From assembly GCA_040387855.1 (NCBI GenBank), contig JAZKCY010000001.1, forward strand, positions 189,857-253,856: 64,000 nucleotides of DNA, given 5' to 3'. Below, piece by piece: positions 1 to 64,000 of this stretch (within the stretch, counting starts at the first letter, position 1; each line of letters opens with the position of its first letter). The notes under the pieces are model-generated. The model was not told the DNA's origin and did not search any database. It saw nothing but the letters and a program-made list of their open reading frames with translations. The translations under genes were made by a program, and so were the position numbers. This stretch comes from Patescibacteria group bacterium. Its GTDB lineage: Bacteria > Patescibacteriota > Minisyncoccia > Phycocordibacterales > JAKAEA01.

Positions 1-1
1 A

Positions 2-82
2 GGTATTCATACTGAAGCTATTTTAAATGAAGCACCAAAGCGTGAAGGTGATTACCTAAAAGTAAAAAAGATTCTCGGCTAA
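2..82 (+). CDS. gatC: C-terminal fragment of Asp/Glu-tRNA amidotransferase subunit C (5' truncated by the window edge)
   Basis: The frame ending in TAA at 80-82 translates to ...APKREGDYLKVKKILG, resembling the GatC C-terminus (APxxEDGxFKVPKI). It lies immediately upstream of gatA. Confidence 0.4.
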   Translation, partial: GIHTEAILNEAPKREGDYLKVKKILG

Positions 83-100
83 TTTCTGAATACTACCTCT

Positions 101-1534
101 ATGATCAATCTTAAAGACCTGACAATTAGAAAAGCACACGAAGCACTTGTGAAAGGCGATTTTACTGCAGTTGAATTAGCACAAGCCTACCTTTCAGAAA
201 TAGAAAAGAAAAATAAAGAACTTAATGCATTTCTTGAAGTATACTCGGATGTACTTACCCAAGCAGAAGCTGCAGATGCAAAGATAAAAGCAGGGAAGGC
301 AACACTTCTTACTGGAATTCCTATATCTATCAAAGATAATATTTTAATCAAAGGCAAGAAAGTTAGTTCAGCATCAAAGATGCTCGAGAATTATACTGGT
401 ACCTATGATGCAACTGTAATCACAAAATTAAAAGAAGAAGGTGCTGTATTTATTGGTCGCACAAACATGGATGAATTTGCCATGGGTGGCTCAACAGAGA
501 ACTCTGCGTTTGGAGTTGTAAAGAACCCTTACGACACAGCTCGAGTGCCTGGAGGCTCTTCTGGAGGTGCTGCAGCTGCTGTAGCTGCCGATATGTGTTT
601 GGTGTCACTTGGATCAGATACTGGTGGATCAATCCGACAACCAGCAAGTTATACAAATCTCGTTGGATTAAAACCAACATACGGTGCAGTATCTCGACAT
701 GGTCTTATGGCAATGACATCTTCATTTGACCAAATTGGTCCACTCACAAAAACTGTAGAAGATGCAGAAATTGTTTTTAATGCAATTAAAGGTAAAGATA
801 TAATGGATGCAACAAGTATCGATACTCCAACATCTACTGAATTAAGTGAAACAAAAGATAAAAAATATAAGATTGGAATTCCTTATGAGTTCTTAAAAGA
901 GGGAGTTGATGCTGATGTACTTCAAAACTTTAATGAATCTATAGATTTACTCAAAAAACATGGATGTGAAATTGTTGATATCTCACTCCCAAACATTCGC
1001 TATGCACTCGGTGTTTATTATATAATTGTACCAGCAGAGGTTTCTTCAAACCTCGCGCGATTTGATGGAGTGAAGTATGGACTTCATAAAGATGGGAAAG
1101 ATCTTTTGGAGGATTACTTACTTACTCGACAAGAAGGATTCGGTAAAGAAGTTCGACGGCGAATTATGCTTGGTACGTATGTGCTTTCATCAGGTTATTA
1201 TGATGCATATTATAATAAAGCAATGAAAGTGCGAGAATTACTCAAGCAAGATTTTGAAAAAGTATTTAGTAGTGTAGATGCAGTGCTTGTTCCTACATCA
1301 CCAATGCCTGCATTTAAGATCGGAGAAAAATCTGAAAATCCTCTTGCCATGTATCTTGCTGATATCTTTACCGTATCAGCAAATATCACATCGCTTCCAG
1401 CTATGTCAGTACCTGCCGGATTTGTAGAGAGAGAAGGAAAGCAGCTACCAGTCGGTATTCAGTTTACTGCACCATATGCAGAAGAGCCGACCCTCTTCGC
1501 ACTTGGGAAGTTGTTTGAAGGTCTTCGCTCATAA
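101..1534 (+). CDS. gatA: Glu-tRNA(Gln) amidotransferase subunit A (amidase signature family)
   Basis: 477 aa with the amidase signature GGSSGGAAAAVAA and Ser-cisSer-Lys context (GSDTGGSIRQPAS), co-linear with GatA. Confidence 0.9.
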   Translation: MINLKDLTIRKAHEALVKGDFTAVELAQAYLSEIEKKNKELNAFLEVYSDVLTQAEAADAKIKAGKATLLTGIPISIKDNILIKGKKVSSASKMLENYTGTYDATVITKLKEEGAVFIGRTNMDEFAMGGSTENSAFGVVKNPYDTARVPGGSSGGAAAAVAADMCLVSLGSDTGGSIRQPASYTNLVGLKPTYGAVSRHGLMAMTSSFDQIGPLTKTVEDAEIVFNAIKGKDIMDATSIDTPTSTELSETKDKKYKIGIPYEFLKEGVDADVLQNFNESIDLLKKHGCEIVDISLPNIRYALGVYYIIVPAEVSSNLARFDGVKYGLHKDGKDLLEDYLLTRQEGFGKEVRRRIMLGTYVLSSGYYDAYYNKAMKVRELLKQDFEKVFSSVDAVLVPTSPMPAFKIGEKSENPLAMYLADIFTVSANITSLPAMSVPAGFVEREGKQLPVGIQFTAPYAEEPTLFALGKLFEGLRS

Positions 1535-1539
1535 GCTAC

Positions 1540-2250
1540 ATGGCTGAAGAAAAAAAAGATTTTAAAGATAAAAAAGATGCACCTCCAAAGGAGGAGAAGC
1601 CTGCTCCAAAAGCAGATGCTGCAACTGATGCTACAGGAATTTTAATTCTGGTTATTCTTTTTATGGGAGTCTCTACAGCAGTGGGAGGCTTCTTTGCTAC
1701 ACGAGGTGGATTTAGTGTTGATGGTGTATTAAATTATTTTCTCAATTTAATACCTGATTATGTAATACTTTTCATTCGAAGACTTACTGCTTCATATATT
1801 ATTTTCGTAAACCTCCTTTCATTTATATTTGTAATTGGAATAGTTTACTCATTTATTAAATGGAGAAAGGTAGAAGACAAGTGGTATGCTGCTCTTTATC
1901 CTACACCCGTACCTATGGATGAAATTTCAGAAAAGAAAAATCAAAAATGGGAACGTATAGTCGCCCATATTTCATCAGACAATTCTAGTGATTGGAGATT
2001 GGCGATTCTTGAAGCAGATATAATGCTTGATGATTTATTGGATCATTTGGGATACGTAGGGGATACTATTGGAGATAAGCTTAAAAAGGCTGTACGAGGT
2101 GACTTTAAGACTATTGATCAAGCATGGGAAGCTCACAAAATTCGAAACGCTATAGCTCATGAAGGATCTGATTTTATTCTAACCCAACGTGATGCTCAAA
2201 GAATCATTGGTCTCTATGAAGATGTATTTCGTGAATTTGACTTTATCTAA
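1540..2250 (+). CDS. hypothetical membrane protein
   Basis: 236 aa with a K/D/P-rich N-terminus followed by hydrophobic segments; no recognisable catalytic motif. Confidence 0.5.
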   Translation: MAEEKKDFKDKKDAPPKEEKPAPKADAATDATGILILVILFMGVSTAVGGFFATRGGFSVDGVLNYFLNLIPDYVILFIRRLTASYIIFVNLLSFIFVIGIVYSFIKWRKVEDKWYAALYPTPVPMDEISEKKNQKWERIVAHISSDNSSDWRLAILEADIMLDDLLDHLGYVGDTIGDKLKKAVRGDFKTIDQAWEAHKIRNAIAHEGSDFILTQRDAQRIIGLYEDVFREFDFI

Positions 2251-2271
2251 TTTCTCATATATATTTTAAAC

Positions 2272-2340
2272 GCGGTTTGGTGGAACGGTACCACGGGAGG
2301 CTCATAACCTCCAAAACTCGGTTCAACTCCGAGAACCGCA
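2272..2340 (+). tRNA. tRNA with CAT anticodon (Met, initiator or Ile2-lysidine type); compact at 69 nt
   Basis: Cloverleaf by eye: acceptor GCGGTTT/GAACCGC, anticodon stem GGAGG/CCTCC, loop CTCATAA, T-arm CTCGG-TTCAACT-CCGAG. Short D arm. Confidence 0.55.
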
Positions 2341-2354
2341 ACAAGATTAACAAA

Positions 2355-2376
2355 GATACCCGAAAGGGTATTTTTG
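2355..2376 (+). terminator. intrinsic terminator-like hairpin
   Basis: ATACCCGAAAGGGTAT followed by TTTTT. Confidence 0.4.
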
Positions 2377-2432
2377 TTTGCTTAGTTTTACATATTGAAT
2401 ATTCGGGCATAGCATGGTAATCTAAATTTCAC

Positions 2433-2505
2433 GTCAGAGTAGCTCAGTTGGTAGAGCACAGGACTCATAAGCCTGGGGTCGTGGGTTCGATCCCCACCTC
2501 TGACA
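2433..2505 (+). tRNA. tRNA-Met (CAT)
   Basis: GTCAGAG acceptor, GCTCAGTTGGTAGAGC D-arm, loop CTCATAA, T-arm GTGGG-TTCGATC-CCCAC, 3' CTCTGAC-A. Confidence 0.75.
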
Positions 2506-2519
2506 CATTAAGTTTGCAT

Positions 2520-2830
2520 TAAGCGTACACTTGACCTAATCAGGCTCATCAGGTAGCATTCATCGTGGAGCGGTTTGACATTGGAGTCTACCGCGTTCTC
2601 GCATCACATCTCACTGAAGGACTGCTTCATGCAGTACGGGACTCACTCTCGGAAGGAAAGCTCCTACCCCCGCAAGGCCAACTCGCACGGCAAGAAGAAG
2701 CGCCGTGGGCCGCGCAGCCGCGACAACAAGGGGCAGCCCGTCACCACGTGGACTCGTCACCGGTAGAAGAACTTCGCCCGTAAGAGGAAGTACAGAGGCA
2801 TCGCCACGTTGTGGATGATCGCCTTTTTTT
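2520..2830. other. GC-rich (~60% GC) ~300 bp segment between tRNA-Met and tRNA-Asp; candidate structured ncRNA or foreign fragment
   Basis: Sharp compositional shift relative to ~35% GC flanks. It ends with GATCGCC followed by a T-run. Only TTG-started ORFs with low-complexity basic peptides are present. Confidence 0.25.
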
Positions 2831-2904
2831 ATATCAAAATTTCCGCCTAGATTTGCTGAATTCCTAAAAATCTGCTACATTTTACCCACATCCATTTTGG
2901 ATAT

Positions 2905-2978
2905 GCGGCCTTAGCTCAACTGGTTAGAGCACTCGCCTGTCACGTGAGAGGTTGCCGGTTCGAGTCCGGTAGGCCGCG
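2905..2978 (+). tRNA. tRNA-Asp (GTC)
   Basis: GCGGCCT acceptor, D-arm GCTCAACTGGTTAGAGC, anticodon stem CTCGC/GTGAG (one C-A mismatch), loop CTGTCAC, T-arm GCCGG-TTCGAGT-CCGGT, 3' AGGCCGC-G. Confidence 0.8.
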
Positions 2979-2996
2979 CAAAGAATAGTAAATTAG

Positions 2997-3025
2997 AAAT
3001 CCCCAGCATGAGCTGGGGATTTGTT
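2997..3025 (+). terminator. hairpin terminator after tRNA-Asp
   Basis: AAATCCCCAGC-ATG-AGCTGGGGATTT followed by a weak T-tract. Confidence 0.45.
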
Positions 3026-3254
3026 GTATAATTATCAAATGTATCAAAAGGTAACAAGAAATAAGTTTTTGTTTTCAGCAATGCCTGGTTATCTTATGAG
3101 TCTTTGTATGTTTTGTATTACTGGTAGTCTTTATAATAAAGATGAAGCTCCATCTGGGCCATTCATTATTGCTGTCGGATTATTTTTAATGTTTGTATCA
3201 ACATTTAGTTTTTATATATTTTCGCTCCATTCATATTTCTTTGATTAATACCCG

Positions 3255-4316
3255 ATGAAAAACATTTTCAATCGCTCATCACTAAATCCGATACTTCCTC
3301 CTACTAGTGAATGGTGGAAAGTGTATAATCCAGGTGCTGTCCTTGATGAGCAGGGAATTATCCATCTCTATCCACGAGTTGTAAAAAAAGAAGAAGATTG
3401 GCATTCTCGAATTGCTCATGCAACTTCAACAGATGGTGAGCATTTTACATGGGATTCTAATCTCATACTTGAGCGTGAGAATTCATTTGAAAAGAGGGGA
3501 CTTGAAGATCCACGTGTTGTAGAAATAGATAGTACCTACTACATGGCGTATGCGGCCTATGATGGAAAACATGTGCAATTACATACTGCGATTGCTACTA
3601 ATCCATATGGACCATGGCAGCGACAAGGCGAAGCCTTACCGGGATTTAATTTTTTTGCACATGGAGCAAAGATGGTGAAATGGGAACATGGAAAGCCTGT
3701 TGAAAAAACAGTAACAAAGAGAGGTGAGTATTGGTCAAAGTCAGGCACCTATTTTCCTCAGAAAATTAACGATGAGTATGTAATGCTCTTTGGTGAATAT
3801 TATATGTGGCTTGCAACATCACAAGATGGCATTACCTTTCACTCAGATGAAAAGCCATTTATTACTCCACGTAAAGGTACTAAGTATTTTGATAACACAT
3901 TTATAGAGACTGGTCCTCAGCCAATCCTCACAGAAAAGGGATGGCTAGTTTTGTATCACGGTATTGATGAAGCATTTCGTTATCAGCTTGGATTCATGAT
4001 TTTGGATAAAGACAATCCTCGAAATATTTTGTATAGATCAGATGAATCTATTTTTGGACCTCAAGAAGACTATGAAGTTGGAGATGCTCTTATTGATGTA
4101 ATCCCCGGCGGAGTGGATGCAATGAGTACCATGGATGATAATGAGCTCAAATCATTTTATAAAAAAGCACGTGATGAAAATATTATGCCTCAGGTTACTT
4201 TTTGTCCTGGAATTATAGTGCAGGATGGAATTGTGAGAATTTATTATGGAGCCGGGGACACTTCTATATGTACTGCATGGGCACGTCTTGAAGATATTTT
4301 GAAATTAGTTGCGTAA
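3255..4316 (+). CDS. GH130/DUF377-type glycosidase or phosphorylase (5-bladed beta-propeller family)
   Basis: 353 aa with LEDPRVV and STDGxHF motifs and an overall DUF377-like pattern. Confidence 0.6.
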   Translation: MKNIFNRSSLNPILPPTSEWWKVYNPGAVLDEQGIIHLYPRVVKKEEDWHSRIAHATSTDGEHFTWDSNLILERENSFEKRGLEDPRVVEIDSTYYMAYAAYDGKHVQLHTAIATNPYGPWQRQGEALPGFNFFAHGAKMVKWEHGKPVEKTVTKRGEYWSKSGTYFPQKINDEYVMLFGEYYMWLATSQDGITFHSDEKPFITPRKGTKYFDNTFIETGPQPILTEKGWLVLYHGIDEAFRYQLGFMILDKDNPRNILYRSDESIFGPQEDYEVGDALIDVIPGGVDAMSTMDDNELKSFYKKARDENIMPQVTFCPGIIVQDGIVRIYYGAGDTSICTAWARLEDILKLVA

Positions 4317-4327
4317 GTTTACTTGTA

Positions 4328-5161
4328 TTACTCTCTAATTCGCTTTGAGAACTCAGGATCGTCTGCAAATTTTAATGCACGTTCATTAATTAAATATTTT
4401 TCGCGTGCTTGTTCTATTGGTAGGTCTGTATCAAGCAACCCTAATTTGTAAGCCAACTTATCCGAAAATCCGGGCATAACAAATGCAAAGCTAAAGGGAA
4501 CTTTGTTGGGAGTAATTGCATTTACATGTTCAACAATATTGGTCGTGCAATTACTTGTAATACTATTGTAAAACTCAGGTTTGTCTTTCAATGTATTAAC
4601 TCTAGTAATAATACTCATAAATAAATCTTGAGCCTTTGCTTGTGTCGTTTTTACTGGATACACATAAACCTGATCTTTTCTATAATTGGATCGTAGTTTT
4701 ACTGCATCACGTTCATCAGCTAAAACGTACATGAGTTCATAACTATTAAAGAGGCCTTTGAATGCAGAAAATTTTTCACCTTGCTCTTTTCTGATTTCTA
4801 CAGATACCGCCAAAAATTGATCGTTCTCAAATTCAAAGCTTAAGAACGTATGGGCTGAGCCAACAAATCCAGAAAATGGTTCTACTATATAATAGACTTT
4901 TTTAAGTTTATTTAGATCAAAAGTTTTATCATAATAATTTGGTGTATAGCTTGTAGTAGATGCATAGGTAAAGTTTCTAATATTATGAACTGAGATAAGA
5001 TTCTCGCGTATTTCTGCATAGGGAAGCACAGCTTGATCAGCATTCCAATTGCGATCGTTTGAAGGTTCCGTGGACCAGTTTACAATAGCAGACACAAGGA
5101 TAATGCTGCTTATACTAATGAGAGCAGAGTACAAAACAATTGAGCGTAGTGTTTTTAACAT
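4328..5161 (-). CDS. hypothetical membrane-anchored protein (DUF4105-like)
   Basis: 277 aa with an N-terminal TM or signal anchor; no catalytic motif recognised. Confidence 0.45.
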   Translation of the reverse strand: MLKTLRSIVLYSALISISSIILVSAIVNWSTEPSNDRNWNADQAVLPYAEIRENLISVHNIRNFTYASTTSYTPNYYDKTFDLNKLKKVYYIVEPFSGFVGSAHTFLSFEFENDQFLAVSVEIRKEQGEKFSAFKGLFNSYELMYVLADERDAVKLRSNYRKDQVYVYPVKTTQAKAQDLFMSIITRVNTLKDKPEFYNSITSNCTTNIVEHVNAITPNKVPFSFAFVMPGFSDKLAYKLGLLDTDLPIEQAREKYLINERALKFADDPEFSKRIRE

Positions 5162-5183
5162 AGATGAGTATAAATAGTATACA

Positions 5184-5786
5184 TTATTTATACATGCATA
5201 CGGTAAAGTCGTGGGGAAGGTAATCTACCATAATATGAACATTGTCAGAGAGCGTTTTACAAAAATCTGAAATCTCATGAGGAGAATATGCCGCATACGT
5301 AGCATCATTGCGATGGGTGGCACTATTAAGCATATTGAATATGAGAGCCTCAGATGAGAGTTCGTACATTCTTTTGATCATGTCTTTATAATACGTATCA
5401 TTGTGTTCAACTTTAAAATTAAGGGATCCAGATGCGAGAACAACATCATATTTTTCTGTCACATCAAAAATGTCTTGAGTTAAAAATGTAGCCCCTGGAT
5501 ATTTTATCTTAGCTTCTTCTATAAACTCAGGAATGATATCTATGCCTGTATATTCAACAGGAATAGTTTTATTTTTTAAAAATAAATAAAGATCGCCAAG
5601 TCCACAGCCTACATCTAGTATCTTTTTATTTCGTAGATCAATGCTTTGTGCAAATACTTCGAAGCGGATATTTTGTGTGTGTGAATCCATCCATTGAACA
5701 CTGCGGGCATCGTTGGCGCCATACTCTTTTAGAGCATCTACATAAAAATCAGAGATTCTTTTTTGATCGGTAGGTGATAAATGCAT
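5184..5786 (-). CDS. class I SAM-dependent methyltransferase
   Basis: Motif I ILDVGCGLGDL followed by an acidic motif II region. Confidence 0.7.
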   Translation of the reverse strand: MHLSPTDQKRISDFYVDALKEYGANDARSVQWMDSHTQNIRFEVFAQSIDLRNKKILDVGCGLGDLYLFLKNKTIPVEYTGIDIIPEFIEEAKIKYPGATFLTQDIFDVTEKYDVVLASGSLNFKVEHNDTYYKDMIKRMYELSSEALIFNMLNSATHRNDATYAAYSPHEISDFCKTLSDNVHIMVDYLPHDFTVCMYK

Positions 5787-5831
5787 GAGACTATACTAAC
5801 ACACTTTTTGTGGTATAATAGATGAGTTACT

Positions 5832-6422
5832 ATGCACTCAATAATACTTCAGTATGTAGAAGCCTGGCCACCGCTCGGGTATGCAATTATAGGTTTGGGA
5901 ATGGCTATAGATGGCGAGCCTTTCCTATTTGCAGCAGCATTTTTACTCTATCAAGGAATTTTAGATTTCATTCCAACACTTTTGGTTGTATTTTCAATGA
6001 CTATTATTGGAGACATTGGTTGGTTTTATTTAGGTAAGCAATTTAATCGACTTCCACGCCCTATAAAGATTTGGATAGAACGATTGGCTGGCCCGTTTGA
6101 TCATTTCCTAGAATTTCATCCAGCAAAACTCATGGGGATTTCAAAGTTTGCATATGGTATCCATCATGCATTGTGGGCACGAGCAGGAGCACTCAATTTA
6201 GATCTTAAAAAATTAATTAAAATAGATATTGTTGCTACAATCGTATGGATTGGAATAGCTGGGGGACTGTCATATATATTTAGTGCTTCATTTGATAAAG
6301 TCACACGATATATTGGTTACTTAGAAATAGGGCTGCTTATTAGTCTTATTATTTTTGTCTATTTTCAGCAAAAGATAGGTAAATTTATTACTCGAAAAAT
6401 GAATGATGTAAATAAAGTGTAG
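5832..6422 (+). CDS. DedA/SNARE-associated family membrane protein
   Basis: 196 aa, multi-TM, with a DedA-like G-rich N-terminal segment. Confidence 0.45.
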   Translation: MHSIILQYVEAWPPLGYAIIGLGMAIDGEPFLFAAAFLLYQGILDFIPTLLVVFSMTIIGDIGWFYLGKQFNRLPRPIKIWIERLAGPFDHFLEFHPAKLMGISKFAYGIHHALWARAGALNLDLKKLIKIDIVATIVWIGIAGGLSYIFSASFDKVTRYIGYLEIGLLISLIIFVYFQQKIGKFITRKMNDVNKV

Positions 6423-6484
6423 CTTTGTTCATACTTTGCAAAAAGTACTAAAATCTTCTAGTATGTAACAACTGTTCTGTATAT

Positions 6485-6522
6485 GCCGTTGTAGCTCAGT
6501 TGGTAGAGCACGTCATTGGTAA
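6485..6522 (+). repeat. duplicated 5' half of tRNA-Thr(GGT) (acceptor, D-arm, anticodon stem and loop) with no 3' half
   Basis: 38 nt GCCGTTGTAGCTCAGTTGGTAGAGCACGTCATTGGTAA, identical to 6645-6682, followed by unrelated sequence. Confidence 0.6.
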
Positions 6523-6644
6523 GAAATAGGTCTACCATGATAAACTCATACACGTTGAGTATAAAGGGTAAATTTTGAAAGTTAGGTTGAGGGAGACCAC
6601 CTCTTGTAGAAAACAGGTCATCGGTTAAGTTCGTTAAAATACAT

Positions 6645-6912
6645 GCCGTTGTAGCTCAGTTGGTAGAGCACGTCATTGGTAAACAAAAATTGCCCTTCAT
6701 TTTGGAAACGAAATGATGAAGCCCGAATTACGGTTAATATCCATTTATATGGACAAGACCGTGGCGAGAAATCGCCCGAACGACTGACAAGGGGCGCTAA
6801 ACCGAAAAGGTATGCGCAAGATACAGTCTAATCCTTCTATAAGCCTTCTGGGGCGAAATTAAGGTATTAATGAATGACGAGGTCGACGGTTCAATCCCGT
6901 CCAACGGCTCCA
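6645..6912 (+). tRNA. tRNA-Thr (GGT) interrupted in the anticodon loop by a ~192 nt intron; CCA encoded
   Basis: The 5' exon is GCCGTTG...CGTCATTGGT(AA). The 3' exon is (AA)TGACGAGGTC-GACGG-TTCAATC-CCGTC-CAACGGC-T-CCA. Together they make a canonical cloverleaf with anticodon GGT. Confidence 0.75.
6681..6872 (+). ncRNA. group I-like self-splicing intron in the tRNA-Thr anticodon loop
   Basis: The exon ends in T and the intron ends in G (omega G). AAGATACAGTCT matches the group I S element consensus AAGAUAUAGUCY, and an upstream GACTG pairs with the CAGTC inside it (P7). Confidence 0.55.
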
Positions 6913-6955
6913 CTAAAAATAAAAACACTGCATAAGATATGTAGTGTTTTTATTT

Positions 6956-7852
6956 ATGAAAGATATAAAGATTTTGGCTCAAAAGTTTTATGATTATTCT
7001 ATTTATATTAGAGGATATTCACCAGAAACAGTAAAAAGGTATAGGCAGATTATTAACTTCTATTGTAGATTTTCCCAGATTACAAATATTGAGCAAGTTA
7101 GTGAAAAGAGTATTCAGGAACTCTTCTTATATGGCAGGACTCAAAGACAATGGCGGACAAATACCCACATTGTTTTTCATATTTCTCTAAATGTATTTTT
7201 CAGATGGTGTATTCAAGGTGGATATATAAAAATAAATCCAACAGAAAATATGGAGGTCCCTAAAGTTGAAAAGAGATTACCGCCCAAACTGACAAAACAA
7301 GATACATTAAAATTACTTGAGGTTGTCTATAATTATCCCTACGATTATAGGTATCTTAAGTATCGTAACCACGCAATATTTTCTACATTTATTTTTGCAG
7401 GACTACGTAAAAAAGAATTATTAGAATTGAAACTCTCTGATGTAGATATAGAAAATCTTACTATCTTTATCCGCCAAGGTAAGGGAAACAAAGATAGGGT
7501 GGTACCAATGACGTATACATTGGCCCAGACTCTTAAGGTATATATGAGTGAACGAAAAAGGCTGAATAAAACATGTCCACATTTCTTTGCATCCCTTAAC
7601 CGTAATATCGGGTTTACAAACATTGGATTAAGGAGATTGGTAAACAAAATCTGTATAGCTTCAGATATAAAGTTTACTATTCATAAGCTTAGACATACGT
7701 TTGCTACTCTTATGCTAGAAGGAGGTTGTGATATTTATAGTTTATCCAAGATGATGGGCCATAGTGACATCAAGACTACAACCATCTATCTCGCTGCAAG
7801 TGCTGAGCATTTGAGAATCCAAATAAGGAAACATCCCTTGAATAATTTATGA
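6956..7852 (+). CDS. tyrosine site-specific integrase/recombinase
   Basis: Catalytic-domain motifs HKLRHTFAT and GHSDIKTTTIYL (R..HxxR..Y) are present. It is adjacent to the tRNA attachment site. A GTG at 6944 lies inside the tRNA terminator hairpin, so the ATG at 6956 is preferred. Confidence 0.85.
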   Translation: MKDIKILAQKFYDYSIYIRGYSPETVKRYRQIINFYCRFSQITNIEQVSEKSIQELFLYGRTQRQWRTNTHIVFHISLNVFFRWCIQGGYIKINPTENMEVPKVEKRLPPKLTKQDTLKLLEVVYNYPYDYRYLKYRNHAIFSTFIFAGLRKKELLELKLSDVDIENLTIFIRQGKGNKDRVVPMTYTLAQTLKVYMSERKRLNKTCPHFFASLNRNIGFTNIGLRRLVNKICIASDIKFTIHKLRHTFATLMLEGGCDIYSLSKMMGHSDIKTTTIYLAASAEHLRIQIRKHPLNNL

Positions 7853-8046
7853 AATCATTGAGCAATTTTATTATTATGTAAAAATGTGTTATCGTTTCCG
7901 TCTTTAGTAATGAATTAAAAGAACTTGTTTTTAAGTCGGGCATTCTGTATACTATAAATGATTATATGGATCAGCTCTCTAATTCAAGTGTAGTAAATAT
8001 TTAGCCAAGATATAATTGGTGGGCTTTTTACTTTAGTTGTAATTTT

Positions 8047-8923
8047 ATGAAAAAATTCATTCAAAAAATATTGACAGGTACTAGATCATCTCAAAATGCT
8101 GATTTGCTTAATGAGTTTATTCAAACACAACAAGATATAAAGAAATTACCTGCCTTTTCTAACTTAGAAAAAGTTCAATTTGATCAAGATGTATCAATCG
8201 GTCATCTTTATTATTCAAGCAAAATAGAAGGTACCCATCTTGATGAAAAACGATTGAATCAAGCAATTCATGCAAAAAGAGTTTGAAAGAGCAACAGGAA
8301 AGACCGATTTGGAAAACAGAGAAGCATCTGGCTTTTGGAAAGCAATTACTTTGTCAAATGATATAGGTCAAGGGGATCAAGAAATTAATCTCGAAGTAAT
8401 TTTAAGTCTCAATCGATGTATTTTAGAGCATGCTATACCAGAAGCAGCTGGAAAACTAAGAGTAACTGGGGAGGATATACTTCCCCTTGAATGTGTAGAG
8501 CCTCCACCTGGATCTATGGTTAGAGAGAAAATGTATCAGTTTGAGAAAGATTTAAAACACAAAATTTACATAGTTCCTTTAAGGTGCCCTAAGCCAAATA
8601 ATCCTAAACACTATAAAAAGTGGGTAGATAGTGTTTTTGACCTTGCAGCATGGGTTCAGCATAGCTTAGTAGCAATACATCCCTTTTCAGAAGGGAATGG
8701 AAGGACTGCACGTCTTATGACTAATATTATTCTCAGAAGATACAATTTTCCTCCAACAGATGTGAAAATTGAATCTGATGACAAAGCAAAATATTTAAAT
8801 GCATTATGTCAAATTGATATGTATACTGATTATAAACCGTTAAAAGATCTGATACTAAAAGGTGCCCTGGCTACATTGCAAAAAGAAAGAGACATGAAAA
8901 GAAGAAAGCAAGCAGGTCAATAA
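8047..8923 (+). pseudogene. Fic/Doc-family protein split by a frameshift in an A5 run (two ORFs, 8047-8286 and 8270-8923)
   Basis: ORF1 carries the Fic N-terminal SSKIEGTHL motif and ORF2 the core HPFSEGNGRTARL. The two frames overlap at CATGCAAAAAGAG. Confidence 0.6.
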
Positions 8924-9101
8924 TTCATGATACCTTATTTTGGGTCGACGTAAGATTCAAGCTTATCTCGACGTCTAAGCTTGTAGTTATGTTGGTTTTA
9001 AAATAGTGTTAGAAATATGGATGTGTGTTACAATCTCTACTATTCTACATACAAATATAAGTACAGTAGCGATTGGAAAAAATTAAAGGTAAAATCAAAA
9101 T

Positions 9102-9464
9102 ATGGGGAATACAGACTTAATTTTACAATGGTCCAAATTAATATCATTGACTGAGGATCAAGTAGATAAACTACCTCAAGATATTGAAGGTGCTTTTCGT
9201 ATATCAAAAAAAGAGGGTGACGATAGATTCTATGTTGTTTTTATTGGCAGTTCTACAGATTTAAAAAAGGAACTTAAAAAATTGATTGCTGAAAAGAAAA
9301 CTAATTTTTTAGAACATAATGGGGAATTCTCTTTTAGATATGCTCCAGTTAAAGGCGTAGAAATAAGAAAGGCTATAGAGAAGCAGTTATATAGACAATA
9401 TGCTCCAGAATATAACTCAAAAGAACCAGAAAGCTCCTTAGATGTAAAAGCCAATCTAAATTAG
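9102..9464 (+). CDS. hypothetical protein, possibly a degenerate GIY-YIG-like domain
   Basis: 120 aa. The spacing GAFRI...(x9)...YVVFIGSS...DLKKELKK...E...YN is reminiscent of GIY-YIG, but the catalytic Tyr, Arg and His positions are substituted. Its stop is directly followed by the ATG of the next gene. Confidence 0.4.
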   Translation: MGNTDLILQWSKLISLTEDQVDKLPQDIEGAFRISKKEGDDRFYVVFIGSSTDLKKELKKLIAEKKTNFLEHNGEFSFRYAPVKGVEIRKAIEKQLYRQYAPEYNSKEPESSLDVKANLN

Positions 9465-10160
9465 ATGACATTAGTTATAGGATTAAAAGCCAAAGATGGA
9501 GTTGTAATCGCCTCTGATAGCAGAGCAAGTTCTACTATCACTAGTAATGATACTGTTCAAAAGATTTTTAAACTTGGAGATCATAGTGCAATTGGTATTG
9601 CTGGTGATGGTGGTTTGGCAATGTACTTTCTTGATCAAATAAGAGCTGGTTTAAATCATGGAACAGGGATTTCAGATTTGGCTGAACAAGTTAGAATAAA
9701 AGGTAAAAACACCTTCAATGACTTTTTCGAACATTTATTGCCAGATAAAAGACCTTCACTTTCTTTGTTATTAATTGGTTATACCACTGATGGTAAGCCT
9801 GAGATGTACACTCTCCAAAGTGGAGACAATTTTGTGCCGAGAAAAGGTGTTACAGGATTTGAATGTATAGGGGTTCCTTATATTGCAGATTATTTACTTA
9901 ATCGTCTTTATGAATCAGATATAAAAATTGATGCAGGGGCAGAGATGTCGGTTTTGTGTATACAAGAGACATCTTCTCAGGATAGAGGTGTCGGAGGTCC
10001 TACTAGAATTGCAACATTTTCTGCGACTAAACAATTTGAAGAGATGTCCAAATCAGATATCGATAAGCTAAAGCAAAAAGCTGAGCAATTTCAGATTAGT
10101 CAAAAGAATCGTTTCTACCCTGAAGATCCAAATTCTGGTATATCTGCGCCTACAGTATAG
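9465..10160 (+). CDS. Ntn-hydrolase of the proteasome beta-subunit/HslV family
   Basis: Begins MTLVIGLKAKDGVVIASDSRAS, so Thr sits directly after the initiator Met. GVVIASDSRAS matches the proteasome/HslV GxVIAADTRxT block, and Asp17 and a Lys near position 33 are present. It is 231 aa with a ~50 aa C-terminal extension. Confidence 0.65.
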   Translation: MTLVIGLKAKDGVVIASDSRASSTITSNDTVQKIFKLGDHSAIGIAGDGGLAMYFLDQIRAGLNHGTGISDLAEQVRIKGKNTFNDFFEHLLPDKRPSLSLLLIGYTTDGKPEMYTLQSGDNFVPRKGVTGFECIGVPYIADYLLNRLYESDIKIDAGAEMSVLCIQETSSQDRGVGGPTRIATFSATKQFEEMSKSDIDKLKQKAEQFQISQKNRFYPEDPNSGISAPTV

Positions 10161-10440
10161 ATGAAAATTTATGGAGTTAAGTTTGGGAACACTTATAAGC
10201 ATTACTCTAGTAGTTAAGCAGAACCATATGCTTTAGATGTTAGAAGGGAATTAAATCAAAACTAGAGCAATCTGGCTTTAAAGAGATATGGCTTACTAGT
10301 TCTATCCCCAAGCTAATATACAAACAGTATCCGTTGTAGACATTTCAGCAATGAATCTATTTGCATATGTAATTCCTGGGTTTTATCAAATCTACCTAAT
10401 ATAACGAAGACACAATAAAATCGTAAGATTTTAACTCAAC

Positions 10441-10818
10441 CTATTTTACCTTTCTAAATATAGAAAACCATTTCCTAGGTATCTTTTGATGGTGTTCAAG
10501 TAGTCTTGATTCGGTAGTAACAGAAGAAATATTTAATTCCTGTAAGACTTTCGGTTCTAAACTATCTGCAATTGAGCGAAAAGCACAAGCTAGGGTTTCT
10601 GTGGTGATCGTTTGATAATAGAATCGAGAACCCTGCTTACGACACTTTACAAGACCTCTTTTGTATAGCTTATTGATGAGTAGATAAACAGTTGGTCGAG
10701 GAATACAAGTGTCTAAGCTCAGGGAGGATAAACTTTTATTTGAAGAGTTAATCGACTGTAAAACAGCGTTCTCTTTATCTGATAATCCAAGAAGGTTTTT
10801 TTGCTCCTCAGTAAACAT
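10441..10818 (-). CDS. small winged-helix DNA-binding regulator-like protein
   Basis: 125 aa with a helix-turn-wing pattern (PTVYLLINKLYKRGLV...GSRFYY). It is oriented divergently from the RHS gene. Confidence 0.4.
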   Translation of the reverse strand: MFTEEQKNLLGLSDKENAVLQSINSSNKSLSSLSLDTCIPRPTVYLLINKLYKRGLVKCRKQGSRFYYQTITTETLACAFRSIADSLEPKVLQELNISSVTTESRLLEHHQKIPRKWFSIFRKVK

Positions 10819-10985
10819 ATAATTTTAGTTCTAATTAGTGTCGGATTTGCTGACATTTAAATTGTCTCACAAATAATCTTTTTCAAATAGATGAGTTATA
10901 CCCTGTATTACTTTTATAAGTTTTAGTATTAAAATTATTTCTACTTTAATCAAGATATAATCAGATTTTGCAAAATTAGAAAATG

Positions 10986-11013
10986 TTGATAGGAAAGTAT
11001 ACTCAGCTATAAC
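10986..11013 (+). promoter_or_regulatory. candidate sigma70-like promoter for the RHS gene
   Basis: TTGATA, 16 nt spacer, TATAAC, about 45 nt upstream of the GTG start at 11058. Confidence 0.25.
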
Positions 11014-11057
11014 ACCTAGCTATACTTTAGGTATTACTTACTCATCTAATAAATTAA

Positions 11058-14000
11058 GTGAACCAATCATTTTCACGGGAGCGACAGGGAAGAAACTTAA
11101 CAAACGTAATTGTTGGGTTACTTATCCTCTCATTAGTTTTTAGTAGTCCATTATTAACATTTGCTCAAAGTGTTGATGAAGCTCCTAGTCAGGCTCCTGT
11201 TGAAACTCCAACAAACTCACCAGCAGTTGATACAAATACTATTCCTCTTGATACATCTGAAATTCAAAATGCGATAGAATATAACAATAATAATCAGGAG
11301 GCTGCATTAACAGAGTCAGCTGAAGATTCACCACAGTCTTTAGAAGCAGAAGAGGACCAAAATATAATTGCACTTCCTGATGATGAGTTACAACCAGACT
11401 CACTATTGTCAGATACAGAGACAGGTGTAGATCGATTTCGTGATCCTTCAGCAAATGTTATTAAAAATCAAATATCCAGAAATTTGGCTGGTGCACTTAA
11501 TTATTCATACCCAATAGAAGTGCCTCCAGGAAGGACACAGGCTACAACTCCAAATTTGGAATTGCAATATTCAAGTAGTCCCGATCTTGCAAATGTGTTT
11601 GGCTATGGTTGGTCAGTTAACATTCCATATATCGAAAGAGTCGGAAAGAGAGGAACAGATAAGTTATATACAGGCACCGATTTTAATTCTTCTCTTACAG
11701 GAGAATTGGCATCAACTTCGGCAACAACCTATATCTCCAAAATTGATAATGGAGATTTTTTGAATTACACTTTTCAAAATAATATATGGACGGTTACTGA
11801 TAAATCGGGAAATCAATATACGTTTGGTTCAACAACAGCTGCAAGACAGGATAATGTTGCTAGCTCTACACAAGTTTATAAGTGGATGCTTGAAGATTTT
11901 AGAGATACAAATGGTAATTATATTAAGTATCAGTATTCTAAAGATTCTGGACAAATATATCCTTCATCAATTATTTATTCAGGAAATAATACAACAGACG
12001 GGCCATTTGAAGTTGCTTTCAGTCGAGAGTCTCGAGCTGATGTCTCAACTTCAACACAATCAGCGTTCAGTGTTGTTACAAAAGATAGAATTAATGAAAT
12101 TCAAACAAAATTTAACGGTGATTGGGTAAGGAAATATACACTAGCATATAGTACAGGCGATAATACTGTTCGATCCATATTAACCTCAGTGACACAATCT
12201 TCACGGGATGATTTACTTACAGCTACAACTACACTTCCTGCAACCACATTTACGTATTCAACTTCAACATTATCTTATTCACAAAGTTCTGCTTTTCAAC
12301 CTCCTATATCACTTAATGAAGCTTTTACTGATCCCTATTTCATGAACACTGGGGTAACTGATTATGGCTTGAAGATTGTTGATATAAACGGCGACGGATT
12401 AACTGATATTCTTCAAGCATTTGGTGCTCGATACGGTGGTTCTTGGACAGTTGAATATCACGCCTATATAAATAACGGGAATGGGTACACTGATACACCC
12501 TCTTGGTATTCTCCCGTGGATTTTATGATACAGGCTCAGGATGGTTATCGAATTGACACAGGTGTGGTATTTGAAGATATAAATGGGGATAAATTACCAG
12601 ATCTTATTCAGTCAAGTGATGGTACTCATGGTTGTGGTTGTTTTGGTTCCCCTTGGATTGAACCTGTAAAAAAGGTATATATAAATACTGGATCTGGTTT
12701 TGCAACGAGTACCGATTGGGTTATACCAGTTTATTTTGTATACAACGCAACACAACAACATACTAGAGATCTAGGTGTGCGAATGGCTGATGTTAATGGT
12801 GATGATTTACCAGATATTCTTGAAGGCCGCACTTATTCAAATGGTTCAGGAGGTACAACAACAGTTAAAAATGTATTTATTAATACTGGAACAGGTTTCG
12901 CTACATCAACAAGTTGGACTCTGCCTGTAGATTTTGTTGATAGCTGGAATCAAAATCGTGGTAATCCCTACCAAGATCTTGGAGTTAGAATTGTGGATAT
13001 TAACTCTGATGGTCTTAATGATATTGTAGAATCGAGCTGCCTTTCTAATGGATCAGTTTACCGTAAGAAAGCATATATAAATTCTGGTACTGGTTTTGTT
13101 GATGATCCAACATGGCATCCTGCTTTATGTTTTGTTACGAGAGATCCTGCCACACCTAACACTTATAGTCTGGTTAATTACATGGATGAGGGGGTACGAT
13201 TTATGGATATCAATGGTGATAGTCTTGTGGATTTTTATAAAAGTACAACTAACGATGCTACTGCGACCTCTACTGCTTATCTAAATACGGGAAAAGGTTT
13301 TAGTTTGCTTAATTCATGGACCCCTGCAACATCAACAATTTATGCATCGGGAAATGATAGAAATGATCGTGCAACGAGATTTGTTGATATAAATGGTGAT
13401 GGAAGAACAGACGTTTTGCAAGGAAGAGGTGATGTGTATCCTAGTCTAAGATACGCATACTTAAGTGCTTCAACAACTCCAGATTTGCTTATAAAAGTTC
13501 AAGAGCCACAGGGTGGTATGACATCAATGTCATACAAAATGTCTGCTCAATACAATAATGCAACCTCATCAAATCCGAATCTCCCACTTAATGTTCGAAC
13601 TGTTGAAACAATTGCTACTAACAATGCCTTTGGAATAGTGGGTACAACTACATATGCATATAATGGAGGACTCTTCTATTTCAATAATGCATTTGATAAG
13701 AAGTTTGCAGGTTTTGCATCAACAACTGAAACTGATGCTGTTGGGAATCTAACAAAATCTTATTTTCACCAGGGGAGTACGACTGATTCAAGTCATGGTG
13801 AGTATCAAGATGATGCTTCAAAAATTGGTAAAGCTTATCGAATTGAAAAATATGATAATGCCAATAATCTCTATCAGAAAATAATTAATAAGTGGGATAA
13901 GTCTGCTCTTTCTAATGGAGCAAACTTTGTGAAGCTTACCCAAACGATTAATTCTGCATATGATGGAACAGTAAATCATAAAGACAAGGCAGAGCAGTAT

Positions 14001-17000
14001 ATATATAATGATGCCGCTGGAACACTAACTCAAAAAATTCAACTCGGAGAGGTCACGGGTAGTGATGATGGTACCCTCTCGGATACTGGTGCAGATTTAT
14101 TTACAACAACAATAACCTATGCTACCAGCTCTCCTATAATTATTCCTGCTACTGAGATCATGGTAGATCAGAGTTCAGTTAAAGTTGCTGAGGTTCGTCA
14201 TTACTATGATACCCTCTCTTTGGGAAGTGTGACAAAAGGTAATAAGACAAAAATTGAAAAGTGGAAAGTAAGTAGCTCATATGCATCTACCACGCGGACA
14301 TTCAATGCTTATGGTCTTGTAACACAAGAACTTGATCCCCGAAGTAAGGCAACAAACTATGTATACGATATATATAATATGTATCCAGCAACAAGTACAA
14401 ACGCATTAAGTCAATCCACATCATATGTATACAATTACCTAGTTGGTAAAGTAAAACAGGTAACTGACTCTAACGGTTTGGTAAATCAAACTACTTATGA
14501 TGGATTCGGAAGAGTTACAGAAGAAAAGCAACCTGATCTTACAACTCCTTCAACTCTAGTTACAAAAGCAACATATGCGTATACAGACACAGCATTACAA
14601 ACAAGTGTTCATAAGGTAAATTATCTTTCTGCATCAAGCACTACAAATTCCTATAATTACTATGATGGATTAGGTAGATTGATTCAAGAACGAAAATCTG
14701 CAGAGGGAACTAATTATTCAGTCAGTGATACTATTTATAATTCTCTTGGTCTTAAGGCTTCACAATCACTCCCATATTTCTCAACTGGTTCTGCAAGTAC
14801 AACCCCAACGGCAACAACAGCACTTTATACACGGTATACGTATGACCCATTACAGCGAGTGAAAACAGTTGCCAACATTGTTGGTACAACTACAAATACA
14901 TACACACCTTGGGTGGTTCATGTTGAAGATCCTCGATATAAAGCAAAGAACTATTATCGCGATGCATATAATAACCTCATAAAGGTTGATGAAATTGATG
15001 GAGTGACAGGATATGCAACTGAATATCAATATAACGGTTTGGGTAAACTTACAAAGATCACTGATGGACTAGCAAATGTGCGTAACTTTACCTACGATGG
15101 ACTTGGAAGAAGATTAACAGCACAAGACCTTCATGCATCAGCTGATACAACATTTGGAAGTACAACCTATGCATATGATGATGCTGGAAACCTAACTCAA
15201 AAAATAGATGCAAATAATCAGACTGTGAATTATACCTATGATGATCTCAATAGACCACTAACTGAAAATTATACAGGTGCAGTAGGAACTGAAATAAGCT
15301 ACGGATATGATTCTTGTGTTTATGGAGTGGGAAGATTATGTAGTGCTACAACAACTGATGCTATTACTCAATATGAATACAACACTGAAGGATTACAGAG
15401 TAAAGAAACAAAAACTTTAAATGCAGTTAATTATATTACTCAGACTCAATATGATCGACAGGGTAATGTAACAAACATTGTATATCCTGATAGTTCACAA
15501 GTTGCATACACGTATAATACTGGCGGTCTTCTAGAAACAGTCTCACGAAAAGAAAGTACTGATGGAGGATTTACTAATGTGGTGACAAATTATGACTACT
15601 CACCATTAGGTCAGGTTACTGCTATTGCATATCAAAATGGAGTGCAAACTACAAACACTTATGATGCAAATGAACTCTACAGATTAAGAAGTAAAGTAAC
15701 TACAAATGCATCAAGTACCAATCTTCAGAATATTGCTTACACCTATGATGCCGTAGGAAATATCACTGGCATTACAGATACTTCAGCAACAAATGGAGCA
15801 AAGACAGCAGTTTATACTTATGACGATCTTAATCGCTTATCATCAGCAACTGTAACTGCTTCAAGCACCAGTGGAGGTAGTTGGTACAACTCATCATGGG
15901 GATACCGAGTTCCAATAACTGCAAGTTCTTCTAAAGTTCTTGAAGACATTAAGGACGTATATGTACCACTCTCATCATTACCATCAGGTTTCTTTGCAAA
16001 TGCAAAATCAGATAGTTGTGATATTCGAATGACAAAAGCAGATGGTACTACTGAGCTAGCAATAGATTTAGTATCTGCATCAACAACTGGTCAGCTGCAT
16101 TTCTCAACAGGGAATAGTCTCTCAACTTCTTCAAGTACAATCTTCTATCTTTACTACGGAAACCCAAGTGCAAGTTGTTATGCCTCAAATGCTACCTACG
16201 GAGCAAACAATGTGTATGACTCAAATACAAAGGGAGTATGGCATTTAGAGCAAAATTCAGCCTCTACAGGAGCAATTGTAGACTCAACCTCAAATGTTCA
16301 TCATGGAACTATGTATTCAAATTATTCAGCAAATGCAAACGGAACTACAACTGGAAAACTTGGAAGTGCAGCAGTCTTTGATGGTACAAATGACACTATC
16401 GATGTCCCAGACAGTTCAGACTTTGAAGGTGCTGCGACAACTATTGAAGCCTGGGCATACATGGATACACTTCCAAGTGTAAAGGGTGAGAATGAAGTCC
16501 TAGTTACAAAGAAGCATGGATCATCACCATGGAGATCATATGCTGTTATGTTTTCAAATCCTGAAAATAGAACTGATGGTAATTGGAATAATAGTTCAGG
16601 AAGTACAGGATATGCTGGTACCTATGCAGGATCAGTATCAGCAAATGCATGGCATTATGTAACCCTACGACAAAATCCTTCAGATACCTCAAGTGAAGTA
16701 TCTGTGCGAACCAATGCTTCAAATGCTACAACATATACCGCCGATACTGATGGCACTACTTACAATTCAAATGATGCTCTACGTTTTGGTGCAGACTATG
16801 CTGGTGGAGAACGACTTGATGGAAACCTAGATGAAATCCGAATTCACAATGTTGCTCGAAGTGATAATTACATCACTACTCGATACAACAACATGAATGC
16901 TCCTTCAACATTCTGGAGTGTTGGATCACAAACTGCAGCTGCAACATCTTCAAACACAAGTTATACAGAAAACTACACTTACAATATTCTTGGAAACATA

Positions 17001-18281
17001 CTTACTAAGACAGGCGCAGCTGGTACATATGCATATACTGGTAGTTCAACAGGCTATGCAAATCCTCATGCGGTGACTGCGATTGGATCTGATACCTATG
17101 CATATGATAACAATGGAAATCTTACTTCGGCTCCAGGAATCACTAACTTATGGGATTATCGAAATCGATTAACACAATCTGTCGCTACGAGTACCGTGAC
17201 CTATGCGTACGATCATGCTAATAGTCGAATTAAATATTCAGTAGCATCAACTACAACCTCTTATCCAAATAAGTTCTACAATACAACAGGTGCAACCACT
17301 ACAAAGCACATCTTTGATGATAGAGGTCAGATGATCGCTACACTTGAAGGCTCAAATGCAAGTACAACGGTTCATTATACTCATACTGATCATCTTTCTG
17401 GATCAAATGTTATTACGAATTCATCTGGTATCTTAGAACAATTGACGGATTACTATCCTTACGGTAATGTTCGCTTAGATGAAAGGACTGGAGCGTTTAA
17501 TGAGCAGAGGAAGTATGCAGGTAGTGAGTTTGACGGTGATACAGCGTATAACTATATGCAAGCTAGGTATTATGATAGTAATAGTGGAAGGTTTATTTCT
17601 CAGGATTCTATATTTCTTAATATGGGAAATGAAAATGACTTCCTTTCTGATCCTCAGCAACTAAATAGTTACAGTTACGCGAGAAACAATCCATTAAAAT
17701 ACTATGATCCTGATGGTAATCAGACAGTATCGGCTCCTCTTAATGCAGTTTTTCGATTTTCAGGATCAGCTAGTCTTGCGCAATCACTTGCAATGGCCGA
17801 TGCTATTCTTGCTGGGGGTTCAATTGCGGGTGCAATCGTCAGTGCTGGACCTGTGTTAGTGGGAGGGGGTATAACTGCTGTTCTCGTTTATGCTGTTGTT
17901 ACTACACCTTGGACACCATTAAGTCAAAACCAAAGTACTCCTTCGTTTTCTAGTTCTTTATCACCAACAAGTCTTCCAACCGCAAATTCAAATCCTCTTT
18001 TGGGAACTGGTACAACAGCTGATTTTGGTAATTGGTTTAATTCAATAAACTTATCAAAAACAACAATTACACAAAAACCTGGTAATTTTAACGATGCACA
18101 GAGAGATTTTTGGGCAAGAAATCCAGAGAATGTGCAACATCGACCAAATGGTACAATTACTGGAAATTTACCAAATGGTGACAAAATAAATGTAAGACCA
18201 CAAAGTAGTGATGGTCGACCTACAATTGAGATTCAGAAAGAGGGTGGTGGAGTAGAAAAAATAAGATATGGAAATAAATAA
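11058..18281 (+). CDS. RHS/YD-repeat polymorphic toxin (2407 aa), built as signal peptide, SpvB/TcdB-N-like domain, FG-GAP/beta-propeller repeats, YD-repeat shell with an inserted DUF2341/LamG-like module, RHS core with a DPxG motif, and a variable C-terminal domain
   Basis: N-terminal signal peptide; a SpvB-like block (NVFGYGWSVNIPYIERV); seven VDINGDGLTDIL-type repeats; many YD repeats (YTYDGLGRRLT, YAYDDAGNLTQK, YTYDDLNRPLTE...); LDGNLDEIRIHNVARSDNY (LamG); and the RHS core ...RYYDSNSGRFISQDS...NNPLKYYDPDGNQ. Confidence 0.9.
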   Translation: MNQSFSRERQGRNLTNVIVGLLILSLVFSSPLLTFAQSVDEAPSQAPVETPTNSPAVDTNTIPLDTSEIQNAIEYNNNNQEAALTESAEDSPQSLEAEEDQNIIALPDDELQPDSLLSDTETGVDRFRDPSANVIKNQISRNLAGALNYSYPIEVPPGRTQATTPNLELQYSSSPDLANVFGYGWSVNIPYIERVGKRGTDKLYTGTDFNSSLTGELASTSATTYISKIDNGDFLNYTFQNNIWTVTDKSGNQYTFGSTTAARQDNVASSTQVYKWMLEDFRDTNGNYIKYQYSKDSGQIYPSSIIYSGNNTTDGPFEVAFSRESRADVSTSTQSAFSVVTKDRINEIQTKFNGDWVRKYTLAYSTGDNTVRSILTSVTQSSRDDLLTATTTLPATTFTYSTSTLSYSQSSAFQPPISLNEAFTDPYFMNTGVTDYGLKIVDINGDGLTDILQAFGARYGGSWTVEYHAYINNGNGYTDTPSWYSPVDFMIQAQDGYRIDTGVVFEDINGDKLPDLIQSSDGTHGCGCFGSPWIEPVKKVYINTGSGFATSTDWVIPVYFVYNATQQHTRDLGVRMADVNGDDLPDILEGRTYSNGSGGTTTVKNVFINTGTGFATSTSWTLPVDFVDSWNQNRGNPYQDLGVRIVDINSDGLNDIVESSCLSNGSVYRKKAYINSGTGFVDDPTWHPALCFVTRDPATPNTYSLVNYMDEGVRFMDINGDSLVDFYKSTTNDATATSTAYLNTGKGFSLLNSWTPATSTIYASGNDRNDRATRFVDINGDGRTDVLQGRGDVYPSLRYAYLSASTTPDLLIKVQEPQGGMTSMSYKMSAQYNNATSSNPNLPLNVRTVETIATNNAFGIVGTTTYAYNGGLFYFNNAFDKKFAGFASTTETDAVGNLTKSYFHQGSTTDSSHGEYQDDASKIGKAYRIEKYDNANNLYQKIINKWDKSALSNGANFVKLTQTINSAYDGTVNHKDKAEQYIYNDAAGTLTQKIQLGEVTGSDDGTLSDTGADLFTTTITYATSSPIIIPATEIMVDQSSVKVAEVRHYYDTLSLGSVTKGNKTKIEKWKVSSSYASTTRTFNAYGLVTQELDPRSKATNYVYDIYNMYPATSTNALSQSTSYVYNYLVGKVKQVTDSNGLVNQTTYDGFGRVTEEKQPDLTTPSTLVTKATYAYTDTALQTSVHKVNYLSASSTTNSYNYYDGLGRLIQERKSAEGTNYSVSDTIYNSLGLKASQSLPYFSTGSASTTPTATTALYTRYTYDPLQRVKTVANIVGTTTNTYTPWVVHVEDPRYKAKNYYRDAYNNLIKVDEIDGVTGYATEYQYNGLGKLTKITDGLANVRNFTYDGLGRRLTAQDLHASADTTFGSTTYAYDDAGNLTQKIDANNQTVNYTYDDLNRPLTENYTGAVGTEISYGYDSCVYGVGRLCSATTTDAITQYEYNTEGLQSKETKTLNAVNYITQTQYDRQGNVTNIVYPDSSQVAYTYNTGGLLETVSRKESTDGGFTNVVTNYDYSPLGQVTAIAYQNGVQTTNTYDANELYRLRSKVTTNASSTNLQNIAYTYDAVGNITGITDTSATNGAKTAVYTYDDLNRLSSATVTASSTSGGSWYNSSWGYRVPITASSSKVLEDIKDVYVPLSSLPSGFFANAKSDSCDIRMTKADGTTELAIDLVSASTTGQLHFSTGNSLSTSSSTIFYLYYGNPSASCYASNATYGANNVYDSNTKGVWHLEQNSASTGAIVDSTSNVHHGTMYSNYSANANGTTTGKLGSAAVFDGTNDTIDVPDSSDFEGAATTIEAWAYMDTLPSVKGENEVLVTKKHGSSPWRSYAVMFSNPENRTDGNWNNSSGSTGYAGTYAGSVSANAWHYVTLRQNPSDTSSEVSVRTNASNATTYTADTDGTTYNSNDALRFGADYAGGERLDGNLDEIRIHNVARSDNYITTRYNNMNAPSTFWSVGSQTAAATSSNTSYTENYTYNILGNILTKTGAAGTYAYTGSSTGYANPHAVTAIGSDTYAYDNNGNLTSAPGITNLWDYRNRLTQSVATSTVTYAYDHANSRIKYSVASTTTSYPNKFYNTTGATTTKHIFDDRGQMIATLEGSNASTTVHYTHTDHLSGSNVITNSSGILEQLTDYYPYGNVRLDERTGAFNEQRKYAGSEFDGDTAYNYMQARYYDSNSGRFISQDSIFLNMGNENDFLSDPQQLNSYSYARNNPLKYYDPDGNQTVSAPLNAVFRFSGSASLAQSLAMADAILAGGSIAGAIVSAGPVLVGGGITAVLVYAVVTTPWTPLSQNQSTPSFSSSLSPTSLPTANSNPLLGTGTTADFGNWFNSINLSKTTITQKPGNFNDAQRDFWARNPENVQHRPNGTITGNLPNGDKINVRPQSSDGRPTIEIQKEGGGVEKIRYGNK

Positions 18282-18771
18282 AAATAAATCAAATATTCTA
18301 ATGCCAGAAAAATATAGTAAATGGGAACCAATTCAGGGAATCGAATCCGAACTATGGATAGAAGCACTTCACGATGACTACGAAGGCTTGCGAATTATAG
18401 TTAAGGGTACTAATGAGGCTTCGGCTATGTATAGTATACTTTTTCCAAATTATTATACATATCGTAATACTGATGAATCGTATCGACTCAAGCTTTGGGA
18501 AGAAGGTGAGTTTGAAGACCGTAAGTGGTCACTCTTTTTCATTAAAGCATCAAAATTTATAGATTGGGTTCATGAAGAAAGTGATACTCTGTATAAAAAA
18601 GAAGATATGATGCATTACTTGATTAAGACAGGAGCTGATGTGATTGAAGTTGTCACGAATGGTATCGAACCAAAAGTTATAAAACTTCACGAAAAGGTTC
18701 AGTCTGACCTAGAATCTAATTCATTAGTTAGAAGAGGTAAAAGAGGTAGCTATTTTGATAAAATTGATTAA
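18268..18771 (+). CDS. putative cognate immunity protein for the RHS C-terminal toxin
   Basis: 167 aa cytoplasmic-type ORF that overlaps the RHS stop by 14 nt (translational coupling), which is the canonical toxin-immunity arrangement. Confidence 0.5.
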   Translation: MEINKNKSNILMPEKYSKWEPIQGIESELWIEALHDDYEGLRIIVKGTNEASAMYSILFPNYYTYRNTDESYRLKLWEEGEFEDRKWSLFFIKASKFIDWVHEESDTLYKKEDMMHYLIKTGADVIEVVTNGIEPKVIKLHEKVQSDLESNSLVRRGKRGSYFDKID

Positions 18772-18787
18772 GTTGTGGCCACGGTGA

Positions 18788-18964
18788 AGGTTATATGTCG
18801 CAGCAGTCCTTTACCCACTACATAGTGATCATCTATCTGGATCAAGTATTGTATCAAATGTTTCAGGAAGTATTGAAGAACTTTCAGATTATTATCCATA
18901 CGGAGCTATGAGAATTAGTGATCAGTCTGGATCATTTACTGACCTAAGAAAATATGTATTTTAA
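18788..18964 (+). pseudogene. orphan RHS core remnant (displaced C-terminal fragment)
   Basis: Translates to ...LHSDHLSGSSIVSNVSGSIEELSDYYPYGAMRISDQSGSFTDLRKYVF*, homologous to the HTDHLSGSNVITNSSGILEQLTDYYPYGNVRLDE core of the full-length gene. No start codon, and it ends before a DPxG motif. Confidence 0.6.
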
Positions 18965-18984
18965 TTTCATTAATAAAACATATT

Positions 18985-19431
18985 ATGCATCCATACGAAT
19001 ATAATTTAAGTTTCAGTCTTGTACATCCAAAGAAGAAATTAAGTGAGTTATATAATAGAATTAGTGAAGTTTCTGGATTTTATCCTCGACGAATTTGGAC
19101 TGCAGGAGATAAACGAAAGACCCAATCGGGAGAAGATCTGGAAGGAACATACAAAGAATCATACTGTTATTTTGCTCTAAATAATTCTTTATTAAAAAGT
19201 TCAGAAATTCGTTTGGAAAATAGTCTTGAAGAAGTCTTAGAGAAGCTTTCAGTTTTGAAAAGAGAATTCAAAGAATTTGTTGACGAGGATGGAGTTTTAG
19301 AAATAACCGTTGGGTTTTACGTTGATTCAAATTCTGCTGGAATATTTCATTTTGAATTACTTAGAAAATTCTGTGATTTAGGAATTGGCTTAACTCTTGA
19401 TGTATACTCTTCAGTTAATGAGATGAAATAA
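18985..19431 (+). CDS. hypothetical small protein, candidate orphan immunity protein
   Basis: 148 aa immediately downstream of the RHS core remnant. Acidic, with no TM; the size and context fit an immunity-gene array. Confidence 0.4.
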   Translation: MHPYEYNLSFSLVHPKKKLSELYNRISEVSGFYPRRIWTAGDKRKTQSGEDLEGTYKESYCYFALNNSLLKSSEIRLENSLEEVLEKLSVLKREFKEFVDEDGVLEITVGFYVDSNSAGIFHFELLRKFCDLGIGLTLDVYSSVNEMK

Positions 19432-19434
19432 TTC

Positions 19435-20004
19435 ATGAAATACAAAGTTGAAAGACCCCCATTAACAGGAAACTTTTTCTTGCCTTCAAAAGAAAGTTTA
19501 GTTGAACTTAAACCAGGCAATCTTGTCAAAATTATGATTAGACATGAAGAAGAAGGAGTAGAAAGAATGTGGGTAAAAATAATACAACAGCAAGATATTT
19601 CAGAATGGACTGGGGTTTTAGATAATGATCCTGTAGGTGAAAAAATGAGTGGATTGTTAAAAGCAGGAGATATAGTAATATTTCATCCTCTGGATATCAT
19701 TCAGATCTGGGATGATAAAAAAATTACAAACTGGGAATTTAAAGAAGCAATAAATGCCAGAGTGTTTACTACTCCAGAAATAGCTTCGGGTATAAAACCT
19801 GTTTTATTTGCAATACATGAATTAGATGGCGATTGGCAGTTTTTGCCATCTGAAAAAACTGAGGATAAAAACGCAATTTTTATCCCTTTGAGGTACTTAA
19901 TTGAAAATGATAATACTTTGTCTGAATTGGGTAATCTACCTGTGGGATGGCACGCAAAACGAAAAAGTATTGAGGATTCGTGGATTAGAGAAAGTGAAAA
20001 ATAA
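19435..20004 (+). CDS. DUF2314(YegJ)-like protein, candidate immunity protein
   Basis: 189 aa with ERMWVKI...GVLDNDP, resembling the ERMWVxV...GxLxNxP pattern of DUF2314 proteins that recur in polymorphic-toxin immunity arrays. The start is 3 nt after the previous stop. Confidence 0.45.
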   Translation: MKYKVERPPLTGNFFLPSKESLVELKPGNLVKIMIRHEEEGVERMWVKIIQQQDISEWTGVLDNDPVGEKMSGLLKAGDIVIFHPLDIIQIWDDKKITNWEFKEAINARVFTTPEIASGIKPVLFAIHELDGDWQFLPSEKTEDKNAIFIPLRYLIENDNTLSELGNLPVGWHAKRKSIEDSWIRESEK

Positions 20005-20119
20005 CCTTAACTATATATTTAAATTTTTTATTGCATTAATAAGCGAAAAATTTGACTTGACCCTAATTACTACCTCACATTCAGGTAGACCAAATCCTTA
20101 ATAATAATAATTAACTGAT

Positions 20120-20425
20120 ATGTATATTAAAAAACAATTAGAGGACGGTGGAAATAAAATAATATGGAAAGGCAATGTGTCTTTTCCTGAAAAAATGATT
20201 AATATAATAAGTAAAATAGATACTCGAATTTATCCATTATTAAAAGGGATCGCATCTTACGAGGATACTTATTTTAATTCACAACAGACAAAGGATCTCA
20301 TTGAAGAACTTCAATCGTTTAAAGATTCACTTACTGATGAAAAGGATAAAGAGGAAATAGAAAGCTTAGTAAAATTCGCTAAGGATATAGATATGCAGGA
20401 ACATTTGGTTTTTGTAGGTGATTAA
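20120..20425 (+). CDS. hypothetical small acidic protein (immunity-like)
   Basis: 101 aa located within the immunity-like gene run. Confidence 0.35.
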   Translation: MYIKKQLEDGGNKIIWKGNVSFPEKMINIISKIDTRIYPLLKGIASYEDTYFNSQQTKDLIEELQSFKDSLTDEKDKEEIESLVKFAKDIDMQEHLVFVGD

Positions 20426-20545
20426 ATGCTGTCTAGGTGTTGACCCATTAATTTAAGGGAGGTTGTGCATAAAAATAAATGGCAAATTGTAGAAAAATCT
20501 AATTTGTAAACATACTCTTTTCTATTAGTTTGCTAGAATAAAGTT

Positions 20546-21064
20546 ATGGCAACATTGCGTCAAAAATTGGCTTTTAATAAAACCATTGAAAATCAGGGAA
20601 ATGTTAGTAAAGCTATGAAAGAAGCTGGTTATTCCAGGAGTCACGCTCATAATCCACAATCACTGGTTAAGAGTAAAGGTTTTCAGCAGATGCTTCAAAA
20701 TTATATTCCAGAGCAACGAATTCTTGAGAAAGTTAGTGAGTTGTTTGAAAGGGGAGAAATAGTAAGTCGGACATTTCCTTCAATCCTTGGTTTAGATACC
20801 GTTAAGAAAATGTTTGAAAAGGCAGGATTGACCATTTTAAATTTACGAGAAGTAGGGGATCAAAAAAATGAAATAGAAGTATATTTCATTCAGCCAGATG
20901 CTACATCACAAGATAAGGCTCTCGAAAAATCAATTAAATTGCATGGTTTATATGAGACAGATCATACACATGGGGCTAATGCTAAAGGATTGTCACTTAT
21001 AAGTCTTTTTGAAAAGGTAGAAGAAAGAAGAGCAAATAGGGCAATGAAGAATAAGATTCAATAA
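20546..21064 (+). CDS. phage terminase small subunit-like HTH protein
   Basis: The N-terminus LRQKLAFNKTIENQGNVSKAMKEAGYSRSHAHNPQSLVKSKGFQQML matches the LxxKQxxFxxxYxxxGNxxxAxxxAGYS...A...LLK pattern of phage terminase small subunits. Confidence 0.45.
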   Translation: MATLRQKLAFNKTIENQGNVSKAMKEAGYSRSHAHNPQSLVKSKGFQQMLQNYIPEQRILEKVSELFERGEIVSRTFPSILGLDTVKKMFEKAGLTILNLREVGDQKNEIEVYFIQPDATSQDKALEKSIKLHGLYETDHTHGANAKGLSLISLFEKVEERRANRAMKNKIQ

Positions 21065-21720
21065 GTCTTTATTTGAAAGTAAGAAGTATTATTTAGTTGT
21101 TTAGACACTAGTTCTAATTTTTTTATATGCTCTAATGGGCGCTTGAGGTCCTGACCCTGTGAAATCAGGTTTTCGTAATTTTCTGCTAGCTTATTACCGA
21201 ACACACCGTCTCCAAAAATATCATAGTCTTGTTTAATAAACTTACCCAATCCAAATGGAAAGACTGCATCAAGTTTAGTTGTACCAAAACCTACTGGTAA
21301 GCGACTATGAATATCGTGAAATGGACTAAAGCTGTATCCTTTTGGAATTTTAACTGATCGTCTCGGGTGATATGGATGGAAGTAGAGGATATCCCAGCTT
21401 TTGCCATCAAAGGATACAGTTTCAAATACATCAATAGGATTTGCTATTGCACCTATAGTTACTGATCCAATCCTATGAAATAGTAACGCTGAATTATTTT
21501 TCGTTCTAAGTCTACCAATATATTTAATTTCACCAATAGGTCCATTAACAGGTATAGGATTGGATGCCATTAATCCAAATGAACCATTAGCTCCTTTAAC
21601 TTCGTCACAAACTTCTCCTTCTAGACATATTTTAGAAAACTGTTCAGGAAATTTAAGTAGATCAGCTTTTTGTTCTAGTAAGGACTCATCTTTGATGACT
21701 TTTTTAAAAAGGTTGAACAT
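21058..21720 (-). CDS. hypothetical protein (220 aa)
   Basis: Long ORF with no recognisable motif. It abuts the upstream 101-aa ORF with zero spacing (coupled pair). Confidence 0.45.
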   Translation of the reverse strand: MFNLFKKVIKDESLLEQKADLLKFPEQFSKICLEGEVCDEVKGANGSFGLMASNPIPVNGPIGEIKYIGRLRTKNNSALLFHRIGSVTIGAIANPIDVFETVSFDGKSWDILYFHPYHPRRSVKIPKGYSFSPFHDIHSRLPVGFGTTKLDAVFPFGLGKFIKQDYDIFGDGVFGNKLAENYENLISQGQDLKRPLEHIKKLELVSKQLNNTSYFQIKTY

Positions 21721-22026
21721 TTATTTAATTCCAAACGCATAACCAGCTACAAGTATTATAAGTATTACAAAAATGAGAGTGCTTAACCAGAAGCCCCCCC
21801 AGAAAGCACTTCTTGCATTGGTATACTCAGCCCAGAATGCCATTTCAAACTTCTTGATATTATTTGCTAAAATGAATTCTTCTAAATCCATGTGACTCAT
21901 TTTTCTGAATGAAATCCCTGGATGTTTTATGTGTACACCTTTCTCTACAAGGGTATCAAGTGAAGTCCCAAAGTGAATCCTTGGTCCCGTAAGCTCATTT
22001 ATGATCTTTTGTAAGTCAGGAGGCAT
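21721..22026 (-). CDS. hypothetical protein with a C-terminal transmembrane anchor
   Basis: 101 aa with a C-terminal hydrophobic helix (FWGGFWLSTLIFVILIILVAGYAFGIK). It is the first gene of a two-gene minus-strand cassette. Confidence 0.4.
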   Translation of the reverse strand: MPPDLQKIINELTGPRIHFGTSLDTLVEKGVHIKHPGISFRKMSHMDLEEFILANNIKKFEMAFWAEYTNARSAFWGGFWLSTLIFVILIILVAGYAFGIK

Positions 22027-22126
22027 GTTGATGACTATAAGTATCTATACTCCTACTCTACCACAATTATAATGATACTTATAGTCCGTCGCCTTAAAGT
22101 CATCATCACAATACCCTTAAGGTATT

Positions 22127-22351
22127 ATGATCCCTAAAAACAGCGCTATCTTAAAAAAGTTTGGAGAACGCGTGAGAGATATACGGTTACGAAAAGGAAT
22201 ATCTTCACAGATGACTTTTGCTAATAAAGCTGGACTAGATCGAACCTATATTGGAGGAGTGGAAAGAGGTGAACGAAATGTATCTTTAATCAATATTGAA
22301 AAGATTGCAAAAACTCTTAATGTTAATATTGAAGACTTGTTTAAGTTTTAG
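22127..22351 (+). CDS. XRE-family (Cro/CI-type) HTH transcriptional regulator
   Basis: 74 aa with the HTH_XRE pattern RLRKGISSQMTFANKAGLDRTYIGGVERGERNVSLINIEKIAKTL. Confidence 0.75.
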   Translation: MIPKNSAILKKFGERVRDIRLRKGISSQMTFANKAGLDRTYIGGVERGERNVSLINIEKIAKTLNVNIEDLFKF

Positions 22352-22522
22352 AGAGAATGGAATTATACACATAGTATCAACACATGTTCTTTGACATGAA
22401 ACAGGTTGTTGATACTATATAAATATAACTAAATAGAAAAAAGCTCAGTGAGATGGCTTTCCAGGTTACATAAAAACATGTAACAAGAAAGTTTATCGCT
22501 GGGCTTTTTTTGTGGAAAAAAT

Positions 22523-23470
22523 ATGAAAGAAAATATTTCGGAATTATTTAAAAAATTTATTGAGGACTGTAGGTATATTAAACGGCTTCGTCCAGAAACT
22601 ATTCGTACTTACTCTGAGGCATTTAAAACTTTTATAAAAGTTATGCCAGAAGTGGTCAATGTTAAGTTGCTTACTCGTGAGATGCTAACTCTCTACTTCA
22701 AAAGACTTGAAACAAGAGGGAGAAAGGTTGGAAAAGATACTATTAAAATTGGTGTAAAGGACTCAACAATTAAAACCTATCAGAATAGATTAAATGTGTT
22801 TTTCACATGGCTTGTAAATATGCAACATATAGAAACCAATCCATTTATTGGGATGAAGTTTCCTAATCCAGTATACGAAGATAGTAGAGCATTAGAGCAA
22901 GATAGTATTGATAAAATATTTGCTGCTGTGGCGTTACACTCAATAAATTCACTAATCCATAAGCGAGACATAGCAATACTAAGTCTACTTATGTTCTGTG
23001 GTTTGAGAAGAAATGAGCTTATCTCACTTCAAGTTAATGATGTTGATTTTGAAAATTCAATGTTAGTCATTAAAGGTGAGACATCGAAATCTAAAAAAAC
23101 GCATTCTGTCCCATTACATCCAACTCTAGGAATGCATTTAAAGGATTACTTAAAAGAACGTTGCAAAAAAGAGTATAAAACTCAATATTTAATCATCTCT
23201 ACAAATAGAGATCGAGGATTAAGTAGCGATGGATTGAAACATTGGGTAAAAAGGCTGGTTAAATTATCTGGTGTAAAATTTCATCTCCATAAATTTCGAC
23301 ATACCTTTGCCTGTAACCTAGCTAAAAATAATGTAAGCGTATTCAACATTCAAACGTTGATGGGGCATAAAGATTATAAGATGACGTTATCATATTTGAG
23401 ATCAGTGAAAACTAAGGATCTTAGAGACGAGATTAATAGGTTATACAGTAATGTTGATAATTTTCACTAA
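22523..23470 (+). CDS. tyrosine site-specific integrase (second copy, distinct sequence)
   Basis: HKFRHTFACNLA and GHKDYKMTLSYL catalytic motifs, plus an N-terminal core-binding domain. It lies 190 nt upstream of the partial tRNA repeat. Confidence 0.85.
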   Translation: MKENISELFKKFIEDCRYIKRLRPETIRTYSEAFKTFIKVMPEVVNVKLLTREMLTLYFKRLETRGRKVGKDTIKIGVKDSTIKTYQNRLNVFFTWLVNMQHIETNPFIGMKFPNPVYEDSRALEQDSIDKIFAAVALHSINSLIHKRDIAILSLLMFCGLRRNELISLQVNDVDFENSMLVIKGETSKSKKTHSVPLHPTLGMHLKDYLKERCKKEYKTQYLIISTNRDRGLSSDGLKHWVKRLVKLSGVKFHLHKFRHTFACNLAKNNVSVFNIQTLMGHKDYKMTLSYLRSVKTKDLRDEINRLYSNVDNFH

Positions 23471-23659
23471 ATCTGTCACTATGATGGAAGTCAGCTATTA
23501 TTATCAAATATTGGTTGCAGTGAGTCTCTCAGGAGATTTTTATTTTGAGTTAAAACCTGTAATAAACAGGTCCTCACAACAGTATAGATTTAATGAACTA
23601 AATCGAAATTCTAGCTCTAAAAATATAGCCTTGTAATGGTTTAGACCTCTACCTATTTA

Positions 23660-23701
23660 TTGGTAATGACGAGGTCACCGGTTCAATCCCGGTCAACGGC
23701 T
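23660..23701 (+). repeat. partial tRNA-Thr 3' segment (anticodon loop through acceptor), the attR-like direct repeat
   Basis: TTGGTAATGACGAGGTC-ACCGG-TTCAATC-CCGGT-CAACGGC-T is intronless and has compensatory T-stem changes relative to 6873-6909. There is no 5' half upstream. Confidence 0.65.
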
Positions 23702-23733
23702 CCCGTAATTAATTTTAACGAACTATTAAATAT

Positions 23734-24633
23734 ATGGAACCAAATATTTTACCAGGATCATGGTCACTTATTAAAAAAGCCTGGGCAGAAGTTAAAGTAC
23801 GATACTCATATATATTCCCTGTACTCGGGATTATGTTTATTGCTCAGTCATTGCCACTTGTTATCGCTTCAAAAATGATTGATGAGGCAGTTTTCCAACT
23901 TGATCAATATGGCAGTCTAACAACTCAATATTTGATTATTATCGCAATTGTTCTCGTGACTAGTATCGTTTCATTTATCTCAACTATAGTGTTGATGACC
24001 CTAATCTCAAAGAAGGAAACCGAAGTGCTCACACTACGAGAGCTGTATTCTAATGCTGTCCGATTAGCAATTCCTTATGCGTGGGTTTCAATTCTTATTG
24101 CATTAGCTATTGTGCCTGGTTTGGTGCTTCTTATTGTTCCAGGAATATTGCTTACTCTATTAGTAAGCTTTGCAGGCTTTGCTCTTATTATTGATAATGA
24201 CCGTGGGTTATCTGCACTTACACGAAGTTGGTTTTATGTAAAAAATAACTTCAAACTCGTTATTTGGCGATTTCTAGGATTCGTTCTTTTCGCAATCATA
24301 ATTACAATCGTTATTGCAATAATAGAATCTATCGTTGGGATTTCAATGTATGGATCTGCAGAATATCTTAAAATGATTGATGATCAAACCACTCCAATTA
24401 CATCTACTATAATAAATAATATTGTTCAGACATTTGTACTTACCCCAATTGGTCTTATGTACTTCTGGTATCTCTATGAATTTATGAAGATTAAAGAAGG
24501 CCCTGTGGTAAATCCTGAAGAAGCTATCCTAATCAGAAAGCGAATTACTATCTTAACAATCGTCGGAGCACTAATTACTATTGCATTAGTTATCGCTTTT
24601 GGATATTTTTTCTTTACGGTAACTCCTCTATAA
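23734..24633 (+). CDS. hypothetical polytopic membrane protein
   Basis: 299 aa with multiple hydrophobic helices. Confidence 0.5.
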   Translation: MEPNILPGSWSLIKKAWAEVKVRYSYIFPVLGIMFIAQSLPLVIASKMIDEAVFQLDQYGSLTTQYLIIIAIVLVTSIVSFISTIVLMTLISKKETEVLTLRELYSNAVRLAIPYAWVSILIALAIVPGLVLLIVPGILLTLLVSFAGFALIIDNDRGLSALTRSWFYVKNNFKLVIWRFLGFVLFAIIITIVIAIIESIVGISMYGSAEYLKMIDDQTTPITSTIINNIVQTFVLTPIGLMYFWYLYEFMKIKEGPVVNPEEAILIRKRITILTIVGALITIALVIAFGYFFFTVTPL

Positions 24634-24661
24634 TGGCTTCTCCTCGATAAGAGGAGAGTAC

Positions 24662-24737
24662 GCCACCTTAGCTCAGTTGGTAGAGCAATGCTTTCGTAAA
24701 GCAGAGGTCCCGAGTTCGATTCTCGGAGGTGGCTCCA
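24662..24737 (+). tRNA. tRNA-Thr (CGT), CCA encoded
   Basis: GCCACCT acceptor, D-arm GCTCAGTTGGTAGAGC, anticodon stem ATGCT/AGCAG, loop TTCGTAA, T-arm CCGAG-TTCGATT-CTCGG, 3' AGGTGGC-T-CCA. Confidence 0.8.
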
Positions 24738-24749
24738 GTTTGATATACT

Positions 24750-25631
24750 ATGGATATGGACAAAGAAGCTATTGATGCACGCATACTAGAGATTGAAAAT
24801 GCCATGTCTGAAGCTGATTTTTGGGCTGACAAAGATAAAGCACAAGCAGCTATTCGTGAACTTCAAGATTTAAAAGAACAAAAAGAAGGTGTTGGTAAAT
24901 ATGATCGAGGCAACGCAGTCATAAATATTCTTGCTGGGGCAGGAGGGGATGATGCAGAAGATTTTTCTTCTATGCTTTTTGATATGTATCGAAAGTATAT
25001 AGATAATCAAGGATGGCAGGCATCTATAGTTCATGAAAATCGAAACGATCATGGCGGGTTCCGAAATATTAGTTTTGAAGTCCAAGGTAAAAATGCCTAT
25101 GGCACATTAAAGAACGAATCGGGAGTTCACAGACTCGTCCGAATTTCTCCATTTAATGCAAAACAAATGCGACATACGTCTTTTTCACTTGTTGAGGTGA
25201 TTCCAAAATTTGAGAAAGTAGCAGAAACCGAAATTCCACCTGATCAAATCAGAATAGAACTTTCAAAAGCCGGTGGCCCAGGAGGACAAAATGTAAACAA
25301 ACGAGAGACAGCGGTACGTATTGTGCATATTCCTACAAATATTTCTGTGCATGTAACATCAGAACGATCTCAAGCTCAGAATAAAGAAAAAGCATTTGCC
25401 TTGCTTAAGGGGAAGCTCTACAAGAAACAAGAAGATGATGAAAAGAAAAAAGCAGCTGGACTTTCAATTAGCTCAACAACAGACATTGAATGGGGTAGTC
25501 AGATCCGTTCATATGTTCTTCATCCATACAAAATGGTAAAGGATCATCGTACTGATGTGACCGTCCATGATGCCGACAAAGTATTGAATGGTGCGCTTGA
25601 TGAGTTTATTGATGCCGAACGAGCGCTCTAA
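24750..25631 (+). CDS. prfB: peptide chain release factor 2
   Basis: SPF tripeptide (RISPFNAKQ) and GGQ motif (GGPGGQNVNK). It is a single ORF with no programmed frameshift visible. Confidence 0.85.
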   Translation: MDMDKEAIDARILEIENAMSEADFWADKDKAQAAIRELQDLKEQKEGVGKYDRGNAVINILAGAGGDDAEDFSSMLFDMYRKYIDNQGWQASIVHENRNDHGGFRNISFEVQGKNAYGTLKNESGVHRLVRISPFNAKQMRHTSFSLVEVIPKFEKVAETEIPPDQIRIELSKAGGPGGQNVNKRETAVRIVHIPTNISVHVTSERSQAQNKEKAFALLKGKLYKKQEDDEKKKAAGLSISSTTDIEWGSQIRSYVLHPYKMVKDHRTDVTVHDADKVLNGALDEFIDAERAL

Positions 25632-25689
25632 ACAATAAGATTATAGAGGTTGCATTTGTAGCTCAAGATACTACAATAGATAGAGCATT

Positions 25690-26370
25690 ATGATTTACTT
25701 CGACAATGTTTCAAAAGTATATACTGACGATTCAATAGCACTTGAAGATATCAGTTTTACCATCGAACCCAATGAATTCGTCTCAATAGTGGGACACTCA
25801 GGAGCAGGAAAAACTACCTTGCTTAAAATGTTATTAGCTGAAGAACGACCTTCTGATGGGAAGGTGTATTTTCAGTCAACCGACATTCATACACTCAGTA
25901 AAAATCAGATCAACCATTTTCGTCGAAAGATTGGAGCTGTGTTTCAGGATTTTCGCTTGCTTCCAAATAAAACAGCATATGAAAATATTGCTTTTGCTAT
26001 GGAAGTAGCAGGTAAGAGCGACGAAGAAATTGCTTCAGATGTACCACATGTTCTCGAACTCGTTGATCTTGGTAAAAAAATGTGGAATTTCCCTGGCCAG
26101 CTTTCTGGAGGGGAAAAGCAGCGAGTTGCAATTGCACGAGCAATTGTAAATCATCCTGATATAATTATCGCTGATGAGCCAACAGGAAATCTTGATCCAA
26201 TTAATACCTATGAGATTGTCCAGATTTTAAAGAAGATCAATGATTTAGGTACTACCGTAATTCTGACTACGCACAATAAAGGTGTTATTGATGCATTAAA
26301 CCGCCGTGTGATAACCATAGAAAATGGAAGAATTACTCGTGATGATAAAGAAGGACGATATATCCTATAA
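25690..26370 (+). CDS. ftsE: cell-division ABC ATPase FtsE
   Basis: Walker A GHSGAGKTT, signature LSGGEKQRVAIARA, Walker B IIIADEPTGNLD; followed by ftsX. Confidence 0.85.
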   Translation: MIYFDNVSKVYTDDSIALEDISFTIEPNEFVSIVGHSGAGKTTLLKMLLAEERPSDGKVYFQSTDIHTLSKNQINHFRRKIGAVFQDFRLLPNKTAYENIAFAMEVAGKSDEEIASDVPHVLELVDLGKKMWNFPGQLSGGEKQRVAIARAIVNHPDIIIADEPTGNLDPINTYEIVQILKKINDLGTTVILTTHNKGVIDALNRRVITIENGRITRDDKEGRYIL

Positions 26371-26382
26371 TTCAAATTTATA

Positions 26383-27309
26383 ATGTTGTGGACAAATACT
26401 AAACGTGTAATAAGAGCTGGGTTTGTTAATTTCTGGAGAAATGGGTTTGTTTCTCTTGCTTCAGTACTCGTAATGACTATTACGCTTTTTGTGCTTGGCT
26501 CTATTGTATTTATGAGTGCTCTATTAAATTCTGCACTTATCCAAATTAAAGATAAAGTTGATATCAACGTGTACTTTGTAACTACAGCAAAAGAAAGCGA
26601 TATCTTGGCAATTCAGGATTCTCTTAAAACTCTTCCTGAAGTTGCACAAGTAAATTACTCTTCACGAGAGCAGGAGTTGGCAAACTTCAAAAAGAAGCAT
26701 GAAAACGATCAGTTTACACTTCAGGCGCTTGAAGAACTTAAGGATAACCCATTGGGCGCAGTTTTGAATGTGAAGGCAAGAGAACCATCTCAGTATTCTG
26801 GAATCGTTACTTTTTTAGAAAAGAGTAGTGTGTCTGCACTAGATGGTACTCCAATAGTTGATGATGTTAACTACAATGAAAATAAAGTAGCTATTGATAC
26901 ACTTACTAAGATTATTGAATCAGGTCAACGATTAGGATTCTTTATTATGATCTTGCTTGTGGTCATGTCTATTATGATTACCTTCAACACTATTCGATTG
27001 GCTATCTATATTTCTCGAGAAGAAATTGCTGTTATGCGATTGGTGGGTGCTAGTTCAAAATATGTACGAGGTCCATTTGTTATCATTGGTATTATGTACG
27101 GAATGTTCTCAGCAATTATTGCTGGAGCAATCTTTTTTCCAGCAACATACTATTTAGGTAGAGCAACAGAAAACTTCTTCACAGGAATAAATGTGTACAA
27201 CTATTATGTTACAAACTTTGGTCAAGTGTTTGTGATGTTGTTGGTAGCTGGAATTGTTATTGGGGCAGTATCAAGTTATTTGGCCGTACGAAGATATTTA
27301 AGAGTCTAA
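26383..27309 (+). CDS. ftsX: cell-division permease-like protein FtsX
   Basis: 308 aa with an N-terminal TM, a large periplasmic loop and three C-terminal TMs; immediately downstream of ftsE. Confidence 0.8.
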   Translation: MLWTNTKRVIRAGFVNFWRNGFVSLASVLVMTITLFVLGSIVFMSALLNSALIQIKDKVDINVYFVTTAKESDILAIQDSLKTLPEVAQVNYSSREQELANFKKKHENDQFTLQALEELKDNPLGAVLNVKAREPSQYSGIVTFLEKSSVSALDGTPIVDDVNYNENKVAIDTLTKIIESGQRLGFFIMILLVVMSIMITFNTIRLAIYISREEIAVMRLVGASSKYVRGPFVIIGIMYGMFSAIIAGAIFFPATYYLGRATENFFTGINVYNYYVTNFGQVFVMLLVAGIVIGAVSSYLAVRRYLRV

Positions 27310-27341
27310 TAGATAATCACAAAAGATAACCATACGTCAGC

Positions 27342-29006
27342 ATGAAAAAAAATCATAAATACATTTTTGTTGTGGGAGGTGTAATGTCTGGAGTGGGCAA
27401 GGGTATCGCCACCTCTTCAATCGGTCAAATACTTCAAGCAAAAGGTTTCAAGGTCAATCCCATAAAGATTGACCCTTATCTTAACGTAGATGCAGGTACA
27501 ATGAATCCTACTGAGCACGGAGAGACCTTTGTACTCGACTCAGGGCTAGAAACAGATCAGGACATGGGTAACTACGAACGCTTCTTGAATGTCGATTTGA
27601 TTCCTGAAGATTATATGACCTCAGGAATGATTTATCTCCATATCATTCAGAAAGAACGAAATCTTGGATACAATGGAAAATGCGTCGATCCACTCCCATA
27701 CACCACTGAAGAAATCATCCGTCGTTGGAAAAAGTCAGCCGATCACCATGCATCAGATATCTCTATTATTGAAATTGGAGGAACTATTGGTGACTATCAA
27801 AACGTAATGTTTATCGAGGCAGCTCGAATTCTTAAAGTAAAACATCCCCAGGATGTTATTTTTGTGATTGTTTCGTATCTTCCAATTCCAAGTACGTTGG
27901 GTGAAATGAAGACTCGACCTACACAAAATGCTGTGCGACAACTCAACTCATATGGAGTACAACCAGATATTATTATTGCGCGAGGATCACATCCGCTTGA
28001 TCATAAGCGAAAAGAAAAAATTGCATTTTCATGTAGTGTGCAGGAAGATCATGTGATTTCTGCTCCTGACATTAAAAGTATTTATGATGTACCCGTTAAC
28101 TTTGAGAAAGATAGAATCGGCGACATTATTTTGAAAGATTTAAATCTTCGAGCAAAAAATAAAGATGATGGGCTCAGTGATTGGAAAAAATTTGTTGCTA
28201 AAACTAAAAATGGCAGCAAAGAATTAAACATAGCAATAGTTGGAAAATATTTTGATACTGGCGACTTTGTACTTTCAGATGCCTATGTATCTGTCATAGA
28301 AGCCATAAAGTTTTCTGCGTACCATCAAGGAGCAAAACCAAATCTCACATGGATAAATTCAAAGCATTATGAAACTGGCGATAGGGATGTATCTGAGCTT
28401 TCAAATTATGATGGGGTAATAGTGCCTGGAGGTTTTGGTGAATCAGGAATTGAAGGAGTCATTAAAGCAATTACGTATGCACGAGAAAATAAAATCCCAT
28501 ACCTTGGACTGTGCTATGGTATGCAGCTCATGACTATTGAATATGCACGTAATGTTGTAGGACTTAAAGGTGCACACACTACTGAAATAAATAAGAAAAC
28601 GCAGTATCCAATAATCGATATTATGGAGCACCAGAAAAAGCATTTAGAAGCCGGAAACTTTGGTGCCACTATGAGGCTTGGACAATACGAAGCGCATTTG
28701 AAGAAAGGAACAATTGCTCGAAAAGCGTATGGGATAGAAAGTGTTTTGGAACGTCATCGACATCGTTATGAAGTAAATCCAAAATTTGTGGAACAAATAG
28801 AACAAGCTGGTCTTGTTTTCTCAGGCACTTCCCCAGATGGCACACTTATGGAAATTGCAGAACTCCCTCAAGATATTCATCCGTTTTTTCTAGGTACTCA
28901 GTTTCATCCAGAGTTTAAAGCCCGTCCTTTAGCACCTCATCCGTTATTCTCTGAATTTGTAAAAGCATCATTGAAGAACAAAAAGCCCTCTGTGAAACTA
29001 GCTTGA
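27342..29006 (+). CDS. pyrG: CTP synthase
   Basis: 554 aa with an N-terminal synthetase domain (GGVMSGVGKGI) and a C-terminal class I glutamine amidotransferase domain (GLCYGMQ, HPEF). Confidence 0.9.
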   Translation: MKKNHKYIFVVGGVMSGVGKGIATSSIGQILQAKGFKVNPIKIDPYLNVDAGTMNPTEHGETFVLDSGLETDQDMGNYERFLNVDLIPEDYMTSGMIYLHIIQKERNLGYNGKCVDPLPYTTEEIIRRWKKSADHHASDISIIEIGGTIGDYQNVMFIEAARILKVKHPQDVIFVIVSYLPIPSTLGEMKTRPTQNAVRQLNSYGVQPDIIIARGSHPLDHKRKEKIAFSCSVQEDHVISAPDIKSIYDVPVNFEKDRIGDIILKDLNLRAKNKDDGLSDWKKFVAKTKNGSKELNIAIVGKYFDTGDFVLSDAYVSVIEAIKFSAYHQGAKPNLTWINSKHYETGDRDVSELSNYDGVIVPGGFGESGIEGVIKAITYARENKIPYLGLCYGMQLMTIEYARNVVGLKGAHTTEINKKTQYPIIDIMEHQKKHLEAGNFGATMRLGQYEAHLKKGTIARKAYGIESVLERHRHRYEVNPKFVEQIEQAGLVFSGTSPDGTLMEIAELPQDIHPFFLGTQFHPEFKARPLAPHPLFSEFVKASLKNKKPSVKLA

Positions 29007-29062
29007 TTATATCCCCATTTTGAGGTATTTTAGAGAAACCCTTTTGTTTCACAGAAGGTATT

Positions 29063-29131
29063 GCGGGATCGTCTAATGGTAGGACATTTGCCTCTGGAGC
29101 AGAGTATCTAGGTTCGAGTCCTAGTCCCGCA
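29063..29131 (+). tRNA. tRNA, probably Gln (CTG); compact
   Basis: GCGGGAT acceptor, short D-arm GTCTAATGGTAGGAC, anticodon stem TTTGC/GCAGA with loop CTCTGGA, T-arm CTAGG-TTCGAGT-CCTAG, 3' TCCCGC-A. The anticodon assignment is by eye. Confidence 0.5.
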
Positions 29132-29250
29132 GCAAAGACTTTTGAGTTTGATATGTGGATTCTGAAATCAACATCCAATGCTATACTAAATAGGCTATCA
29201 AACGGAAAAAGAAAGATAATAAAAAACAGAACAAATATATTCCACAAATA

Positions 29251-30345
29251 GTGGTTATTGTTTTTGGTATCACTGCTGGAATAAGCTTTCTCTATTTTAT
29301 TTCAGGTACTCTATCTAGTCATGAATATGTTGCCGGTGTAGCCGCAACAACTTCTGAAAAGACTAGTATCGTTATTCCAACACTTGATAAAGCTCTCTAC
29401 AATGAAAAGATGATTGCTTTAGCAAATAATCCTGCACCAAAAATAAGCGCGAGTTCTACTGAAGCAACATCGACCCCTCCTTTGCCAGTGAGTTCAGATA
29501 CAGTGTCAGTACGTATCCCTAACAAGCCATGGCCAGTTGCTGGTGCATATCCAAAAGAGGGGGCATTGTTGCCATTCAATCGCATACTTGCGTACTACGG
29601 AAATTTTTATTCTACAAAGATGGGCGTGCTTGGAGAATATCCGCCTGATCAAATGCTTAAGATGCTTAAAGCTGAAGTAGCTAAATGGAACGCAGCTGAT
29701 CCCAGCACTCCAGCAATTCCTGCAATTCATTATATTGTAACCACAGCACAAGGTTCACCTGGAAAAGATGGAATGTATCGTCTTCGCATGCCAGATGAGC
29801 ACATCCAAAAAGCTATTGATTTAGCAAAAGAAGTAGACGGCATAGTTTTCCTCGATGTTCAGGTGGGATTAAGTAATCTTCAAGCAGAGCTTGCACCACT
29901 TGAGCAATATTTGAAGTTGCCAAATGTACATTTAGGTATTGATCCGGAATTTTCTATGAAAACAGGTGCGAAGCCGGGATCTGTTATTGGAACATTTAAT
30001 TCTGATGATATTAATTATGCTACAAATTTCTTAGCGAAAATTGTTAAAGAAAATAATCTTCCACCAAAGGTACTTGTTATTCATCGCTTTACTACTCGCA
30101 TGGTTACTGGATCTGAAAATATTAAGTTACTGCCAGAAGTGCAGATAGTTATGGATATGGATGGTTGGGGACCTCAGGCACAAAAACTAAGAACATATCG
30201 AGACATTGTCGTTGATGAACCTGTGCAATTCACTGGATTTAAATTGTTTTATAAACATGATCTCTTACCACCAAGTACTGGAATACTCACTCCTGAGCAG
30301 TTGTTGAAACTAACTCCGCGACCAATTTACATTCAATTTCAATAG
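29251..30345 (+). CDS. hypothetical membrane-anchored/secreted protein
   Basis: 364 aa with an N-terminal TM and a GTG start; no firm motif. Confidence 0.45.
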   Translation: MVIVFGITAGISFLYFISGTLSSHEYVAGVAATTSEKTSIVIPTLDKALYNEKMIALANNPAPKISASSTEATSTPPLPVSSDTVSVRIPNKPWPVAGAYPKEGALLPFNRILAYYGNFYSTKMGVLGEYPPDQMLKMLKAEVAKWNAADPSTPAIPAIHYIVTTAQGSPGKDGMYRLRMPDEHIQKAIDLAKEVDGIVFLDVQVGLSNLQAELAPLEQYLKLPNVHLGIDPEFSMKTGAKPGSVIGTFNSDDINYATNFLAKIVKENNLPPKVLVIHRFTTRMVTGSENIKLLPEVQIVMDMDGWGPQAQKLRTYRDIVVDEPVQFTGFKLFYKHDLLPPSTGILTPEQLLKLTPRPIYIQFQ

Positions 30346-30362
30346 GTCTACTATAGTGAGAT

Positions 30363-31193
30363 ATGTATAAACGATTAACCGCACTATTTCTTTTTATTGC
30401 ATATAGTTTGATCTTGATCAAAGTAATGGTACTTAAAGATGTCCCACTTATTAAAGTTGGCATGGTTAAATTAAATTTTGGTGGAACTACTACAGACAAT
30501 CCTGCCAACTTTATTCCGTTTAAAACCATTCTGCCATATTTGTTTGGTCATAGGGGATTGGTTATTGCTGGTATAAATCTAGTCGGAAATATTATATTAC
30601 TTGTGCCGTTGGGATTTCTTATTCCGTTAATCTATAAGAATATAACGTGGAAAAAATCTTTTTTAATTGCTGCTGCTTCTGGCCTCATAATCGAAGTACT
30701 ACAAGTGCTCTTGCAGGTGGGAATATTTGATATCGATGATGTTATTCTCAATGCTTTTGGTTTCATGATTGGGTATTGGATATATTGTGTACTTGCAAAG
30801 ATCATGCGTTTCTTGAATCCCAAAAATAGAATCATTATAGCTGTATTGATTTTGGGAATTGCTGGTGCAGTTGTGTTCTATGGTTATCAAAAATTGCAAT
30901 TAGGTTTTGAACCTGGTGTGAGAAGTAGTGAGGAAAGTACTACAAATCAACGTGACCTTTGTAATGGTACTGGAGGCAACGGTAAGATTATTAGTGTTGG
31001 AGATACTACATTTACTCTTGAATTAAAAAACGGCAAGAAGCAAATTGTGTATCTTACAGATAAGACTAAAATAAAAATATCTTCAGGGGATGGTTCTATT
31101 TCAGATTTGAAAATAGGTGTAAGAGTAACTCTTGTTGGAGATGTGAATAATGATGGTGGCTTTGCGGCAGATTCTGTATATGTTTGTAACTAA
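30363..31193 (+). CDS. VanZ-like membrane protein with a C-terminal DUF5666-like beta domain
   Basis: The VanZ pattern (FIPFKTILPY...GNIILLVPLGFLIPL) is followed by a C-terminal GDGSISDLKIGVRVTLVGD segment. Confidence 0.5.
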   Translation: MYKRLTALFLFIAYSLILIKVMVLKDVPLIKVGMVKLNFGGTTTDNPANFIPFKTILPYLFGHRGLVIAGINLVGNIILLVPLGFLIPLIYKNITWKKSFLIAAASGLIIEVLQVLLQVGIFDIDDVILNAFGFMIGYWIYCVLAKIMRFLNPKNRIIIAVLILGIAGAVVFYGYQKLQLGFEPGVRSSEESTTNQRDLCNGTGGNGKIISVGDTTFTLELKNGKKQIVYLTDKTKIKISSGDGSISDLKIGVRVTLVGDVNNDGGFAADSVYVCN

Positions 31194-31255
31194 ATAATAA
31201 AAAACAGAAGCTCTTTTTGAGAGTCCTGTTTTTAAAATAATCTATATAACTATTT

Positions 31256-31987
31256 TTATTGCACTGTAACTATTGATGACATATTTACACCTGTAGTTGC
31301 TCCCACAAAAGTGTAGGTATACATACCAGGAGTTGAAGGCATACTCATTGATCCAGTTGTGAAATTTCCGCCACCATCAGCGTGTGCTTGTCCTACTCGT
31401 ACTCCATCTCTATAAATCCAAATATCTTCTTCATGAGGGAAATTGGTTCCACTAAAATCAATACTTTGACCTGTCATTACTGTATGACTCATTGGCATAA
31501 GCTTCATGCTTGGATACATTGAATTGTGATATTCAGGTGTTGTTGTAGATGTACCTGGAGTTGTTGTTGACGTTGAGGTTGCTTGAGTTGATGTATGTGA
31601 CCAGAAGTTCCACTCAGTGCCGTTCCACTTCATAAGGAACTGAACACCATTCCTCATCCATTCTGTACCATCCCATGATCCAACACAGAGCATTGGATCA
31701 GTACATGGAACCAAACCATTAACGAGCCACACCAAACCATTGTCTGGCACATGGATCATGGTTGTTGTTGCCACCTCTTGTGTCGTTGTTCCAACTGTCA
31801 TCATATCTGTTGATGTTGCAGATGTTGTTGTTGCTGTGACATCTAGGTCAATAATTGCAGTCTCTTGTGTTGTGCTTGCTGATTCAGTTGAGCTAGCTGT
31901 TTGTGCATGCGTCACGTCTTGGAATAGAAACGCTAAGACTAGTAGGAGCGTCAGTTGAGAAAGTTTAAATGCTATATTTTTTTTCAT
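31256..31987 (-). CDS. secreted Thr/Ser-rich surface protein
   Basis: Signal peptide plus long T/S-rich low-complexity tracts (TSTSTTTPGTSTTTP). Confidence 0.5.
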   Translation of the reverse strand: MKKNIAFKLSQLTLLLVLAFLFQDVTHAQTASSTESASTTQETAIIDLDVTATTTSATSTDMMTVGTTTQEVATTTMIHVPDNGLVWLVNGLVPCTDPMLCVGSWDGTEWMRNGVQFLMKWNGTEWNFWSHTSTQATSTSTTTPGTSTTTPEYHNSMYPSMKLMPMSHTVMTGQSIDFSGTNFPHEEDIWIYRDGVRVGQAHADGGGNFTTGSMSMPSTPGMYTYTFVGATTGVNMSSIVTVQ

Positions 31988-32153
31988 AAGTTATAAAGTT
32001 AAATGAATATTACTTGCCAGTACTGTGTTGTAAGTTGTCTATGACGACTCGGTTGTAAGATACTTACTTTGCTGAGTTAGTGTGAGTTATTACTATGTAG
32101 CTGGTATATAAATATGCTTGTGCTACAATTTTGTTACACTAGAGCAAACTATC

Positions 32154-32690
32154 ATGAAAAAAAATTTACCACTTATTGTAGGTCTGGCATTACCATTTGT
32201 ATTTATATTATTAATTGCAGTAGTCGTATATCTACCAAATGTTTTTATTAAACCTCAGCATGATTTTTTATATACAATGGCTGACCGAAATAATTACAAT
32301 TACAATACTGTCTATAAAAATACGTATGCAATCGAAAATGGAGGACTTGTTCAACGCCCAGTTGAATTACCAAAGCTGAATGAAAATGACACAAGAGTTA
32401 TAATCGATGCACCAAAATTGTATCGTTACAATGTTAAAGATTCTACAAACAAAGAAATTAGCTTTACCGAGGCACAATCACTAAAAATTGATGTGGGTCC
32501 ATCATCTCCAGATGGATACATTGTGGCATATAGATACAATCATAATGGAGTCTTTGAACTGTTTGGTAGTAATGGCAATAATAGTGGATATTTCATTTCA
32601 AAGGGTAAAGGGGGAAAGAAGCTTATTGGATTAGATAGTGCTGGTTATTACTATGAAAATAATTTTACCTTATTAGGCTGGATAAAATAA
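32154..32690 (+). CDS. hypothetical secreted/membrane-anchored protein
   Basis: The internal start MKKNLPLIVGLALPF gives a signal-anchor at the N-terminus. Confidence 0.45.
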   Translation: MKKNLPLIVGLALPFVFILLIAVVVYLPNVFIKPQHDFLYTMADRNNYNYNTVYKNTYAIENGGLVQRPVELPKLNENDTRVIIDAPKLYRYNVKDSTNKEISFTEAQSLKIDVGPSSPDGYIVAYRYNHNGVFELFGSNGNNSGYFISKGKGGKKLIGLDSAGYYYENNFTLLGWIK

Positions 32691-32696
32691 AAATAT

Positions 32697-33713
32697 ATGG
32701 ACAAGCAACAGATCATTTCATTTATTCAAAATCAGGTCGCACAGGGAAATATTTCTCGTGATGACCTTGCTGCATTAGCTGGAATTGATACTCCACAGGT
32801 ACAATCTGTACTTGCTACTGGTACTACTCCAAACACAGTCGTGTCACCTGAACACTCCTCAAGAAACCTTATTAATGTTTTCTATATTATTGGAGCAATC
32901 ATTGTGTTGATTGGAGTTATTATTCTTCTTGGTCAAAATTGGGATGATATTGGATTCATAGGCCGTGTGGGATCTACTCTTGGAATTGCACTTGTAACAT
33001 ATCTTGCTGGTCTCACACTAAGTAAGTCTGTGCATGATACCCTCTCTCAAGTAATGTTTATGTTATCAGCTGTTTTGGCTCCCTTTGGAACTTTCATCTT
33101 ACTTGATGAAATGAATGTATTTGTAGATATCTCTGCACAAGTAGTGATTGCGTTGGTTTTTGTTTGTATCTATAGTGTTGCACAATTTGTTGCTCGAAAA
33201 AATATTCTTACTGTTGTCATTGCAGGGTATGCTACATGGGCATACTATGCTTTCTTACTAAAAATACTTGATAATCAACTCTTTGATAACGATATTATTA
33301 TTTGGGCAACAATGCTCCTCGGTATTTCGTACTGTGCAGTAGCATATGGATACTCATCAAAAAAAGTTGGATCTGTAGAAAAAGTAACTCAACGAGCATC
33401 TATTACACATCTTTTTTATGGAGCAGGTACGCTCGCAATTTTAGGTGGGGGAATTAGTCTTGGTGGAATGTGGGACCTTCCTTATATAGTACTTATCTTT
33501 GCAACATTTTATCTAAGTGTGTTTGTAAAAAATAGAGCAATGCTCGTGATTGCCGCGGCTTTCCTTGTGGGGCATATTATAAAACTAACTTCAAAATACT
33601 TCCTTGATTCTGTAGGATGGCCATTGGCACTTATTATCTGTGGATTTGCTGTGATTGGAGTAGGCTATATGACCTATTACGTAAATCGAAAATACTTAGC
33701 TAAAAAATACTAG
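32697..33713 (+). CDS. hypothetical polytopic membrane protein
   Basis: 338 aa with about 9 TM helices. Confidence 0.5.
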   Translation: MDKQQIISFIQNQVAQGNISRDDLAALAGIDTPQVQSVLATGTTPNTVVSPEHSSRNLINVFYIIGAIIVLIGVIILLGQNWDDIGFIGRVGSTLGIALVTYLAGLTLSKSVHDTLSQVMFMLSAVLAPFGTFILLDEMNVFVDISAQVVIALVFVCIYSVAQFVARKNILTVVIAGYATWAYYAFLLKILDNQLFDNDIIIWATMLLGISYCAVAYGYSSKKVGSVEKVTQRASITHLFYGAGTLAILGGGISLGGMWDLPYIVLIFATFYLSVFVKNRAMLVIAAAFLVGHIIKLTSKYFLDSVGWPLALIICGFAVIGVGYMTYYVNRKYLAKKY

Positions 33714-33732
33714 TAAAAGTAATTAAATACTT

Positions 33733-34101
33733 ATGTCTGAAATCCTAACGCTTTTTATTTTAGCTATTCCAATTGCCTGCATTGCATGGACAGTTACTCA
33801 TGAAGAGGTTTTTCGAGAGGCTCGTGAGTTTTGTGAACGCCGAAGTAGAAAAAGTAAGAGCATAATCACTCGTAAATTCTTCTATTTATTTACCTGTGAA
33901 TATTGCTTTAGTCATTATGTAACTATTGCAGTACTGTATTTTACAAACTATACATTGTTATTTACTGATTGGAGAGGATATGTACTTGCAGGATTTAGTT
34001 TAGTTTGGATAGCAAATGTGTACATGAGTTTGTTTGCTTTAATACGAGTGGATTTACGAAAAGAACGACTAGAAGCAAACAAAATTGAACAAGAATTATA
34101 A
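33733..34101 (+). CDS. hypothetical small membrane protein
   Basis: 122 aa with 3 TM helices. Confidence 0.4.
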   Translation: MSEILTLFILAIPIACIAWTVTHEEVFREAREFCERRSRKSKSIITRKFFYLFTCEYCFSHYVTIAVLYFTNYTLLFTDWRGYVLAGFSLVWIANVYMSLFALIRVDLRKERLEANKIEQEL

Positions 34102-34105
34102 AGCA

Positions 34106-34543
34106 CTAGTGTACTTTTAGATTTACATATTTGTTCATTAGGAAATTCCAAATACCCACAAGGGCACCTACTGTTATTCTTGATGTGATGAAACTCATAT
34201 GGAGTACGTCAACACAGATGATCATGAGCCCTATGATAAGCAATAGGCTACTAAGAGCAATAAGTAAGAAGTAGATGTATCCTTTCCCAATAGATCTGTG
34301 CGTGCCTTTAAACGCCCAGGTTCTACTTAACATATAATTTACAGTAATTGCGATCATGAATGAAATAATAATTGCTACTATATAATGAATCTTGAGAATA
34401 TCAGTAAATATCCATAATAGGAAAAGATCAAAAGCAAAAGTAGAACTGCTTGAAAGGGTATATCGGATAAACTGAGTTACGCTTCTACTCGCATGCCCAC
34501 CAAGCGAGGTAATCCAATTAAAATAATGAGTTAACGTAATCAC
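34106..34543 (-). CDS. GtrA-family membrane protein (polysaccharide biosynthesis-associated)
   Basis: 145 aa with 4 TMs and the GtrA-like YxxxRxWxF motif (YMLSRTWAF). Confidence 0.55.
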   Translation of the reverse strand: MITLTHYFNWITSLGGHASRSVTQFIRYTLSSSSTFAFDLFLLWIFTDILKIHYIVAIIISFMIAITVNYMLSRTWAFKGTHRSIGKGYIYFLLIALSSLLLIIGLMIICVDVLHMSFITSRITVGALVGIWNFLMNKYVNLKVH

Positions 34544-34594
34544 GAATGTATTATAACCCTTTTATAGAATTTAGCTTGGGTGTACACTAGAGGT

Positions 34595-35080
34595 ATGAAA
34601 AAGAAAGGATTCTCACTTATTGAGCTGTTGGTTGTTATCGCAATTATTGGAATTTTGGCAGCTATTATTTTAACCGCAGTAAACACAGCTCGTGGTAAAG
34701 CACGTGATGCGAAAAGAAAATATGAAATTGCACAGATTGGAAGATTGGCAATCTCTTCAACTTGTTATGTTCCAGAAGCTGGGGCAGGGACATATGACCT
34801 CACAGATTTAGTTCCAGAGCTCGTTGCCCAAAATGCGCAGCTTGCACAGTATGTAAATCAGATCCCTCGAGATCCACAGGGATCTGAGACAGAAAGTTTA
34901 TATAAATATATAGTAGATGCTGAAGGGAAATGCGCTGTGTTTGCAAATCTTGAAAATGATAATGAGCGTGTGACACTTACGAGCGTTACAGCACCAACTC
35001 CAGGTGGTGGAACAGGCGTGCTTGAAGCAAGTGAGGAAGGATGGAATGGGTCAACAAAATATTTTCAAGTATCAAATTAA
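34595..35080 (+). CDS. type IV pilin/pseudopilin with a prepilin N-terminal cleavage and methylation motif
   Basis: [22 protein letters not shown] is the class III signal, and an AGAGG RBS precedes the ATG at 34595. Confidence 0.75.
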
Positions 35081-35083
35081 TAT

Positions 35084-35674
35084 ATGAATCCTTCAACAAA
35101 ATGGTATAACCGAATCCCAACATGGGGCTATGTAGTTTTAACACTAGGAGTCGTAGTTTTGGCTGGGGTTATTGAATATATGATGGGACGCAATGCGCTG
35201 TGCGCATGTGGCTATACATTGTTTTGGCAAACGTGGGGAGATACTTCAGGAAGCTCTCAACATATTTCTGATTGGTATACATTTTCACACATCATTCACG
35301 GATTTGTATTTTATGGATTCTTTAGATTAATTAGTAGGGGCAAGTGGCCTGTATGGTTTTGTTTATTGCTTGCAACAGGTGTTGAGGCTGGATGGGAAAT
35401 CCTAGAAAATTCTAGTTTTATTATTGATCGATATCGTGAATCAACAGTCTCACTTGATTACAACGGTGATAGTATTTTAAATTCGATTGCTGATATTTTG
35501 TATATGTTTGTTGGATTTTTCCTAGCACGCAAATTCCCAGTTTGGGTATCTATTGCACTCATTATATTTATGGAGGTGTGGGTGGGGTATATGATTCGAG
35601 ATAATCTTACATTAAATATTATTATGCTTATTTCTCCATTAGATGCCATTCGTACTTGGCAAATGGGCGGGTAA
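35084..35674 (+). CDS. hypothetical membrane protein
   Basis: 196 aa with multiple TMs. Confidence 0.45.
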   Translation: MNPSTKWYNRIPTWGYVVLTLGVVVLAGVIEYMMGRNALCACGYTLFWQTWGDTSGSSQHISDWYTFSHIIHGFVFYGFFRLISRGKWPVWFCLLLATGVEAGWEILENSSFIIDRYRESTVSLDYNGDSILNSIADILYMFVGFFLARKFPVWVSIALIIFMEVWVGYMIRDNLTLNIIMLISPLDAIRTWQMGG

Positions 35675-35705
35675 AAAAAAGCACCATCGCGAGATGAATG
35701 CTATG

Positions 35706-36305
35706 TTACGTCCACTTCATGCGGACAAGGGTGACTGACCAGAGGGCAACGACTTCGATCGATAGGAAGATCCAGAAGTTGCGGTCGGGCTTCCACTGTT
35801 TGCTGAACTTCATCATCCCGAGCGGGAAGAACAGGGTGAGGATGCTCGAGACGATCAGCAGGTCCCGTGTGCTTATCTGAGGCACTACCGGAAATAAGTA
35901 GAACAGGACGCACACCGACAGTCCAAACACCGCATAGAGGCCGTGAACCCATCCCGCAGCGGTGGTTTGTCCGTCGTGAGTATGAGCCTCCGGATGCTCA
36001 AGCGCTTGCCTGCTAAACAACATGCCGAGTCCTATTGCCCCAAACATCAGGAACATCATAGTGATGATGCCCGGGCCGGTGTAGAAGGGCAGTTTGTAGT
36101 TGCCCATGATGAACGCCACCAGGGGCGTAATCACGAACACATCTGCCCACATGCCGCCATGCTCCATAAAGGAGTAACCGTTCATAATGCCGCGCCGGCG
36201 CATCTGTGCTTGGGTCAGGAATCCGTCCAAGTAAGCGCAGACCGCTTGCAACAGCACCAGGCCGAGACCGATCATGAGAACCGGGATTGAAAAGGACATG
36301 GTCAC
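35706..36305 (-). CDS. hypothetical membrane protein encoded by a GC-rich (~55% GC) gene
   Basis: 199-aa ORF with 5-6 TMs and GC-rich codon usage that is unlike the neighbouring genes. Confidence 0.5.
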   Translation of the reverse strand: MTMSFSIPVLMIGLGLVLLQAVCAYLDGFLTQAQMRRRGIMNGYSFMEHGGMWADVFVITPLVAFIMGNYKLPFYTGPGIITMMFLMFGAIGLGMLFSRQALEHPEAHTHDGQTTAAGWVHGLYAVFGLSVCVLFYLFPVVPQISTRDLLIVSSILTLFFPLGMMKFSKQWKPDRNFWIFLSIEVVALWSVTLVRMKWT

Positions 36306-36436
36306 GTACTCCGAAAAGGCAGAGACTGGTTATTGACGCCAGTGCACACAATACCACGTATTTGTATTTATGGCAATAGTAAGAATTACTCAAATAGCTT
36401 CCCATTTATCGAAAAATAAGGTAATCTTATAAAACT

Positions 36437-37894
36437 ATGTCAAGCGGAGAAGTAATAATAAGATTCGATGAAGTTTCATTCGAATATGGCCACAACAAAC
36501 CTATTTTAGATGAGGTTAGTTTTTCAGTGCGCAAAGGAACAAAGGTAACTATTATGGGTCAAAACGGTGCAGGTAAGAGTACTCTTTTTGGACTTATTAA
36601 TGGAAGTAATAAAAAGGAATCAGGTGATATCCACATTAATAATAAATTAACTATAGCAACATCACGACAGGTTATTCCTCGTGATCAGCTTGATCTCACG
36701 GTTCGAGAGTTTTTTGAGAAGTGTTTTGATACTAAAATTTATGATATTGACCCACGTATAGATAAAGTTCTTGATGTGGTTAATCTTCATGCACCTAAAG
36801 ATAAAATCATTCGAGCGTTTTCTGGAGGACAACAAGCGCGACTTTTGCTTGCCTCAGCATTGATTCAGGATCCAGATATTCTATTGCTTGATGAGCCTAC
36901 CAACAACTTGGATAAAGCAGGGATCGAACATCTTACTAAATTCTTGATTGAATATAAAAAGACTGTATTAGTTATTTCTCACGATGCTGACTTTTTGAAC
37001 TCATTCACCCATGGAGTGTTGTATCTTGATGTATTTACTAAAAAGATTGAGCAGTATGATGGTAACTACCTAGATGTAGTGAAAAATATTTCTGCTCGAA
37101 TCGAAAAAGAAAATCGAAAGAATGCACAGTTAGCAAAAGAAATTCAAGATAATAAAGATAAGGCTAACTTCTTTGCAAATAAAGGAGGTCAGATGCGTCT
37201 CGTTGCAAAGCGAATGCGAGAAAAGGCAGAGGAGCTTGAAGATGAAATTGTAGATATTCGAAAAGAAGATCGAACTATTCGACCTTTTATTATTCAGTCT
37301 CAGCCAGATTTTGTTGGTGAGATTTTGAATATCACTTCGTTGATGACTATGAATCCTAAGACTCATAAGCCTGTAACAAGAAAGGCAACTATCTCTCTAA
37401 AACGAAATCAGCATCTACTTTTGAAAGGACCAAACGGAATTGGGAAGACTACATTACTTGAATCTCTCGCAAATGGAACTGCAAAAGGGGCAACAATTAC
37501 TGATGGAATCAGAGTGGGGTACTATAGACAGGATTTTTCTACGCTCAATTTTGATGACACTGTATATGATGCTCTCATGGCTGTAATGGATAAGCAGATA
37601 GAAGAAAATATGCGTTCGACAGCTGCAGGGTTTCTTATTAATGGAGAAATGATGCGTACAAAAATTGGTAGCTTATCTGAAGGACAGAAAGGATTAGTAG
37701 CGTTTGCACGTCTAGTGTTACAGAAGCCAGGGTTGCTTATCCTCGATGAGCCAACAAACCATATCAACTTCCGACATATTCCTGTAATTGCAGAAGCCCT
37801 AAATAAGTATGAAGGAGCTATGGTGCTGGTAAGTCACGTGCCTGAGTTTGTAGAAAAAATTAGAATTGATGAGACATTAGATCTCGAAAAATAA
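36437..37894 (+). CDS. ABC-F family ATPase (tandem ABC domains, no TMD)
   Basis: Two Walker A motifs (GQNGAGKST, GPNGIGKTT), two signature motifs (SGGQQARL, SEGQKGLV) and a linker region. Confidence 0.85.
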   Translation: MSSGEVIIRFDEVSFEYGHNKPILDEVSFSVRKGTKVTIMGQNGAGKSTLFGLINGSNKKESGDIHINNKLTIATSRQVIPRDQLDLTVREFFEKCFDTKIYDIDPRIDKVLDVVNLHAPKDKIIRAFSGGQQARLLLASALIQDPDILLLDEPTNNLDKAGIEHLTKFLIEYKKTVLVISHDADFLNSFTHGVLYLDVFTKKIEQYDGNYLDVVKNISARIEKENRKNAQLAKEIQDNKDKANFFANKGGQMRLVAKRMREKAEELEDEIVDIRKEDRTIRPFIIQSQPDFVGEILNITSLMTMNPKTHKPVTRKATISLKRNQHLLLKGPNGIGKTTLLESLANGTAKGATITDGIRVGYYRQDFSTLNFDDTVYDALMAVMDKQIEENMRSTAAGFLINGEMMRTKIGSLSEGQKGLVAFARLVLQKPGLLILDEPTNHINFRHIPVIAEALNKYEGAMVLVSHVPEFVEKIRIDETLDLEK

Positions 37895-37901
37895 AAAACA
37901 T

Positions 37902-38237
37902 ATGTTATTCTTTCTCGTTCTAGGATTGTTACTTGGTGCTGTTGCAGTAATTTTTGCATTGCAAAATCTCACTACTATTTCAATTGCATTTTTAGGATGG
38001 AATCTTGAAGGATCATTAGCTCTTGTGTTGGTTCTTGCTATGGTCGCAGGGGTACTTATAAGTATTCTTGTTTCTATTCCTGAATTTATAAAGACTCAGA
38101 TGAAACTTTCAGCTCTTAAGAAACAGAACAAGAGACTTGAAGAAGAAGTTTTGAGACTTAAAGATTTAGTAAATCCAATTGTGGAACAACCTGTAATTGA
38201 AAGAACTGTAGTTACAGAAACAACACCAGTTGCATAG
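37902..38237 (+). CDS. LapA/DUF1049-family small membrane protein
   Basis: 111 aa with two TMs followed by a coiled-coil (LKKQNKRLEEEVLRLK). Confidence 0.5.
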   Translation: MLFFLVLGLLLGAVAVIFALQNLTTISIAFLGWNLEGSLALVLVLAMVAGVLISILVSIPEFIKTQMKLSALKKQNKRLEEEVLRLKDLVNPIVEQPVIERTVVTETTPVA

Positions 38238-38508
38238 TTCTCTATACGTACTCATGAACTATTATGTTTACATACTAGAGTGTGCAGATACAACACTATA
38301 TGTAGGTATAACTACTGATCTTACTCGAAGAGTACAAGAACATAATACATCACCAAAAGGAGCAAAATATACAAAAGCACGACGGCCTGTCGTGCTTTCG
38401 TATTTTGAAGAGTTTAAAAACAGAAGTGAAGCTTCAAAGCGGGAATATGAGCTCAAAAAAATGAAACGCGAGGAGAAGCTAAGACTCTTACAATCCAAGG
38501 CTCGCTAA
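38230..38508 (+). CDS. GIY-YIG nuclease-superfamily protein (UPF0213-like)
   Basis: YYVYILEC...LYVGITTDLTRRVQEHN fits GIY-YIG plus the conserved Arg/Glu/His/Asn positions. Confidence 0.7.
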   Translation: MHSSLYVLMNYYVYILECADTTLYVGITTDLTRRVQEHNTSPKGAKYTKARRPVVLSYFEEFKNRSEASKREYELKKMKREEKLRLLQSKAR

Positions 38509-39210
38509 AAATTGCTCAAGCTGGGGTCCTTCAATCTTTTTGTATTCACCAGGCTTTAGTGTGCCTAAAGAAATATTCATAACTCGAGTTCGTTTTAGAT
38601 CAATAACTTCATTGTGCATTGCTGAACACATTCGGCGGATCTGATGTTTCTTTCCTTCTGTAAGGGTGATTTTGAATGTGTCATCCCCAGTAACTGTTAC
38701 TTTACATTTCTTGGTTATATATCCTTCGATATCTACTCCCTTTTCCATATACTCTTTAAAGCTTGGGCGTAAATTATTTACTGTTTTAACTATGTATTCT
38801 TTATCGTGAACATACTCAGGATTCAATAGTCGATCAGTAATTCGTCCATCATTTGTAAGAATCAAAAGCCCTGAAGAGTTTTTATCAAGACGTCCAATAG
38901 GGAATACATCCTTCATGGGAACTACAGACTTAATGTCTTTTTCACCTTTTTGTGGTGAGTGCGTAATAATGCCTTTTGGCTTATTGTAAGCAAAATAAAC
39001 ATATGACTTTGGCTTTTGTCGTGAACTTACTTCCACTTCATCGCCTTCATCAACCTTATCTCCAAGTACGGCAAAACGGCCATTAATGAGAATTTTCTTT
39101 TGGGAAATCAATTTATCTGCATCTCGGCGTGTAGCCACACCTTTCCAAGCTAGATACTTATTGATTCGCATAGGGAACGTTGGTTCTTCCATAGGCCCGC
39201 AGTATAACAC
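38488..39210 (-). CDS. pseudouridine synthase of the RsuA/RluB family with an S4 domain
   Basis: N-terminal S4 RNA-binding domain and catalytic-Asp motif GRLDKNSSGLLILTNDG. Confidence 0.8.
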   Translation of the reverse strand: MLYCGPMEEPTFPMRINKYLAWKGVATRRDADKLISQKKILINGRFAVLGDKVDEGDEVEVSSRQKPKSYVYFAYNKPKGIITHSPQKGEKDIKSVVPMKDVFPIGRLDKNSSGLLILTNDGRITDRLLNPEYVHDKEYIVKTVNNLRPSFKEYMEKGVDIEGYITKKCKVTVTGDDTFKITLTEGKKHQIRRMCSAMHNEVIDLKRTRVMNISLGTLKPGEYKKIEGPQLEQFLASLGL

Positions 39211-39404
39211 ATTGACGAATTAAAGATAGTGTGGGTATTATATACTCATGAATACAATATTTAGTACGCCAACAGTGTTAGCTCATAATGGGGTAGATCA
39301 CAGTACGGAGCATGTTGCTGCTCCTATAGTACAACACAGCTTTTTTCAGCATAATTTCCATCTATTTCTCTTTGGAATTGCATTCGCCATTGTCCTCGCT
39401 GTAA

Positions 39405-40301
39405 TTATTTGGGGGAAGGAAGATACGGTAGTTCAACGATAAATTTTGTTCCAATCCCTGCCACACTTTCAATAGAGATATTTCCATTAAAATCTTTCTC
39501 AATAAATGTTTTAGTAGAAGATAGACCTAAGCCCATCCCTTTGTAGTGGGCTTTTGTTGTAAAAAAGGGATCAAAGATCTTCGAAACTAAACTGAGCGGT
39601 ATGCCAGTACCAAAATCTTTAATAGTTACTCTAAGATGTGAGTAATAGGAACTTAAAGAAATATAAATCACTTTTTTTGAAAAAGAGTTTTTACCATCAT
39701 ATGCATCTATTGCATTTGAGATAAGATTCGCGATAATTTGTTGAAATCTGATAGGATTTCCAAATAGCTCAGAGACTTTTTTAATTTTAGTTTGAAGATG
39801 CACTTCTGCTCTTCGGGCTTTGTATCCAAGCAATAAGAGAACATTCTCAAGTTCTTTTTGAGGACTAAATAGTATATTTGTATTTTGAAATGATAGTTGA
39901 TTCTGAAGCGCACAAATAATCTTTTGCGTTTGTGTACTTGCTGCTAGAGCTCTCTGTATGTACTTTTTGGTTTCTATGATTTGAAGATTTGCTGGATCTA
40001 ATTGATTAATATTGAGTGAAATAGCAGTTAAAGGATTTATAAGGTCATGAAAAATACCCGATGATATTTTACCAAACTCAGCAAATCTATAGAGCTGGGC
40101 TAACTTTTCTTGATGTAATACAGCTAATTCTTTTTCTTGATCTTTTATTTTTTGCTCTAATCTTAGTTGCTCAGTACGTAATCCACCTTCTGTTGTTGAG
40201 ACCGATAAAAATGACCCTAATGCTGCACGATTAAGCACCCATGCGATTGCAAGAATAATGAAAAGTATTAGACCAATAAAGTTTTCAATGGAGTAAAACA
40301 T
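39405..40301 (-). CDS. sensor histidine kinase (HisKA plus HATPase_c)
   Basis: N-terminal TM, H-box FHDLINPLTAI, N/G-box region ...DFGTGIP...GMGLGLS. Confidence 0.75.
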   Translation of the reverse strand: MFYSIENFIGLILFIILAIAWVLNRAALGSFLSVSTTEGGLRTEQLRLEQKIKDQEKELAVLHQEKLAQLYRFAEFGKISSGIFHDLINPLTAISLNINQLDPANLQIIETKKYIQRALAASTQTQKIICALQNQLSFQNTNILFSPQKELENVLLLLGYKARRAEVHLQTKIKKVSELFGNPIRFQQIIANLISNAIDAYDGKNSFSKKVIYISLSSYYSHLRVTIKDFGTGIPLSLVSKIFDPFFTTKAHYKGMGLGLSSTKTFIEKDFNGNISIESVAGIGTKFIVELPYLPSPK

Positions 40302-40391
40302 TGTCGACTGTAAGAAAGCTAAACCTCATTCGTTTCTAAACACAGATGGTTACATTCCATCAGTAATTATTACATTTTAAACAAAAACACT

Positions 40392-40688
40392 ATGGTGAAA
40401 AAAATAGCAGCTTTAAGTATATTGTCTCTCGCACTCGTTGTAGCAAACGTAGCAGGAGCTCAAACTCTTGATACAACAACAGGCGCGACAACAACAACCC
40501 AAACACAGGGGACTACAGGAACTGGAGTTGGAAGCGATTCATCAATGACAACAACTGATGCATCAGCTCCTGGACTACCAAATACTGGTACAGGTGCTAA
40601 TGCAGCTCTCAATGCAGCCCTTCTTCTTGCAACAGGAGTAGCCGCTGTAGCTGGAGTAGCATACCTTGTTCGACGAAAGACTGTGTAA
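40392..40688 (+). CDS. small LPXTG-anchored T/G-rich surface protein (sortase substrate)
   Basis: 98 aa with a signal peptide, a T/G-rich low-complexity region, and LPNTG followed by a hydrophobic stretch and RRK. Confidence 0.6.
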   Translation: MVKKIAALSILSLALVVANVAGAQTLDTTTGATTTTQTQGTTGTGVGSDSSMTTTDASAPGLPNTGTGANAALNAALLLATGVAAVAGVAYLVRRKTV

Positions 40689-40748
40689 TGTGCACCACTA
40701 TCTTGTGTAGCAAACCTCCATCATGGAGGTTTTGTTATAATCATATCT

Positions 40749-41354
40749 ATGAAGAATATAACATACATTCTTGTAGCGATTTTAACCCTTGCATGTGGCA
40801 CGATATTCATTCATACCTTAACTCGTGCATATATAGCTCCACCACGTGAAGAAGAGGTGGTGGTAATTGAACCTGTGACTCCTGCTACTCCAGCTCAACC
40901 TGATGCGATCACACCTGATAGATTACAAATTCCCGTACTACATGTAGATGCTCATGTGCAACATGTAGGGATGACTAAAAAAGGAACAATGTCTGTACCT
41001 TCAAATTACACGGATGTAGGATGGTATCGTCATGGTTCTATGCCAGGTGACAATGGGATAGCTGTTTTTGACGGGCATGTAGATAATGGCGTTGGACTTG
41101 CTGGTGTGTTTAAGCATCTCAAGACTCTTAAAGCAGGAGATGATATCTATATAGTAAATAAAGAAGGAAAGAAAATTCACTTTAAGGTAACGGGTATACA
41201 AGACTTTCCTCATGATACAAAAGATACAGCCTCTATATTTCAGACTACAGGAACTCCATCAATAAAGCTTATTACCTGTGAAGGGGAATGGAATAAAGAG
41301 TTGAAGACCTATATGCAACGATTAATAGTATCTGCAGAACTTGTTGCTAGTTAA
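40749..41354 (+). CDS. sortase-family transpeptidase
   Basis: N-terminal TM, a His in VFDGHV, and an active-site Cys in LITCEG (TLxTC). Confidence 0.65.
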   Translation: MKNITYILVAILTLACGTIFIHTLTRAYIAPPREEEVVVIEPVTPATPAQPDAITPDRLQIPVLHVDAHVQHVGMTKKGTMSVPSNYTDVGWYRHGSMPGDNGIAVFDGHVDNGVGLAGVFKHLKTLKAGDDIYIVNKEGKKIHFKVTGIQDFPHDTKDTASIFQTTGTPSIKLITCEGEWNKELKTYMQRLIVSAELVAS

Positions 41355-42026
41355 TTATACTGATTCTATTTTGTAGCCTCGACCTGGCAAGGTGTGAATG
41401 AGTTTGCATGTTTTATGTGTATCAACTTTCTTTCGTATATTTAAAATGTGAGCCTCGATTGTATTTGAGAATGGATCACTATCAGCATTCCACACATGTT
41501 CCATTATCATGCCACGTGATACAACATTGCCTCGATGTCGCATGAGATATTCCAAAAGAGAAAATTCTTTCCTCGTGAGATAAATTTCTTTGCTGTTACG
41601 TAATACTTTTTGTCGAGCCGTATCGATAGTGAGATCGGCAACTTTCAATATATCTGCTTCTATATGTAGGGGGCGACGGAGTAGTGCTCGGATTCGCGCG
41701 AGCAATTCTTTAAATGAGAATGGTTTTATAAGATAGTCATCTGCTCCTGAATTGAGAAGTCGCACTTTTTCTTGAATATCACTGAGGACGGTGAGCATTA
41801 TAATCGGAGTTGTTTTGCCAGATGCTCTAATTTCAGTACATACCGTATGTCCATCTTTTTTAGGTAATGCCAAATCTAAGATGATCGTATCGTATTCATT
41901 TGTACGAGCTACATATGATCCCTTCTCACCATCACTTACGGCATCTACTATATAACCTTCAGATTCTAATGCTGCTTTTAAAAATTCCTGAATATTCACA
42001 TCGTCTTCAATAAGTAGTATTCGCAT
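41355..42026 (-). CDS. OmpR-family response regulator
   Basis: A REC domain (MRILLIEDD...D...K) is followed by a winged-helix trans_reg_C domain (LTRKEFSLLEYLMRH...GRGYK). Confidence 0.85.
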   Translation of the reverse strand: MRILLIEDDVNIQEFLKAALESEGYIVDAVSDGEKGSYVARTNEYDTIILDLALPKKDGHTVCTEIRASGKTTPIIMLTVLSDIQEKVRLLNSGADDYLIKPFSFKELLARIRALLRRPLHIEADILKVADLTIDTARQKVLRNSKEIYLTRKEFSLLEYLMRHRGNVVSRGMIMEHVWNADSDPFSNTIEAHILNIRKKVDTHKTCKLIHTLPGRGYKIESV

Positions 42027-42342
42027 AGTGATGAGTTATTATGAGGTCATTATTACAGAACTTTAGAAATCACAAAGCGTAGATAGGGGATGGACCTTCA
42101 TAATTTATTCATGTTATCCACAGAACTCATCAGTATTATCATTACAATACAGAAGATAAAACTAATCTAGACTAAGAAAATAGTCGAATCCTAGCTGTTT
42201 TTGAGGCTCAGGGGGTTTACATGGCCCCAAGCTTGTTACATGTTCAAGAAAAATGGTTGTTTGCTCATCTATGCACTCGATTTCTAATGTAAAATGAGAT
42301 ACGTTTTTAAAGTTATTAATTAGAAGATAGTCGCTATAGCTT

Positions 42343-45027
42343 ATGAGTATATCCATCACCACATACGACGGTACAAAAGTTCCGTTTAATGCAGATAAGA
42401 TTAACCGTTCTATTGAACGAGCATGTTTCGGTCTTACCGATCCTGTTGCAATGGTAACCCAGATTGCAACCGAAACACGTCTTACGCTCTATGATGGTAT
42501 TACAACAGAAGAACTTGATCAGGCGACGATCAACGCTGCTGTTCAAAATATCAAAGAAGATATTGAATACGATAAAGTTGCGACACGACTTCTTCTAAAA
42601 ACTGTCTATCGAAAAGTTATTGGTGAATGTAATTGGGATGATGCAGATGAACTTAAGCAAAAACATCGTGATGGATTTGTTGCTTATATCAAGCGAGGAA
42701 TTGCTGCCAATCGACTCCACAAGAATATGGAGGAAAAGTATGATCTTGAAGAACTAGCAAACTACCTCAAAATAGAGCGAGATCAAATCTTTATGTATGC
42801 TGGAGTAGACGGTCTTTTAAATCGATACGGATTGAAAGATATGAAACAGCAGCCTTTGGAAACTCCGCAGTATCTTTTTATGCGTATTGCTATGGGGCTC
42901 TCATACAATGAGAAGAATCCTACAGAAATGGCAAAGAAGTTTTATAACAAGATGTCAAAGCATGAATATCTTGCTGGAGGCTCAACAAATCTTGGAGCCG
43001 GAACAACTCGACCTGCACTCTCAAACTGCTTTCTCCTTGAAATGCACGATGATATGGAACACATCGCAAAATCAGTATCTGATGTGATGCTTCTTTCAAA
43101 AGGGTCTGGGGGAATTGGATTATCTATTACAAAGCTTCGAGCAGCGGGTTCTCCATTGAAGTCAAACTTCGGAGGAGTTTCAACTGGTCCAACACCATTT
43201 GCAAAAATTATTGATACAGCTATTCGAGCTATTCAGCGAGGTGGAAAGAAGAAAGGTGCTCTTTGTTTCTATATGGAAAACTGGCATTTGGATTTTCCAG
43301 AATTTCTTGATTGGAAGCATAATGCAGGAGACGATTATCTCCGAATGCGAACTGCCAACACTTCAGTATTCATGACTGACGAATTCATGAAGCGAGTAGA
43401 GCGAAATGATGATTGGTATATGTTTGACCCTGCAGATGCAGCAGATCTCAATGAACTCTATGGCGCAGCATTTACAAAACGCTATGCAGAATATATTGCT
43501 ATGGCAGATGCTGGTAAAATGCGAACCTATAAAAAGGTGCCAGCACGTGAACAATTCCGACAGATTCTTGTGATGCTTCAGACTACATCTCATCCTTGGC
43601 TCACTTGGAAAGATACTATCAACCTTCGCGCGCTCAACAACAACACCGGTACTATTCACATGAGTAATTTGTGTACTGAAATTTGTTTGCCTCAGGATCG
43701 AGATAATGTAGCGGTATGTAATCTTGCATCATTGAATCTTGCCGCACATATTAATGGAAAAGAAATAAATTGGATGAAGCTTGAGGATTCAGTTCGAATG
43801 GCAATCCGACAGCTTGATAACCTTATTGATATCAACATACTTCCTATTAAAGAAGCTGTTAAGTCTGACAAAGAAAACCGAGCTGTTGGTCTTGGCGTGA
43901 TGGGATTCTCAGATACTATTGAGCAATTGGGTCTTTCATATGATTCAGAACATGCCTGGGATTTTGCTGATCGAATTTTTGAATTCGTAAGCTATATGGC
44001 AATTGACGAATCAGCAAATCTTGCAGCAGAACGAGGGAGTTATACAAACTTCCAGGGATCTGGATGGTCACAAGGAATGGTGCCTATCGATAGTATTGCA
44101 CGCGTAGAAGCAGACCGAGGACGAAAGCTTACCGTGACTCGAGAAAGTAAACATAAAGGATTAAATTGGGATATTCTCCGGGCAAAGGTAAAGAAGGGAA
44201 TGCGAAATGCAACATTAATGGCCGTTGCTCCAAATGCAAACATTGGTCTTGTTGCAGGAACTACACCAGGTATTGACCCAAGATTTGCTCAAATCTTTTC
44301 ACGAAATAAAATTTCAGGAAAGTATGTTGATATCAACCACAACTTGGTGAAGGATCTTAAAAACATGGGTATTTGGGATAAAGTTAAAGGAGAAATTATT
44401 GTTCATCAGGGAGATATTTCTGGCATCAATGGAATTCCTCAGCACATTAAAGATATCTATAAGACTTCGTTCACTACATCACCATACGCATTCATTGAAG
44501 TTGCAGCGCGAGCTCAAAAGTGGGTAGATCAGGCACTTTCACGAAACATGTATCTTGAAACTCGAGACATCGATGAAACTATGCGAATCTATCAGACTGC
44601 TTGGGACAAGGGAGTAAAGACTACATACTACTTGCACATGAAGCCTCGACACACTGCAGAGCAAAGTACTACATCAGTTAATAAGGCAGCAGTTATGGGC
44701 AAAGTTGGATTCGGTGCACTACGAGCAAAAGCTGTTACTCAAGAATCAGCCCCTGCTGGATTCTCATCACCACTTCAGAAGACGTTTGATATCCCTTCAC
44801 CAGTTTCAGTCGAAGTTGCTGCAGGTCAGATGAGTTTGGGAGCTCAACCAACCCCTGTTGCGGTAGCTGCAACTCCTGCTGTAGAAAAAACTGAAACAGA
44901 ACGACCTAAAGCAGCACCTGCAGCATCAACACACGATGCACCAAAGCCAAAAGGATTTGTATCATTAGAAAATTTGAAGGCAGGAATGTCGACAGAAAAG
45001 AAGGATGGTAATGAAAAGAAATCATAA
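42343..45027 (+). CDS. nrdA: class I ribonucleotide reductase alpha subunit with an N-terminal ATP-cone and an atypical ~130-aa Ala/Pro/Thr/Val-rich C-terminal extension
   Basis: ATP-cone at the N-terminus and the active-site NLCTEI motif. The C-terminal 130 aa are low complexity and contain no Cys. Confidence 0.9.
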   Translation: MSISITTYDGTKVPFNADKINRSIERACFGLTDPVAMVTQIATETRLTLYDGITTEELDQATINAAVQNIKEDIEYDKVATRLLLKTVYRKVIGECNWDDADELKQKHRDGFVAYIKRGIAANRLHKNMEEKYDLEELANYLKIERDQIFMYAGVDGLLNRYGLKDMKQQPLETPQYLFMRIAMGLSYNEKNPTEMAKKFYNKMSKHEYLAGGSTNLGAGTTRPALSNCFLLEMHDDMEHIAKSVSDVMLLSKGSGGIGLSITKLRAAGSPLKSNFGGVSTGPTPFAKIIDTAIRAIQRGGKKKGALCFYMENWHLDFPEFLDWKHNAGDDYLRMRTANTSVFMTDEFMKRVERNDDWYMFDPADAADLNELYGAAFTKRYAEYIAMADAGKMRTYKKVPAREQFRQILVMLQTTSHPWLTWKDTINLRALNNNTGTIHMSNLCTEICLPQDRDNVAVCNLASLNLAAHINGKEINWMKLEDSVRMAIRQLDNLIDINILPIKEAVKSDKENRAVGLGVMGFSDTIEQLGLSYDSEHAWDFADRIFEFVSYMAIDESANLAAERGSYTNFQGSGWSQGMVPIDSIARVEADRGRKLTVTRESKHKGLNWDILRAKVKKGMRNATLMAVAPNANIGLVAGTTPGIDPRFAQIFSRNKISGKYVDINHNLVKDLKNMGIWDKVKGEIIVHQGDISGINGIPQHIKDIYKTSFTTSPYAFIEVAARAQKWVDQALSRNMYLETRDIDETMRIYQTAWDKGVKTTYYLHMKPRHTAEQSTTSVNKAAVMGKVGFGALRAKAVTQESAPAGFSSPLQKTFDIPSPVSVEVAAGQMSLGAQPTPVAVAATPAVEKTETERPKAAPAASTHDAPKPKGFVSLENLKAGMSTEKKDGNEKKS

Positions 45028-45050
45028 TTATTAATTAGTAGATAAAATCT

Positions 45051-46097
45051 ATGGCACTCATTGGAAAAGCATCACCAGAAGATATGAATCTCCACCCATT
45101 TCATTACAAATGGGCATACGATTTATACAATCAGGCAGTTCGAAACACTTGGTTCCCACACGAAATTGCACTTAAAGAAGATCTCGACGATTGGGAAAAA
45201 ATGACAGAAGACGAACAGCATGCTGTGAAGTTCTTGATGGCATTCTTCAACCCTGCTGAGCTTATTGTGAATCGATCTATTGCTCTTGGAGTGTATCCAT
45301 ACTTGAAGTCTCCTGAATGTCACTTGTATCTTGCAAAGCAGATGTGGGAAGAAGCAAACCACTGTGTGGCGTTCGAATATGTACTTGAAACATTTCCATT
45401 TGATCGAGAAAAGATTTTCAATACTCACCTTGAAGTACCATCAATGGTTGCTAAAGAAGGCTTCATCAACAAATACATGAAGCGAATGATGGATGAAAAC
45501 CTTGATATTGAAACAGTAGAAGGGAAGAAAGATTTCATCCGAAACCTCGTTGCAACAAACATTGTGATGGAAGGTATTTGGTTCTACTCAGGATTCATGG
45601 TTGCTCTCTCATTCCGACAGCGAAATCAGCTTCGAAATTTTGGTTCTATGATCAACTGGGTGATCCGAGACGAATCACTACACCTTAAATTCGGTATGAA
45701 CCTTGTTCATAATATTCTTGAAGAAAATCAGGAACTTCTCACTGAAGAATTTGCAGAAGAAATCAGAAATATTGTTATCGAAGGAGTGGATCTTGAAACC
45801 ACATACAACAAAGATTTGTTCCCAAATGGAATTCTTGGATTGAATGCTGATTACGTAAACCAGTATGTACAATATGTTGCAGATCGACGATTGGAAGAGC
45901 TTGGACTTCCAAAGCATTACAACGCAACTAATCCCGCAAAGTGGATGAGTACAGCAACTGATGTATTTGAACTTGTGAACTTCTTTGAAGCACAAAATAC
46001 TAGTTATGAAGTGGATGCACGAGCTCATAGTTCAAAGAAAGAAGAGAAAGCAGCGATACCAGCTCCAGAAGTACAGGCGACTCCTATAGCTGAGTAA
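45051..46097 (+). CDS. nrdB: ribonucleotide reductase beta subunit (ferritin-like di-metal/tyrosyl radical protein)
   Basis: EEANHCVAFEY and EGIWFYSGF motifs (ExxH ligands); adjacent to nrdA. Confidence 0.85.
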   Translation: MALIGKASPEDMNLHPFHYKWAYDLYNQAVRNTWFPHEIALKEDLDDWEKMTEDEQHAVKFLMAFFNPAELIVNRSIALGVYPYLKSPECHLYLAKQMWEEANHCVAFEYVLETFPFDREKIFNTHLEVPSMVAKEGFINKYMKRMMDENLDIETVEGKKDFIRNLVATNIVMEGIWFYSGFMVALSFRQRNQLRNFGSMINWVIRDESLHLKFGMNLVHNILEENQELLTEEFAEEIRNIVIEGVDLETTYNKDLFPNGILGLNADYVNQYVQYVADRRLEELGLPKHYNATNPAKWMSTATDVFELVNFFEAQNTSYEVDARAHSSKKEEKAAIPAPEVQATPIAE

Positions 46098-46117
46098 TAT
46101 TAAAACTGTGTGAAGCA

Positions 46118-46165
46118 CTATAAAACCCCTTATGTAAAGGGGTTTTATAGTATTGCTTTTTTGCA
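46118..46165 (+). terminator. intrinsic terminator after nrdB
   Basis: CTATAAAACCCCTT-ATGTAA-AGGGGTTTTATAG followed by TTGCTTTTTTG. Confidence 0.5.
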
Positions 46166-46472
46166 TAAATATGATATAATACTAGTTATCGTGAAAAAAG
46201 TATTATTCTTTTTATTGATGCCGATCTATATCCCGCTTTCATTATTCTTGAACGCGACATTTGATTGGTGGATGAAGTTGAGTGAGTAATCTCACTTTGC
46301 TATACTGTACTTACTAATTTCCAACTCCCATGCTTATTTCAAACACAATCTCTACCTGGTCAGGATTTGCCGCTACAATCTTTCACGTCTAACGCGAGAG
46401 GGATTTCATATACAGCAATGTACAGAAACCGCCTCTATGCGGTTTTTTGTTATTTATTTTTCTACTCATCCA

Positions 46473-47312
46473 ATGTCTACTTCACAATCAATTCCAAATA
46501 TTCAAGCACTTGTACAAGCTTGCAATGAATTACATATTTCTTATTCGTTTTATGACAGTAATCACAATTTTGTAGGTCTCAATGTAAAAAAGCCTTCGTA
46601 TTTTGCTAATGCATCAACACCACTCAATGATGAATCAGTCTCAAAAATTTGCAAAGACAAGGAGTTTACATTCAAACTTGTTGGTACCATAGTACGTATG
46701 CCAAAGACCTTGGGATTTGTAAATCCGTTGTGTGATCCTCAGTATCAAAAATATGTGCAATATGATTCATATGCTGCTATAGCTTCAAAGATAGAAAAAG
46801 AATTCACGTATCCGCTAATTATAAAAATGAACTCCGGGTCGAGGGGTGCAAATATATATAAGTGCCATAATAAACAAGATGTGCTCAAAGCGCTTGCAAT
46901 AATCTATAATAAACAATCGTTCCAGTATGACTATATTGCATTAGCTCAGGAATATATTAGTATTGCACGTGAGTTTAGAGTAATTATATTTAATAAAAAA
47001 GTTGTACTAGTGTATGAAAAGGACTTTAGTAAGGCTCAGTTTGTAGGTAATATAAGTCCATTTCATCAAGAAAATGCTCGAGCTTTGCATATAACTGACT
47101 CTGTATTGGTAACCAAACTACAAAACTTCATAGATCCGTTATTTAGTAGATTAGATGTTATGTTTGCGGGTCTAGATATAGTTTTAGATAAGGATGGAGA
47201 CTGTTGCATGATAGAATTAAACTCAAAACCAGGTTTTGAATATTTCGTAAGAGATAATGGATATTCTGCACTCGTTGATGTATATAAGAAAATAATAAGC
47301 TACCTGAAATAA
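46473..47312 (+). CDS. ATP-grasp family protein (RimK/glutathione synthetase-like), hypothetical
   Basis: An ATP-grasp-like fold pattern is suggested (ELNSKPG). The start is placed at MSTSQ because the upstream ATG at 46437 sits inside a terminator hairpin. Confidence 0.4.
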   Translation: MSTSQSIPNIQALVQACNELHISYSFYDSNHNFVGLNVKKPSYFANASTPLNDESVSKICKDKEFTFKLVGTIVRMPKTLGFVNPLCDPQYQKYVQYDSYAAIASKIEKEFTYPLIIKMNSGSRGANIYKCHNKQDVLKALAIIYNKQSFQYDYIALAQEYISIAREFRVIIFNKKVVLVYEKDFSKAQFVGNISPFHQENARALHITDSVLVTKLQNFIDPLFSRLDVMFAGLDIVLDKDGDCCMIELNSKPGFEYFVRDNGYSALVDVYKKIISYLK

Positions 47313-47313
47313 C

Positions 47314-48162
47314 ATGGCACACATATTAAATGGAAAAGAGGTGCGGGATATCATACGCAATGACTTGAAAGAGCAGGTTGCTCATTTTGCTACCAAGCCA
47401 ACACTTGCAATTATTCAAGTGGGTGACAGACCTGATTCAAATGTCTATATTCGCCAGAAAAAACTTTTTGCGGAAGCTATTGGAGCTAAGGTGATTCATA
47501 ATGTTTTTCCAGAAACTGTTACCCAAGAAGAACTTGTATCGACAATAGAACTCTACAATCAGGATATATCTGTGCATGGGATTTTATTACAACTACCGTT
47601 CCCACAGCATCTCAATAAAGAAGATTTGCTTGAAAAAATAGTTGCAGTGAAAGATGTGGACGGGCTTACTGCTGCAAATATAAAAGCTCTTTTTGATGAG
47701 ACAGGACGGGGGCATATTGCAGCAACTGCTCGGGGAATCATCTCACTCTTAGATTTTGCAAAAATAGACCTCAAGGGAAAAAATGTTGTTATGATTGGAC
47801 GGTCTTCACTTGTAGGAAAGCCCACAGCACTTGCTTGTATGCATCGCGATGCAACGGTTACTATTGCTCATAAGCACACCCAAGAATTAGAGAAAATCAC
47901 ACAAAATGCTGATATCATAATTGTTGCTATTGGTGATCCTGAATTTATAACTCAAAAATATGTGCGCCAAGGACAGATTGTTATTGATGTTGGTATAAAT
48001 GAGATTGAACGTGATGGAAAGCAAAAATTGGTTGGAGATGTAAAATTTGAAGAGGTTGAAAAAATGGTAGATATAATTACTCCCGTACCCGGGGGAGTCG
48101 GGCCGATGACAGTAGCTTCACTTTTCCAAAATCTAATAGATGCGTATACTAGATTAAAATAA
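47314..48162 (+). CDS. folD: bifunctional methylenetetrahydrofolate dehydrogenase/cyclohydrolase
   Basis: 282 aa with ...KKLFAEAIGAKV... at the N-terminus and the NAD(P) site GRSSLVGKP...PVPGGVGPMTVA. Confidence 0.9.
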   Translation: MAHILNGKEVRDIIRNDLKEQVAHFATKPTLAIIQVGDRPDSNVYIRQKKLFAEAIGAKVIHNVFPETVTQEELVSTIELYNQDISVHGILLQLPFPQHLNKEDLLEKIVAVKDVDGLTAANIKALFDETGRGHIAATARGIISLLDFAKIDLKGKNVVMIGRSSLVGKPTALACMHRDATVTIAHKHTQELEKITQNADIIIVAIGDPEFITQKYVRQGQIVIDVGINEIERDGKQKLVGDVKFEEVEKMVDIITPVPGGVGPMTVASLFQNLIDAYTRLK

Positions 48163-48171
48163 TTTATATTT

Positions 48172-48678
48172 ATGACACTTACTACTCATGCAGTAACAGG
48201 AGCTTTGGTGGGAGCAGTAGCTTCCAGTAATCCTGCTTTTGCTGCGGTAGCGGCATTTGCTAGTCATTTTTTGCTTGATGCGATTCCACATTGGGATTAT
48301 TCTCTTTCTACAGTTTCTGAAGATTCAAAGAATCCACTAAATAACAATATGCAAACTAAGGGAAAGCGCTTTTATGTTGATCTCTCAAAAACTCTTTTTG
48401 ATGCAGTGCTGGGGATGGCTATTGTTATCCTTGTATTTATGAATGCGCCAGTCCAAGTACTAATTGGAGCGCTTATTGGAGCAATCTTTGCTGTTGCTCC
48501 TGATCCTCTCCAATTTGTCTATTGGAAACTTCGTCTTCGTATCTTGGAACCTGTCCAAAAGTTTCATCTTTTTATCCATGCAAAAACACTGCTTAAAGAT
48601 CGACCAGTAATTGGGATTGGTTCACAAATTATCTTAATCATACTAACTGTTCTTGCAGCTCATGCATTGTGGTACTAA
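48172..48678 (+). CDS. hypothetical membrane protein
   Basis: 168 aa with 4 TMs. Confidence 0.4.
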   Translation: MTLTTHAVTGALVGAVASSNPAFAAVAAFASHFLLDAIPHWDYSLSTVSEDSKNPLNNNMQTKGKRFYVDLSKTLFDAVLGMAIVILVFMNAPVQVLIGALIGAIFAVAPDPLQFVYWKLRLRILEPVQKFHLFIHAKTLLKDRPVIGIGSQIILIILTVLAAHALWY

Positions 48679-48721
48679 GCGTAGTATAATGTAAGTTATT
48701 CAAGAGCTAACGTCTTAAATT

Positions 48722-49291
48722 ATGAAGAATGGAATTTTAGTAATTATTGTTTTGTTCATAGTAATAGCTGTGTTGAGTATTATTCTCATGTTTGATATTG
48801 GAAGAAAAGCTCCAGAAAGGTATCTTTCAGTCGCAAATTTTGAGGAGTGTGCAAAAGCAGGATATCCAATAATGGAATCATATCCATCTCGTTGTTCAAC
48901 CCCCGATGGTAAAACGTATACCCAAAACGTAAGCACTTCAACTATTACTATTGCAACATCAACTAAGAGTTCAAATGTACGTATGGCAACTCCACGACCT
49001 GAGGAACTTGTAAAAAGCCCGTTGAAAATTGCTGGATCAGCACGAGGAACATGGTTTTTTGAAGCATCATTCCCAGTTCAGCTTGTAGATGCCAATGGTA
49101 CACTGATTGCTCAAGGTCCAGCAACAGCAAAGGGAGAATGGATGACAACAGATTTTGTGCCATTTGAAGCATCACTTGTGTTTACCAATCCCACAACAGC
49201 CACAGGAACATTAATACTTAAAAAAGATAATCCATCAGGAGATTTGGCTCGAGATGAAGAACATAGAATTCCAATAACCTTTAGTAAATAA
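48722..49291 (+). CDS. hypothetical secreted protein (Ig-like/Gmad2-type C-terminal domain?)
   Basis: 189 aa with a signal anchor; domain assignment is tentative. Confidence 0.4.
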   Translation: MKNGILVIIVLFIVIAVLSIILMFDIGRKAPERYLSVANFEECAKAGYPIMESYPSRCSTPDGKTYTQNVSTSTITIATSTKSSNVRMATPRPEELVKSPLKIAGSARGTWFFEASFPVQLVDANGTLIAQGPATAKGEWMTTDFVPFEASLVFTNPTTATGTLILKKDNPSGDLARDEEHRIPITFSK

Positions 49292-49295
49292 ATTT

Positions 49296-49571
49296 ATGGA
49301 GACACTTATTCACGCAGATATATTCTTTTTTATCACCACAGTTTCACTTGTTGTGATTAGTCTTGGCTTGGTGATCGCTATTATATATCTCATAAAGATA
49401 CTACGAGATATATCTGCAGTTTCACACAAAGTTAAGGATGAAAGTGCTGAAATAATCGCAGACCTCAAACATATTCGTGGTACTATAAAACAGCAAGCTT
49501 TTAGTTTTGGGGGGATAAGTCAGATAATAGGATTGATTTTTCGTCGAAAAAAATCAAAGCGGAATGAATAA
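49296..49571 (+). CDS. hypothetical small membrane protein
   Basis: 91 aa with one TM. Confidence 0.35.
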   Translation: METLIHADIFFFITTVSLVVISLGLVIAIIYLIKILRDISAVSHKVKDESAEIIADLKHIRGTIKQQAFSFGGISQIIGLIFRRKKSKRNE

Positions 49572-49591
49572 TAACCAATAATAATAACGTT

Positions 49592-50044
49592 ATGGAAAAG
49601 AAAACAACACACAAAGGAAGTACCGTTGGGGAGAAAGTGGCAGCTGGACTTGGTCTTGCAGCACTCGCAGCTGCTGCAGCAGGAGCAATATTTTTATATG
49701 GTACAGATGCAGGAAAGAAACGACGAGCTCAAATTAAAAGTTGGTCCCTACGAATGAAAGGTGATGTCATGGACCGTATGGAAAAGATGAAAGATTGGAG
49801 TGAAGAATCTTATTCAGATATTGTAGATACTGTTGCAGAAAAATATAAAAACTTAAAGAATGTAGATGCAGGTGAGCTTTCGGTTATAGTTGCTGATCTC
49901 AAGCGACATTGGAAGACAATTAAAAAACATGTTGAGGGAAACACAAAAAAGAAGCCGTCAGCAGGAGCAAAGGCAAAAGCTAAGCCAAAAGCAAAAAAGA
50001 AAGTAACAGATGTAGAAGTAGTTAAAGAACCAAAGCAGGAATAA
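49592..50044 (+). CDS. hypothetical protein with an N-terminal TM and a Lys/Ala-rich histone-H1-like tail
   Basis: C-terminal AGAKAKAKPKAKKKV. Confidence 0.45.
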   Translation: MEKKTTHKGSTVGEKVAAGLGLAALAAAAAGAIFLYGTDAGKKRRAQIKSWSLRMKGDVMDRMEKMKDWSEESYSDIVDTVAEKYKNLKNVDAGELSVIVADLKRHWKTIKKHVEGNTKKKPSAGAKAKAKPKAKKKVTDVEVVKEPKQE

Positions 50045-50065
50045 GTTTTCTTAAAAAATAATAAG

Positions 50066-50098
50066 AGCTCATGCAGATCATGCATGAGCTTTTGTTTT
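50066..50098 (+). terminator. strong intrinsic terminator
   Basis: Perfect 10-bp stem AGCTCATGCA-GATCA-TGCATGAGCT followed by TTTTGTTTT. Confidence 0.55.
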
Positions 50099-50117
50099 AG
50101 TTAAAAATCAACCAAAT

Positions 50118-50250
50118 AAAGAACCCTGGAGTTCAAGCGTTGCTGCGGGGTGCTTAGCAACGCGAACGTCAACAGGGTTCGTGTTTTAAGGTGATGCAGG
50201 CCTCTCGGAAAAACCTGCACCACCCGGGAGGCGGGCATCAAGATCAAACG
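50118..50250 (+). other. GC-rich multi-hairpin element (nested inverted repeats), candidate ncRNA or cis-regulatory leader
   Basis: Nested inverted repeats GAACCCTG/CAGGGTTC enclosing CGTTGCT/AGCAACG, followed by a TGCAGG...CCTGCA hairpin and a CCCGGG palindrome. GC content is far above the flanks. Confidence 0.35.
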
Positions 50251-50298
50251 ATCTGCTCAATACTTTACACTTATAAAATAATTTGTCAATATAGCTTA

Positions 50299-51051
50299 AT
50301 GAAACAAAACACCTCATGGGGCAACGTTGCTGATTGGTATGCTGCTTTACTCAAAGATCCAGATAACTATCAATCACAGGTCATTTTGCCCAACCTAGTA
50401 CGTGTTATGGACGTTAAACCAACTCACACGGTACTTGATCTAGCGTGTGGTACTGGTTTCTTTTCAGAAGTCTTCTGTTCTCAAGGGGGAAAGGTGATTG
50501 GTGTCGATATTTCACCTGAACTTATTGAAATTGCAAAAGCTCATGCTTCAAAAGACATCTCATTTTCCGTATCGCAAGCTCATAAGCTTCCAATGATAGA
50601 ATCGGGAACAGTGGATTCTATTGCTATCGTATTAGCACTGCAAAATATTAAAGAAGCAAAAGAAACACTTACAGAATGTTTTCGGGTATTAAAGCCGGGA
50701 GGTAAAGTGTGTATAGTGCTCAATCATCCTGCATATAGAATTCCAACCGCATCTAGCTGGGAATGGGATGAGAAAAATAATAAGCAGTTTAGACGGATTG
50801 ATCAGTATCTTTCAGAAAAATCTGTAGAGATCGCCATGCATCCAGGTGCAAAGCCACATGAGAAGACTGTGTCATTTCATCGACCACTTCAGTTTTATGT
50901 AAAAGCTGCACGAGCTTCAGGATTTGTTATTACGCGACTGGAAGAATGGATTTCACATAAGGCTTCACAAAAGGGACCTCGACAGCAGGAAGAAGACCGA
51001 ATTAGAAAAGAGATACCATTGTTTATGCTCCTTGAATGTACGAAATTATAA
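50299..51051 (+). CDS. class I SAM-dependent methyltransferase (type 11-like)
   Basis: Motif I VLDLACGTGFFS. The start is placed at MKQNTSW because the longer ORF from 50191 runs through the GC-rich hairpin element. Confidence 0.7.
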   Translation: MKQNTSWGNVADWYAALLKDPDNYQSQVILPNLVRVMDVKPTHTVLDLACGTGFFSEVFCSQGGKVIGVDISPELIEIAKAHASKDISFSVSQAHKLPMIESGTVDSIAIVLALQNIKEAKETLTECFRVLKPGGKVCIVLNHPAYRIPTASSWEWDEKNNKQFRRIDQYLSEKSVEIAMHPGAKPHEKTVSFHRPLQFYVKAARASGFVITRLEEWISHKASQKGPRQQEEDRIRKEIPLFMLLECTKL

Positions 51052-51076
51052 TCACACGGTATACTATACGTACTCT

Positions 51077-51304
51077 ATGAACCACGAAAAACATTATGTA
51101 TGCAGTGAGTGCGGAAATGTATCTAAGAATCCTGGCACATGCCAAATTGATGATTGCACTCAGCAAGGTGTAGCATTACACGAATGCCATTGTAAAAACA
51201 ATAAACACGAGAGCATAGTAAATCAATTTAAATCTTCAGATGAAAATCAAGAGGCAGAAGGTTCAAAAATAAATCTTTTAGATCTCGACTCGCCAAATCC
51301 ATAA
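51077..51304 (+). CDS. small Cys-rich (zinc-ribbon-like) protein
   Basis: 75 aa with CSEC...C...C and CHC spacing. The start is at MNHEKHY; the longer ORF overlaps the MTase 3' end. Confidence 0.35.
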   Translation: MNHEKHYVCSECGNVSKNPGTCQIDDCTQQGVALHECHCKNNKHESIVNQFKSSDENQEAEGSKINLLDLDSPNP

Positions 51305-51321
51305 GAAACAAAAAAGAATCC

Positions 51322-52500
51322 CTAGAGGATTCTTTTTGCTTTTATGCTTCGCAGTTTATAACTAAATATAGTTCCTATAGATAACGTAATTCCAGTAAAC
51401 AAGAACAGATAATTTATTGGAAGGGTAGTAATAAATAGTTGGATAGTTAATGGAATAACTATGTAAGCCAGAGGACCAGTCATTTTATTTACACTAATAA
51501 GCCCAACATCTTGGTCAGAAATTCGAAGGAAGAATGCGTAGTCACTAGCGACTTCTACGAAGCTTGCACCCATTCGTGAGAAAAAGAGGAGCAGCATCCA
51601 GGTGGCAATACTTGTTGATGTTACTGAAAACATAAGAACTGTAGCAAGAGCCATAATTATAAATCCAACGATGAGGGTGTCTTTTTCTGTGTGCATTGCA
51701 TCAAACATTCGGCCAAGCGGCGCTTCAAAAATAACAAATGGAATAAGCATCACGGTAAAGATCGCACCAATAGATTGCCAATCAAATCCAATCACATTGT
51801 GAAGATAGAGTGGTGTATAAATAACCATCACAGCATAAAAGCTTTGAAGCAAAAAATTTATAATAAATATTCTGCAAAGATCTTTATGCTTTAAAAACGT
51901 ACGAACACTTTCTAGGAAGTTTACTTCTTTTAATTCGCGGGTACGAATAGTACGGAAGCTCTCTACAGTAATAAAAAGAAAAAGAGCACACAAAAGCGCA
52001 GAAATTAAATAGATTACTTGATACGAGCTTACCGAAATAATCTTTCCTACTATAAGGGGGGAGATAACAAAGGCAAGGTTCATCGAGGTTAGATACATTG
52101 ATCTAATTCGTCCAATCGAAGCTTGTGTGCGGAGAGTCCCTTCTAGAAACACATCTAATCCCATGAGTAGCAAGGGTGGAAGTGCCTGATGAATTATGAA
52201 GAAAAATTTAATGAGTGCGGGATCTCGCGTTGCAAAAAGGCCGAGAAGGGAAATGATTTCTGCAAATATAACCGCTATGATTACTCTGAAATTACCAAAT
52301 CGTTTAATTAAACTTGTACTAATTATAAACGCAATAAGAGTTAGAATAGCTCCGGATGTATAGAGATAACTAATAGTACGCTCACTAAAATATTCACTCA
52401 GGAAGTTTGAGTTTATATAGATAGTGAAACTGTAGTGGAGAGCTAATATAAGCGCGCCGAGATAAATAAATTTTAATCTCGAAGAAACATAACGTGGCAT
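51322..52500 (-). CDS. MFS-type transporter
   Basis: 392 aa with about 12 TMs and an MFS-like loop between TM6 and TM7. Confidence 0.65.
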   Translation of the reverse strand: MPRYVSSRLKFIYLGALILALHYSFTIYINSNFLSEYFSERTISYLYTSGAILTLIAFIISTSLIKRFGNFRVIIAVIFAEIISLLGLFATRDPALIKFFFIIHQALPPLLLMGLDVFLEGTLRTQASIGRIRSMYLTSMNLAFVISPLIVGKIISVSSYQVIYLISALLCALFLFITVESFRTIRTRELKEVNFLESVRTFLKHKDLCRIFIINFLLQSFYAVMVIYTPLYLHNVIGFDWQSIGAIFTVMLIPFVIFEAPLGRMFDAMHTEKDTLIVGFIIMALATVLMFSVTSTSIATWMLLLFFSRMGASFVEVASDYAFFLRISDQDVGLISVNKMTGPLAYIVIPLTIQLFITTLPINYLFLFTGITLSIGTIFSYKLRSIKAKRIL

Positions 52501-52578
52501 GTGCTTTATTATATCAGGCTCTGCTTATTTAAGACTGTTGATAAAACACCCTGTACCATTTGGTACAGGGTGTTTTAT

Positions 52579-54516
52579 TTAGACTCCGAGTAATACTGGG
52601 ATTACGATCGGTCGTTTATTTGTTTGCTGGAAGAGATACTTAGAGACATTATCTGATACAACTTGTTTTACATAATCAAAGTTGATTGGATGCTGTCCTG
52701 CAATACTTTCTTCAATTGTTTTCTTGATGATGTATCGAGTCTGCTGGAGAAGATCTTGTGATTCTCTAAGATACACGAATCCTCGAGAGATAATATCTGG
52801 ACTCTTCTTGAGTTTTCCGGTGGCAGTGTTAATAGATGCAATGAGGACAAACATTCCGTCTTGTGCCAGCATTTGTCGATCTCGAATCACCACTTCCTGA
52901 ATGTCTCCAACTGAGAACCCGTCTACAAGAACCATCCCTGATGGAGCTTTTTCCTTTAGTCGAACAAGCTTAGTTCCTTCGTCTCGGATTTCAACAATTG
53001 TTCCGTTGTCGGGCACAATCATATTTTCTTCTGGCATTCCTAGAGATTCCGCAAGATCTGCATGGAGCTTCAATCGGTAGTGGTTGCCGTGTACGGGCAT
53101 GAAGAACTTTGGATTTACTTTCTTAAACATCCATTCAAGTTCACCCTTGTTTCCGTGACCAGATCCGTGAATATACACATCTGATGTTCGGTAGTGAATA
53201 ATTTTTGCACCTTGTCGAGCAAGATTGTCTTTGAGTTTTTCTACGGCCTTTTCGTTACCAGGAATAATAGATGATGAAAGAAGAACTGTGTCTCGATTTG
53301 AAAGCTTCACATTCTTGTGTGAACGGTTACTGATTCGCATAAGGGCTGCAAATTCTTCTCCTTGAGCACCTGTTGCAAGCATAATGATTCGATCAGGTGG
53401 ATATGATTCCATGTCCTGAACATTGATGATTGTGCCTTTCTTTACTTTGAGCATGCCGGCAAGGGTAGCGATTTCAATGTTTGTCTTCATTGATCGTCCT
53501 TCCATGACAACTTTCTTTCCTAGCTTTTCTGCGATTTCAATGATCTTAATCATTCGTTCCATTTGAGATGCAAATGTTCCAATGATCAATCGTCCTTTAA
53601 TATTTCGAATGATTTCTTCGAGGTTTTTGTGAACTAGTTTTTCTGGGGTAGAGAAGCCAGGGTTTTCAATGTTGGTAGAGTCGTTCATCATGAATAAAAT
53701 ATTCATGTCTTTAAACTTGTCGTACTCATTGGTTTCAGCTTCTGTAGGAATTGTATCAGTGTGATCAAGCTTTGGATCTCCTGGGTTCACAATATTTCCG
53801 TACGGAGTTTCAATGATCACTCCCATAGAATCTGGAATAGTGTGAGTCACTGCAAAAAACTTAACGGTAAGTTTCCCAATCTGAACATGTGAATCTTTTT
53901 CAACAATTCGGATATCAAGAGGATCAAGCTGAGGAAATTCTTCCTGTCGCTTTTTGATCATAAGCGCTGTAAGGTTTCGTGTGTAAATTGGGGGATTACC
54001 AATTCGAGGCATGATGTAAGGAATTCCTCCTGTGTGATCAAGGTGACCGTGAGTGATGATCACTGCGCGGATCTTATCTTTTCGATCTTCAATATATTTT
54101 GTATTTGGAAGAATATAGTCGATACCTGGTGTGTCTTCTTCTTGAAATTGGAAACCAAGGTCAATAACAATGATGTCATCATTGAATTCAACCATCATAC
54201 AGTTCTGACCAATCTGTTCTACACCTCCAAGTGGAATAACTCGAATAGTATTTGGTGCGAGTGGGGGAATGGCAATTGAGTCTGATTTCTTTGCAAATGG
54301 TCGAGCATCAGGCTTTTGCATACTTCGAGGTGAATGATCTCGGTGTGGTCGATCACGTCGATTAGTTCGTGGTTTATGTGCCGGAGAATTAGTTGGATTA
54401 GTTCCAAATGCCTTTCGGTCTGCGCTGAAAGTTCGGGTTCTATTTTGATATGGTCTTTGGTTTTGTGCTGGTGCTGGTTGTGCTTGAGGCTGAGATTGTG
54501 GGTTTTCTGGATTCAT
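52579..54516 (-). CDS. rnj: ribonuclease J (metallo-beta-lactamase/beta-CASP) with an N-terminal low-complexity extension
   Basis: HGHLDHTGG motif, beta-CASP region, ~645 aa. The first ~90 aa are P/Q/R-rich. Confidence 0.85.
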   Translation of the reverse strand: MNPENPQSQPQAQPAPAQNQRPYQNRTRTFSADRKAFGTNPTNSPAHKPRTNRRDRPHRDHSPRSMQKPDARPFAKKSDSIAIPPLAPNTIRVIPLGGVEQIGQNCMMVEFNDDIIVIDLGFQFQEEDTPGIDYILPNTKYIEDRKDKIRAVIITHGHLDHTGGIPYIMPRIGNPPIYTRNLTALMIKKRQEEFPQLDPLDIRIVEKDSHVQIGKLTVKFFAVTHTIPDSMGVIIETPYGNIVNPGDPKLDHTDTIPTEAETNEYDKFKDMNILFMMNDSTNIENPGFSTPEKLVHKNLEEIIRNIKGRLIIGTFASQMERMIKIIEIAEKLGKKVVMEGRSMKTNIEIATLAGMLKVKKGTIINVQDMESYPPDRIIMLATGAQGEEFAALMRISNRSHKNVKLSNRDTVLLSSSIIPGNEKAVEKLKDNLARQGAKIIHYRTSDVYIHGSGHGNKGELEWMFKKVNPKFFMPVHGNHYRLKLHADLAESLGMPEENMIVPDNGTIVEIRDEGTKLVRLKEKAPSGMVLVDGFSVGDIQEVVIRDRQMLAQDGMFVLIASINTATGKLKKSPDIISRGFVYLRESQDLLQQTRYIIKKTIEESIAGQHPINFDYVKQVVSDNVSKYLFQQTNKRPIVIPVLLGV

Positions 54517-54552
54517 AAGTATTATTAATTTCTTCTAATTGGTTATTTTTGC

Positions 54553-56304
54553 TTATTTTGATGTAAAGACTTCCCAGACTTTGTCGGTACCTATATACCA
54601 ATCAAGAATAGTACTAAATCGTTCACTCGGTGATGAAACTTGATTCAACTGCAATCCTTTTATATTCGGTGAAGTGACGTAAATAAAGCTTGGAGAATAG
54701 AGGAATACTGCCGGTATATCTTTTCGTATTTCTTCGTCGAATCCTTTGTATACATCAAGCCGTGTTGCTCGATCGGGAATTTGGCGAATCATCTCAAGTG
54801 CTTTATCTGCTTTTGTATTTTGATACATAGCAACGTTCAATCCTGGATCCTGTCGTTCTTTCGAATGCCAGAATGCATACAAATCAAGCTCTCTGTTTAC
54901 TACCTGTCCAAATAGCAATGCATCATACTTTCTAGGCTTGATAACATTTTGATTCAAATATCCACCTTCAATGACTTTGACTGAAACTTGTGCTCCTAAT
55001 TTTTGCCATTCAGTTTTAACTTTTTCAGCTACGTCCTTAAGTTCAGGAGCGTCTGATGTTGAAATTGAGAATGAAAGAGGAACAGTATCTTTACCGATCT
55101 TTTTTTCCCGGATGCCCTCAGTAGTAAGAGTCCAGCCGTTTTTTTCAAGAAGAGTTATTGCTTCATTGAGAGAGGCTGATGTATAGAGAGGGTCACGAGG
55201 GGAATCAATATCACTAGTAAAGCTTTTTGGAGCCGCGCTGTCAAGTGCTGTGCCAAATCCGTGAAGCGTACTATTGATAATAGCATCACGATCAATACTC
55301 ATATTTAATGCCTGTCGGACTTCAAGTTCGGCCAATGCTTTGTTTGCTTCTTGATTAAAAAACACTGCAAATACACGTGGAAGTGATCCTGTAGTTACAG
55401 TCTTTCCTGCGACTTTAAGATCTGCAGCGACATCAGGAGAAATACTGTTTATATTATCTACATCACCAGCTTTAAATGCATCAATCATGCTTTTCTCTGA
55501 TGTATAAAATTTAACAACAAGAGTTTTAATATATGGGGTACCACGAACATACCGATCAAAAGCTTCAAGATCATACGCCATAGGTACGCCATTGTCGTTT
55601 CGTTCTACCGATCCGATCTTATATGGTCCAGAGCCAATAGGTTCAACATTGAGATCACTTGCTATAAAGCTTTCTCCTTCTGCTCCTTGCCACAAATGTT
55701 GAGGCAAAATACCCATAGTTGTATTTTCAATAAATGCTGCGAATGGCTGCTTTAAAGTGAACTTCACTTCAAGGTCACTTATTTTTTCAACGACAACCCC
55801 ATCCCAGTTTGCTCGTTTATTGCTTTTGATTGCTGGATCCTGTGCTTTTGAAATTGTGAAAAGTACGTCATCAGCAGTTACAGGTGTCCCATCATGAAAG
55901 ACTGCAGTATTTCGTAATTTAAAAGAATAGACTTTTCCATCTGCAGAAACAGAATATGTTTCGGCAAGATCAGGAACAAATTCTCCTGTTGGATTTATTC
56001 TAAGTAATCCGGAATATACTAATGCAGATAAATCTTTATCTCCATCAGTTACAGAAAGAAGGGGATTAATAAAACGAGGAAGACCTACAACTCCTTCTGT
56101 GATTCTTCCTCCACGACTAGGTATCTCAACCATGTATGCACTATTTACTTGCAAAAGCATGGCAATAGATGACACTGAAAAGAGTGCTATTAAACTTCCT
56201 AAGAATATTTTTCCGGTAAGAGAAAGTGATGAAACAACTTTCTCAATACGACGCGTAAATGGTAAACGGAAATGCCTTGAGGGCACGAATGGTTTATCGT
56301 TCAC
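54553..56304 (-). CDS. ABC transporter substrate-binding protein, family 5 (oligopeptide/nickel type)
   Basis: 583 aa with a signal anchor and an SBP_bac_5-like architecture. Confidence 0.75.
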   Translation of the reverse strand: MNDKPFVPSRHFRLPFTRRIEKVVSSLSLTGKIFLGSLIALFSVSSIAMLLQVNSAYMVEIPSRGGRITEGVVGLPRFINPLLSVTDGDKDLSALVYSGLLRINPTGEFVPDLAETYSVSADGKVYSFKLRNTAVFHDGTPVTADDVLFTISKAQDPAIKSNKRANWDGVVVEKISDLEVKFTLKQPFAAFIENTTMGILPQHLWQGAEGESFIASDLNVEPIGSGPYKIGSVERNDNGVPMAYDLEAFDRYVRGTPYIKTLVVKFYTSEKSMIDAFKAGDVDNINSISPDVAADLKVAGKTVTTGSLPRVFAVFFNQEANKALAELEVRQALNMSIDRDAIINSTLHGFGTALDSAAPKSFTSDIDSPRDPLYTSASLNEAITLLEKNGWTLTTEGIREKKIGKDTVPLSFSISTSDAPELKDVAEKVKTEWQKLGAQVSVKVIEGGYLNQNVIKPRKYDALLFGQVVNRELDLYAFWHSKERQDPGLNVAMYQNTKADKALEMIRQIPDRATRLDVYKGFDEEIRKDIPAVFLYSPSFIYVTSPNIKGLQLNQVSSPSERFSTILDWYIGTDKVWEVFTSK

Positions 56305-56326
56305 AATATGTAGATGTTAGCTTTTA

Positions 56327-56569
56327 TTATCGAGCAATGAGCGCAATAAGCGATGATGCAGCAAAAAGGATTGCAACGACAATAGTAGATATGAAGATAA
56401 CTCTCTCCATTCCTCGTCGTGTGTGGGCTGGGGCGTTTAGGTTTTCGCCACCTCCAAACGCGCTACCTAGATCGGCTTCTGACTGTTGTAGAAGGACAAG
56501 GATAATTAAAAGCGCAGAAAGGATTATCTGGAGATACGGTAATATCGGGATGATGATGCTCATGGGCAA
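56327..56569 (-). CDS. secG: preprotein translocase subunit SecG
   Basis: 80 aa with two TMs and the SecG-like pattern LLQQSEADLGSAFGGG. Confidence 0.65.
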   Translation of the reverse strand: MPMSIIIPILPYLQIILSALLIILVLLQQSEADLGSAFGGGENLNAPAHTRRGMERVIFISTIVVAILFAASSLIALIAR

Positions 56570-56624
56570 TACTATATCATGACTTAGGAATTGTGCAATG
56601 GGTAATGTATGTTATATTTTTCGT

Positions 56625-56924
56625 ATGAAAAAGAAAATCCAACCGCTCGGTGATCGAGTCCTTGTGCGACCAATCGTAGAGAATGAGTCAGGGAAGACCG
56701 CGTCTGGGATCTACTTGCCTGATGCTGCACGAAAAGAACAATCTGGAGAAGGGGAAATCATTGCTGTAGGAGAAGGACGATATGAAAACGGTGTACTCAT
56801 CCCTATGAATGTAAAAATTGGTGATAAAGTGTTGTTTTCAAAATATGCCTATGAAGAAGTAAAGATAGATGGAGAAGACTATTACATTTTTAAATTAGAA
56901 AACATTTTAGCTGTAATTAAATAA
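56625..56924 (+). CDS. groES: co-chaperonin GroES
   Basis: [16 protein letters not shown]...; immediately upstream of groEL. Internal Met chosen as the start. Confidence 0.85.
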
Positions 56925-58571
<1,647 letters not shown>

Positions 58572-58592
58572 ATATAGTATAATTAATGCACG

Positions 58593-59270
58593 ATGGCTTT
58601 TGAAACTCCACAGGAGAATAATTTTGGTGAAAAATTATATTCACCTCGAGATATTGATGGGAATAAAAACAGTGAAATTATAGAGCAGGTCCGTGATCTT
58701 GAAGAACGACTTACTCCGTACCCATGGTTTATTGGGGTCTCTCCGTTTGGTTCAACGATGAAAGGATATAGTAATGAAGAATCAGATCTGGATGTAAGGA
58801 TTTTGTATGATGAGCCTATACTTAAGACATCTGATGATCTTGAATTGTATAGAAATATGAATGAATGGGCAGCGCAGTTTAAAGGTAAAACAGGAAGAGA
58901 TTTAAATGTGCTTTTAGAACCGATTGATTCTAATAGAGTACGTGAGTATTTTACTATTATTAAAAATAGATCATTCGCTCCCATTCCTTCTGAATTAGTA
59001 AATATGTGTAAGATGACAACTGGGCATGTGATTGATGCCTATCGCTCATCAATGGTTGCAGGATTTTCTATGCTTGGAGATAAACAAAAAGATTTTGTTT
59101 TGTCCGGGCTTCTGAATGAATTTAAACGTGATGAGTATGCATCACTCGAAAAATTTAAAAATAGAGTGGATTCAAAAAATCACCAAGAATATTTTCAAGA
59201 AAGAATGGAACTTTGGAAACATAGAATAGAAGAAGTGTTTCAGTATACTCCAGCTCGGTGGGATTATTAG
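58593..59270 (+). CDS. nucleotidyltransferase-domain protein (Pol beta superfamily)
   Basis: GVSPFGSTMKGYSNEESDLDVRIL, i.e. the GS-x9-DxD motif. Confidence 0.5.
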   Translation: MAFETPQENNFGEKLYSPRDIDGNKNSEIIEQVRDLEERLTPYPWFIGVSPFGSTMKGYSNEESDLDVRILYDEPILKTSDDLELYRNMNEWAAQFKGKTGRDLNVLLEPIDSNRVREYFTIIKNRSFAPIPSELVNMCKMTTGHVIDAYRSSMVAGFSMLGDKQKDFVLSGLLNEFKRDEYASLEKFKNRVDSKNHQEYFQERMELWKHRIEEVFQYTPARWDY

Positions 59271-59312
59271 GATCTGTTACATTCGCCCTTATTTTTCGTA
59301 TATACTGTATAT

Positions 59313-60398
59313 ATGAATAAGAAAATCATTGTCATCCTTTCAGTATTAGCCATAATCGTCTTTGCTGGCGCTGTTATTATTTCTGTAAATAAAAACTCAA
59401 ATTCTGTACCTGTAGCAACAAATACAGGCTCAACAACACCAACAGGAAGTTCAAGTACATCAACACCTACAACAGGTGGTACTGCTACTACAACTCCTAA
59501 TGTAAAAACATACAACAATACTACTCACGCATTCTCATTTCAGTATCCAGCAACGTATCGAGATACAACAGCAGAACGAAGTTCAAACATCCCACTTCTT
59601 TCACTTGAAAAAGGTGAGACTGCTATTGCTATAAAAAGAATAGTTCCAACTGCATCTCAAACATATGAGAAAGCCCTTATTAATGATGTGATTCTTGATC
59701 CAAAGGGAGATCATCCAGAATCATTTAAAGAATTTACATCACGAACTATAAATGGAAAGCAATTCCATTGGATTGTTACAAGTAGATTTGAAGGATTGAT
59801 TACGATTAATTATTATTTGAAACGAGACAAAGATATTCTAGTTTTCTCAACTCAAAATCGAAATGTGCCTGAATGGACAAACCCTGCATATGTTATAGAT
59901 GATGAACCTGTGCACAAAGATTTGCGTGGAATGCTTGCAACATTGAAATCTGCAACAGCTGCAGATACAACACTAGAAATTAGTTTGTTCTATGTGAATA
60001 CTACAAGTCCTGATTTTAATGTATCATGCGCTGCAACTGGAAAAGTTACGAGAATAATACCTAAGACTGTTGCAACAGCTGATGCTGCACTAAAAGAATT
60101 ATTTAAGGGACCAACAGCAACAGAAAAATCCCAAGGACTTATATCTTCATTTGATAAACCACTTGAAGGTTCGACTCAAGATCCAAAACCACTTCGTGAT
60201 CACTATATTGGTGTGACGGTAAAAAATGGAAAGGCAACAGTTAACTTTAAACCCGACGGTATGACTTATTTAAACTCAACTGCATGCATGCAGGAGAGTG
60301 TAAAAACATCAATTGAGAAAACACTAAAGCAGTTCTCATCAATTACTGAAGTTGTGTATGCAATCAATGGGAAAGTTGTAACAGATTGGGATGCTTAA
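59313..60398 (+). CDS. secreted protein with a T/S-rich linker and a C-terminal GerMN-like domain
   Basis: Signal anchor, T/S low-complexity region, and a C-terminal LKELFKGPT...GKATVNFKP...ITEVVYAINGKVV segment. Confidence 0.45.
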   Translation: MNKKIIVILSVLAIIVFAGAVIISVNKNSNSVPVATNTGSTTPTGSSSTSTPTTGGTATTTPNVKTYNNTTHAFSFQYPATYRDTTAERSSNIPLLSLEKGETAIAIKRIVPTASQTYEKALINDVILDPKGDHPESFKEFTSRTINGKQFHWIVTSRFEGLITINYYLKRDKDILVFSTQNRNVPEWTNPAYVIDDEPVHKDLRGMLATLKSATAADTTLEISLFYVNTTSPDFNVSCAATGKVTRIIPKTVATADAALKELFKGPTATEKSQGLISSFDKPLEGSTQDPKPLRDHYIGVTVKNGKATVNFKPDGMTYLNSTACMQESVKTSIEKTLKQFSSITEVVYAINGKVVTDWDA

Positions 60399-60443
60399 AC
60401 TCGACAATAATGTGTGCTATACTAGCCACATAACAATAAATAT

Positions 60444-60998
60444 ATGATGTACATACTTTTAGCCATTGTAGCGGTAATAGTTCTATGGTTTATCGTTGCA
60501 TACAACGGTTTTGTCAGTCTTATTAATCGTGCAAAAGAAGCATGGGCTGACATTGATGTGCAGCTCAAACGACGGTATGACCTTATCCCAAATCTTGTAA
60601 ATACGGTAAAGGGATATGCAACGCATGAAAGTTCAGCATTTGAAAATGTAACAAAGGCTCGAGCAGCAGCAATTGGTGCGCAAAATATTAATGAAAAAGG
60701 GGAAGCAGAAAATATGCTCTCTGGTGCATTAAAATCACTCTTTGCAGTTGCCGAAGCATATCCAGATTTGAAAGCCAATCAAAACTTCCTCGAACTTCAG
60801 CGAGAACTTTCAGACACAGAAAATAAAATTCAAGCAGCTCGACGATTCTACAACGGTAATGTGCGAGACTTAAACACAAAGGCAGAATCATTTCCTTCAA
60901 ACATTGTGGCAAAAACATTCAGCTTTGGAAAAATGGAATTCTTTGAACTTGGTGCAGATGAAGCAGCAGCACGAAACCCAGTAGAAGTTAAATTCTAA
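60444..60998 (+). CDS. lemA: LemA family protein
   Basis: An N-terminal TM followed by the LemA pattern NGFVSLINRAKEAWADIDVQLKRRYDLIPNLV. Confidence 0.8.
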   Translation: MMYILLAIVAVIVLWFIVAYNGFVSLINRAKEAWADIDVQLKRRYDLIPNLVNTVKGYATHESSAFENVTKARAAAIGAQNINEKGEAENMLSGALKSLFAVAEAYPDLKANQNFLELQRELSDTENKIQAARRFYNGNVRDLNTKAESFPSNIVAKTFSFGKMEFFELGADEAAARNPVEVKF

Positions 60999-61003
60999 AA
61001 AAC

Positions 61004-62983
61004 ATGACACAAGCACAGAGGACATGCTCTCGATTTTTAAAGAGTAGCATCATACTGCTCTGTGCTTTTGTTGTATTTGGAAGTGCATATTCTATTGCTC
61101 AAGCCCAAACTTCTGATCGAAGCTATAAATATGAATCCATCTATTATTCATATTCAATAAATAAAGATTCATCTGTTGATGCACGAGAAACTCAAACATA
61201 TATATTTCAGGGAACGTATCATGCTGCAGAGCGAATAATCCCACTTAATAAAATAGATGACATTACTGATATTTCAGTCGTAGATGCTACGACAGGTACA
61301 CCACTTATATATAGTACAGAGCCAATAGATAAAAATGATCCAGCAAGCTGGGGGAAATACACAGTCACTCTAGAAAACAGCAATTATTATATACGTTGGT
61401 ATTACGACCTTACTGATACTACTCATACGTGGATAGTGTCATATAAGCTTCACGGAGCAATTACATTCCTTAAAGAGAAAGATGAGTTCTATTGGAATTT
61501 ATTTGAAAGGTATGATGTGCCTATAGCACAGAGTAAAATTTCTGTAATGCTTCCCGATCATTCTTTTGGAACTAAAGGAATGAATGTTCAGCTGTATGCA
61601 AGTGGTGGAATTACGGGTAGCTCTGGTATTGTGAATTCTCGGTTGTTTGAATTTACTGCAGAGAATATCCAACCTGGTCAGCCTGTAACAATTGCCGCAG
61701 GTTGGGCAAAAGGAATTGTATCTAGGGCTTCGTATTGGAAATATTTCTTGTTCCAGTATTTACCATATGTAATTGCAATTCTTGTTGCTATTGGATCACT
61801 TATTATTGGACTCCTTCATTGGTACTTTACTGAGAAACATAATGTGGGCCGTGGCACTATTATCCCAGAATATGAACCTCCACAAAACTTGCGTCCTGCA
61901 ATGGCAGAAGCACTCGTAAAAGAGGGAATAAGCAATAAAGCATGGGCTGCAACAATAGTTGATTTGGCAGTTCGTGGTTATGTGAAAATTTCAGAAGAAA
62001 GTTCAAGCGTATGGAATAAAATGGTGTATGTTATTCCCATAGCTTTTTTCGGGCTATTTTTAGCACTATTTGTTATCCCATCTCTAGTTGAAGGTGACTT
62101 TCTTGGAGCACTAATTTTTGGGGGATTTGTTGTCTTGATAATCTTTTTTAGATTTATGGGTGGGAAATTAAATTTGGCTCCTAAAGATTACATTATTGAA
62201 AGACTGAAAGATCCTGTAGGTGATCCTCACCTTGAGAATTATGAAAAGAGTTTCATTGGCATTTTAGGAACACGTTTTTCTACAAAGGATATGAAACGAG
62301 CTAGTAAATCAACTAAATCTGAGATGGCCTCAGCTATGAGAGATCTAAAAACAGATTTGTATGCAGAAACAGATCTTGATACTCGTGCCTATTCAGTGCC
62401 ATTGTCACATTCTAAATATATAGGATATGCATTTGGATCTTTGTTTCTCATTGCATGGGTCGTTGGATTCTTTATGGAAAATATTCCCGGGGTAACTTTT
62501 GCAACAGGAATCCCAGGAAGTTATATTTTTTCTGGAATAGTATGTTTCATATCTCTTGGTTTCTTGTTCTTGTATATAAAATTTAATCCGCGGTTATCAG
62601 AAGAGGGAGCAATCTTACGAGAGAAATGGTTGGGATTCAAAATGTACTTAGAAACAGCAGAACGATATAGAATGCAAAATCTTACTCCAGAACTATTTGA
62701 AAAATATCTACCATATGCCATTATATTCGGGGTTGAAAAGAAATGGGCTCGATCATTTGAAAGTATCAACATTACACCTCCGTCTTGGTTTGTAGGCCCA
62801 GCCTATATTGGATCAACTGGTATCGCAAGCTCTGTAGGGGCATCATCATTCTCAGCCTCAGCGTTCTCATCTTCATTTTCTTCAAGTCTCACATCATCAT
62901 TCTCAAGTGCAGGTGGTGGTGCATCAGGTGGCGGTGGAAGCTCAGGTGGCGGCGGAGGAGGAGGTGGTGGAGGTGCTAGTTAA
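61004..62983 (+). CDS. DUF2207-family membrane protein with a C-terminal poly-Gly/Ser tail
   Basis: 659 aa with a large extracytoplasmic N-terminal domain, multiple TMs and a C-terminal GGGASGGGGSSGGGGGGGGGG tail. The placement next to lemA is conserved. Confidence 0.6.
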   Translation: MTQAQRTCSRFLKSSIILLCAFVVFGSAYSIAQAQTSDRSYKYESIYYSYSINKDSSVDARETQTYIFQGTYHAAERIIPLNKIDDITDISVVDATTGTPLIYSTEPIDKNDPASWGKYTVTLENSNYYIRWYYDLTDTTHTWIVSYKLHGAITFLKEKDEFYWNLFERYDVPIAQSKISVMLPDHSFGTKGMNVQLYASGGITGSSGIVNSRLFEFTAENIQPGQPVTIAAGWAKGIVSRASYWKYFLFQYLPYVIAILVAIGSLIIGLLHWYFTEKHNVGRGTIIPEYEPPQNLRPAMAEALVKEGISNKAWAATIVDLAVRGYVKISEESSSVWNKMVYVIPIAFFGLFLALFVIPSLVEGDFLGALIFGGFVVLIIFFRFMGGKLNLAPKDYIIERLKDPVGDPHLENYEKSFIGILGTRFSTKDMKRASKSTKSEMASAMRDLKTDLYAETDLDTRAYSVPLSHSKYIGYAFGSLFLIAWVVGFFMENIPGVTFATGIPGSYIFSGIVCFISLGFLFLYIKFNPRLSEEGAILREKWLGFKMYLETAERYRMQNLTPELFEKYLPYAIIFGVEKKWARSFESINITPPSWFVGPAYIGSTGIASSVGASSFSASAFSSSFSSSLTSSFSSAGGGASGGGGSSGGGGGGGGGGAS

Positions 62984-62994
62984 TTCTGAACATT

Positions 62995-63882
62995 ATGAAT
63001 ATTTATCACGAACAAAGTAAGAACGTCTGGAAGACATGGTTTCTCATGATCATGTTTTTTGCAGTGATCATTGGAATTGGATTTGGATTTGCTCAAGCAT
63101 ACAATAATTCTATTATTCTCTACATTGCAGTTGGATTTAGTTTTTTTATGAATATCTTTAGTTATTGGTATTCAGATAAAATTGTGCTGAAAATGTATAA
63201 AGCACAAGAAGTAACAAATGAAAGTCATCCTGATTTGTATAACAGTGTAGAAAATTTGTGCATTACTGCGGGATTACCTTTACCTAAGATTTATGTAATT
63301 CCTGATGCAGCACCCAATGCTTTTGCTACAGGGAGAAATAAAAATCATGCAGCAGTGGCATTTTCATCCGGGCTTTTGCAAATGCTTAATAAATCAGAAC
63401 TTGAAGGAGTGATAGCTCACGAGCTTTCACATATTGGGAATAGAGATATTCTCATTTCAACTATTGTAGTTGTGCTTGTGGGATTTGTGAGTATTCTAGC
63501 TGACATGTTTTTGCACGGTGCGATGTGGGGAGGAATGAATCGTGATGATGACTCAAAAGGTAATGCAATCTCTGTTATTATTGGAATTGCATTAGCTATT
63601 TTAGCTCCATTAGCGGTAACTGTCATTCAGCTAGCTATCTCACGAAAAAGAGAATACCTTGCCGATGCATCTGGTGCACTGCTCACTCGATATCCAGAAG
63701 GACTTGCTTCAGCTCTTGAAAAAATTTCCTCTTACAACCGTCCTATGAATCATGCAACTCAAGCGACAGCGCATATGTTTATTGCAAATCCATTTGGAGG
63801 TCTAGGCAAACGTGCAGCAGGACTTTTTGCAACTCATCCACCTGCAGAAGATCGAATTAGAATTTTGCGAGGAATGAAATAA
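62995..63882 (+). CDS. htpX: HtpX-like M48 zinc metalloprotease
   Basis: HELSHIGNRD (HExxH), a downstream Glu ligand region, and 4 TMs. Confidence 0.8.
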   Translation: MNIYHEQSKNVWKTWFLMIMFFAVIIGIGFGFAQAYNNSIILYIAVGFSFFMNIFSYWYSDKIVLKMYKAQEVTNESHPDLYNSVENLCITAGLPLPKIYVIPDAAPNAFATGRNKNHAAVAFSSGLLQMLNKSELEGVIAHELSHIGNRDILISTIVVVLVGFVSILADMFLHGAMWGGMNRDDDSKGNAISVIIGIALAILAPLAVTVIQLAISRKREYLADASGALLTRYPEGLASALEKISSYNRPMNHATQATAHMFIANPFGGLGKRAAGLFATHPPAEDRIRILRGMK

Positions 63883-63902
63883 TTACTAAATATATAAAAC
63901 AT

Positions 63903-64000
63903 ATGCTAATAAAAAATCAGATAAAAAATAAAGGCGCGATAGGTATATCAGCAATTATTGGAATTATAGTTGTAATTCTTATCATTGTAGGTGTTATGCT
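63903..64000 (+). CDS. hypothetical membrane protein (3' truncated by the window edge)
   Basis: The ORF starts MLIKNQIKNKGAIGISAIIGIIVVILIIVGVM and runs off the end of the window. Confidence 0.3.
   Translation, partial: MLIKNQIKNKGAIGISAIIGIIVVILIIVGVM

What the first reader, a model, noticed from the sequence alone, without database searches (positions are those of the whole stretch)
6873..23701. A tRNA-Thr(GGT)-targeted integrative island with integrases at both ends and toxin cargo
The complete tRNA-Thr gene (6645-6912) is followed directly by a tyrosine integrase. At 23660-23701 a second, intronless copy of the anticodon-loop-to-3' part of the tRNA recurs (core AATGACGAGGTC identical; T-stem compensatory variants GACGG/CCGTC vs ACCGG/CCGGT), preceded by a second, different tyrosine integrase. 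This is the classic attL/attR signature of a site-specific element whose attP carries the tRNA 3' part. The ~16.8 kb between them is all accessory-type: a frameshifted Fic, a proteasome-like protease, a 7.2 kb RHS toxin with immunity genes, a terminase-small-like gene and an XRE regulator. A large toxin-bearing mobile island in an otherwise streamlined small-genome, CPR-like organism is notable. The two integrases suggest either two tandemly integrated modules or a composite element.
Basis: partly seen in the sequence, partly recalled or inferred. Interest (0 to 1): 0.75.

Follow-up and report, generated by a model that had tools for sequence, protein, structure and literature searches.

The report
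tRNA-splitting island carrying its own tRNA
A 17-kb mobile island has cut a threonine tRNA gene of a tiny-genome (Patescibacteria) bacterium in two and carries its own complete, intron-containing copy of that tRNA as a replacement, a strategy shown so far only for some mycobacterial viruses.

Summary
This half and the 3' half at 23660-23701 are the two pieces of one host tRNA gene, split inside the 7-nt anticodon loop (TTGGTAA). Joined in silico, they are 73/73 identical to an intact tRNA gene in a related genome.

The inserted DNA is 6523-23659, about 17.1 kb. Its ends join into a palindromic attP core: ACCTATTT-A-TTGGTAA-G-AAATAGGT. The intron-bearing tRNA-Thr(GGT) at 6645-6912 is not the rebuilt target. 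It is a complete replacement gene carried inside the island, with a covariation-supported group I intron at position 36/37.

Related Patescibacteria loci show the same layout: 5' half, P' arm, full tRNA, int1, cargo, int2, P arm, 3' half. In several, compensatory base differences show that outer halves pair with each other and inner halves with each other. One relative occurs both as a single copy and as a tandem of two identical copies, and the tandem junction is exactly the predicted attP.

The two Xer-like integrases are a conserved pair belonging to one element, not two elements. The closest known mechanism is "tRNA-dependent lysogeny" of actinobacteriophages. This is a new variant of a known kind.

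The parts
6485..6522 (+). 5' half of the split host tRNA-Thr(GGT), acceptor through anticodon loop. This is the host side of attL. The 7-nt crossover core TTGGTAA is 6516-6522.
   Evidence: It is 38/38 identical to 6645-6682. Joined to 23667-23701 it gives a canonical tRNA-Thr(ggt) that is 73/73 identical to the intact gene at L041:628-700. Rfam gives a partial tRNA hit at 6485-6521.
6524..6532 (+). Core-type site AAATAGGTC on the element's left (P') side of the core. It is the inverted repeat of 23651-23658.
   Evidence: Read directly. AAAYAGGTC occurs only 3 times in the 64 kb, all at the island ends. The equivalent TAAACAGGTC/TAAAAAGGTC abuts the core in L244, L243, L097, L094 and L255.
6595..6619 (+). 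Conserved P' arm box GACCACCTCTTGTAGAAAACAGGTC.
   Evidence: A near-identical box lies ahead of int1 in L246 (GACCACCTCTTGCAGTGAACAGGTC). Similar boxes occur in L244, L094, L083 and L086.
6645..6680 (+). Exon 1 of the element-borne replacement tRNA-Thr(GGT). It ends at U36.
6681..6872 (+). 192-nt group I intron at anticodon-loop position 36/37.
   Evidence: There are 8 homologous introns. 96.7% of cells are paired, against 32-42% when the partners are slid. 33 pairs show compensatory change. The U.G pair at the 5' splice site is 8/8 and the terminal G is 8/8. The P1-P9 architecture includes a P3-P7 pseudoknot. The Rfam group I model does not match it.
6873..6912 (+). Exon 2 of the replacement tRNA-Thr(GGT), with encoded CCA, followed by a hairpin and T-run.
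6944..7852 (+). int1, a Xer-like tyrosine recombinase. The probable start is the ATG at 6956.
   Evidence: Pfam Phage_integrase plus a SAM-like N domain. NCBIfam XerA/XerD/XerC hits fall below cut-off. The R..K..HxxR..H..Y motifs are visible. There are 2351 homologues, the top ones 68-80% identical.
8047..8923 (+). Fic toxin gene (8270-8923, intact) with an overlapping upstream 79-aa ORF (8047-8286) that is a likely antitoxin.
   Evidence: Fic domain E=5e-12. Homologues are about 215 aa and cover only the 217-aa ORF. The HPFSEGNGRTAR and SSKIEG motifs are visible. The antitoxin role is inferred from the known [S/T]xxxE[G/N] motif.
9465..10160 (+). Proteasome-subunit-like protein (cargo).
   Evidence: Pfam Proteasome E=2e-20. 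NCBIfam proteasome models match below cut-off.
10441..10818 (-). TrmB / penicillinase-repressor-like winged-helix regulator (cargo).
11058..18281 (+). 2407-aa RHS/YD-repeat polymorphic toxin with SpvB, FG-GAP and laminin-G regions. The core ends at ..YYDPDGN and is followed by a tail of about 190 aa.
18268..18771 (+). 167-aa ORF overlapping the RHS stop codon. Candidate immunity protein, inferred from position only.
   Evidence: ORF list. No significant family match.
18809..18961 (+). Stop-truncated remnant of an RHS core end (orphan fragment).
   Evidence: An 83-nt stretch within the remnant (18821-18903) is 71% identical to 17382-17464 (family D4). Translation.
18985..22026 (.). Seven ORFs of unknown function: 18985-19431, 19435-20004, 20120-20425, 20546-21064 on the + strand; 21058-21720 and 21721-22026 on the - strand.
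   Evidence: Only weak hits below cut-off: DUF4279, and PHROG terminase small subunit at E=0.003.
22127..22351 (+). XRE/HTH_3 regulator upstream of int2.
   Evidence: An HTH_3 gene is also present near the int pair in L246, L248, L249 and L251.
22523..23470 (+). int2, a second Xer-like tyrosine recombinase, 28% identical to int1.
   Evidence: There are 481 homologues, the top ones 49-59% identical. Catalytic residues are invariant in alignment A1.
23564..23572 (+). P arm site AAACAGGTC.
   Evidence: The same motif lies 90-110 bp upstream of the core in L244, L084, L250, L248, L249 and L097.
23651..23658 (+). Core-type site ACCTATTT on the element's right (P) side. It is a perfect inverted repeat of 6524-6531.
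   Evidence: A random pair of 8-mers in this window is reverse-complementary with frequency 3e-5.
23660..23701 (+). 3' half of the split host tRNA-Thr(GGT). This is the host side of attR. The core TTGGTAA is 23660-23666.
   Evidence: It sits at the ancestral position of tRNA-Thr(GGT), upstream of tRNA-Thr(CGT) and prfB.

Best explanation
**What is shown by sequence**
- Bases 6523-23659 (about 17.1 kb) are one integrative element. It recombined with the host tRNA-Thr(GGT) gene inside the 7-nt anticodon loop (TTGGTAA).
- The element's attP shares only this short core with the gene, so the tRNA is not rebuilt. Its 5' half (6485-6522) and 3' half (23660-23701) are left at the two ends.
- The element supplies a complete tRNA-Thr(GGT) of its own at 6645-6912, about 120 bp inside the left end. 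This copy is interrupted by a group I intron that must be spliced out.
- The recombination module is a conserved pair of Xer-like tyrosine recombinases. They flank attP in the joined form, in the order int2, P arm, ACCTRTTT-core-AAAYAGGT, P' arm, tRNA, int1. After integration they end up at opposite ends of the island.
- The rest is cargo: a Fic toxin with a probable antitoxin, a proteasome-like protein, an RHS toxin module, regulators and unknown ORFs.

**What is inferred**
- Both recombinases take part in the reaction.
- The AAAYAGGTC boxes are their binding sites.
- The host depends on the element's tRNA, which would stabilise the island.
- Precise excision would restore the host gene.
For: 1. 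**Geometry and identity.** The 5' half occurs twice and the 3' half twice, in the order 5'A, 5'B-intron-3'1..., 3'2. 5'A plus 3'2 joined at the core is a canonical tRNA-Thr(ggt), 73/73 identical to the intact gene at L041:628-700.
2. **Palindromic attP.** Joining the island's right and left ends gives ACCTATTT-A-TTGGTAA-G-AAATAGGT, a perfect 8-bp inverted repeat around the loop. The chance frequency is 3e-5. AAAYAGGTC occurs only 3 times in 64 kb, all at the island ends.
3. **Ancestral position.** In about 45 related loci an intact tRNA-Thr(GGT) sits just upstream of tRNA-Thr(CGT)-prfB, which is where 3'2 lies.
4. **Same architecture in independent assemblies.** L097, L243, L244, L255 (Thr-GGT) and L094 (Ala-GGC) all show it, and their joined outer halves are called as tRNAs (L255 read by eye).
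   - In L097 the outer halves pair with each other (acceptor GCCGTTT/AAACGGC, anticodon stem TTTCC/GGAAA). The inner gene pairs with itself (GCCGTTG/CAACGGC, TCTCC/GGAGA).
   - L243 shows the same pattern (CCATA/TATGG outer against CGTC/GACG inner).
5. **Single copy versus tandem.** L255 and L256 are the same element, once as a single copy and once as a tandem of two copies that are 8943/8943 identical.
   - The tandem junction reads right end, one TTGGTAA, left end, which is the predicted attP.
   - The inner tRNA is duplicated with the unit, while each outer half occurs once.
6. **Integrase pairing.** int1 and int2 homologues co-occur in both permutations in L083, L085-L088, L094, L097, L243, L244, L246-L249, L251, L255-L257.
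7. **Intron.**
8. **Precedent for the mechanism.** PMC10865867 describes the same strategy.
Against: - No empty site or excised circle of this particular island was seen. Its flanking proteins occur on only one Logan contig each. The attP string has no hit in IMG/VR.
- Within the window the two 5' halves are identical, so the window alone cannot say which 5' half belongs with which 3' half. That assignment rests on the palindrome and on the relatives.
- Whether tRNA-Thr(GGT) is single-copy in this genome is unknown, because only 64 kb of the 981-kb contig is available.
- Nothing shows that both recombinases are needed, or that the intron splices.
- Many relatives carry the int2-att-int1 module unrecombined inside large scaffolds. 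Tandem arrays can explain this, but that was shown for one element only.
Confidence: 0.87

Rival explanations
1. This is a classical tRNA island: the intron-bearing tRNA at 6645-6912 is the target rebuilt at attL from an island-borne 3' part, and 23660-23701 is the displaced host 3' fragment. The crossover would lie in AATGACGAGGTC.
For: - There is a 44-nt direct repeat between 6873-6916 and 23665-23708.
- int1 lies directly downstream of the tRNA.
- Relatives with a tRNA 3' half inside the att segment exist: L246, L086, L083, L248, L249.
Against: - It leaves the 5' half at 6485-6522 and the palindrome formed by the island ends unexplained.
- The right-hand copy carries the uninterrupted loop ATTGGTAA, which the intron-bearing gene does not have at that position.
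- In L097 and L243 the far 3' half pairs with the upstream 5' half, not with the inner gene.
- The L256 tandem junction contains no tRNA 3' half. It has only the core, and the whole inner tRNA is duplicated with the unit.
Confidence: 0.04
2. Two unrelated elements lie side by side or nested: an int1 element next to the tRNA and an int2 element next to the 3' fragment. The island would be a composite.
For: - The two integrases are only 28% identical.
- L244 carries a third, unrelated integrase inside the island, so accretion does occur.
- The RHS region has its own remnant.
Against: - There is no internal att-like repeat or AAAYAGGTC site between 6620 and 23560 on the + strand in the right context.
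- int1 and int2 homologues co-occur in all 17 informative related loci, in both permutations.
- In L256 the duplicated unit runs exactly from int1 to int2.
Confidence: 0.06
3. The duplicated 5' half is an assembly artefact or a local duplication unrelated to mobility.
For: Short-read Logan contigs of the same sample break exactly at the 43-nt repeat, so the repeat is hard to assemble.
Against: - The same 5'A, about 120 bp, tRNA arrangement recurs in five independent assemblies from other samples and organisms, with diverged sequences.
- The 121-bp spacer carries the conserved arm box.
Confidence: 0.02

Closest known systems
tRNA-dependent lysogeny of actinobacteriophages (Fionnbharth, LeBron, Gaia and others; Guerrero-Bustamante & Hatfull, mBio 2024, PMC10865867)
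   Same: - A tyrosine integrase acts on an attB that overlaps a tRNA gene.
[quoted passage not shown]
- The element carries a cognate tRNA of the same anticodon close to the integrase.
- Close relatives that do rebuild the tRNA coexist with ones that do not.
   Different: - No phage genes are detected here. Relatives carry coupling-protein, relaxase and ArdC genes instead.
- There are two Xer-like recombinases flanking attP instead of one integrase.
- The host is a Patescibacteria bacterium.
- The replacement tRNA in this island and in L097 carries a group I intron.
- Dependence of the host on the element's tRNA is not demonstrated here.
Classical tRNA/tmRNA-targeting genomic islands (Islander/TIGER type; Williams 2002 anticodon-loop sublocation class, from my own knowledge; PMC4383910 abstract)
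   Same: - Integration is site-specific by tyrosine recombinase, with the crossover in the anticodon loop flanked by the symmetric anticodon stem.
- A displaced tRNA fragment marks the far end of the island.
   Different: - The defining restoration of the target by an island-borne fragment at the junction is absent.
- A separate full-length gene substitutes for the target.
[quoted passage not shown]
   Same: - A small group I intron without a homing endonuclease sits in the anticodon loop and is missed by standard annotation tools.
- Their Table 1 lists Thr(GGU) 36/37 insertions called by tFind and ARAGORN in three genomes.
   Different: - Those Thr(GGU) cases were 'Not detected' by their Infernal-based protocol and were not analysed further.
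- Here the intron is supported by covariation in 8 sequences, and it sits in a tRNA carried by a mobile element as well as in chromosomal copies.
XerC/XerD-type paired tyrosine recombinases
   Same: - Two paralogous recombinases of about 300 aa each have a SAM-like N domain and no arm-binding domain.
- Their best NCBIfam matches are XerA, XerD and XerC.
- The core site is palindromic with a 7-9-bp spacer.
   Different: - Scores are far below the equivalog cut-offs (178 against 220; 167 against 330).
- The genes flank their own site on mobile DNA and act on tRNA genes, not on a dif site.
- Heteromeric action is only inferred.

Membership tests
Classical tRNA-restoring genomic island (Islander type) | A tyrosine integrase is encoded at one end of the island. 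| tested here: met
   int1 at 6944-7852 and int2 at 22523-23470 both match Pfam Phage_integrase.
Classical tRNA-restoring genomic island (Islander type) | The target tRNA is regenerated at one junction by an island-borne fragment, and the displaced fragment lies at the other end. | tested here: not met
   attL reads ..CGTCATTGGTAA|GAAATAGGTC.., so no 3' half follows the core. The only intact gene is a separate full copy 122 bp further in.
tRNA-dependent lysogeny-type integration (PMC10865867) | [quoted passage not shown] | tested here: met
   The shared core is (A)TTGGTAA, 7-8 bp. The L256 tandem junction shows attP with the core only.
tRNA-dependent lysogeny-type integration (PMC10865867) | [quoted passage not shown] | tested here: met
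   The spliced 6645-6680 plus 6873-6912 is tRNA-Thr(ggt). The same holds in L097, L243, L244 and L255, and for tRNA-Ala(GGC) in L094.
tRNA-dependent lysogeny-type integration (PMC10865867) | The element is a temperate phage. | tested here: not met
   No phage structural or lysis genes were found. The only hit is a sub-threshold PHROG terminase-small match at E=0.003. No close int2 relatives occur in IMG/VR or in GenBank phages.
tRNA-dependent lysogeny-type integration (PMC10865867) | The element's tRNA is required for survival of cells that carry the element. | not testable with these tools
   This needs the whole genome, to exclude another tRNA-Thr(GGU), and genetics.
Group I intron | The 5' exon ends in U paired to G in P1, the intron ends in G, and an internal guide pairs with both exons. 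| tested here: met
   The U36.G54 pair is 8/8 and the terminal G is 8/8. The guide AUUGCC is complementary to GGU|AAU.
Group I intron | A conserved core of P3-P9 with a P3/P7 pseudoknot, supported by covariation. | tested here: met
   There are 69 pairs and 96.7% of cells are paired, against 32-42% with slid partners. 33 pairs show compensatory change. P4, P7 and P3 are invariant, so they give no information by covariation.
Group I intron | Match to the curated family model (Rfam Intron_gpI). | tested here: not met
   There is no hit at gathering threshold or at E<=10. PMC13011429 reports the same failure for Thr(GGU) 36/37.
Group I intron | Self-splicing activity. | not testable with these tools
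   This needs in vitro transcription and a splicing assay.
XerC/XerD chromosome-dimer resolvases | Score above the NCBIfam equivalog cut-off. | tested here: not met
   int1 scores 167 bits against XerD (cut-off 330). int2 scores 115 bits.
Integrative conjugative or mobilizable element | A relaxase and/or coupling protein is encoded in the element. | tested here: not met
   None was found in the window island. Such genes are present next to the same int pair in L086, L246, L248, L249, L251 and L257.
Rhs/YD polymorphic toxin | A YD/RHS repeat shell ending in a DPxG-type motif, followed by a variable C-terminal domain and a downstream immunity gene. | tested here: inconclusive
   RHS_repeat matches at E=1e-21 and TEN_YD-shell is present. 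The core ends at ..YYDPDGN and a tail of about 190 aa follows. The toxin and immunity identities have no family match.

The most novel reading that the evidence does not exclude
Patescibacteria harbour a phylum-wide, so far undescribed family of integrative elements. Some members are small islands and some are conjugative-like.
- Their integration module is a heteromeric pair of Xer-like recombinases flanking attP.
- They recombine within the 7-nt anticodon loop of various tRNA genes (Thr-GGT, Thr-CGT, Ala-GGC, Ala-TGC, Lys-CTT, Lys-TTT).
- One lineage has stopped rebuilding the target and instead carries a full replacement tRNA. In genomes with single-copy tRNAs this makes the host addicted to the element.
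- In this island the group I intron additionally removes the element's own recombination core (TTGGT|AA) from the replacement copy, which would protect that copy from the integrases.
Probability: 0.3. Interest if true: 0.8.

Novelty: new variant of a known kind. Interest (0 to 1): 0.64.

Why it matters
- It extends the 'split the tRNA and bring your own' integration strategy beyond actinobacteriophages, where it was demonstrated in 2024. Here it appears in non-phage islands of the ultra-small Patescibacteria.
- In a genome of about 1 Mb, most tRNAs are likely to be single-copy. Replacing an essential tRNA could then tie the host to the island. That would help explain how large toxin-bearing islands persist in streamlined genomes.
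- It defines a conserved two-recombinase integration module and its att sites: ACCTGTTT, anticodon loop, AAACAGGT, plus the arm boxes. Island boundaries in these poorly annotated genomes could be mapped with them, and they could seed genetic tools for organisms that have almost none.
- It is a caution for annotation. The functional tRNA-Thr(GGU) is invisible to ARAGORN and Rfam, and the pieces that are visible belong to a dead gene.

Tried and rejected
- **Rfam.** Scans at gathering threshold and at E<=10 found no group I hit and only a 20-bit tRNA hit. The intron was therefore established by comparative folding instead.
- **attP in IMG/VR.** An exact search for the predicted attP string gave 0 hits.
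- **Empty-site search.** The right-flank protein (o299) has no relative in GTDB genomes. Exact-protein look-ups of both flank proteins gave one contig each, from the same sample, and neither was an empty-site variant.
- **PrfB-anchored loci.** These gave only 55-69%-identical relatives. That is enough to show the ancestral tRNA order but not a true sibling.
- **int2 profile against IMG/VR.** Nothing above 30% identity. int1 and int2 against GenBank phages and PLSDB plasmids gave nothing above 33%.
- **'Frameshifted Fic'.** Rejected.
- **'Terminase small'.** Not supported.
- **The intron is needed to protect the replacement tRNA from the integrases.** Weakened. L243, L244 and L255/L256 carry intronless replacement tRNAs with an intact TTGGTAA loop, and the tandem in L256 formed without hitting that loop.
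- **int1/int2 as the host's XerC/XerD.** Rejected on scores and context.
- **Other recombinase pairs.** I considered an integron-like capture platform and Tn554-like pairs only from memory and did not test them.

Full report
**1. What is in the sequence**

ARAGORN and Rfam at gathering thresholds find five tRNAs in the window and none at 6645-6912. Reading the sequence shows four pieces of tRNA-Thr(GGT).
- A 5' half, acceptor through anticodon loop, lies at 6485-6522.
- An identical 5' half lies at 6645-6682.
- A 3' half lies at 6873-6912, with encoded CCA.
- A second 3' half lies at 23660-23701, beginning with the uninterrupted loop TTGGTAA.

The repeat finder returns both pairs. One is 43 nt at 98% identity and the other is 44 nt at 86%.

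Tyrosine recombinase genes lie at 6944-7852 (int1) and 22523-23470 (int2). They are 28% identical to each other, and both retain the R, K, HxxR, H and Y catalytic motifs.

**2. The 192-nt insert is a group I intron**

- The insert at 6681-6872 follows U36 and ends in G.
- The sequence AUUGCC near its 5' end is complementary to the ligated exons GGU|AAU, with a U.G wobble at the splice site.
- The precursor folds well below shuffled controls (z = -4.1).
- Homologous inserts at the same position were found in seven other Patescibacteria loci.
- The eight sequences share a consensus structure with the P1, P2, P4-P6, P7, P8 and P9 helices plus the P3 pseudoknot.
- 96.7% of cells are paired, against 32-42% when the partners are slid. 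33 of 69 pairs show compensatory change. None of 500 shuffles reaches the observed values.
- The Rfam group I model does not match.
- A 2026 survey of Patescibacteria tRNA introns lists Thr(GGU) 36/37 insertions in three genomes. Two tRNA tools called them, but the authors' Infernal-based protocol did not (PMC13011429).
- Six of the seven homologues sit in the ordinary chromosomal position with no integrase nearby. The intron is therefore a lineage feature of this tRNA and not a peculiarity of the island.

**3. Which halves belong together**

- Joining 6485-6522 to 23667-23701 through one copy of the loop gives a canonical tRNA-Thr(ggt). It is 73/73 identical to the intact gene at L041:628-700.
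- In about 45 PrfB-anchored relatives the conserved order is tRNA-Met, Met, Asp ... tRNA-Thr(GGT), tRNA-Thr(CGT), prfB, ftsE, ftsX, pyrG. The 3' half at 23660 sits where the intact gene normally sits.
- Joining the island's right end to its left end gives ACCTATTT-A-TTGGTAA-G-AAATAGGT, a perfect 8-bp inverted repeat centred on the loop. Two random 8-mers of this window are reverse-complementary with frequency 3e-5.
- AAAYAGGTC occurs three times in the 64 kb, at 6524, 6611 and 23564. All three are within about 100 bp of the two cores.
- These facts fit integration by crossover inside the loop, between an attB made of the anticodon stem-loop and an attP that shares only the loop.

**4. Relatives settle it**

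Int2 has 481 homologues and Int1 has 2351, mostly unnamed Patescibacteria proteins. I fetched loci around several of them.

Five further integrated elements have the layout of the window: 5' half | core | about 120-bp arm | complete tRNA | int1 | variable cargo | int2 | arm | core | 3' half.
- These are L097, L243, L244 and L255, which target Thr-GGT, and L094, which targets Ala-GGC and carries its replacement tRNA-Ala on the other strand inside the element.
- For four of these loci and for the window, the joined outer halves are called as a tRNA. L255 was read by eye and was not part of that test.
- In L097 the outer halves have acceptor GCCGTTT/AAACGGC and anticodon stem TTTCC/GGAAA. The inner gene has GCCGTTG/CAACGGC and TCTCC/GGAGA.
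- In L243 the stems are CCATA/TATGG (outer) and CGTC/GACG (inner).
- These compensatory differences show nesting: a split gene outside and a whole gene inside.

The clearest case is one element found in two states in the same groundwater series.
- L255 is a single copy, with 23 similar places not shown.
- L256 is a tandem of two copies that are 8943/8943 identical, with 4 similar places.
- The junction between the tandem copies reads ...ACGTTACTTTTTTC-TTGGTAA-TAAAAAGGTCGCGGG.... That is right end, one core, left end.
- The inner tRNA is present twice and each outer half once.
- This is the predicted attP. It shows that the mobile unit runs from the P' arm through the tRNA, int1, the cargo and int2 to the P arm.

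**5. The two integrases are one module**

- Homologues of int1 and int2 co-occur in all 17 related loci with enough flank.
- They lie either at opposite ends of an integrated element, or adjacent in the order int2, att, int1.
- Both are Xer-like, with best NCBIfam matches to XerA, XerD and XerC far below cut-off. Neither has an arm-binding domain.
- Int1 is markedly better conserved (68-80% identity among the top hits) than Int2 (49-59%).
- That they act together, perhaps each on one kind of half-site, is an inference.

In several adjacent-pair loci the att segment contains the core plus a tRNA 3' half: Lys-CTT, Lys-TTT or Ala-TGC.
- These are the classical restoring design. They sit among coupling-protein, relaxase, ArdC and SSB genes.
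- The family therefore includes both restoring and replacing members and targets several tRNAs. Hatfull's group reported the same pattern for actinophage integrases.

**6. Mechanism, shown and inferred**

- *Shown by sequence:* the position of the crossover, the non-restoration of the target, the presence of a cognate full-length tRNA in the unit, the pairing of the recombinases, and the existence of an attP junction in a relative.
- *Inferred:* the AAAYAGGTC boxes at the core and about 90 bp to each side are recombinase binding sites.
- *Inferred:* the intron is spliced to give the only functional tRNA-Thr(GGU).
- *Inferred:* the host therefore depends on the island.
- *Inferred:* precise excision would regenerate the host gene. 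In the window both halves are still identical to a functional relative, which suggests a recent event. L244 has acquired a C.A mismatch in the anticodon stem.

**7. Cargo**

- The island carries an intact Fic toxin with an HPFSEGNGRTAR motif. Its homologues are about 215 aa, so it is not frameshifted.
- The overlapping upstream 79-aa ORF carries an SxxxEG motif typical of Fic inhibitory helices. I read it as a probable antitoxin, from my own knowledge of that motif.
- Other cargo is a proteasome-like protein, a winged-helix regulator and a 2407-aa RHS protein with a C-terminal tail of about 190 aa. A stop-truncated RHS remnant lies downstream. There are also an XRE regulator and seven ORFs without family matches.
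- No relaxase, coupling protein or phage structural gene was found in this island.
- Cargo is not shared with the sibling elements.

**8. Comparison with what is known, and novelty**

- The closest described mechanism is tRNA-dependent lysogeny (PMC10865867). Three of its defining features are met here: a short core, no reconstruction of the tRNA, and a cognate tRNA on the element.
- The 'temperate phage' feature is not met, and the dependence of the host cannot be tested here.
- The classical island definition fails on restoration of the target.
- Searches of the held literature for Patescibacteria integrases or islands found only general island counts. None gave an att-level description or mentioned paired recombinases.
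- I therefore rate this as a new variant of a known kind.

**9. What remains open**

- The adjacent int2-att-int1 state occurs inside scaffolds of 0.2-0.8 Mb. Tandem arrays, as in L256, can produce it, but I could not verify that with 10-kb flanks.
- L085 has the att segment inverted relative to L086.
- No excised form or empty site of this particular island was found.

Noticed in passing
window 6645-6912; also L030:3276-3536, L014:1361-1625, L055:8551-8816, L042:8853-9108, L015:9218-9480(-), L066:9399-9665(-): tRNA-Thr(GGT) genes with a group I intron of 180-195 nt at position 36/37 are common in these Patescibacteria, at the normal chromosomal site next to tRNA-Thr(CGT). ARAGORN and the Rfam tRNA and group I models do not call them, so such genomes would look as if they lack tRNA-Thr(GGU).
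   Followed up: yes
window 8047-8923: The Fic gene is intact (217 aa, like its homologues). The overlapping upstream 79-aa ORF carries an S-S-K-I-E-G motif, which suggests a two-gene Fic toxin-antitoxin pair rather than a frameshifted gene.
   Followed up: partly
window 18809-18961: A stop-truncated copy of the last RHS core repeat lies downstream of the main RHS gene. Its 83-nt core (18821-18903) is 71% identical at the nucleotide level to 17382-17464. It looks like an orphan remnant left by toxin-tip replacement.
   Followed up: partly
L248, L252-L254, L086, L246/L247, L249, L251, L257: The int2-att-int1 module sits unrecombined between coupling-protein, ArdC, relaxase, SSB and methylase genes, some of it in scaffolds of 0.2-0.8 Mb. 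One identical Int2 protein (P0021) is on 21 contigs, all with this layout. Whether these are tandem arrays, elements integrated elsewhere, or episomes is unresolved.
   Followed up: partly
L085:2040-2439 versus L086:10918-11317: The whole att segment, with both arm boxes and an identical tRNA-Lys(CTT) 3' half, is inverted relative to the two integrase genes in one locus compared with the other.
   Followed up: no
L256:621-18943 versus L255: The same 9.4-kb element is present as a single copy in most samples of a groundwater series and as a perfect tandem duplicate in others. This is population-level evidence that the family is currently active.
   Followed up: yes
L094:6077-6150: In the element that splits tRNA-Ala(GGC), the replacement tRNA-Ala(GGC) lies on the opposite strand in the middle of the element. 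In the Thr-GGT elements the replacement lies next to int1.
   Followed up: partly
window 6480-6522 / 6640-6682; L001, L002: Short-read (Logan) contigs from SRR26324620 end and start exactly at the duplicated 43-nt tRNA 5' half. Fragmented assemblies would therefore hide the island's left junction.
   Followed up: yes
L244:4591-5487: A third tyrosine recombinase, only about 22-25% identical to int1 and int2, lies inside one sibling element. It hints at secondary insertions within these islands.
   Followed up: no
Int1 versus Int2 homologue lists: Int1 is much more conserved across elements (68-80% identity among the top 120 hits) than Int2 (49-59%). One partner may be a conserved catalytic subunit and the other may determine target specificity.
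   Followed up: no

Follow-up and report, generated by a model that had tools for sequence, protein, structure and literature searches.

An intron-containing tRNA-Thr(GGU) gene carried by a genomic island that probably split the intron-free tRNA-Thr(GGU) gene of its Patescibacteria host

The window (i.e., the whole 64,000-nt stretch of Patescibacteria DNA analyzed here) contains a tRNA-Thr(GGT) gene that is interrupted in its anticodon loop and lies close to the left end of a genomic island. When introns were allowed, ARAGORN called this gene at 6645–6912 and placed a 192-nt intron at 6681–6872, between positions 36 and 37, in agreement with a first-pass annotation that had described an insert of this length in the anticodon loop. 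The gene was overlooked by default ARAGORN and by the Rfam tRNA model. Its joined exons form a perfect cloverleaf with an encoded CCA (ARAGORN). A second copy of the 36-nt tRNA 5' half was found at 6485–6520 (36/36 identical to 6645–6680), and 6485–6522 joined to 23667–23701 also yields a perfect tRNA-Thr(GGT) cloverleaf of 75 nt (ARAGORN). The DNA in between is a 17,144-bp island at about 6523–23666, both ends of which carry a tyrosine recombinase gene. The features of the locus are the following:

6485–6515, forward strand: 5' part of the host intron-free tRNA-Thr(GGT) gene (acceptor stem, D arm, 5' anticodon stem), orphaned; B arm of attL
6516–6522, forward strand: attL core TTGGTAA, equal to the 7-nt anticodon loop; putative crossover region
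6523–6644, forward strand: island left arm (P') and spacer, with GAAATAGGTC at 6523–6532 and a second AAAACAGGTC at 6610–6619
6645–6680, forward strand: 5' exon of the island-borne tRNA-Thr(GGT) gene, its last base being U36 of the anticodon GGU (ARAGORN, introns allowed)
6681–6872, forward strand: predicted group I intron, 192 nt (RNAalifold fold, family covariation, family model R1)
6873–6912, forward strand: 3' exon of the island-borne tRNA-Thr(GGT) gene, with the CCA encoded at 6910–6912
6956–7852, forward strand: int1, tyrosine recombinase of 298 aa (Pfam Phage_integrase, 1.1e-31, and an N-terminal SAM-like domain), directly after the cargo tRNA
8270–22026: cargo genes for a Fic protein, a proteasome-like subunit, a TrmB-type regulator, DUF4279 and small ORFs (Pfam; Logan contig gene calls)
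within 8270–22026: cargo RHS/YD-repeat toxin-like protein of 2407 aa (Pfam scans)
22523–23470, forward strand: int2, second tyrosine recombinase, 315 aa (Pfam Phage_integrase, 1.2e-32), near the right end of the island
23644–23659, forward strand: island right arm (P), GACCTCTACCTATTTA, in which a G[A/G]CCTCTA-type arm precedes the attR core
23660–23666, forward strand: attR core TTGGTAA, repeat of 6516–6522
23667–23701, forward strand: 3' part of the host intron-free tRNA-Thr(GGT) gene (3' anticodon stem, variable loop, T arm, acceptor stem, discriminator)

The two recombinases are 28% identical to each other, and one of them presumably catalyzes recombination at attP. A second integrase near attR was also observed in L126 (a 3.7-kb element) and L045. 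A scan of 6380–6990 for promoters and terminators yielded nothing informative.

At the left junction the attL core is followed by GAAATAGGTC rather than by tRNA sequence, and no tRNA was called there. Homology between the island ends does not extend past the borders of the TTGGTAA core. In the reconstructed attP, ACCTATTT-A-TTGGTAA-G-AAATAGGT, a perfect inverted repeat of 8 bp flanks the core, with ACCTATTT (23652–23659) being the inverted complement of AAATAGGT (6525–6532). The predicted excision junctions are ...GCACGTCATTGGTAATGACGAGGTCACCGG... for attB and ...CTACCTATTTATTGGTAAGAAATAGGTCTACC... for attP. The cargo gene and the host copy differ by two compensated base pairs in the T stem (GACGG/CCGTC versus ACCGG/CCGGT). 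The intron-containing gene is cargo of the island and not the resident copy of the host, and two readings of the first-pass annotation have to be revised: the island starts at 6523, upstream of the intron-containing tRNA, instead of after it at 6913, and the "partial repeat" noted at 23660 belongs to the host's own gene without intron, being its 3' half, while the 5' half lies at 6485–6522. That annotation had also suggested a polymorphic or mobile intron, which holds in a restricted sense. Alleles with and without the intron do coexist and the intron allele rides on a mobile island, yet nothing supports movement of the intron itself, which has no ORF. Neither an empty site nor an excised circle of the same species was found, and both flanking proteins were detected only in contigs of sample SRR26324620.

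We consider it highly probable that the 17,144-bp island split the intron-free tRNA-Thr(GGU) gene of the host and supplies a replacement, and that the intron resides in this cargo tRNA-Thr(GGU) gene. In this scenario, the intron-free host tRNA-Thr(GGU) gene would have been the target, its 7-nt anticodon loop recombining with the attP of the island, presumably by crossover within the TTGGTAA core, leaving the 5' half of the host gene at 6485–6522 and the 3' half at 23660–23701. The target gene would not have been rebuilt at the junction, a whole substitute tRNA gene having been brought by the island.

The same arrangement recurs elsewhere. About 30 other loci from independent genome and metagenome assemblies also have an orphan 5' half of the host gene. 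This half ends in ...GGTAA, sits 156–178 nt before the cargo tRNA and in some cases has another acceptor or D-arm sequence; homologues of int1 (55–74% identity) directly follow the cargo tRNAs. In most loci with this junction the ...GGTAA is followed by the motif [T/G]AAA[C/T]AGGTC, which occurs once more toward the spacer end, while the arms of some loci diverge. Since the orphan half differs from the 5' exon of the cargo gene in L077 and L154, the two must belong to separate genes. The far-end junction falls within the DNA examined in five of the roughly 30 assemblies, so that both junctions are available for L126/L127 (3.7 kb), L164 (2.9 kb), L129 (8.2 kb), L168 (8.4 kb), and the window (17.1 kb). 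Equivalents of the window's 3' half at attR were found in L126/L127, L129, L164, and L168, and the G[A/G]CCTCTA-type arm precedes the attR core in L126, L164, L168, and the window. Intact attP-like sites upstream of a cargo intron-tRNA were identified in L053 (Niastella populi) and L193. An alternative in which the island contributes no more than the intron and the 3' exon, joined onto the 5' half of the host, was discarded given the differing halves of L077 and L154 and the full cargo gene present in the attP-like forms.

Turning to the insert itself, it is preceded by a U (T6680 closes the 5' exon) and ends in G (G6872), it contains AAGATACAGTCT at 6818–6829 (the "S" element of J8/7-P7), and its GACTG (6782–6786) pairs with CAGTC (6824–6828), all of which had been described in the first-pass annotation. 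The pre-tRNA folds much better than its shuffled versions (z = −4.5). The core pattern of the intron retrieved at least 120 genome matches against about 8 expected at random. Parsing gave tRNA-Thr(GGT) with an intron at 36/37 for the window and for 115 loci, 116 sequences altogether. This recurrence excludes a chance insert. U occupies position −1 in 116/116 of the parsed sequences, as does G the terminal position, although the parse itself demanded this G. The homologues (at least 116) derive nearly all from genomes of Patescibacteria (CPR) and share the same tRNA-Thr(GGT) site; their introns have a median length of 193 nt (range 158–266 nt), in keeping with the small size first remarked for the 192-nt intron. 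Judging by the closest relatives of the intron and of the tRNA, the window would itself be of CPR origin. Some relatives were initially assigned by ARAGORN to the isotypes Arg(GCG), His(GTG), Pro(GGG), or Leu(GAG), but these were boundary slips, and all became Thr(GGT) when re-parsed with U at −1 and a terminal G. Among viral contigs, the core pattern produced three matches, all by chance and within coding sequence.

The fold was derived with RNAalifold from an unfitted MAFFT alignment, which recovered P1, P2, and P4–P9 with compensatory changes in 30 of 51 pairs. The elements of the window intron are as follows, all on the forward strand:

6678–6682 with 6690–6694: P1 (GGUAA/UUGCC), in which U6680 pairs with G6692
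6697–6704 with 6709–6716: P2, loop GAAA
6722–6724 with 6791–6793: P3, 3 bp
6730–6735 with 6757–6762: P4, in the family fold
6740–6744 with 6749–6753: P5, in the family fold
6763–6767 with 6772–6776: P6, loop GAAA
6782–6786 with 6824–6828: P7, in the family fold
6794–6797 with 6814–6817, plus 6801–6803 with 6809–6811: P8
6818–6823: J8/7, AAGAUA
6833–6836 with 6861–6864: P9
6872: omega-G (terminal G)

With the P3 pseudoknot included, 96% of the cells of 100 sequences are paired and 37 of 54 pairs show changes on both sides; the covariation score of these 100 sequences is 0.48, versus 0.13 for shuffled and 0.04–0.08 for slid alignments. The P1 suggested for folding by the first-pass annotation was recovered: 98 of 99 sequences have U.G as the column pair at the splice site, with covariation in the P1 extension (AA/UU, UA/UA, GGG/CCC). 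Compensatory changes are also numerous in P5, P6, P8, and P9. By contrast, P4 and P7 are invariant and P3 spans 3 bp with a single covarying pair (CG 95, UA 4), so the helices of the catalytic core rest on conservation and homology rather than on covariation. Extending P3 by the base that precedes CCC and the one that follows GGG was dropped as these positions lack covariation. The helix order and the P3/P7 pseudoknot fit a group I core with its P4-P5-P6 and P3-P7-P8 domains. The putative G-binding site is laid out with A6780-U6829, bulged C6781, G6782-C6828, and the AAGAUA of J8/7, positions that never vary and are therefore backed by conservation alone; this layout matches the seed alignment of a bioRxiv preprint (10.1101/2020.01.27.920355).

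Rfam Intron_gpI (RF00028), proposed earlier as a check, gave no match in 801 nt or in 276 nt of the window, whether the gathering score or E ≤ 10 served as cut-off, an absence that the first-pass annotation had listed among the grounds for rejecting the intron. This result is not decisive because RF00028 also missed 13 other members of the family (none at E ≤ 1 when searched together); on a fourteenth, the family member in L074, it reached just 14.9 bits (E = 0.38). Sequence-only nhmmer profiles of 15 published bacterial tRNA group I introns, or of the 4 most similar ones, likewise detected nothing in the window. Nevertheless, the family model R1 aligned over all 210 of its positions to tRNA-Tyr and tRNA-Asp introns with 18–34 bits (E from 1e-7 to 6e-3, 750 kb searched), the best being a full-length alignment to tRNA-Tyr introns at 34 bits (E ~1e-7 in the 750-kb search), and RF00028 does recognize the tRNA-Tyr intron of L074 (47 bits, E = 9.5e-11). 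On the basis of covariation and of this homology to introns that Rfam recognizes, we place the insert among the group I introns, as had been proposed at first, as a divergent and minimal member. Splicing of the 192-nt intron would take two transesterifications, the first initiated by external guanosine. Specifically, P1 would form between the internal guide UUGCC (6690–6694) and the exon GGU together with the first two bases of the intron, placing a U.G wobble at the splice site, and the P3–P9 core would fold around the G-binding pair G6782-C6828 of P7. An external guanosine would cleave after U6680, G6872 would then occupy the same pocket, and ligation of the exons would give a normal tRNA.

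The intron family is large, previously under-detected, and almost confined to tRNA-Thr(GGU) of Patescibacteria (CPR). It is missed by RF00028, by default ARAGORN, and by the tRNA covariance model, and ARAGORN with introns allowed often returns a wrong isotype (Arg, His, Pro, Leu). Because standard tools miss these introns, tRNA-Thr(GGU) seems to be absent or mis-annotated in many CPR genomes. With 158–266 nt and a 3-bp P3, they rank among the smallest natural group I-type introns and may be of use for work on ribozyme structure.

Among described introns, the closest points of comparison are those of Azoarcus tRNA-Ile(CAU) and Agrobacterium tRNA-Arg(CCU) (IC3, "5Ug"). Like these, the window intron interrupts a bacterial tRNA gene at 36/37, has U at −1 in a P1 of 3-nt exon and guide, a terminal G, about 200 nt and no ORF, and shares a P2 with a GAAA loop and a P7 of six pairs in which a single bulged base precedes the putative G-binding pair. 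On the other hand, P4 is ACGGUU/GACCGU in the window versus UCGGGG/UCCCGA in the Azoarcus/Agrobacterium type, the GCC-AAG joiner before P6 is absent, the R element is CGAACGACUGACAAGGG instead of GGUGUAGAGACUAGACGG, P3 has just 3 bp, and RF00028 is blind to the window, unlike that type. The window intron (192 nt) and the family minimum (158 nt) are also shorter than the Azoarcus intron, which has 205 nt. Judged by eye against 15 published seeds, the IC3 signature (AAAUUCGGGGAAA in J3/4-P4, GCC-AAG before P6, and GGUGUAGAGACUAGAC) is lacking, the window having GAAUUACGGUUAA and CGAACGACUGACAAGGG. The structural and sequence comparisons draw on the seed alignment and SS_cons in the supplement of 10.1101/2020.01.27.920355. 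In that preprint (K.P. Williams, bioRxiv 2020), a "Thr.5Ug" class is already listed, its name standing in the seed file, together with tRNA-Tyr (Tyr.4Ug) and tRNA-Asp (Asp.4Ug) introns from metagenome-derived candidate-phyla bacteria. The window shows the site features of Thr.5Ug, i.e., an intron between the fifth and sixth bases of the anticodon loop, U at −1 and a terminal G. However, the Thr.5Ug seed Rba53 (10.1101/2020.01.27.920355) has a classical IC3 core, unlike the window, and it is the Tyr.4Ug seed that shares the core common to the window's family, with a GAUAACGGUGAA-like J3/4-P4 and ACCGUGG at P4'-P6. Discovery in the preprint began from Rfam hits of at least 18–20 bits, which is above the reach of the window's family (10.1101/2020.01.27.920355). 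The helix layout is IC3-like, and the intron may be a derived offshoot of IC3.

We weighed other explanations for the locus. In most tRNA-targeting islands the integrase immediately follows the target tRNA, a placement seen here for int1, and resident intron-containing genes do exist, since about 110 of the 120 genome loci hold an intron-containing tRNA-Thr with neither integrase nor half-copy nearby. Both facts would suit a classical arrangement in which 6645–6912 is the host's resident gene and attL, the island extends from 6913 to a tRNA 3' fragment at 23660, and 6485–6522 is an older leftover. We regard this arrangement as very unlikely. ATTGGT and AATGACG are contiguous at 23659–23671, and homology of 23644–23703 to the intron gene would have to jump the intron. 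Unlike a random relic, the upstream half and P' arm keep a fixed distance in the ~30 loci with int1 homologues. Moreover, the half-copy differs from the cargo exon in L077 and L154, the attP-like forms of L053 and L193 put the entire intron-tRNA with its 5' exon within the element, downstream of attP, and the empty site rebuilt from the 6485–6522 copy gives a perfect tRNA.

A decayed intron that no longer splices, making the island-borne gene a pseudogene and leaving the cell to use another tRNA-Thr, would account for the lack of an Rfam match and for the very short P3; a tRNA-Thr(CGT) is present at 24662, and reduced genomes sometimes decode ACN codons with fewer tRNAs. Still, the window intron scores 227 bits on model R1 (third best of about 100), retains all 71 columns conserved at 95% or more and has 53 canonical pairs out of 54, its exons retain the perfect cloverleaf and encoded CCA, and the compensatory changes across the family imply ongoing selection on the fold, which leaves decay improbable. 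An assembly artefact, by which mis-joined repeats would have duplicated the 5' half or introduced the 192-nt insert, fits the fact that independent Logan contigs of the same sample (SRR26324620) break inside both copies of the 36-nt repeat. It is extremely improbable in view of the same intron occurring at the same site in more than 115 independent assemblies, and of the order half, spacer, cargo tRNA and integrase being found in about 30 assemblies, including complete genomes and one isolate genome.

Insertion of an island that carries its own replacement gene, the reading we prefer, departs from what has been described for such elements. In known tRNA-targeting islands the core is joined to the 3' part of the tRNA, so that integration rebuilds the target gene at attL. 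The island in the window has nothing but the 7-nt core in common with the host gene, which remains split; no 3' segment restores the target at the junction, and a separate complete tRNA gene lies 122 nt further in, with the intron, in a subset of elements, exactly within the core. Islands that cross over in the anticodon loop use tyrosine integrases (Williams 2002 classification), and the present island resembles them in having a tyrosine recombinase beside the tRNA, a core equal to the 7-nt loop with inverted repeats, and direct repeats at both ends (int1 and int2 at the island ends, TTGGTAA at 6516–6522 and 23660–23666). Neither islands with intron-containing tRNAs nor a split host gene with a full replacement were described in the literature searched, and 10.1101/2020.01.27.920355 makes no mention of islands carrying intron tRNA genes. 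The architecture joins tRNA introns with site-specific integration, and such islands could spread intron-containing tRNA alleles across lineages without a homing endonuclease.

The island would have to make good the loss of the tRNA-Thr(GGU) gene that it disrupts, but an intact replacement copy would constitute a second attB inside the island and thereby permit self-recombination or tandem insertion. A self-splicing intron inside the 7-nt crossover core would remove the DNA target while the RNA would still mature to the same tRNA. Among cargo tRNAs with an intron, the host anticodon stem is matched in 16 of 20 elements, involving at least seven different stem sequences, as opposed to 0 of 10 elements with intron-free cargo tRNAs; in a variant targeting tRNA-Thr(CGU), the intron-free cargo stem differs from that of the host in 3/3. 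The association has a Fisher p of 2e-5 in the first 25 elements. The elements as a whole are related to one another, so that the counts are not independent. Shared ancestry of host and cargo genes could give the same pattern of introns and stems. We regard masking of the island's target site by the intron in the cargo gene as a tentative idea, more doubtful than not. The idea has a precedent in the proposal of Randau and Söll, as summarized in PMC4390854, that tRNA genes of archaea, when disrupted, withstand the insertion of mobile elements. In both cases an interruption of the anticodon loop would remove the integrase target and the tRNA would still mature normally, although their archaeal protein-spliced introns or split genes would protect the host, and here a bacterial self-splicing intron would sit on the element's own cargo. 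If masking were true, it would represent a bacterial, ribozyme-based counterpart of that proposal, and resident intron-containing tRNA-Thr(GGU) genes, widespread in CPR, would be immune to this island family. The islands offer a testable system for the old idea of tRNA introns blocking integrases, one of their carriers, Niastella populi CCTCC AB 208238, being a cultured isolate.

With introns allowed, ARAGORN placed a tRNA-Thr(GGT) gene at 6645-6912, interrupted between positions 36 and 37 by a 192-nt intron (6681-6872), in agreement with the first-pass annotation, which had proposed such an insert in the anticodon loop of this tRNA; neither default ARAGORN nor the Rfam tRNA model called a gene there. 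U is the last base of the 5' exon and G that of the insert, and the pre-tRNA fold (-88.3 kcal/mol) is much more stable than those of shuffled versions (z = -4.5). The 36-nt tRNA 5' half is present twice (6485-6520 and 6645-6680). The upstream copy continues via ...TTGGTAA (to 6522) into the non-tRNA sequence GAAATAGGTCTACC, and 23644-23703 reads GACCTCTACCTATTTA-TTGGTAA-TGACGAGGTCACCGGTTCAATCCCGGTCAACGGCTCC. Joining 6485-6522 to 23667-23701 yields a perfect 75-nt tRNA-Thr(GGT), and joining the island ends yields ACCTATTT-A-TTGGTAA-G-AAATAGGT, an 8-bp perfect inverted repeat about the anticodon-loop core. Since host halves and island ends rejoin in this way, the sequence is best read as a 17,144-bp island that entered an intron-free host tRNA-Thr(GGT) gene at the anticodon loop. 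The right-hand repeat, earlier taken as a preserved intronless state, is therefore the host 3' half, and the intron-containing gene is cargo, lying 122 nt inward of the left island end and immediately ahead of the tyrosine recombinase gene int1.

Features of the island and the split host gene (window coordinates)
6485-6522, host tRNA-Thr(GGT) 5' half, ending in the shared core
6645-6680, cargo tRNA 5' half, reading GCCGTTGTAGCTCAGTTGGTAGAGCACGTCATTGGT
6681-6872, cargo tRNA intron
Within 6645-6912, cargo tRNA 3' half, resuming past the intron, reading AATGACGAGGTCGACGGTTCAATCCCGTCCAACGGCTCCA
6956-7852, int1
11058-18281, RHS/YD-repeat toxin-like protein of 2407 aa, also with SpvB, FG-GAP and lectin-like domains
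22523-23470, int2, second recombinase
23667-23701, host tRNA 3' half
Other island genes: Fic protein, proteasome-like subunit, TrmB-type regulator, DUF4279, HTH protein

Small ORFs, including DUF4279, come after the 2407-aa protein, an arrangement resembling that of a polymorphic toxin and its immunity genes, here in an apparently reduced CPR-type genome.

The covariance-model check suggested in the first-pass annotation was negative: Rfam RF00028 did not match the window intron at its gathering score, and relaxing the threshold to E<=10 gave nothing on either 801 nt or 276 nt. By eye, the full group I helix order is present.

Helices of the window intron
P1, GGU/AA (slash, splice site) with UUGCC, placing a U.G wobble at the splice site
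P2, GAAA cap
P3, CCC with GGG
P4, ACGGUU with GACCGU
P5 and P6, GAAA loop on P6
P7, GACUG with CAGUC, bulged C ahead of the G-C pair
P8, J8/7 (AAGAUA), P9 and the terminal G, in this order

The GACTG/CAGTC pairing initially proposed as P7 occupies the P7 place in this order, with the bulged C before G-C. A scan of one genome per species with the pattern GACTRACAAGG..AAGATAYAGTC, for which ~8 matches are expected by chance, returned at least 120 loci, nearly all in Patescibacteria/CPR MAGs, and ARAGORN placed almost all of the matches in anticodon loops. Many of these intron-containing relatives (L005-L124) were labelled Arg(GCG), His(GTG), Pro(GGG) or Leu(GAG) by ARAGORN. These isotypes were rejected, as the program shifts the intron boundary by 1-3 bases and all revert to Thr(GGT); such slips are a likely cause of mis-annotation in CPR genomes. 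When U is required at -1 and G as the last intron base, re-parsing gives tRNA-Thr(GGT) with an intron at 36/37 for 116 sequences, the window and 115 loci (median length 193 nt, range 158-266 nt).

With 18 members in an unfitted MAFFT alignment, RNAalifold recovered P1, P2, P4-P9 and the anticodon stem, with compensatory changes in 30 of 51 pairs. R1, a covariance model of the family, detected every member (110-236 bits) and a single site in the window (6671-6881, 227 bits). Covariation was then scored on a 100-sequence alignment to which P3 was added as a pseudoknot.

Pairing and covariation in the 100-sequence alignment
Cells paired: observed 96%; shuffled 76%; partner slid 31-45%
Covariation score: observed 0.48; shuffled 0.13; partner slid 0.04-0.08

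Both sides change in 37 of 54 pairs in this alignment; P4 and P7 are invariant, P3 has one covarying pair (C-G n=95, U-A n=4), and the splice-site pair is U.G in 98/99 sequences. None of the 71 columns of at least 95% family conservation is altered in the window copy, and 53 of its 54 pairs are canonical. We conclude that the insert is a genuine minimal group I intron, which is probably active and would splice from the pre-tRNA. In the sub-clade of the window, P8 (6794-6817) contains CUAAA ... UAUG, resembling the 11-nt GAAA-tetraloop receptor, and L2 (6705-6708) is GAAA. This combination suggests an L2-P8 tertiary contact, as in other small group I introns; the receptor-like feature is confined to part of the family.

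Weak but full-length R1 matches (18-34 bits) also picked out a second type of intron at the same loci, inserted after U35 of tRNA-Tyr(GUA) and tRNA-Asp(GUC), often no more than a few hundred bases from the intron-containing tRNA-Thr.

Second-type introns (coordinates within each comparison locus)
L021, 7665-7868, reverse strand
L074, 7199-7409, reverse strand
L082, 946-1166, reverse strand
L033, 4705-4948, forward strand
L049, 1540-1773, forward strand

Their core is classical (GUAGAGACUAGA ... AAGAUAUAGUCC). Rfam Intron_gpI gave the L074 tRNA-Tyr intron 47 bits (E = 9.5e-11), narrowly missing the gathering score of 50, and the adjoining L074 tRNA-Thr intron only 14.9 bits. Because R1 matches the Tyr/Asp type and Rfam scores its L074 member at 47 bits, the Thr family is, as judged from these model scores, a divergent relative of introns accepted by the standard group I model. 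Helix order, covariation and this homology together bear out the initial group I-like call despite the silence of RF00028.

Group I introns in some CPR tRNAs have been mentioned in passing (Lui et al. 2021, PMC8172020). A 2020 preprint by K.P. Williams (10.1101/2020.01.27.920355) raised the tRNA/site classes from 4 to 21, with a seed file that includes Thr.5Ug, Thr.3Ug, Tyr.4Ug and Asp.4Ug. As Thr.5Ug is named there, the insertion site is not new; the Tyr/Asp introns after U35 correspond to Tyr.4Ug and Asp.4Ug. The Thr.5Ug seed in that file (Rba53) has a classical IC3 core, unlike that of the window family, whose nearest match is the Tyr.4Ug seed (GAUAACGGUGAA... ACCGUGG). The pipeline of the preprint takes Rfam hits scoring 18-20 bits or more as its starting point, and the window Thr family falls below this entry level. 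The window intron is real and is an apparently new, divergent representative of a known group, its site class being already in the preprint.

An int1 homologue (55-66% identity) directly follows the intron-containing tRNA in 6 of the 120 genome loci listed, and a junction copy lies 156-178 nt upstream of it in 8 of the 120. Seven of these eight copies are orphan tRNA 5' halves ending ...GGTAA, followed by [T/G]AAA[C/T]AGGTC; the remaining one, in L053, is an intact attP-like site. A metagenome scan with an int1 alignment retrieved >473 relatives, of which 80 were fetched and examined. Directly upstream of int1 were a Thr-type intron (14/80) or an intron-free tRNA-Thr(GGT) (~17/80), and others of the 80 adjoin tRNA-Thr(CGT), tRNA-Thr(TGT) or tRNA-Lys(TTT). 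In both Thr(GGT) types with enough flank, the order was host 5' half, core, left island arm (P'), a spacer of ~90-125 nt with a second AAACAGGTC, complete cargo tRNA and int1. Orphan half and cargo exon are unlike in sequence in L077 and L154, and are therefore two separate genes. Both ends were contained in the fetched DNA of L126/L127 (3.7 kb; tRNA, int1, small HTH, C5-methylase-like gene, int2), L164 (2.9 kb), L129 (8.2 kb) and L168 (8.4 kb), where the far end consists of the right arm (P), core and host 3' half. The tRNA-Thr(CGU)-targeting variant has the same design. In L175, L182 and L183 its orphan host half, ~284 nt upstream of int1, ends ...CGTCTTTCGTAA, then TAAACAG(G/T)TCC, and the tRNA-Thr(CGT) carried as cargo lacks an intron and has an anticodon stem differing from the host's.

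Unrecombined attP-like sites lie upstream of the cargo intron-tRNA in L053 (GTGTTTA-ATGGTAA-TAAACAC) and L193 (CCTGTTTT-ATGGTAA-AAAACAG). L053 (NZ_LWBP01000002.1, reverse strand, ~2410-3740) is from Niastella populi, a cultured Bacteroidota isolate; its intron-containing tRNA-Thr(GGT), int1 and attP-like site adjoin an IS-like transposase gene within a 300-kb chromosomal contig. The module has therefore left CPR, and sits in the chromosome without having used its own att site.

The window thus holds an integrative island whose insertion has divided a tRNA gene at the anticodon loop and which brings a complete substitute gene, here intron-containing; no description of an island doing both was found in the literature searched. 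We infer that a recombinase catalyses strand exchange inside the 7-nt anticodon loop, where the crossover would fall between inverted repeats flanking the loop in both partners. The host gene stays in two pieces, with no rebuilt copy at the junction; this split is shown here, as are the shared core and the cargo gene. The island's own tRNA-Thr(GGU) gene would replace the host gene's function, in the window only once the intron splices out. The intron itself might mask the target. The anticodon stem of intron-containing cargo equals the host's in 16 of 20 elements, with at least 7 different stem sequences, and that of intron-free cargo in 0/10 elements (plus 0/3 in the CGU variant); Fisher's test on the first 25 elements, which are related to one another, gave p 2e-5. 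Possibly, then, the island has to avoid bringing in its own target intact, which it could do by a changed stem or by an intron in the core. We regard this reading as tentative and rather doubtful, because the elements are interrelated and a recent common origin of host and cargo genes is conceivable. A related idea is the Randau-Soll proposal on archaeal disrupted tRNA genes (as summarised in PMC4390854).

Independently assembled Logan contigs of the same sample, SRR26324620 (L001 end, L125), break within both 36-nt repeat copies; short-read assemblies will therefore probably fragment such islands and lose their cargo tRNA. A small conserved hairpin with CACTGCA between cargo tRNA and int1 start codon (window 6913-6955; equivalent stretch in L128-L203), missed by a simple terminator scan, could be a terminator or regulatory site. 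Two direct copies of the motif AAA(C/T)AGGTC lie between left junction and cargo tRNA (window 6523-6532 and 6610-6619; spacers of L128-L203), one beside the core and the other ~25 nt before the tRNA, and the pair may be recombinase binding sites. The second tyrosine recombinase, int2, is only distantly related to int1 (28% identity) and is located a short way in from the right end in several elements (window 22523-23470; L126 12141-13082; L045 locus end). It is present in the 3.7-kb minimal element and absent from the 2.9-kb L164; it might serve as a second subunit or as a resolvase, or be left over from another element.

Follow-up and report, generated by a model that had tools for sequence, protein, structure and literature searches.

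A gene for a proteasome-type Ntn peptidase and, directly upstream of it, a gene for a small GIY-YIG-fold protein form a conserved pair, which in the window (the whole stretch of 64,000 nucleotides analysed here) is carried on an integrative island in tRNA-Thr. The reading that we prefer, and to which we give about an even chance, is that the two proteins make up an accessory, mobile module, and that the GIY-YIG-fold protein acts in it, in this lineage, as a non-catalytic, dedicated partner of the peptidase. The relevant features of the window are as follows.

6873..6916, + strand: 3' half of tRNA-Thr(GGT), attL-like left direct repeat (direct-repeat family D4), directly before the integrase gene
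6944..7852, + strand: tyrosine integrase (PF00589, E 1.1e-31), given as context, outside the conserved cassette
9102..9464, + strand: GIY-YIG-fold partner gene, 120 aa (NCBI MES2436600.1, V4519_01185)
9462..9467, + strand: stop-start junction TAG-ATG, gap 0, read from the sequence
9465..10160, + strand: proteasome-type Ntn peptidase gene, 231 aa (NCBI MES2436601.1, V4519_01190); the protein begins MTLVIGLKAKDGVVIASDSRAS
23665..23708, + strand: 3' half of tRNA-Thr, attR-like right direct repeat (direct-repeat family D4), 86% identical, preceded by anticodon-loop bases

The Gene Pair and Its Island

The partner ORF ends with TAG at 9462–9464 and the ATG of the protease gene follows directly at 9465, just as the first-pass annotation of this DNA had placed the abutting stop and start of the 120-aa and 231-aa ORFs. 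The junction as read would fit translational coupling and production of the two proteins in equal amounts. The protease has homologs in more than 250 protein clusters and the small partner ORF in 20 close clusters, and purifying selection acts on both genes. Since these conserved homologs and the purifying selection are joined by adjacency in all 97 loci that hold both genes, the pair is more than a chance arrangement. Chance ORFs are ruled out by the conservation, the selection and the predicted structures. No protease-partner fusion proteins were found among the homologs of either family.

The pair rides a 16.8-kb integrative island in tRNA-Thr. The direct repeats of the tRNA-Thr 3' half (6873–6916 and 23665–23708) bracket it and enclose about 16.8 kb with the integrase, a Fic gene, the gene pair and an RHS gene, which bears out the mobile-island location proposed earlier. 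The first-pass annotation had also tied the pair to its Fic and RHS neighbors. This part did not hold, as elsewhere the cassette sits between housekeeping genes and only the pair itself recurs.

The Downstream Gene Encodes a Proteasome-Family Ntn Hydrolase

The 231-aa protein belongs to the proteasome family of Ntn hydrolases. It matches Pfam PF00227 over profile positions 7–186 of 189 with 74 bits (cut-off 22.4; E 1.6e-20). In a MAFFT alignment with Thermoplasma acidophilum beta and E. coli HslV, T2 (the mature Thr1), D18 (Asp17), K33 and G47 of the protease align with their counterparts, and the GxVIAxD N-terminal block runs parallel to that of the proteasome and HslV. In a PDB sequence search, too, residue 2 falls on the first residue of the mature beta chains from Rhodococcus and M. 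tuberculosis. All 60 unique relatives have Thr1, Asp17, Lys33 and the oxyanion-hole Gly47, and 53 of them keep the Asp166 equivalent (D173). The protease has no propeptide, and Thr1 follows the initiator Met. The first-pass description of a Thr1 Ntn hydrolase without propeptide, including its N-terminal block and the residues Thr1, Asp17 and Lys33, is therefore supported by the PF00227 match and by formal alignment. According to the MAFFT alignment, Ser129 of the canonical catalytic beta subunit is replaced by Ile and Ser169 by Val. Because these two supporting residues are not conserved, peptidase activity of the protein is a prediction.

The AF2 model of the protease (pLDDT 83, pTM 0.81) shows an alpha-beta-beta-alpha sandwich with helices H1–H4. 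The C-terminal extension noticed earlier is seen as a further helix, H5 (residues 196–217), together with a conserved QKxxFYPED motif; SxDNFVPRK and GFECIG(I/V)P are the other signature motifs of the family. The top 50 Foldseek PDB matches of the model are all 20S subunits, with E-values down to 1e-12 (TM 0.81 for T. acidophilum beta and 0.77 for M. tuberculosis beta). The PDB sequence matches are 20S alpha and beta subunits with approximately equal similarity.

Comparison With Known Proteasome Homologs

The protease family shares with 20S alpha and beta subunits the Ntn alpha-beta-beta-alpha fold, Thr1, Asp/Glu17, Lys33, Gly47 and the C-terminal helix H5, and it is about equally similar to both. 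Its scores with the NCBIfam equivalog models are, however, far too low (TIGR03634, 51 vs. 224 bits; TIGR03690, 38 vs. 192 bits; TIGR03633, 41 vs. 287 bits). It differs from the 20S subunits in lacking a propeptide, an alpha-subunit gene, a Pup, Mpa or PAN neighbor, and conserved Ser129 and Ser169, and in having motifs of its own and a GIY-YIG-fold gene as partner. A bona fide 20S subunit was rejected on account of the scores far under the equivalog cut-offs and the missing gene for the other subunit.

HslV and the present protease are both bacterial Thr1 proteasome-family proteases in which the GxVIAxD block aligns, but the protease has 231 aa and helix H5, whereas HslV has about 175 aa. The label HslV-like, used in the first-pass annotation, had to be given up, because the protease is closest, in sequence as in structure, to alpha and beta subunits of archaeal and bacterial 20S proteasomes, with no match to any HslV family. 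HslV/HslUV was likewise rejected as an identity, with no HslV model among the NCBIfam matches at E ≤ 1, none in the top PDB matches and no hslU in any locus. The observation that an HslU or alpha-subunit partner is missing holds more widely: no AAA+ ATPase, hslU or second PF00227 gene (alpha subunit) lies next to the pair in the loci and window ORFs checked.

Anbu and BPH resemble the present family in being stand-alone bacterial proteasome homologs without a known ATPase, and an extended C-terminal helix is a feature of Anbu too. Neither of them is among the top 50–60 PDB matches of the protease by sequence or structure. The operon partners of Anbu are reportedly ATP-grasp, transglutaminase-like and Alpha-E genes (Valas and Bourne, 2008; Fuchs, 2017). 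All of these are absent from the flanks of 22 distinct loci, and the Anbu operon was rejected.

The many proteasome homologs that have been catalogued in prokaryotes have no known function. In the main survey, the uncharacterized ones include WPH (Widespread Proteasome Homolog) and PMI-3; informative genomic context was reported for none of the new families, and many proteasome homologs may function without dedicated ATPases (Fuchs, Alva and Lupas, 2021; PMC8665760). Compared by description only, WPH (published representative WP_040339656.1) and the present protease are both prokaryotic and ATPase-less, and have in common similarity to alpha and beta subunits, no propeptide and a long C-terminal helix (PMC8665760). 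The PMI-3 representative (OGZ26396.1) belongs to the same accession series as the Candidate Phyla Radiation (CPR, = Patescibacteria) members of the present family, but PMI-3 is described as having long insertions, which are absent from the AF2 model of the window protease. In contrast to the families of that survey, with no informative context, the present family comes with a partner at all loci examined.

The Partner Has a GIY-YIG Fold and an Eroded Active Site

The AF2 model of the partner (pLDDT 83) has the GIY-YIG alpha/beta fold. Its top Foldseek PDB match is the UvrC GIY-YIG domain 1yd6 (probability 1.0, target TM 0.75), on which it superposes with an rmsd of 2.5 Å over 92 columns, and it also matches phage GIY-YIG endonucleases in BFVD. 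The window partner itself gives no match to Pfam PF01541 at E ≤ 1. A profile of the partner family reaches relatives with E-values between 1e-24 and 1e-8, among which are proteins above the PF01541 threshold (P0149 with 27.2 bits vs. 22.6). The GIY-YIG-like nature of the upstream ORF, first suggested from motif spacing, is thus borne out by the predicted fold and by transitive sequence homology. The protein consists of one domain, about 120 aa long, with a catalytic core of about 95 aa, to which an N-terminal (LxWSKL) and a C-terminal (VNLN) strand are added; a DNA-binding module is absent from the AF2 model. Among members of the GIY-YIG superfamily it stands out as a single-domain protein without such a module that is dedicated to a protease gene.

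The order and spacing of the motifs are kept relative to UvrC, and the partner has Glu93 and Asn105 where UvrC has Glu76 and Asn88. In contrast, Tyr19, Tyr29, Arg39 and Tyr43 of UvrC are replaced by Phe, Phe, Glu and Leu. The catalytic hexad of the window partner thus reads F32-F47-E57-L61-E93-N105, with four of six positions replaced, so that the full catalytic set is not present. Mapping on UvrC and on the family alignment confirms the earlier statement that the catalytic Tyr, Arg and His are replaced. The accompanying term degenerate is right for the clade of the window but not for the family, as in sister clades the complete set Y-Y-R-H-E-N is present, in half of the partners (30/60). One such pair is formed by the Lloydbacteria protease OGZ06653.1 and the gene upstream of it. 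Between these extremes lie intermediate partners with YFKHEN or YYKHEN, and the window clade has FFELEN or YFELEN.

The dN/dS of the partner is ∼0.17 in the degenerate (window) clade and 0.13 in the intact clade, and ∼23 partner positions show a conservation of 90% or more over all clades. Invariant partner residues include W10, R33, S35, D40, R79 and N118. Because the window partner retains Glu93 and Asn105 as well as the invariant Arg33 and Arg79, some residual nuclease activity is possible.

Pairing Across Related Loci

The partner lies directly upstream of the protease in 97/97 loci with both genes (72 unique proteases), and in 92/92 of the loci whose upstream DNA extends for 400 nt or more. 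Over the 72 unique loci the intergenic gap ranges from −4 to +13 nt, with modes of +1, 0, and −4, apart from one truncated partner copy at +66. Nearly all of the paired loci come from Patescibacteria. The pairwise identities of protease and partner co-vary (r = 0.85). When the ORFs flanking 22 distinct loci were compared by all-against-all BLAST, only protease and partner recurred, together with antisense shadow ORFs, and no third conserved component or conserved neighborhood was found in these loci.

Looking for the same pair elsewhere, as had been proposed, recovered it in varied contexts. In other genomes it sits between dnaN and PBP, between S9 and grpE, between rpoC and ftsK, or between PPase and tig-clpP. 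One further copy lies amid serine recombinases and PrimPol and Toprim genes, and others adjoin restriction-modification genes. The integrase is not a recurrent neighbor of the pair elsewhere. Remote relatives within the small GIY-YIG family, looked at in archaeal, plasmid-like and further contexts, have no proteasome gene paired with them, and a distant proteasome homolog on a Planococcus plasmid has no GIY-YIG partner.

Possible Function of the Pair

A toxin, defense or regulatory role of the pair, as first proposed, is possible. In the accessory-module reading the pair would be an obligate two-protein cassette. Thr1 would be exposed merely by removal of the initiator Met, without propeptide or autolysis step, and the protease would probably form a self-compartmentalizing oligomer acting without an ATPase. 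The partner, whose synthesis the abutting stop and start would tie to that of the peptidase, may bind the latter in a physical complex as a dedicated adaptor, regulator or cap. The ancestral module probably joined DNA cleavage or recognition to proteolysis, since the sister clades keep the complete Y-Y-R-H-E-N set, although the median pI of the partners (∼6.7) is atypical for a DNA-binding protein. With its eroded F-F-E-L-E-N center, the partner of the window clade is most likely no more than a non-catalytic subunit. As a whole, the cassette, found almost only in Patescibacteria, would be an accessory module moving horizontally. The tRNA-half repeats around the island, the copy amid recombinase genes, the copies beside restriction-modification genes and the low number of loci in an exact-pattern genome scan speak for this, but several copies among core genes (dnaA-dnaN, ribosomal proteins, grpE, tig-clpP) fit a housekeeping role as well.

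An extended form of this proposal, which we regard as unlikely, is a nuclease-protease holoenzyme in which GIY-YIG-fold subunits, as a ring or cap, stand in for the alpha ring or ATPase of classical proteasomes and link the 20S-like peptidase to nucleic acid. Such an enzyme might remove DNA-bound or DNA-crosslinked proteins, or attack invading DNA-protein complexes, and lineages like that of the window would have kept the architecture and dropped DNA cleavage.

The core-gene neighbors lead to the question of whether the protease is an ordinary ATP-independent enzyme that clears unfolded peptides, with the partner as an assembly or gating factor and the island as an incidental location. Strong purifying selection on both genes and the invariant catalytic residues of the protease agree with such a proteostasis role, as do neighbors like trigger factor and ClpP, GrpE, rpoBC, ftsK and recA, and ATPase-free function has been argued for many proteasome homologs (Fuchs et al., 2021; PMC8665760). 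We nevertheless consider it unlikely. Synteny is not conserved, and an exact-pattern scan of 185,579 species-representative genomes gave only 19 loci, a count that is a lower bound, so that a sporadic distribution is not rigorously established by it. The window copy lies inside an island with att-like borders and another copy in an element with recombinase and PrimPol genes, and the intact nuclease site in half of the partners would be left unexplained. That same intact site, the full hexad in 30/60 partners, is what speaks for a conflict module (toxin-antitoxin, abortive-infection or defense) in which the protease restrains or activates a toxic GIY-YIG nuclease, or the reverse, and of which the window version is decayed or repurposed. 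Neighbors such as MmeI-type restriction-modification, NYN, SocA/Panacea, a methylase-Mrr fusion and AbiEii, the Fic and RHS genes on the window island, and the autonomy of a two-gene unit with its own AT-rich promoter region point in the same direction. Yet the PADLOC defense models gave no match for the window partner and only a weak one for the protease (PycC, E 0.023), no viral contig or phage record was found to carry the pair, and the nuclease-dead clade keeps both the pairing and purifying selection, which is hard to square with the nuclease as essential effector. A conflict module seems to us an improbable explanation.

The resemblance of the partner model to phage GIY-YIG homing-type endonucleases, the many different sites between conserved genes at which the cassette is found and the gradient of catalytic decay among partners would all suit a selfish element. 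The small ORF would then be, or have been, a free-standing homing endonuclease spreading with the protease gene, and its erosion would be decay after fixation. We hold this to be very improbable, because there is no DNA-binding domain beyond the ∼95-aa catalytic core, the partner accompanies the protease in 97/97 loci, unlike the sporadic genes of homing endonucleases, and the stop-start coupling is tight. In the decayed clade, moreover, selection is still purifying, and many non-catalytic positions are conserved.

In the literature we found no report linking GIY-YIG to a proteasome homolog or Ntn hydrolase, and none linking proteasome-like proteins to the CPR. With a dedicated partner of an unexpected kind, a GIY-YIG-fold protein, in every testable locus, one uncharacterized family of proteasome homologs gains its first functional lead. 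Among the partners there is a natural gradation, with intact catalytic sets at one end and dead ones at the other, and the pair bears on how proteasome-like proteases are regulated without ATPases or alpha rings. For the mobile genes of Patescibacteria, a pool that is poorly understood, it is one more candidate accessory module. Should the two proteins not interact, the finding shrinks to a new protease subfamily beside a small nuclease gene.

Some minor observations concern the surrounding DNA and the distant relatives. Upstream of the pair, AT-rich −10-like boxes were seen, as judged by eye; no other common operator or promoter motif was noticed 5' of the pair, and a promoter/terminator scan was uninformative. 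Distant GIY-YIG relatives of the partner gave only weak local matches to PDC-S14 in PADLOC. No Rfam match to a group I intron was obtained for the split tRNA-Thr, and the insert in it is strongly structured.

The gene pair and its protease

Two genes of the window make up the pair:
9102-9464, + strand, partner gene, ORF of 120 aa
9465-10160, + strand, protease gene, ORF of 231 aa with the N-terminus MTLVIGLKAKDGVVIASDSRAS

The two ORFs abut directly, as had been claimed in the first-pass annotation: the TAG stop of the former is followed without a gap by the ATG of the latter. Public records identical to both products (MES2436600.1 and MES2436601.1) are each named "hypothetical protein", on a 981,549-bp contig of a Patescibacteria MAG.

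The protease matched the Pfam Proteasome family PF00227 over nearly the full model (74 bits, E = 1.6e-20). Its NCBIfam matches were to the models for bacterial beta and for archaeal alpha and beta subunits, each scoring far under its equivalog cut-off; no HslV model was matched. The best 60 matches in a PDB sequence search were 20S alpha or beta subunits only, with an archaeal alpha subunit at the top (3.7e-9), and the alignments to the mature beta chains of Rhodococcus and M. tuberculosis placed protease residue 2 on their residue 1. The AF2 model (pLDDT 83) has a proteasome fold followed by a long C-terminal helix (196-217), which accounts for the C-terminal extension noted earlier. Its top 50 Foldseek matches in the PDB were all 20S subunits (T. 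acidophilum beta, TM 0.81; M. tuberculosis beta, TM 0.77). The earlier HslV-like label is thus not retained, and the NCBIfam scores likewise rule out a bona fide 20S subunit.

An alignment of 25 relatives included the beta subunit of T. acidophilum and the HslV of E. coli as references. In this alignment Thr1, Glu/Asp17, Lys33 and Gly47 of the references correspond to T2, D18, K33 and G47 of the protease, so the proposed reading of Thr1, Asp17 and Lys33 holds, and these positions are unchanged in all 60 unique relatives. The family does not conserve the Ser129 and Ser169 found in canonical beta subunits; the Asp166 equivalent is retained in 53 of the 60. The motifs SxDNFVPRK, GFECIG(I/V)P and QKxxFYPED are invariant and peculiar to the family. 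Taken together, the database matches, alignment and model identify the protease as a 20S-like proteasome homologue, predicted from its sequence to be a Thr1 peptidase with an invariant triad. In agreement with the first-pass annotation there is no propeptide, and Thr is residue 2. Since Thr as penultimate residue permits Met excision, no autolysis should be needed to expose the nucleophile.

A GIY-YIG fold in the partner

The partner had no match in Pfam, NCBIfam or PADLOC, and none that was significant among PDB sequences. An alignment of 20 homologues gave the pattern GV(Y/F)RIS...FYVVFIGS...FSFRYAP...AIEKQMYKQYAPxYN. The AF2 model (pLDDT 83) shows a beta-beta-alpha-beta-alpha core with additional strands at the N- and C-terminus. 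Its best Foldseek match in the PDB was the UvrC GIY-YIG domain 1yd6 (probability 1.0, target TM 0.75, rmsd 2.5 Å), and phage GIY-YIG endonucleases were matched in a viral structure library. UvrC GIY-YIG chains matched the partner family profile weakly but in register (E 0.13-0.5). Scanning all 1.84 billion representatives with HMMER gave 159 relatives, a wider family of stand-alone ~120-aa proteins of which several score above Pfam GIY-YIG's own threshold. Fold and family link therefore agree with the earlier GIY-YIG call. The catalytic Tyr, Arg and His are indeed replaced: the first Tyr position is F32, and UvrC Tyr29, Arg39, Tyr43, Glu76 and Asn88 map to F47, E57, L61, E93 and N105.

The wider family is undescribed. 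Its members share an N-terminal LxWS and a C-terminal (V/I)NL motif, and some were found without the protease in archaeal and plasmid-like contexts. In 21 aligned intermediate members, the equivalents of UvrC Arg39 and Glu76 are usually retained or lost jointly. Very distant small GIY-YIG relatives had no adjoining proteasome homologue in the contexts examined.

An obligate two-gene cassette

Related loci were collected from exact-protein look-ups, a species-representative genome scan and a metagenome scan. The latter two gave 19 loci among 185,579 genomes (an exact-pattern scan, hence a lower bound) and 73 loci, respectively. With HMMs of both families, the partner was found directly upstream in 92 of 92 loci in which the N-terminus of the protease was covered and the sequence extended 400 nt or more upstream. 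Both genes lie side by side in 97 loci, representing 72 unique proteases, and the pair is thus an obligate two-gene cassette. The intergenic gap is -4 to +13 nt (modes +1, 0 and -4), apart from +66 for a single truncated partner. L034, the locus that diverges most, has a partner with a disrupted N-terminus. Pairwise identities of partner and protease are correlated (r = 0.85). An all-against-all comparison of flanking ORFs from 22 distinct loci gave no recurrent family beyond the two genes.

Flanks of the pair at different loci
nusA and H+-PPase / pair / tig-clpP
pair among resolvases, PrimPol and Toprim
rpoBC / pair / ftsK ... AbiEii, recA
MmeI-type restriction-modification / pair / NYN
dnaN / pair / PBP
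pair / S6
S9 / pair / grpE
methylase-Mrr / pair
pair / HNH-AP2

By record titles, nearly all cassette loci belong to Patescibacteria groups. Some MAGs (L016-L034) are titled Gammaproteobacteria, Planctomycetota, Bacteroidia, Ignavibacteria or archaeon, which may stem from errors in binning or labelling or from true transfer beyond Patescibacteria. The cassette was not found in the viral contigs and phage records searched. On a Planococcus maritimus plasmid (NZ_CP101821.1; L108, 3001-3690), xerS adjoins the gene for a 229-aa "hypothetical protein" (N-terminus MTVLMGFKTEDGVVFTAD), a distant homologue of the proteasome family (29% identity over 136 aa) that has no GIY-YIG partner. On a Berkelbacteria chromosome (OY969116.1; L032, 5001-5772) the partner is intact and the protease homologue is divided between ORFs 5001-5600 and 5524-5772, which overlap, owing either to a sequencing error or to decay into a frameshifted pseudogene.

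Erosion of the nuclease centre under purifying selection

The six GIY-YIG catalytic positions (hexad) were read in 60 unique full-length pairs, across all of which the protease triad is constant.

Hexad of the partner, number of pairs and protease identity to that of the window
Y-Y-R-H-E-N (complete): 30 pairs, 49-62%
Y-F-K-H-E-N or Y-Y-K-H-E-N: 9 pairs, 57-77% (8 of 9 at 68-77%)
F/Y-F/Y-E-L/I-E-N: 14 pairs including the window, mostly 72-100% (three pairs 60-65%)
Other single variants: remaining 7 pairs

The nuclease centre thus spans intact to eroded, and an active nuclease was very probably the ancestral state of the partner. Purifying selection acts on both genes in intact and degenerate clades alike, with approximate dN/dS values (dS near saturation) of 0.13 and 0.17 for the partner and 0.05 and 0.08 for the protease, respectively. 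About 23 partner positions, E93 and N105 among them, are at least 90% conserved over all clades. This selection and conservation despite an eroded hexad indicate that the partner keeps a conserved role that needs no intact nuclease centre.

Possible roles and novelty of the cassette

Protease and partner may be produced in equal amounts via stop-start coupling and bind each other in a complex, in which the partner would act as adaptor, regulator or cap and, in the window's clade, would be non-catalytic; the cassette itself would be accessory and mobile. We regard this reading as evenly poised. At two or more loci the cassette rides integrative elements, and no ATPase or alpha partner accompanies the pair in the loci examined. 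A role in housekeeping proteostasis seems unlikely to us; the cassette matched few of the species-representative genomes. We also consider it rather improbable that the nuclease is the effector of a toxin-antitoxin or defence module, and very improbable that the partner is a decaying homing endonuclease with cargo.

The protease superfamily is known and the family already visible in databases, one Lloydbacteria member being named "Proteasome subunit beta" in UniRef. By description only, the protease recalls the WPH group (PMC8665760): similar equally to alpha and beta subunits, without a propeptide and with a long helix H5. That survey reported new proteasome homologues without informative genomic context or co-occurrence (Fuchs, Alva & Lupas 2021), and our searches found no literature linking GIY-YIG proteins with proteasome homologues, nor any on proteasome-like proteins in the Candidate Phyla Radiation (Patescibacteria). 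The new element is therefore a proteasome homologue with a dedicated nuclease-fold partner.

The island in this genome

In this genome the pair lies on a 16.8-kb island (6873-23708), delimited by direct repeats of a tRNA-Thr 3' half:
6873-6916, + strand, tRNA-Thr(GGT) 3' half, left repeat (direct-repeat search), immediately preceding the integrase gene
6944-7852, + strand, tyrosine integrase gene (Pfam)
23665-23708, + strand, second tRNA-Thr 3' half, right repeat (direct-repeat search), 86% identical to the first

The proposed mobile island is therefore real here, but with flanks that differ by locus it is not the cassette's general home. Besides the integrase gene and the pair, the island contains a Fic gene, a TrmB-like HTH gene, the gene for a 2407-aa RHS-type protein and, at 18.2-23.5 kb, several small ORFs. 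No AAA+ unfoldase was found among the window ORFs scanned against Pfam, in line with the absence of hslU noted at first.

The Fic gene is seemingly split into overlapping ORFs, 8047-8286 (79 aa, the N-terminal part, which includes an SSKIEGT motif) and 8270-8923 (217 aa, with the Fic domain; PF02661, E = 4.7e-12; PADLOC PDC-S04 and SoFic matches), and is possibly frameshifted or a pseudogene.

The tRNA-Thr(GGT) gene is also apparently split, with near-identical 5' halves (6485-6522 and 6645-6682), both spanning acceptor stem to anticodon loop, and ~192 nt between the second of these and the 3' half. ARAGORN called no tRNA at this site, and the insert had no group I intron match in Rfam. As at the borders of group I introns, U would be the last base of the 5' part and G is the last base of the insert. 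In the 275-nt stretch the tRNA arms are retained, and the sequence folds much more stably than its shuffled versions (z = -4.7); this could be a tRNA gene with an intron or the remnants of successive integrations.
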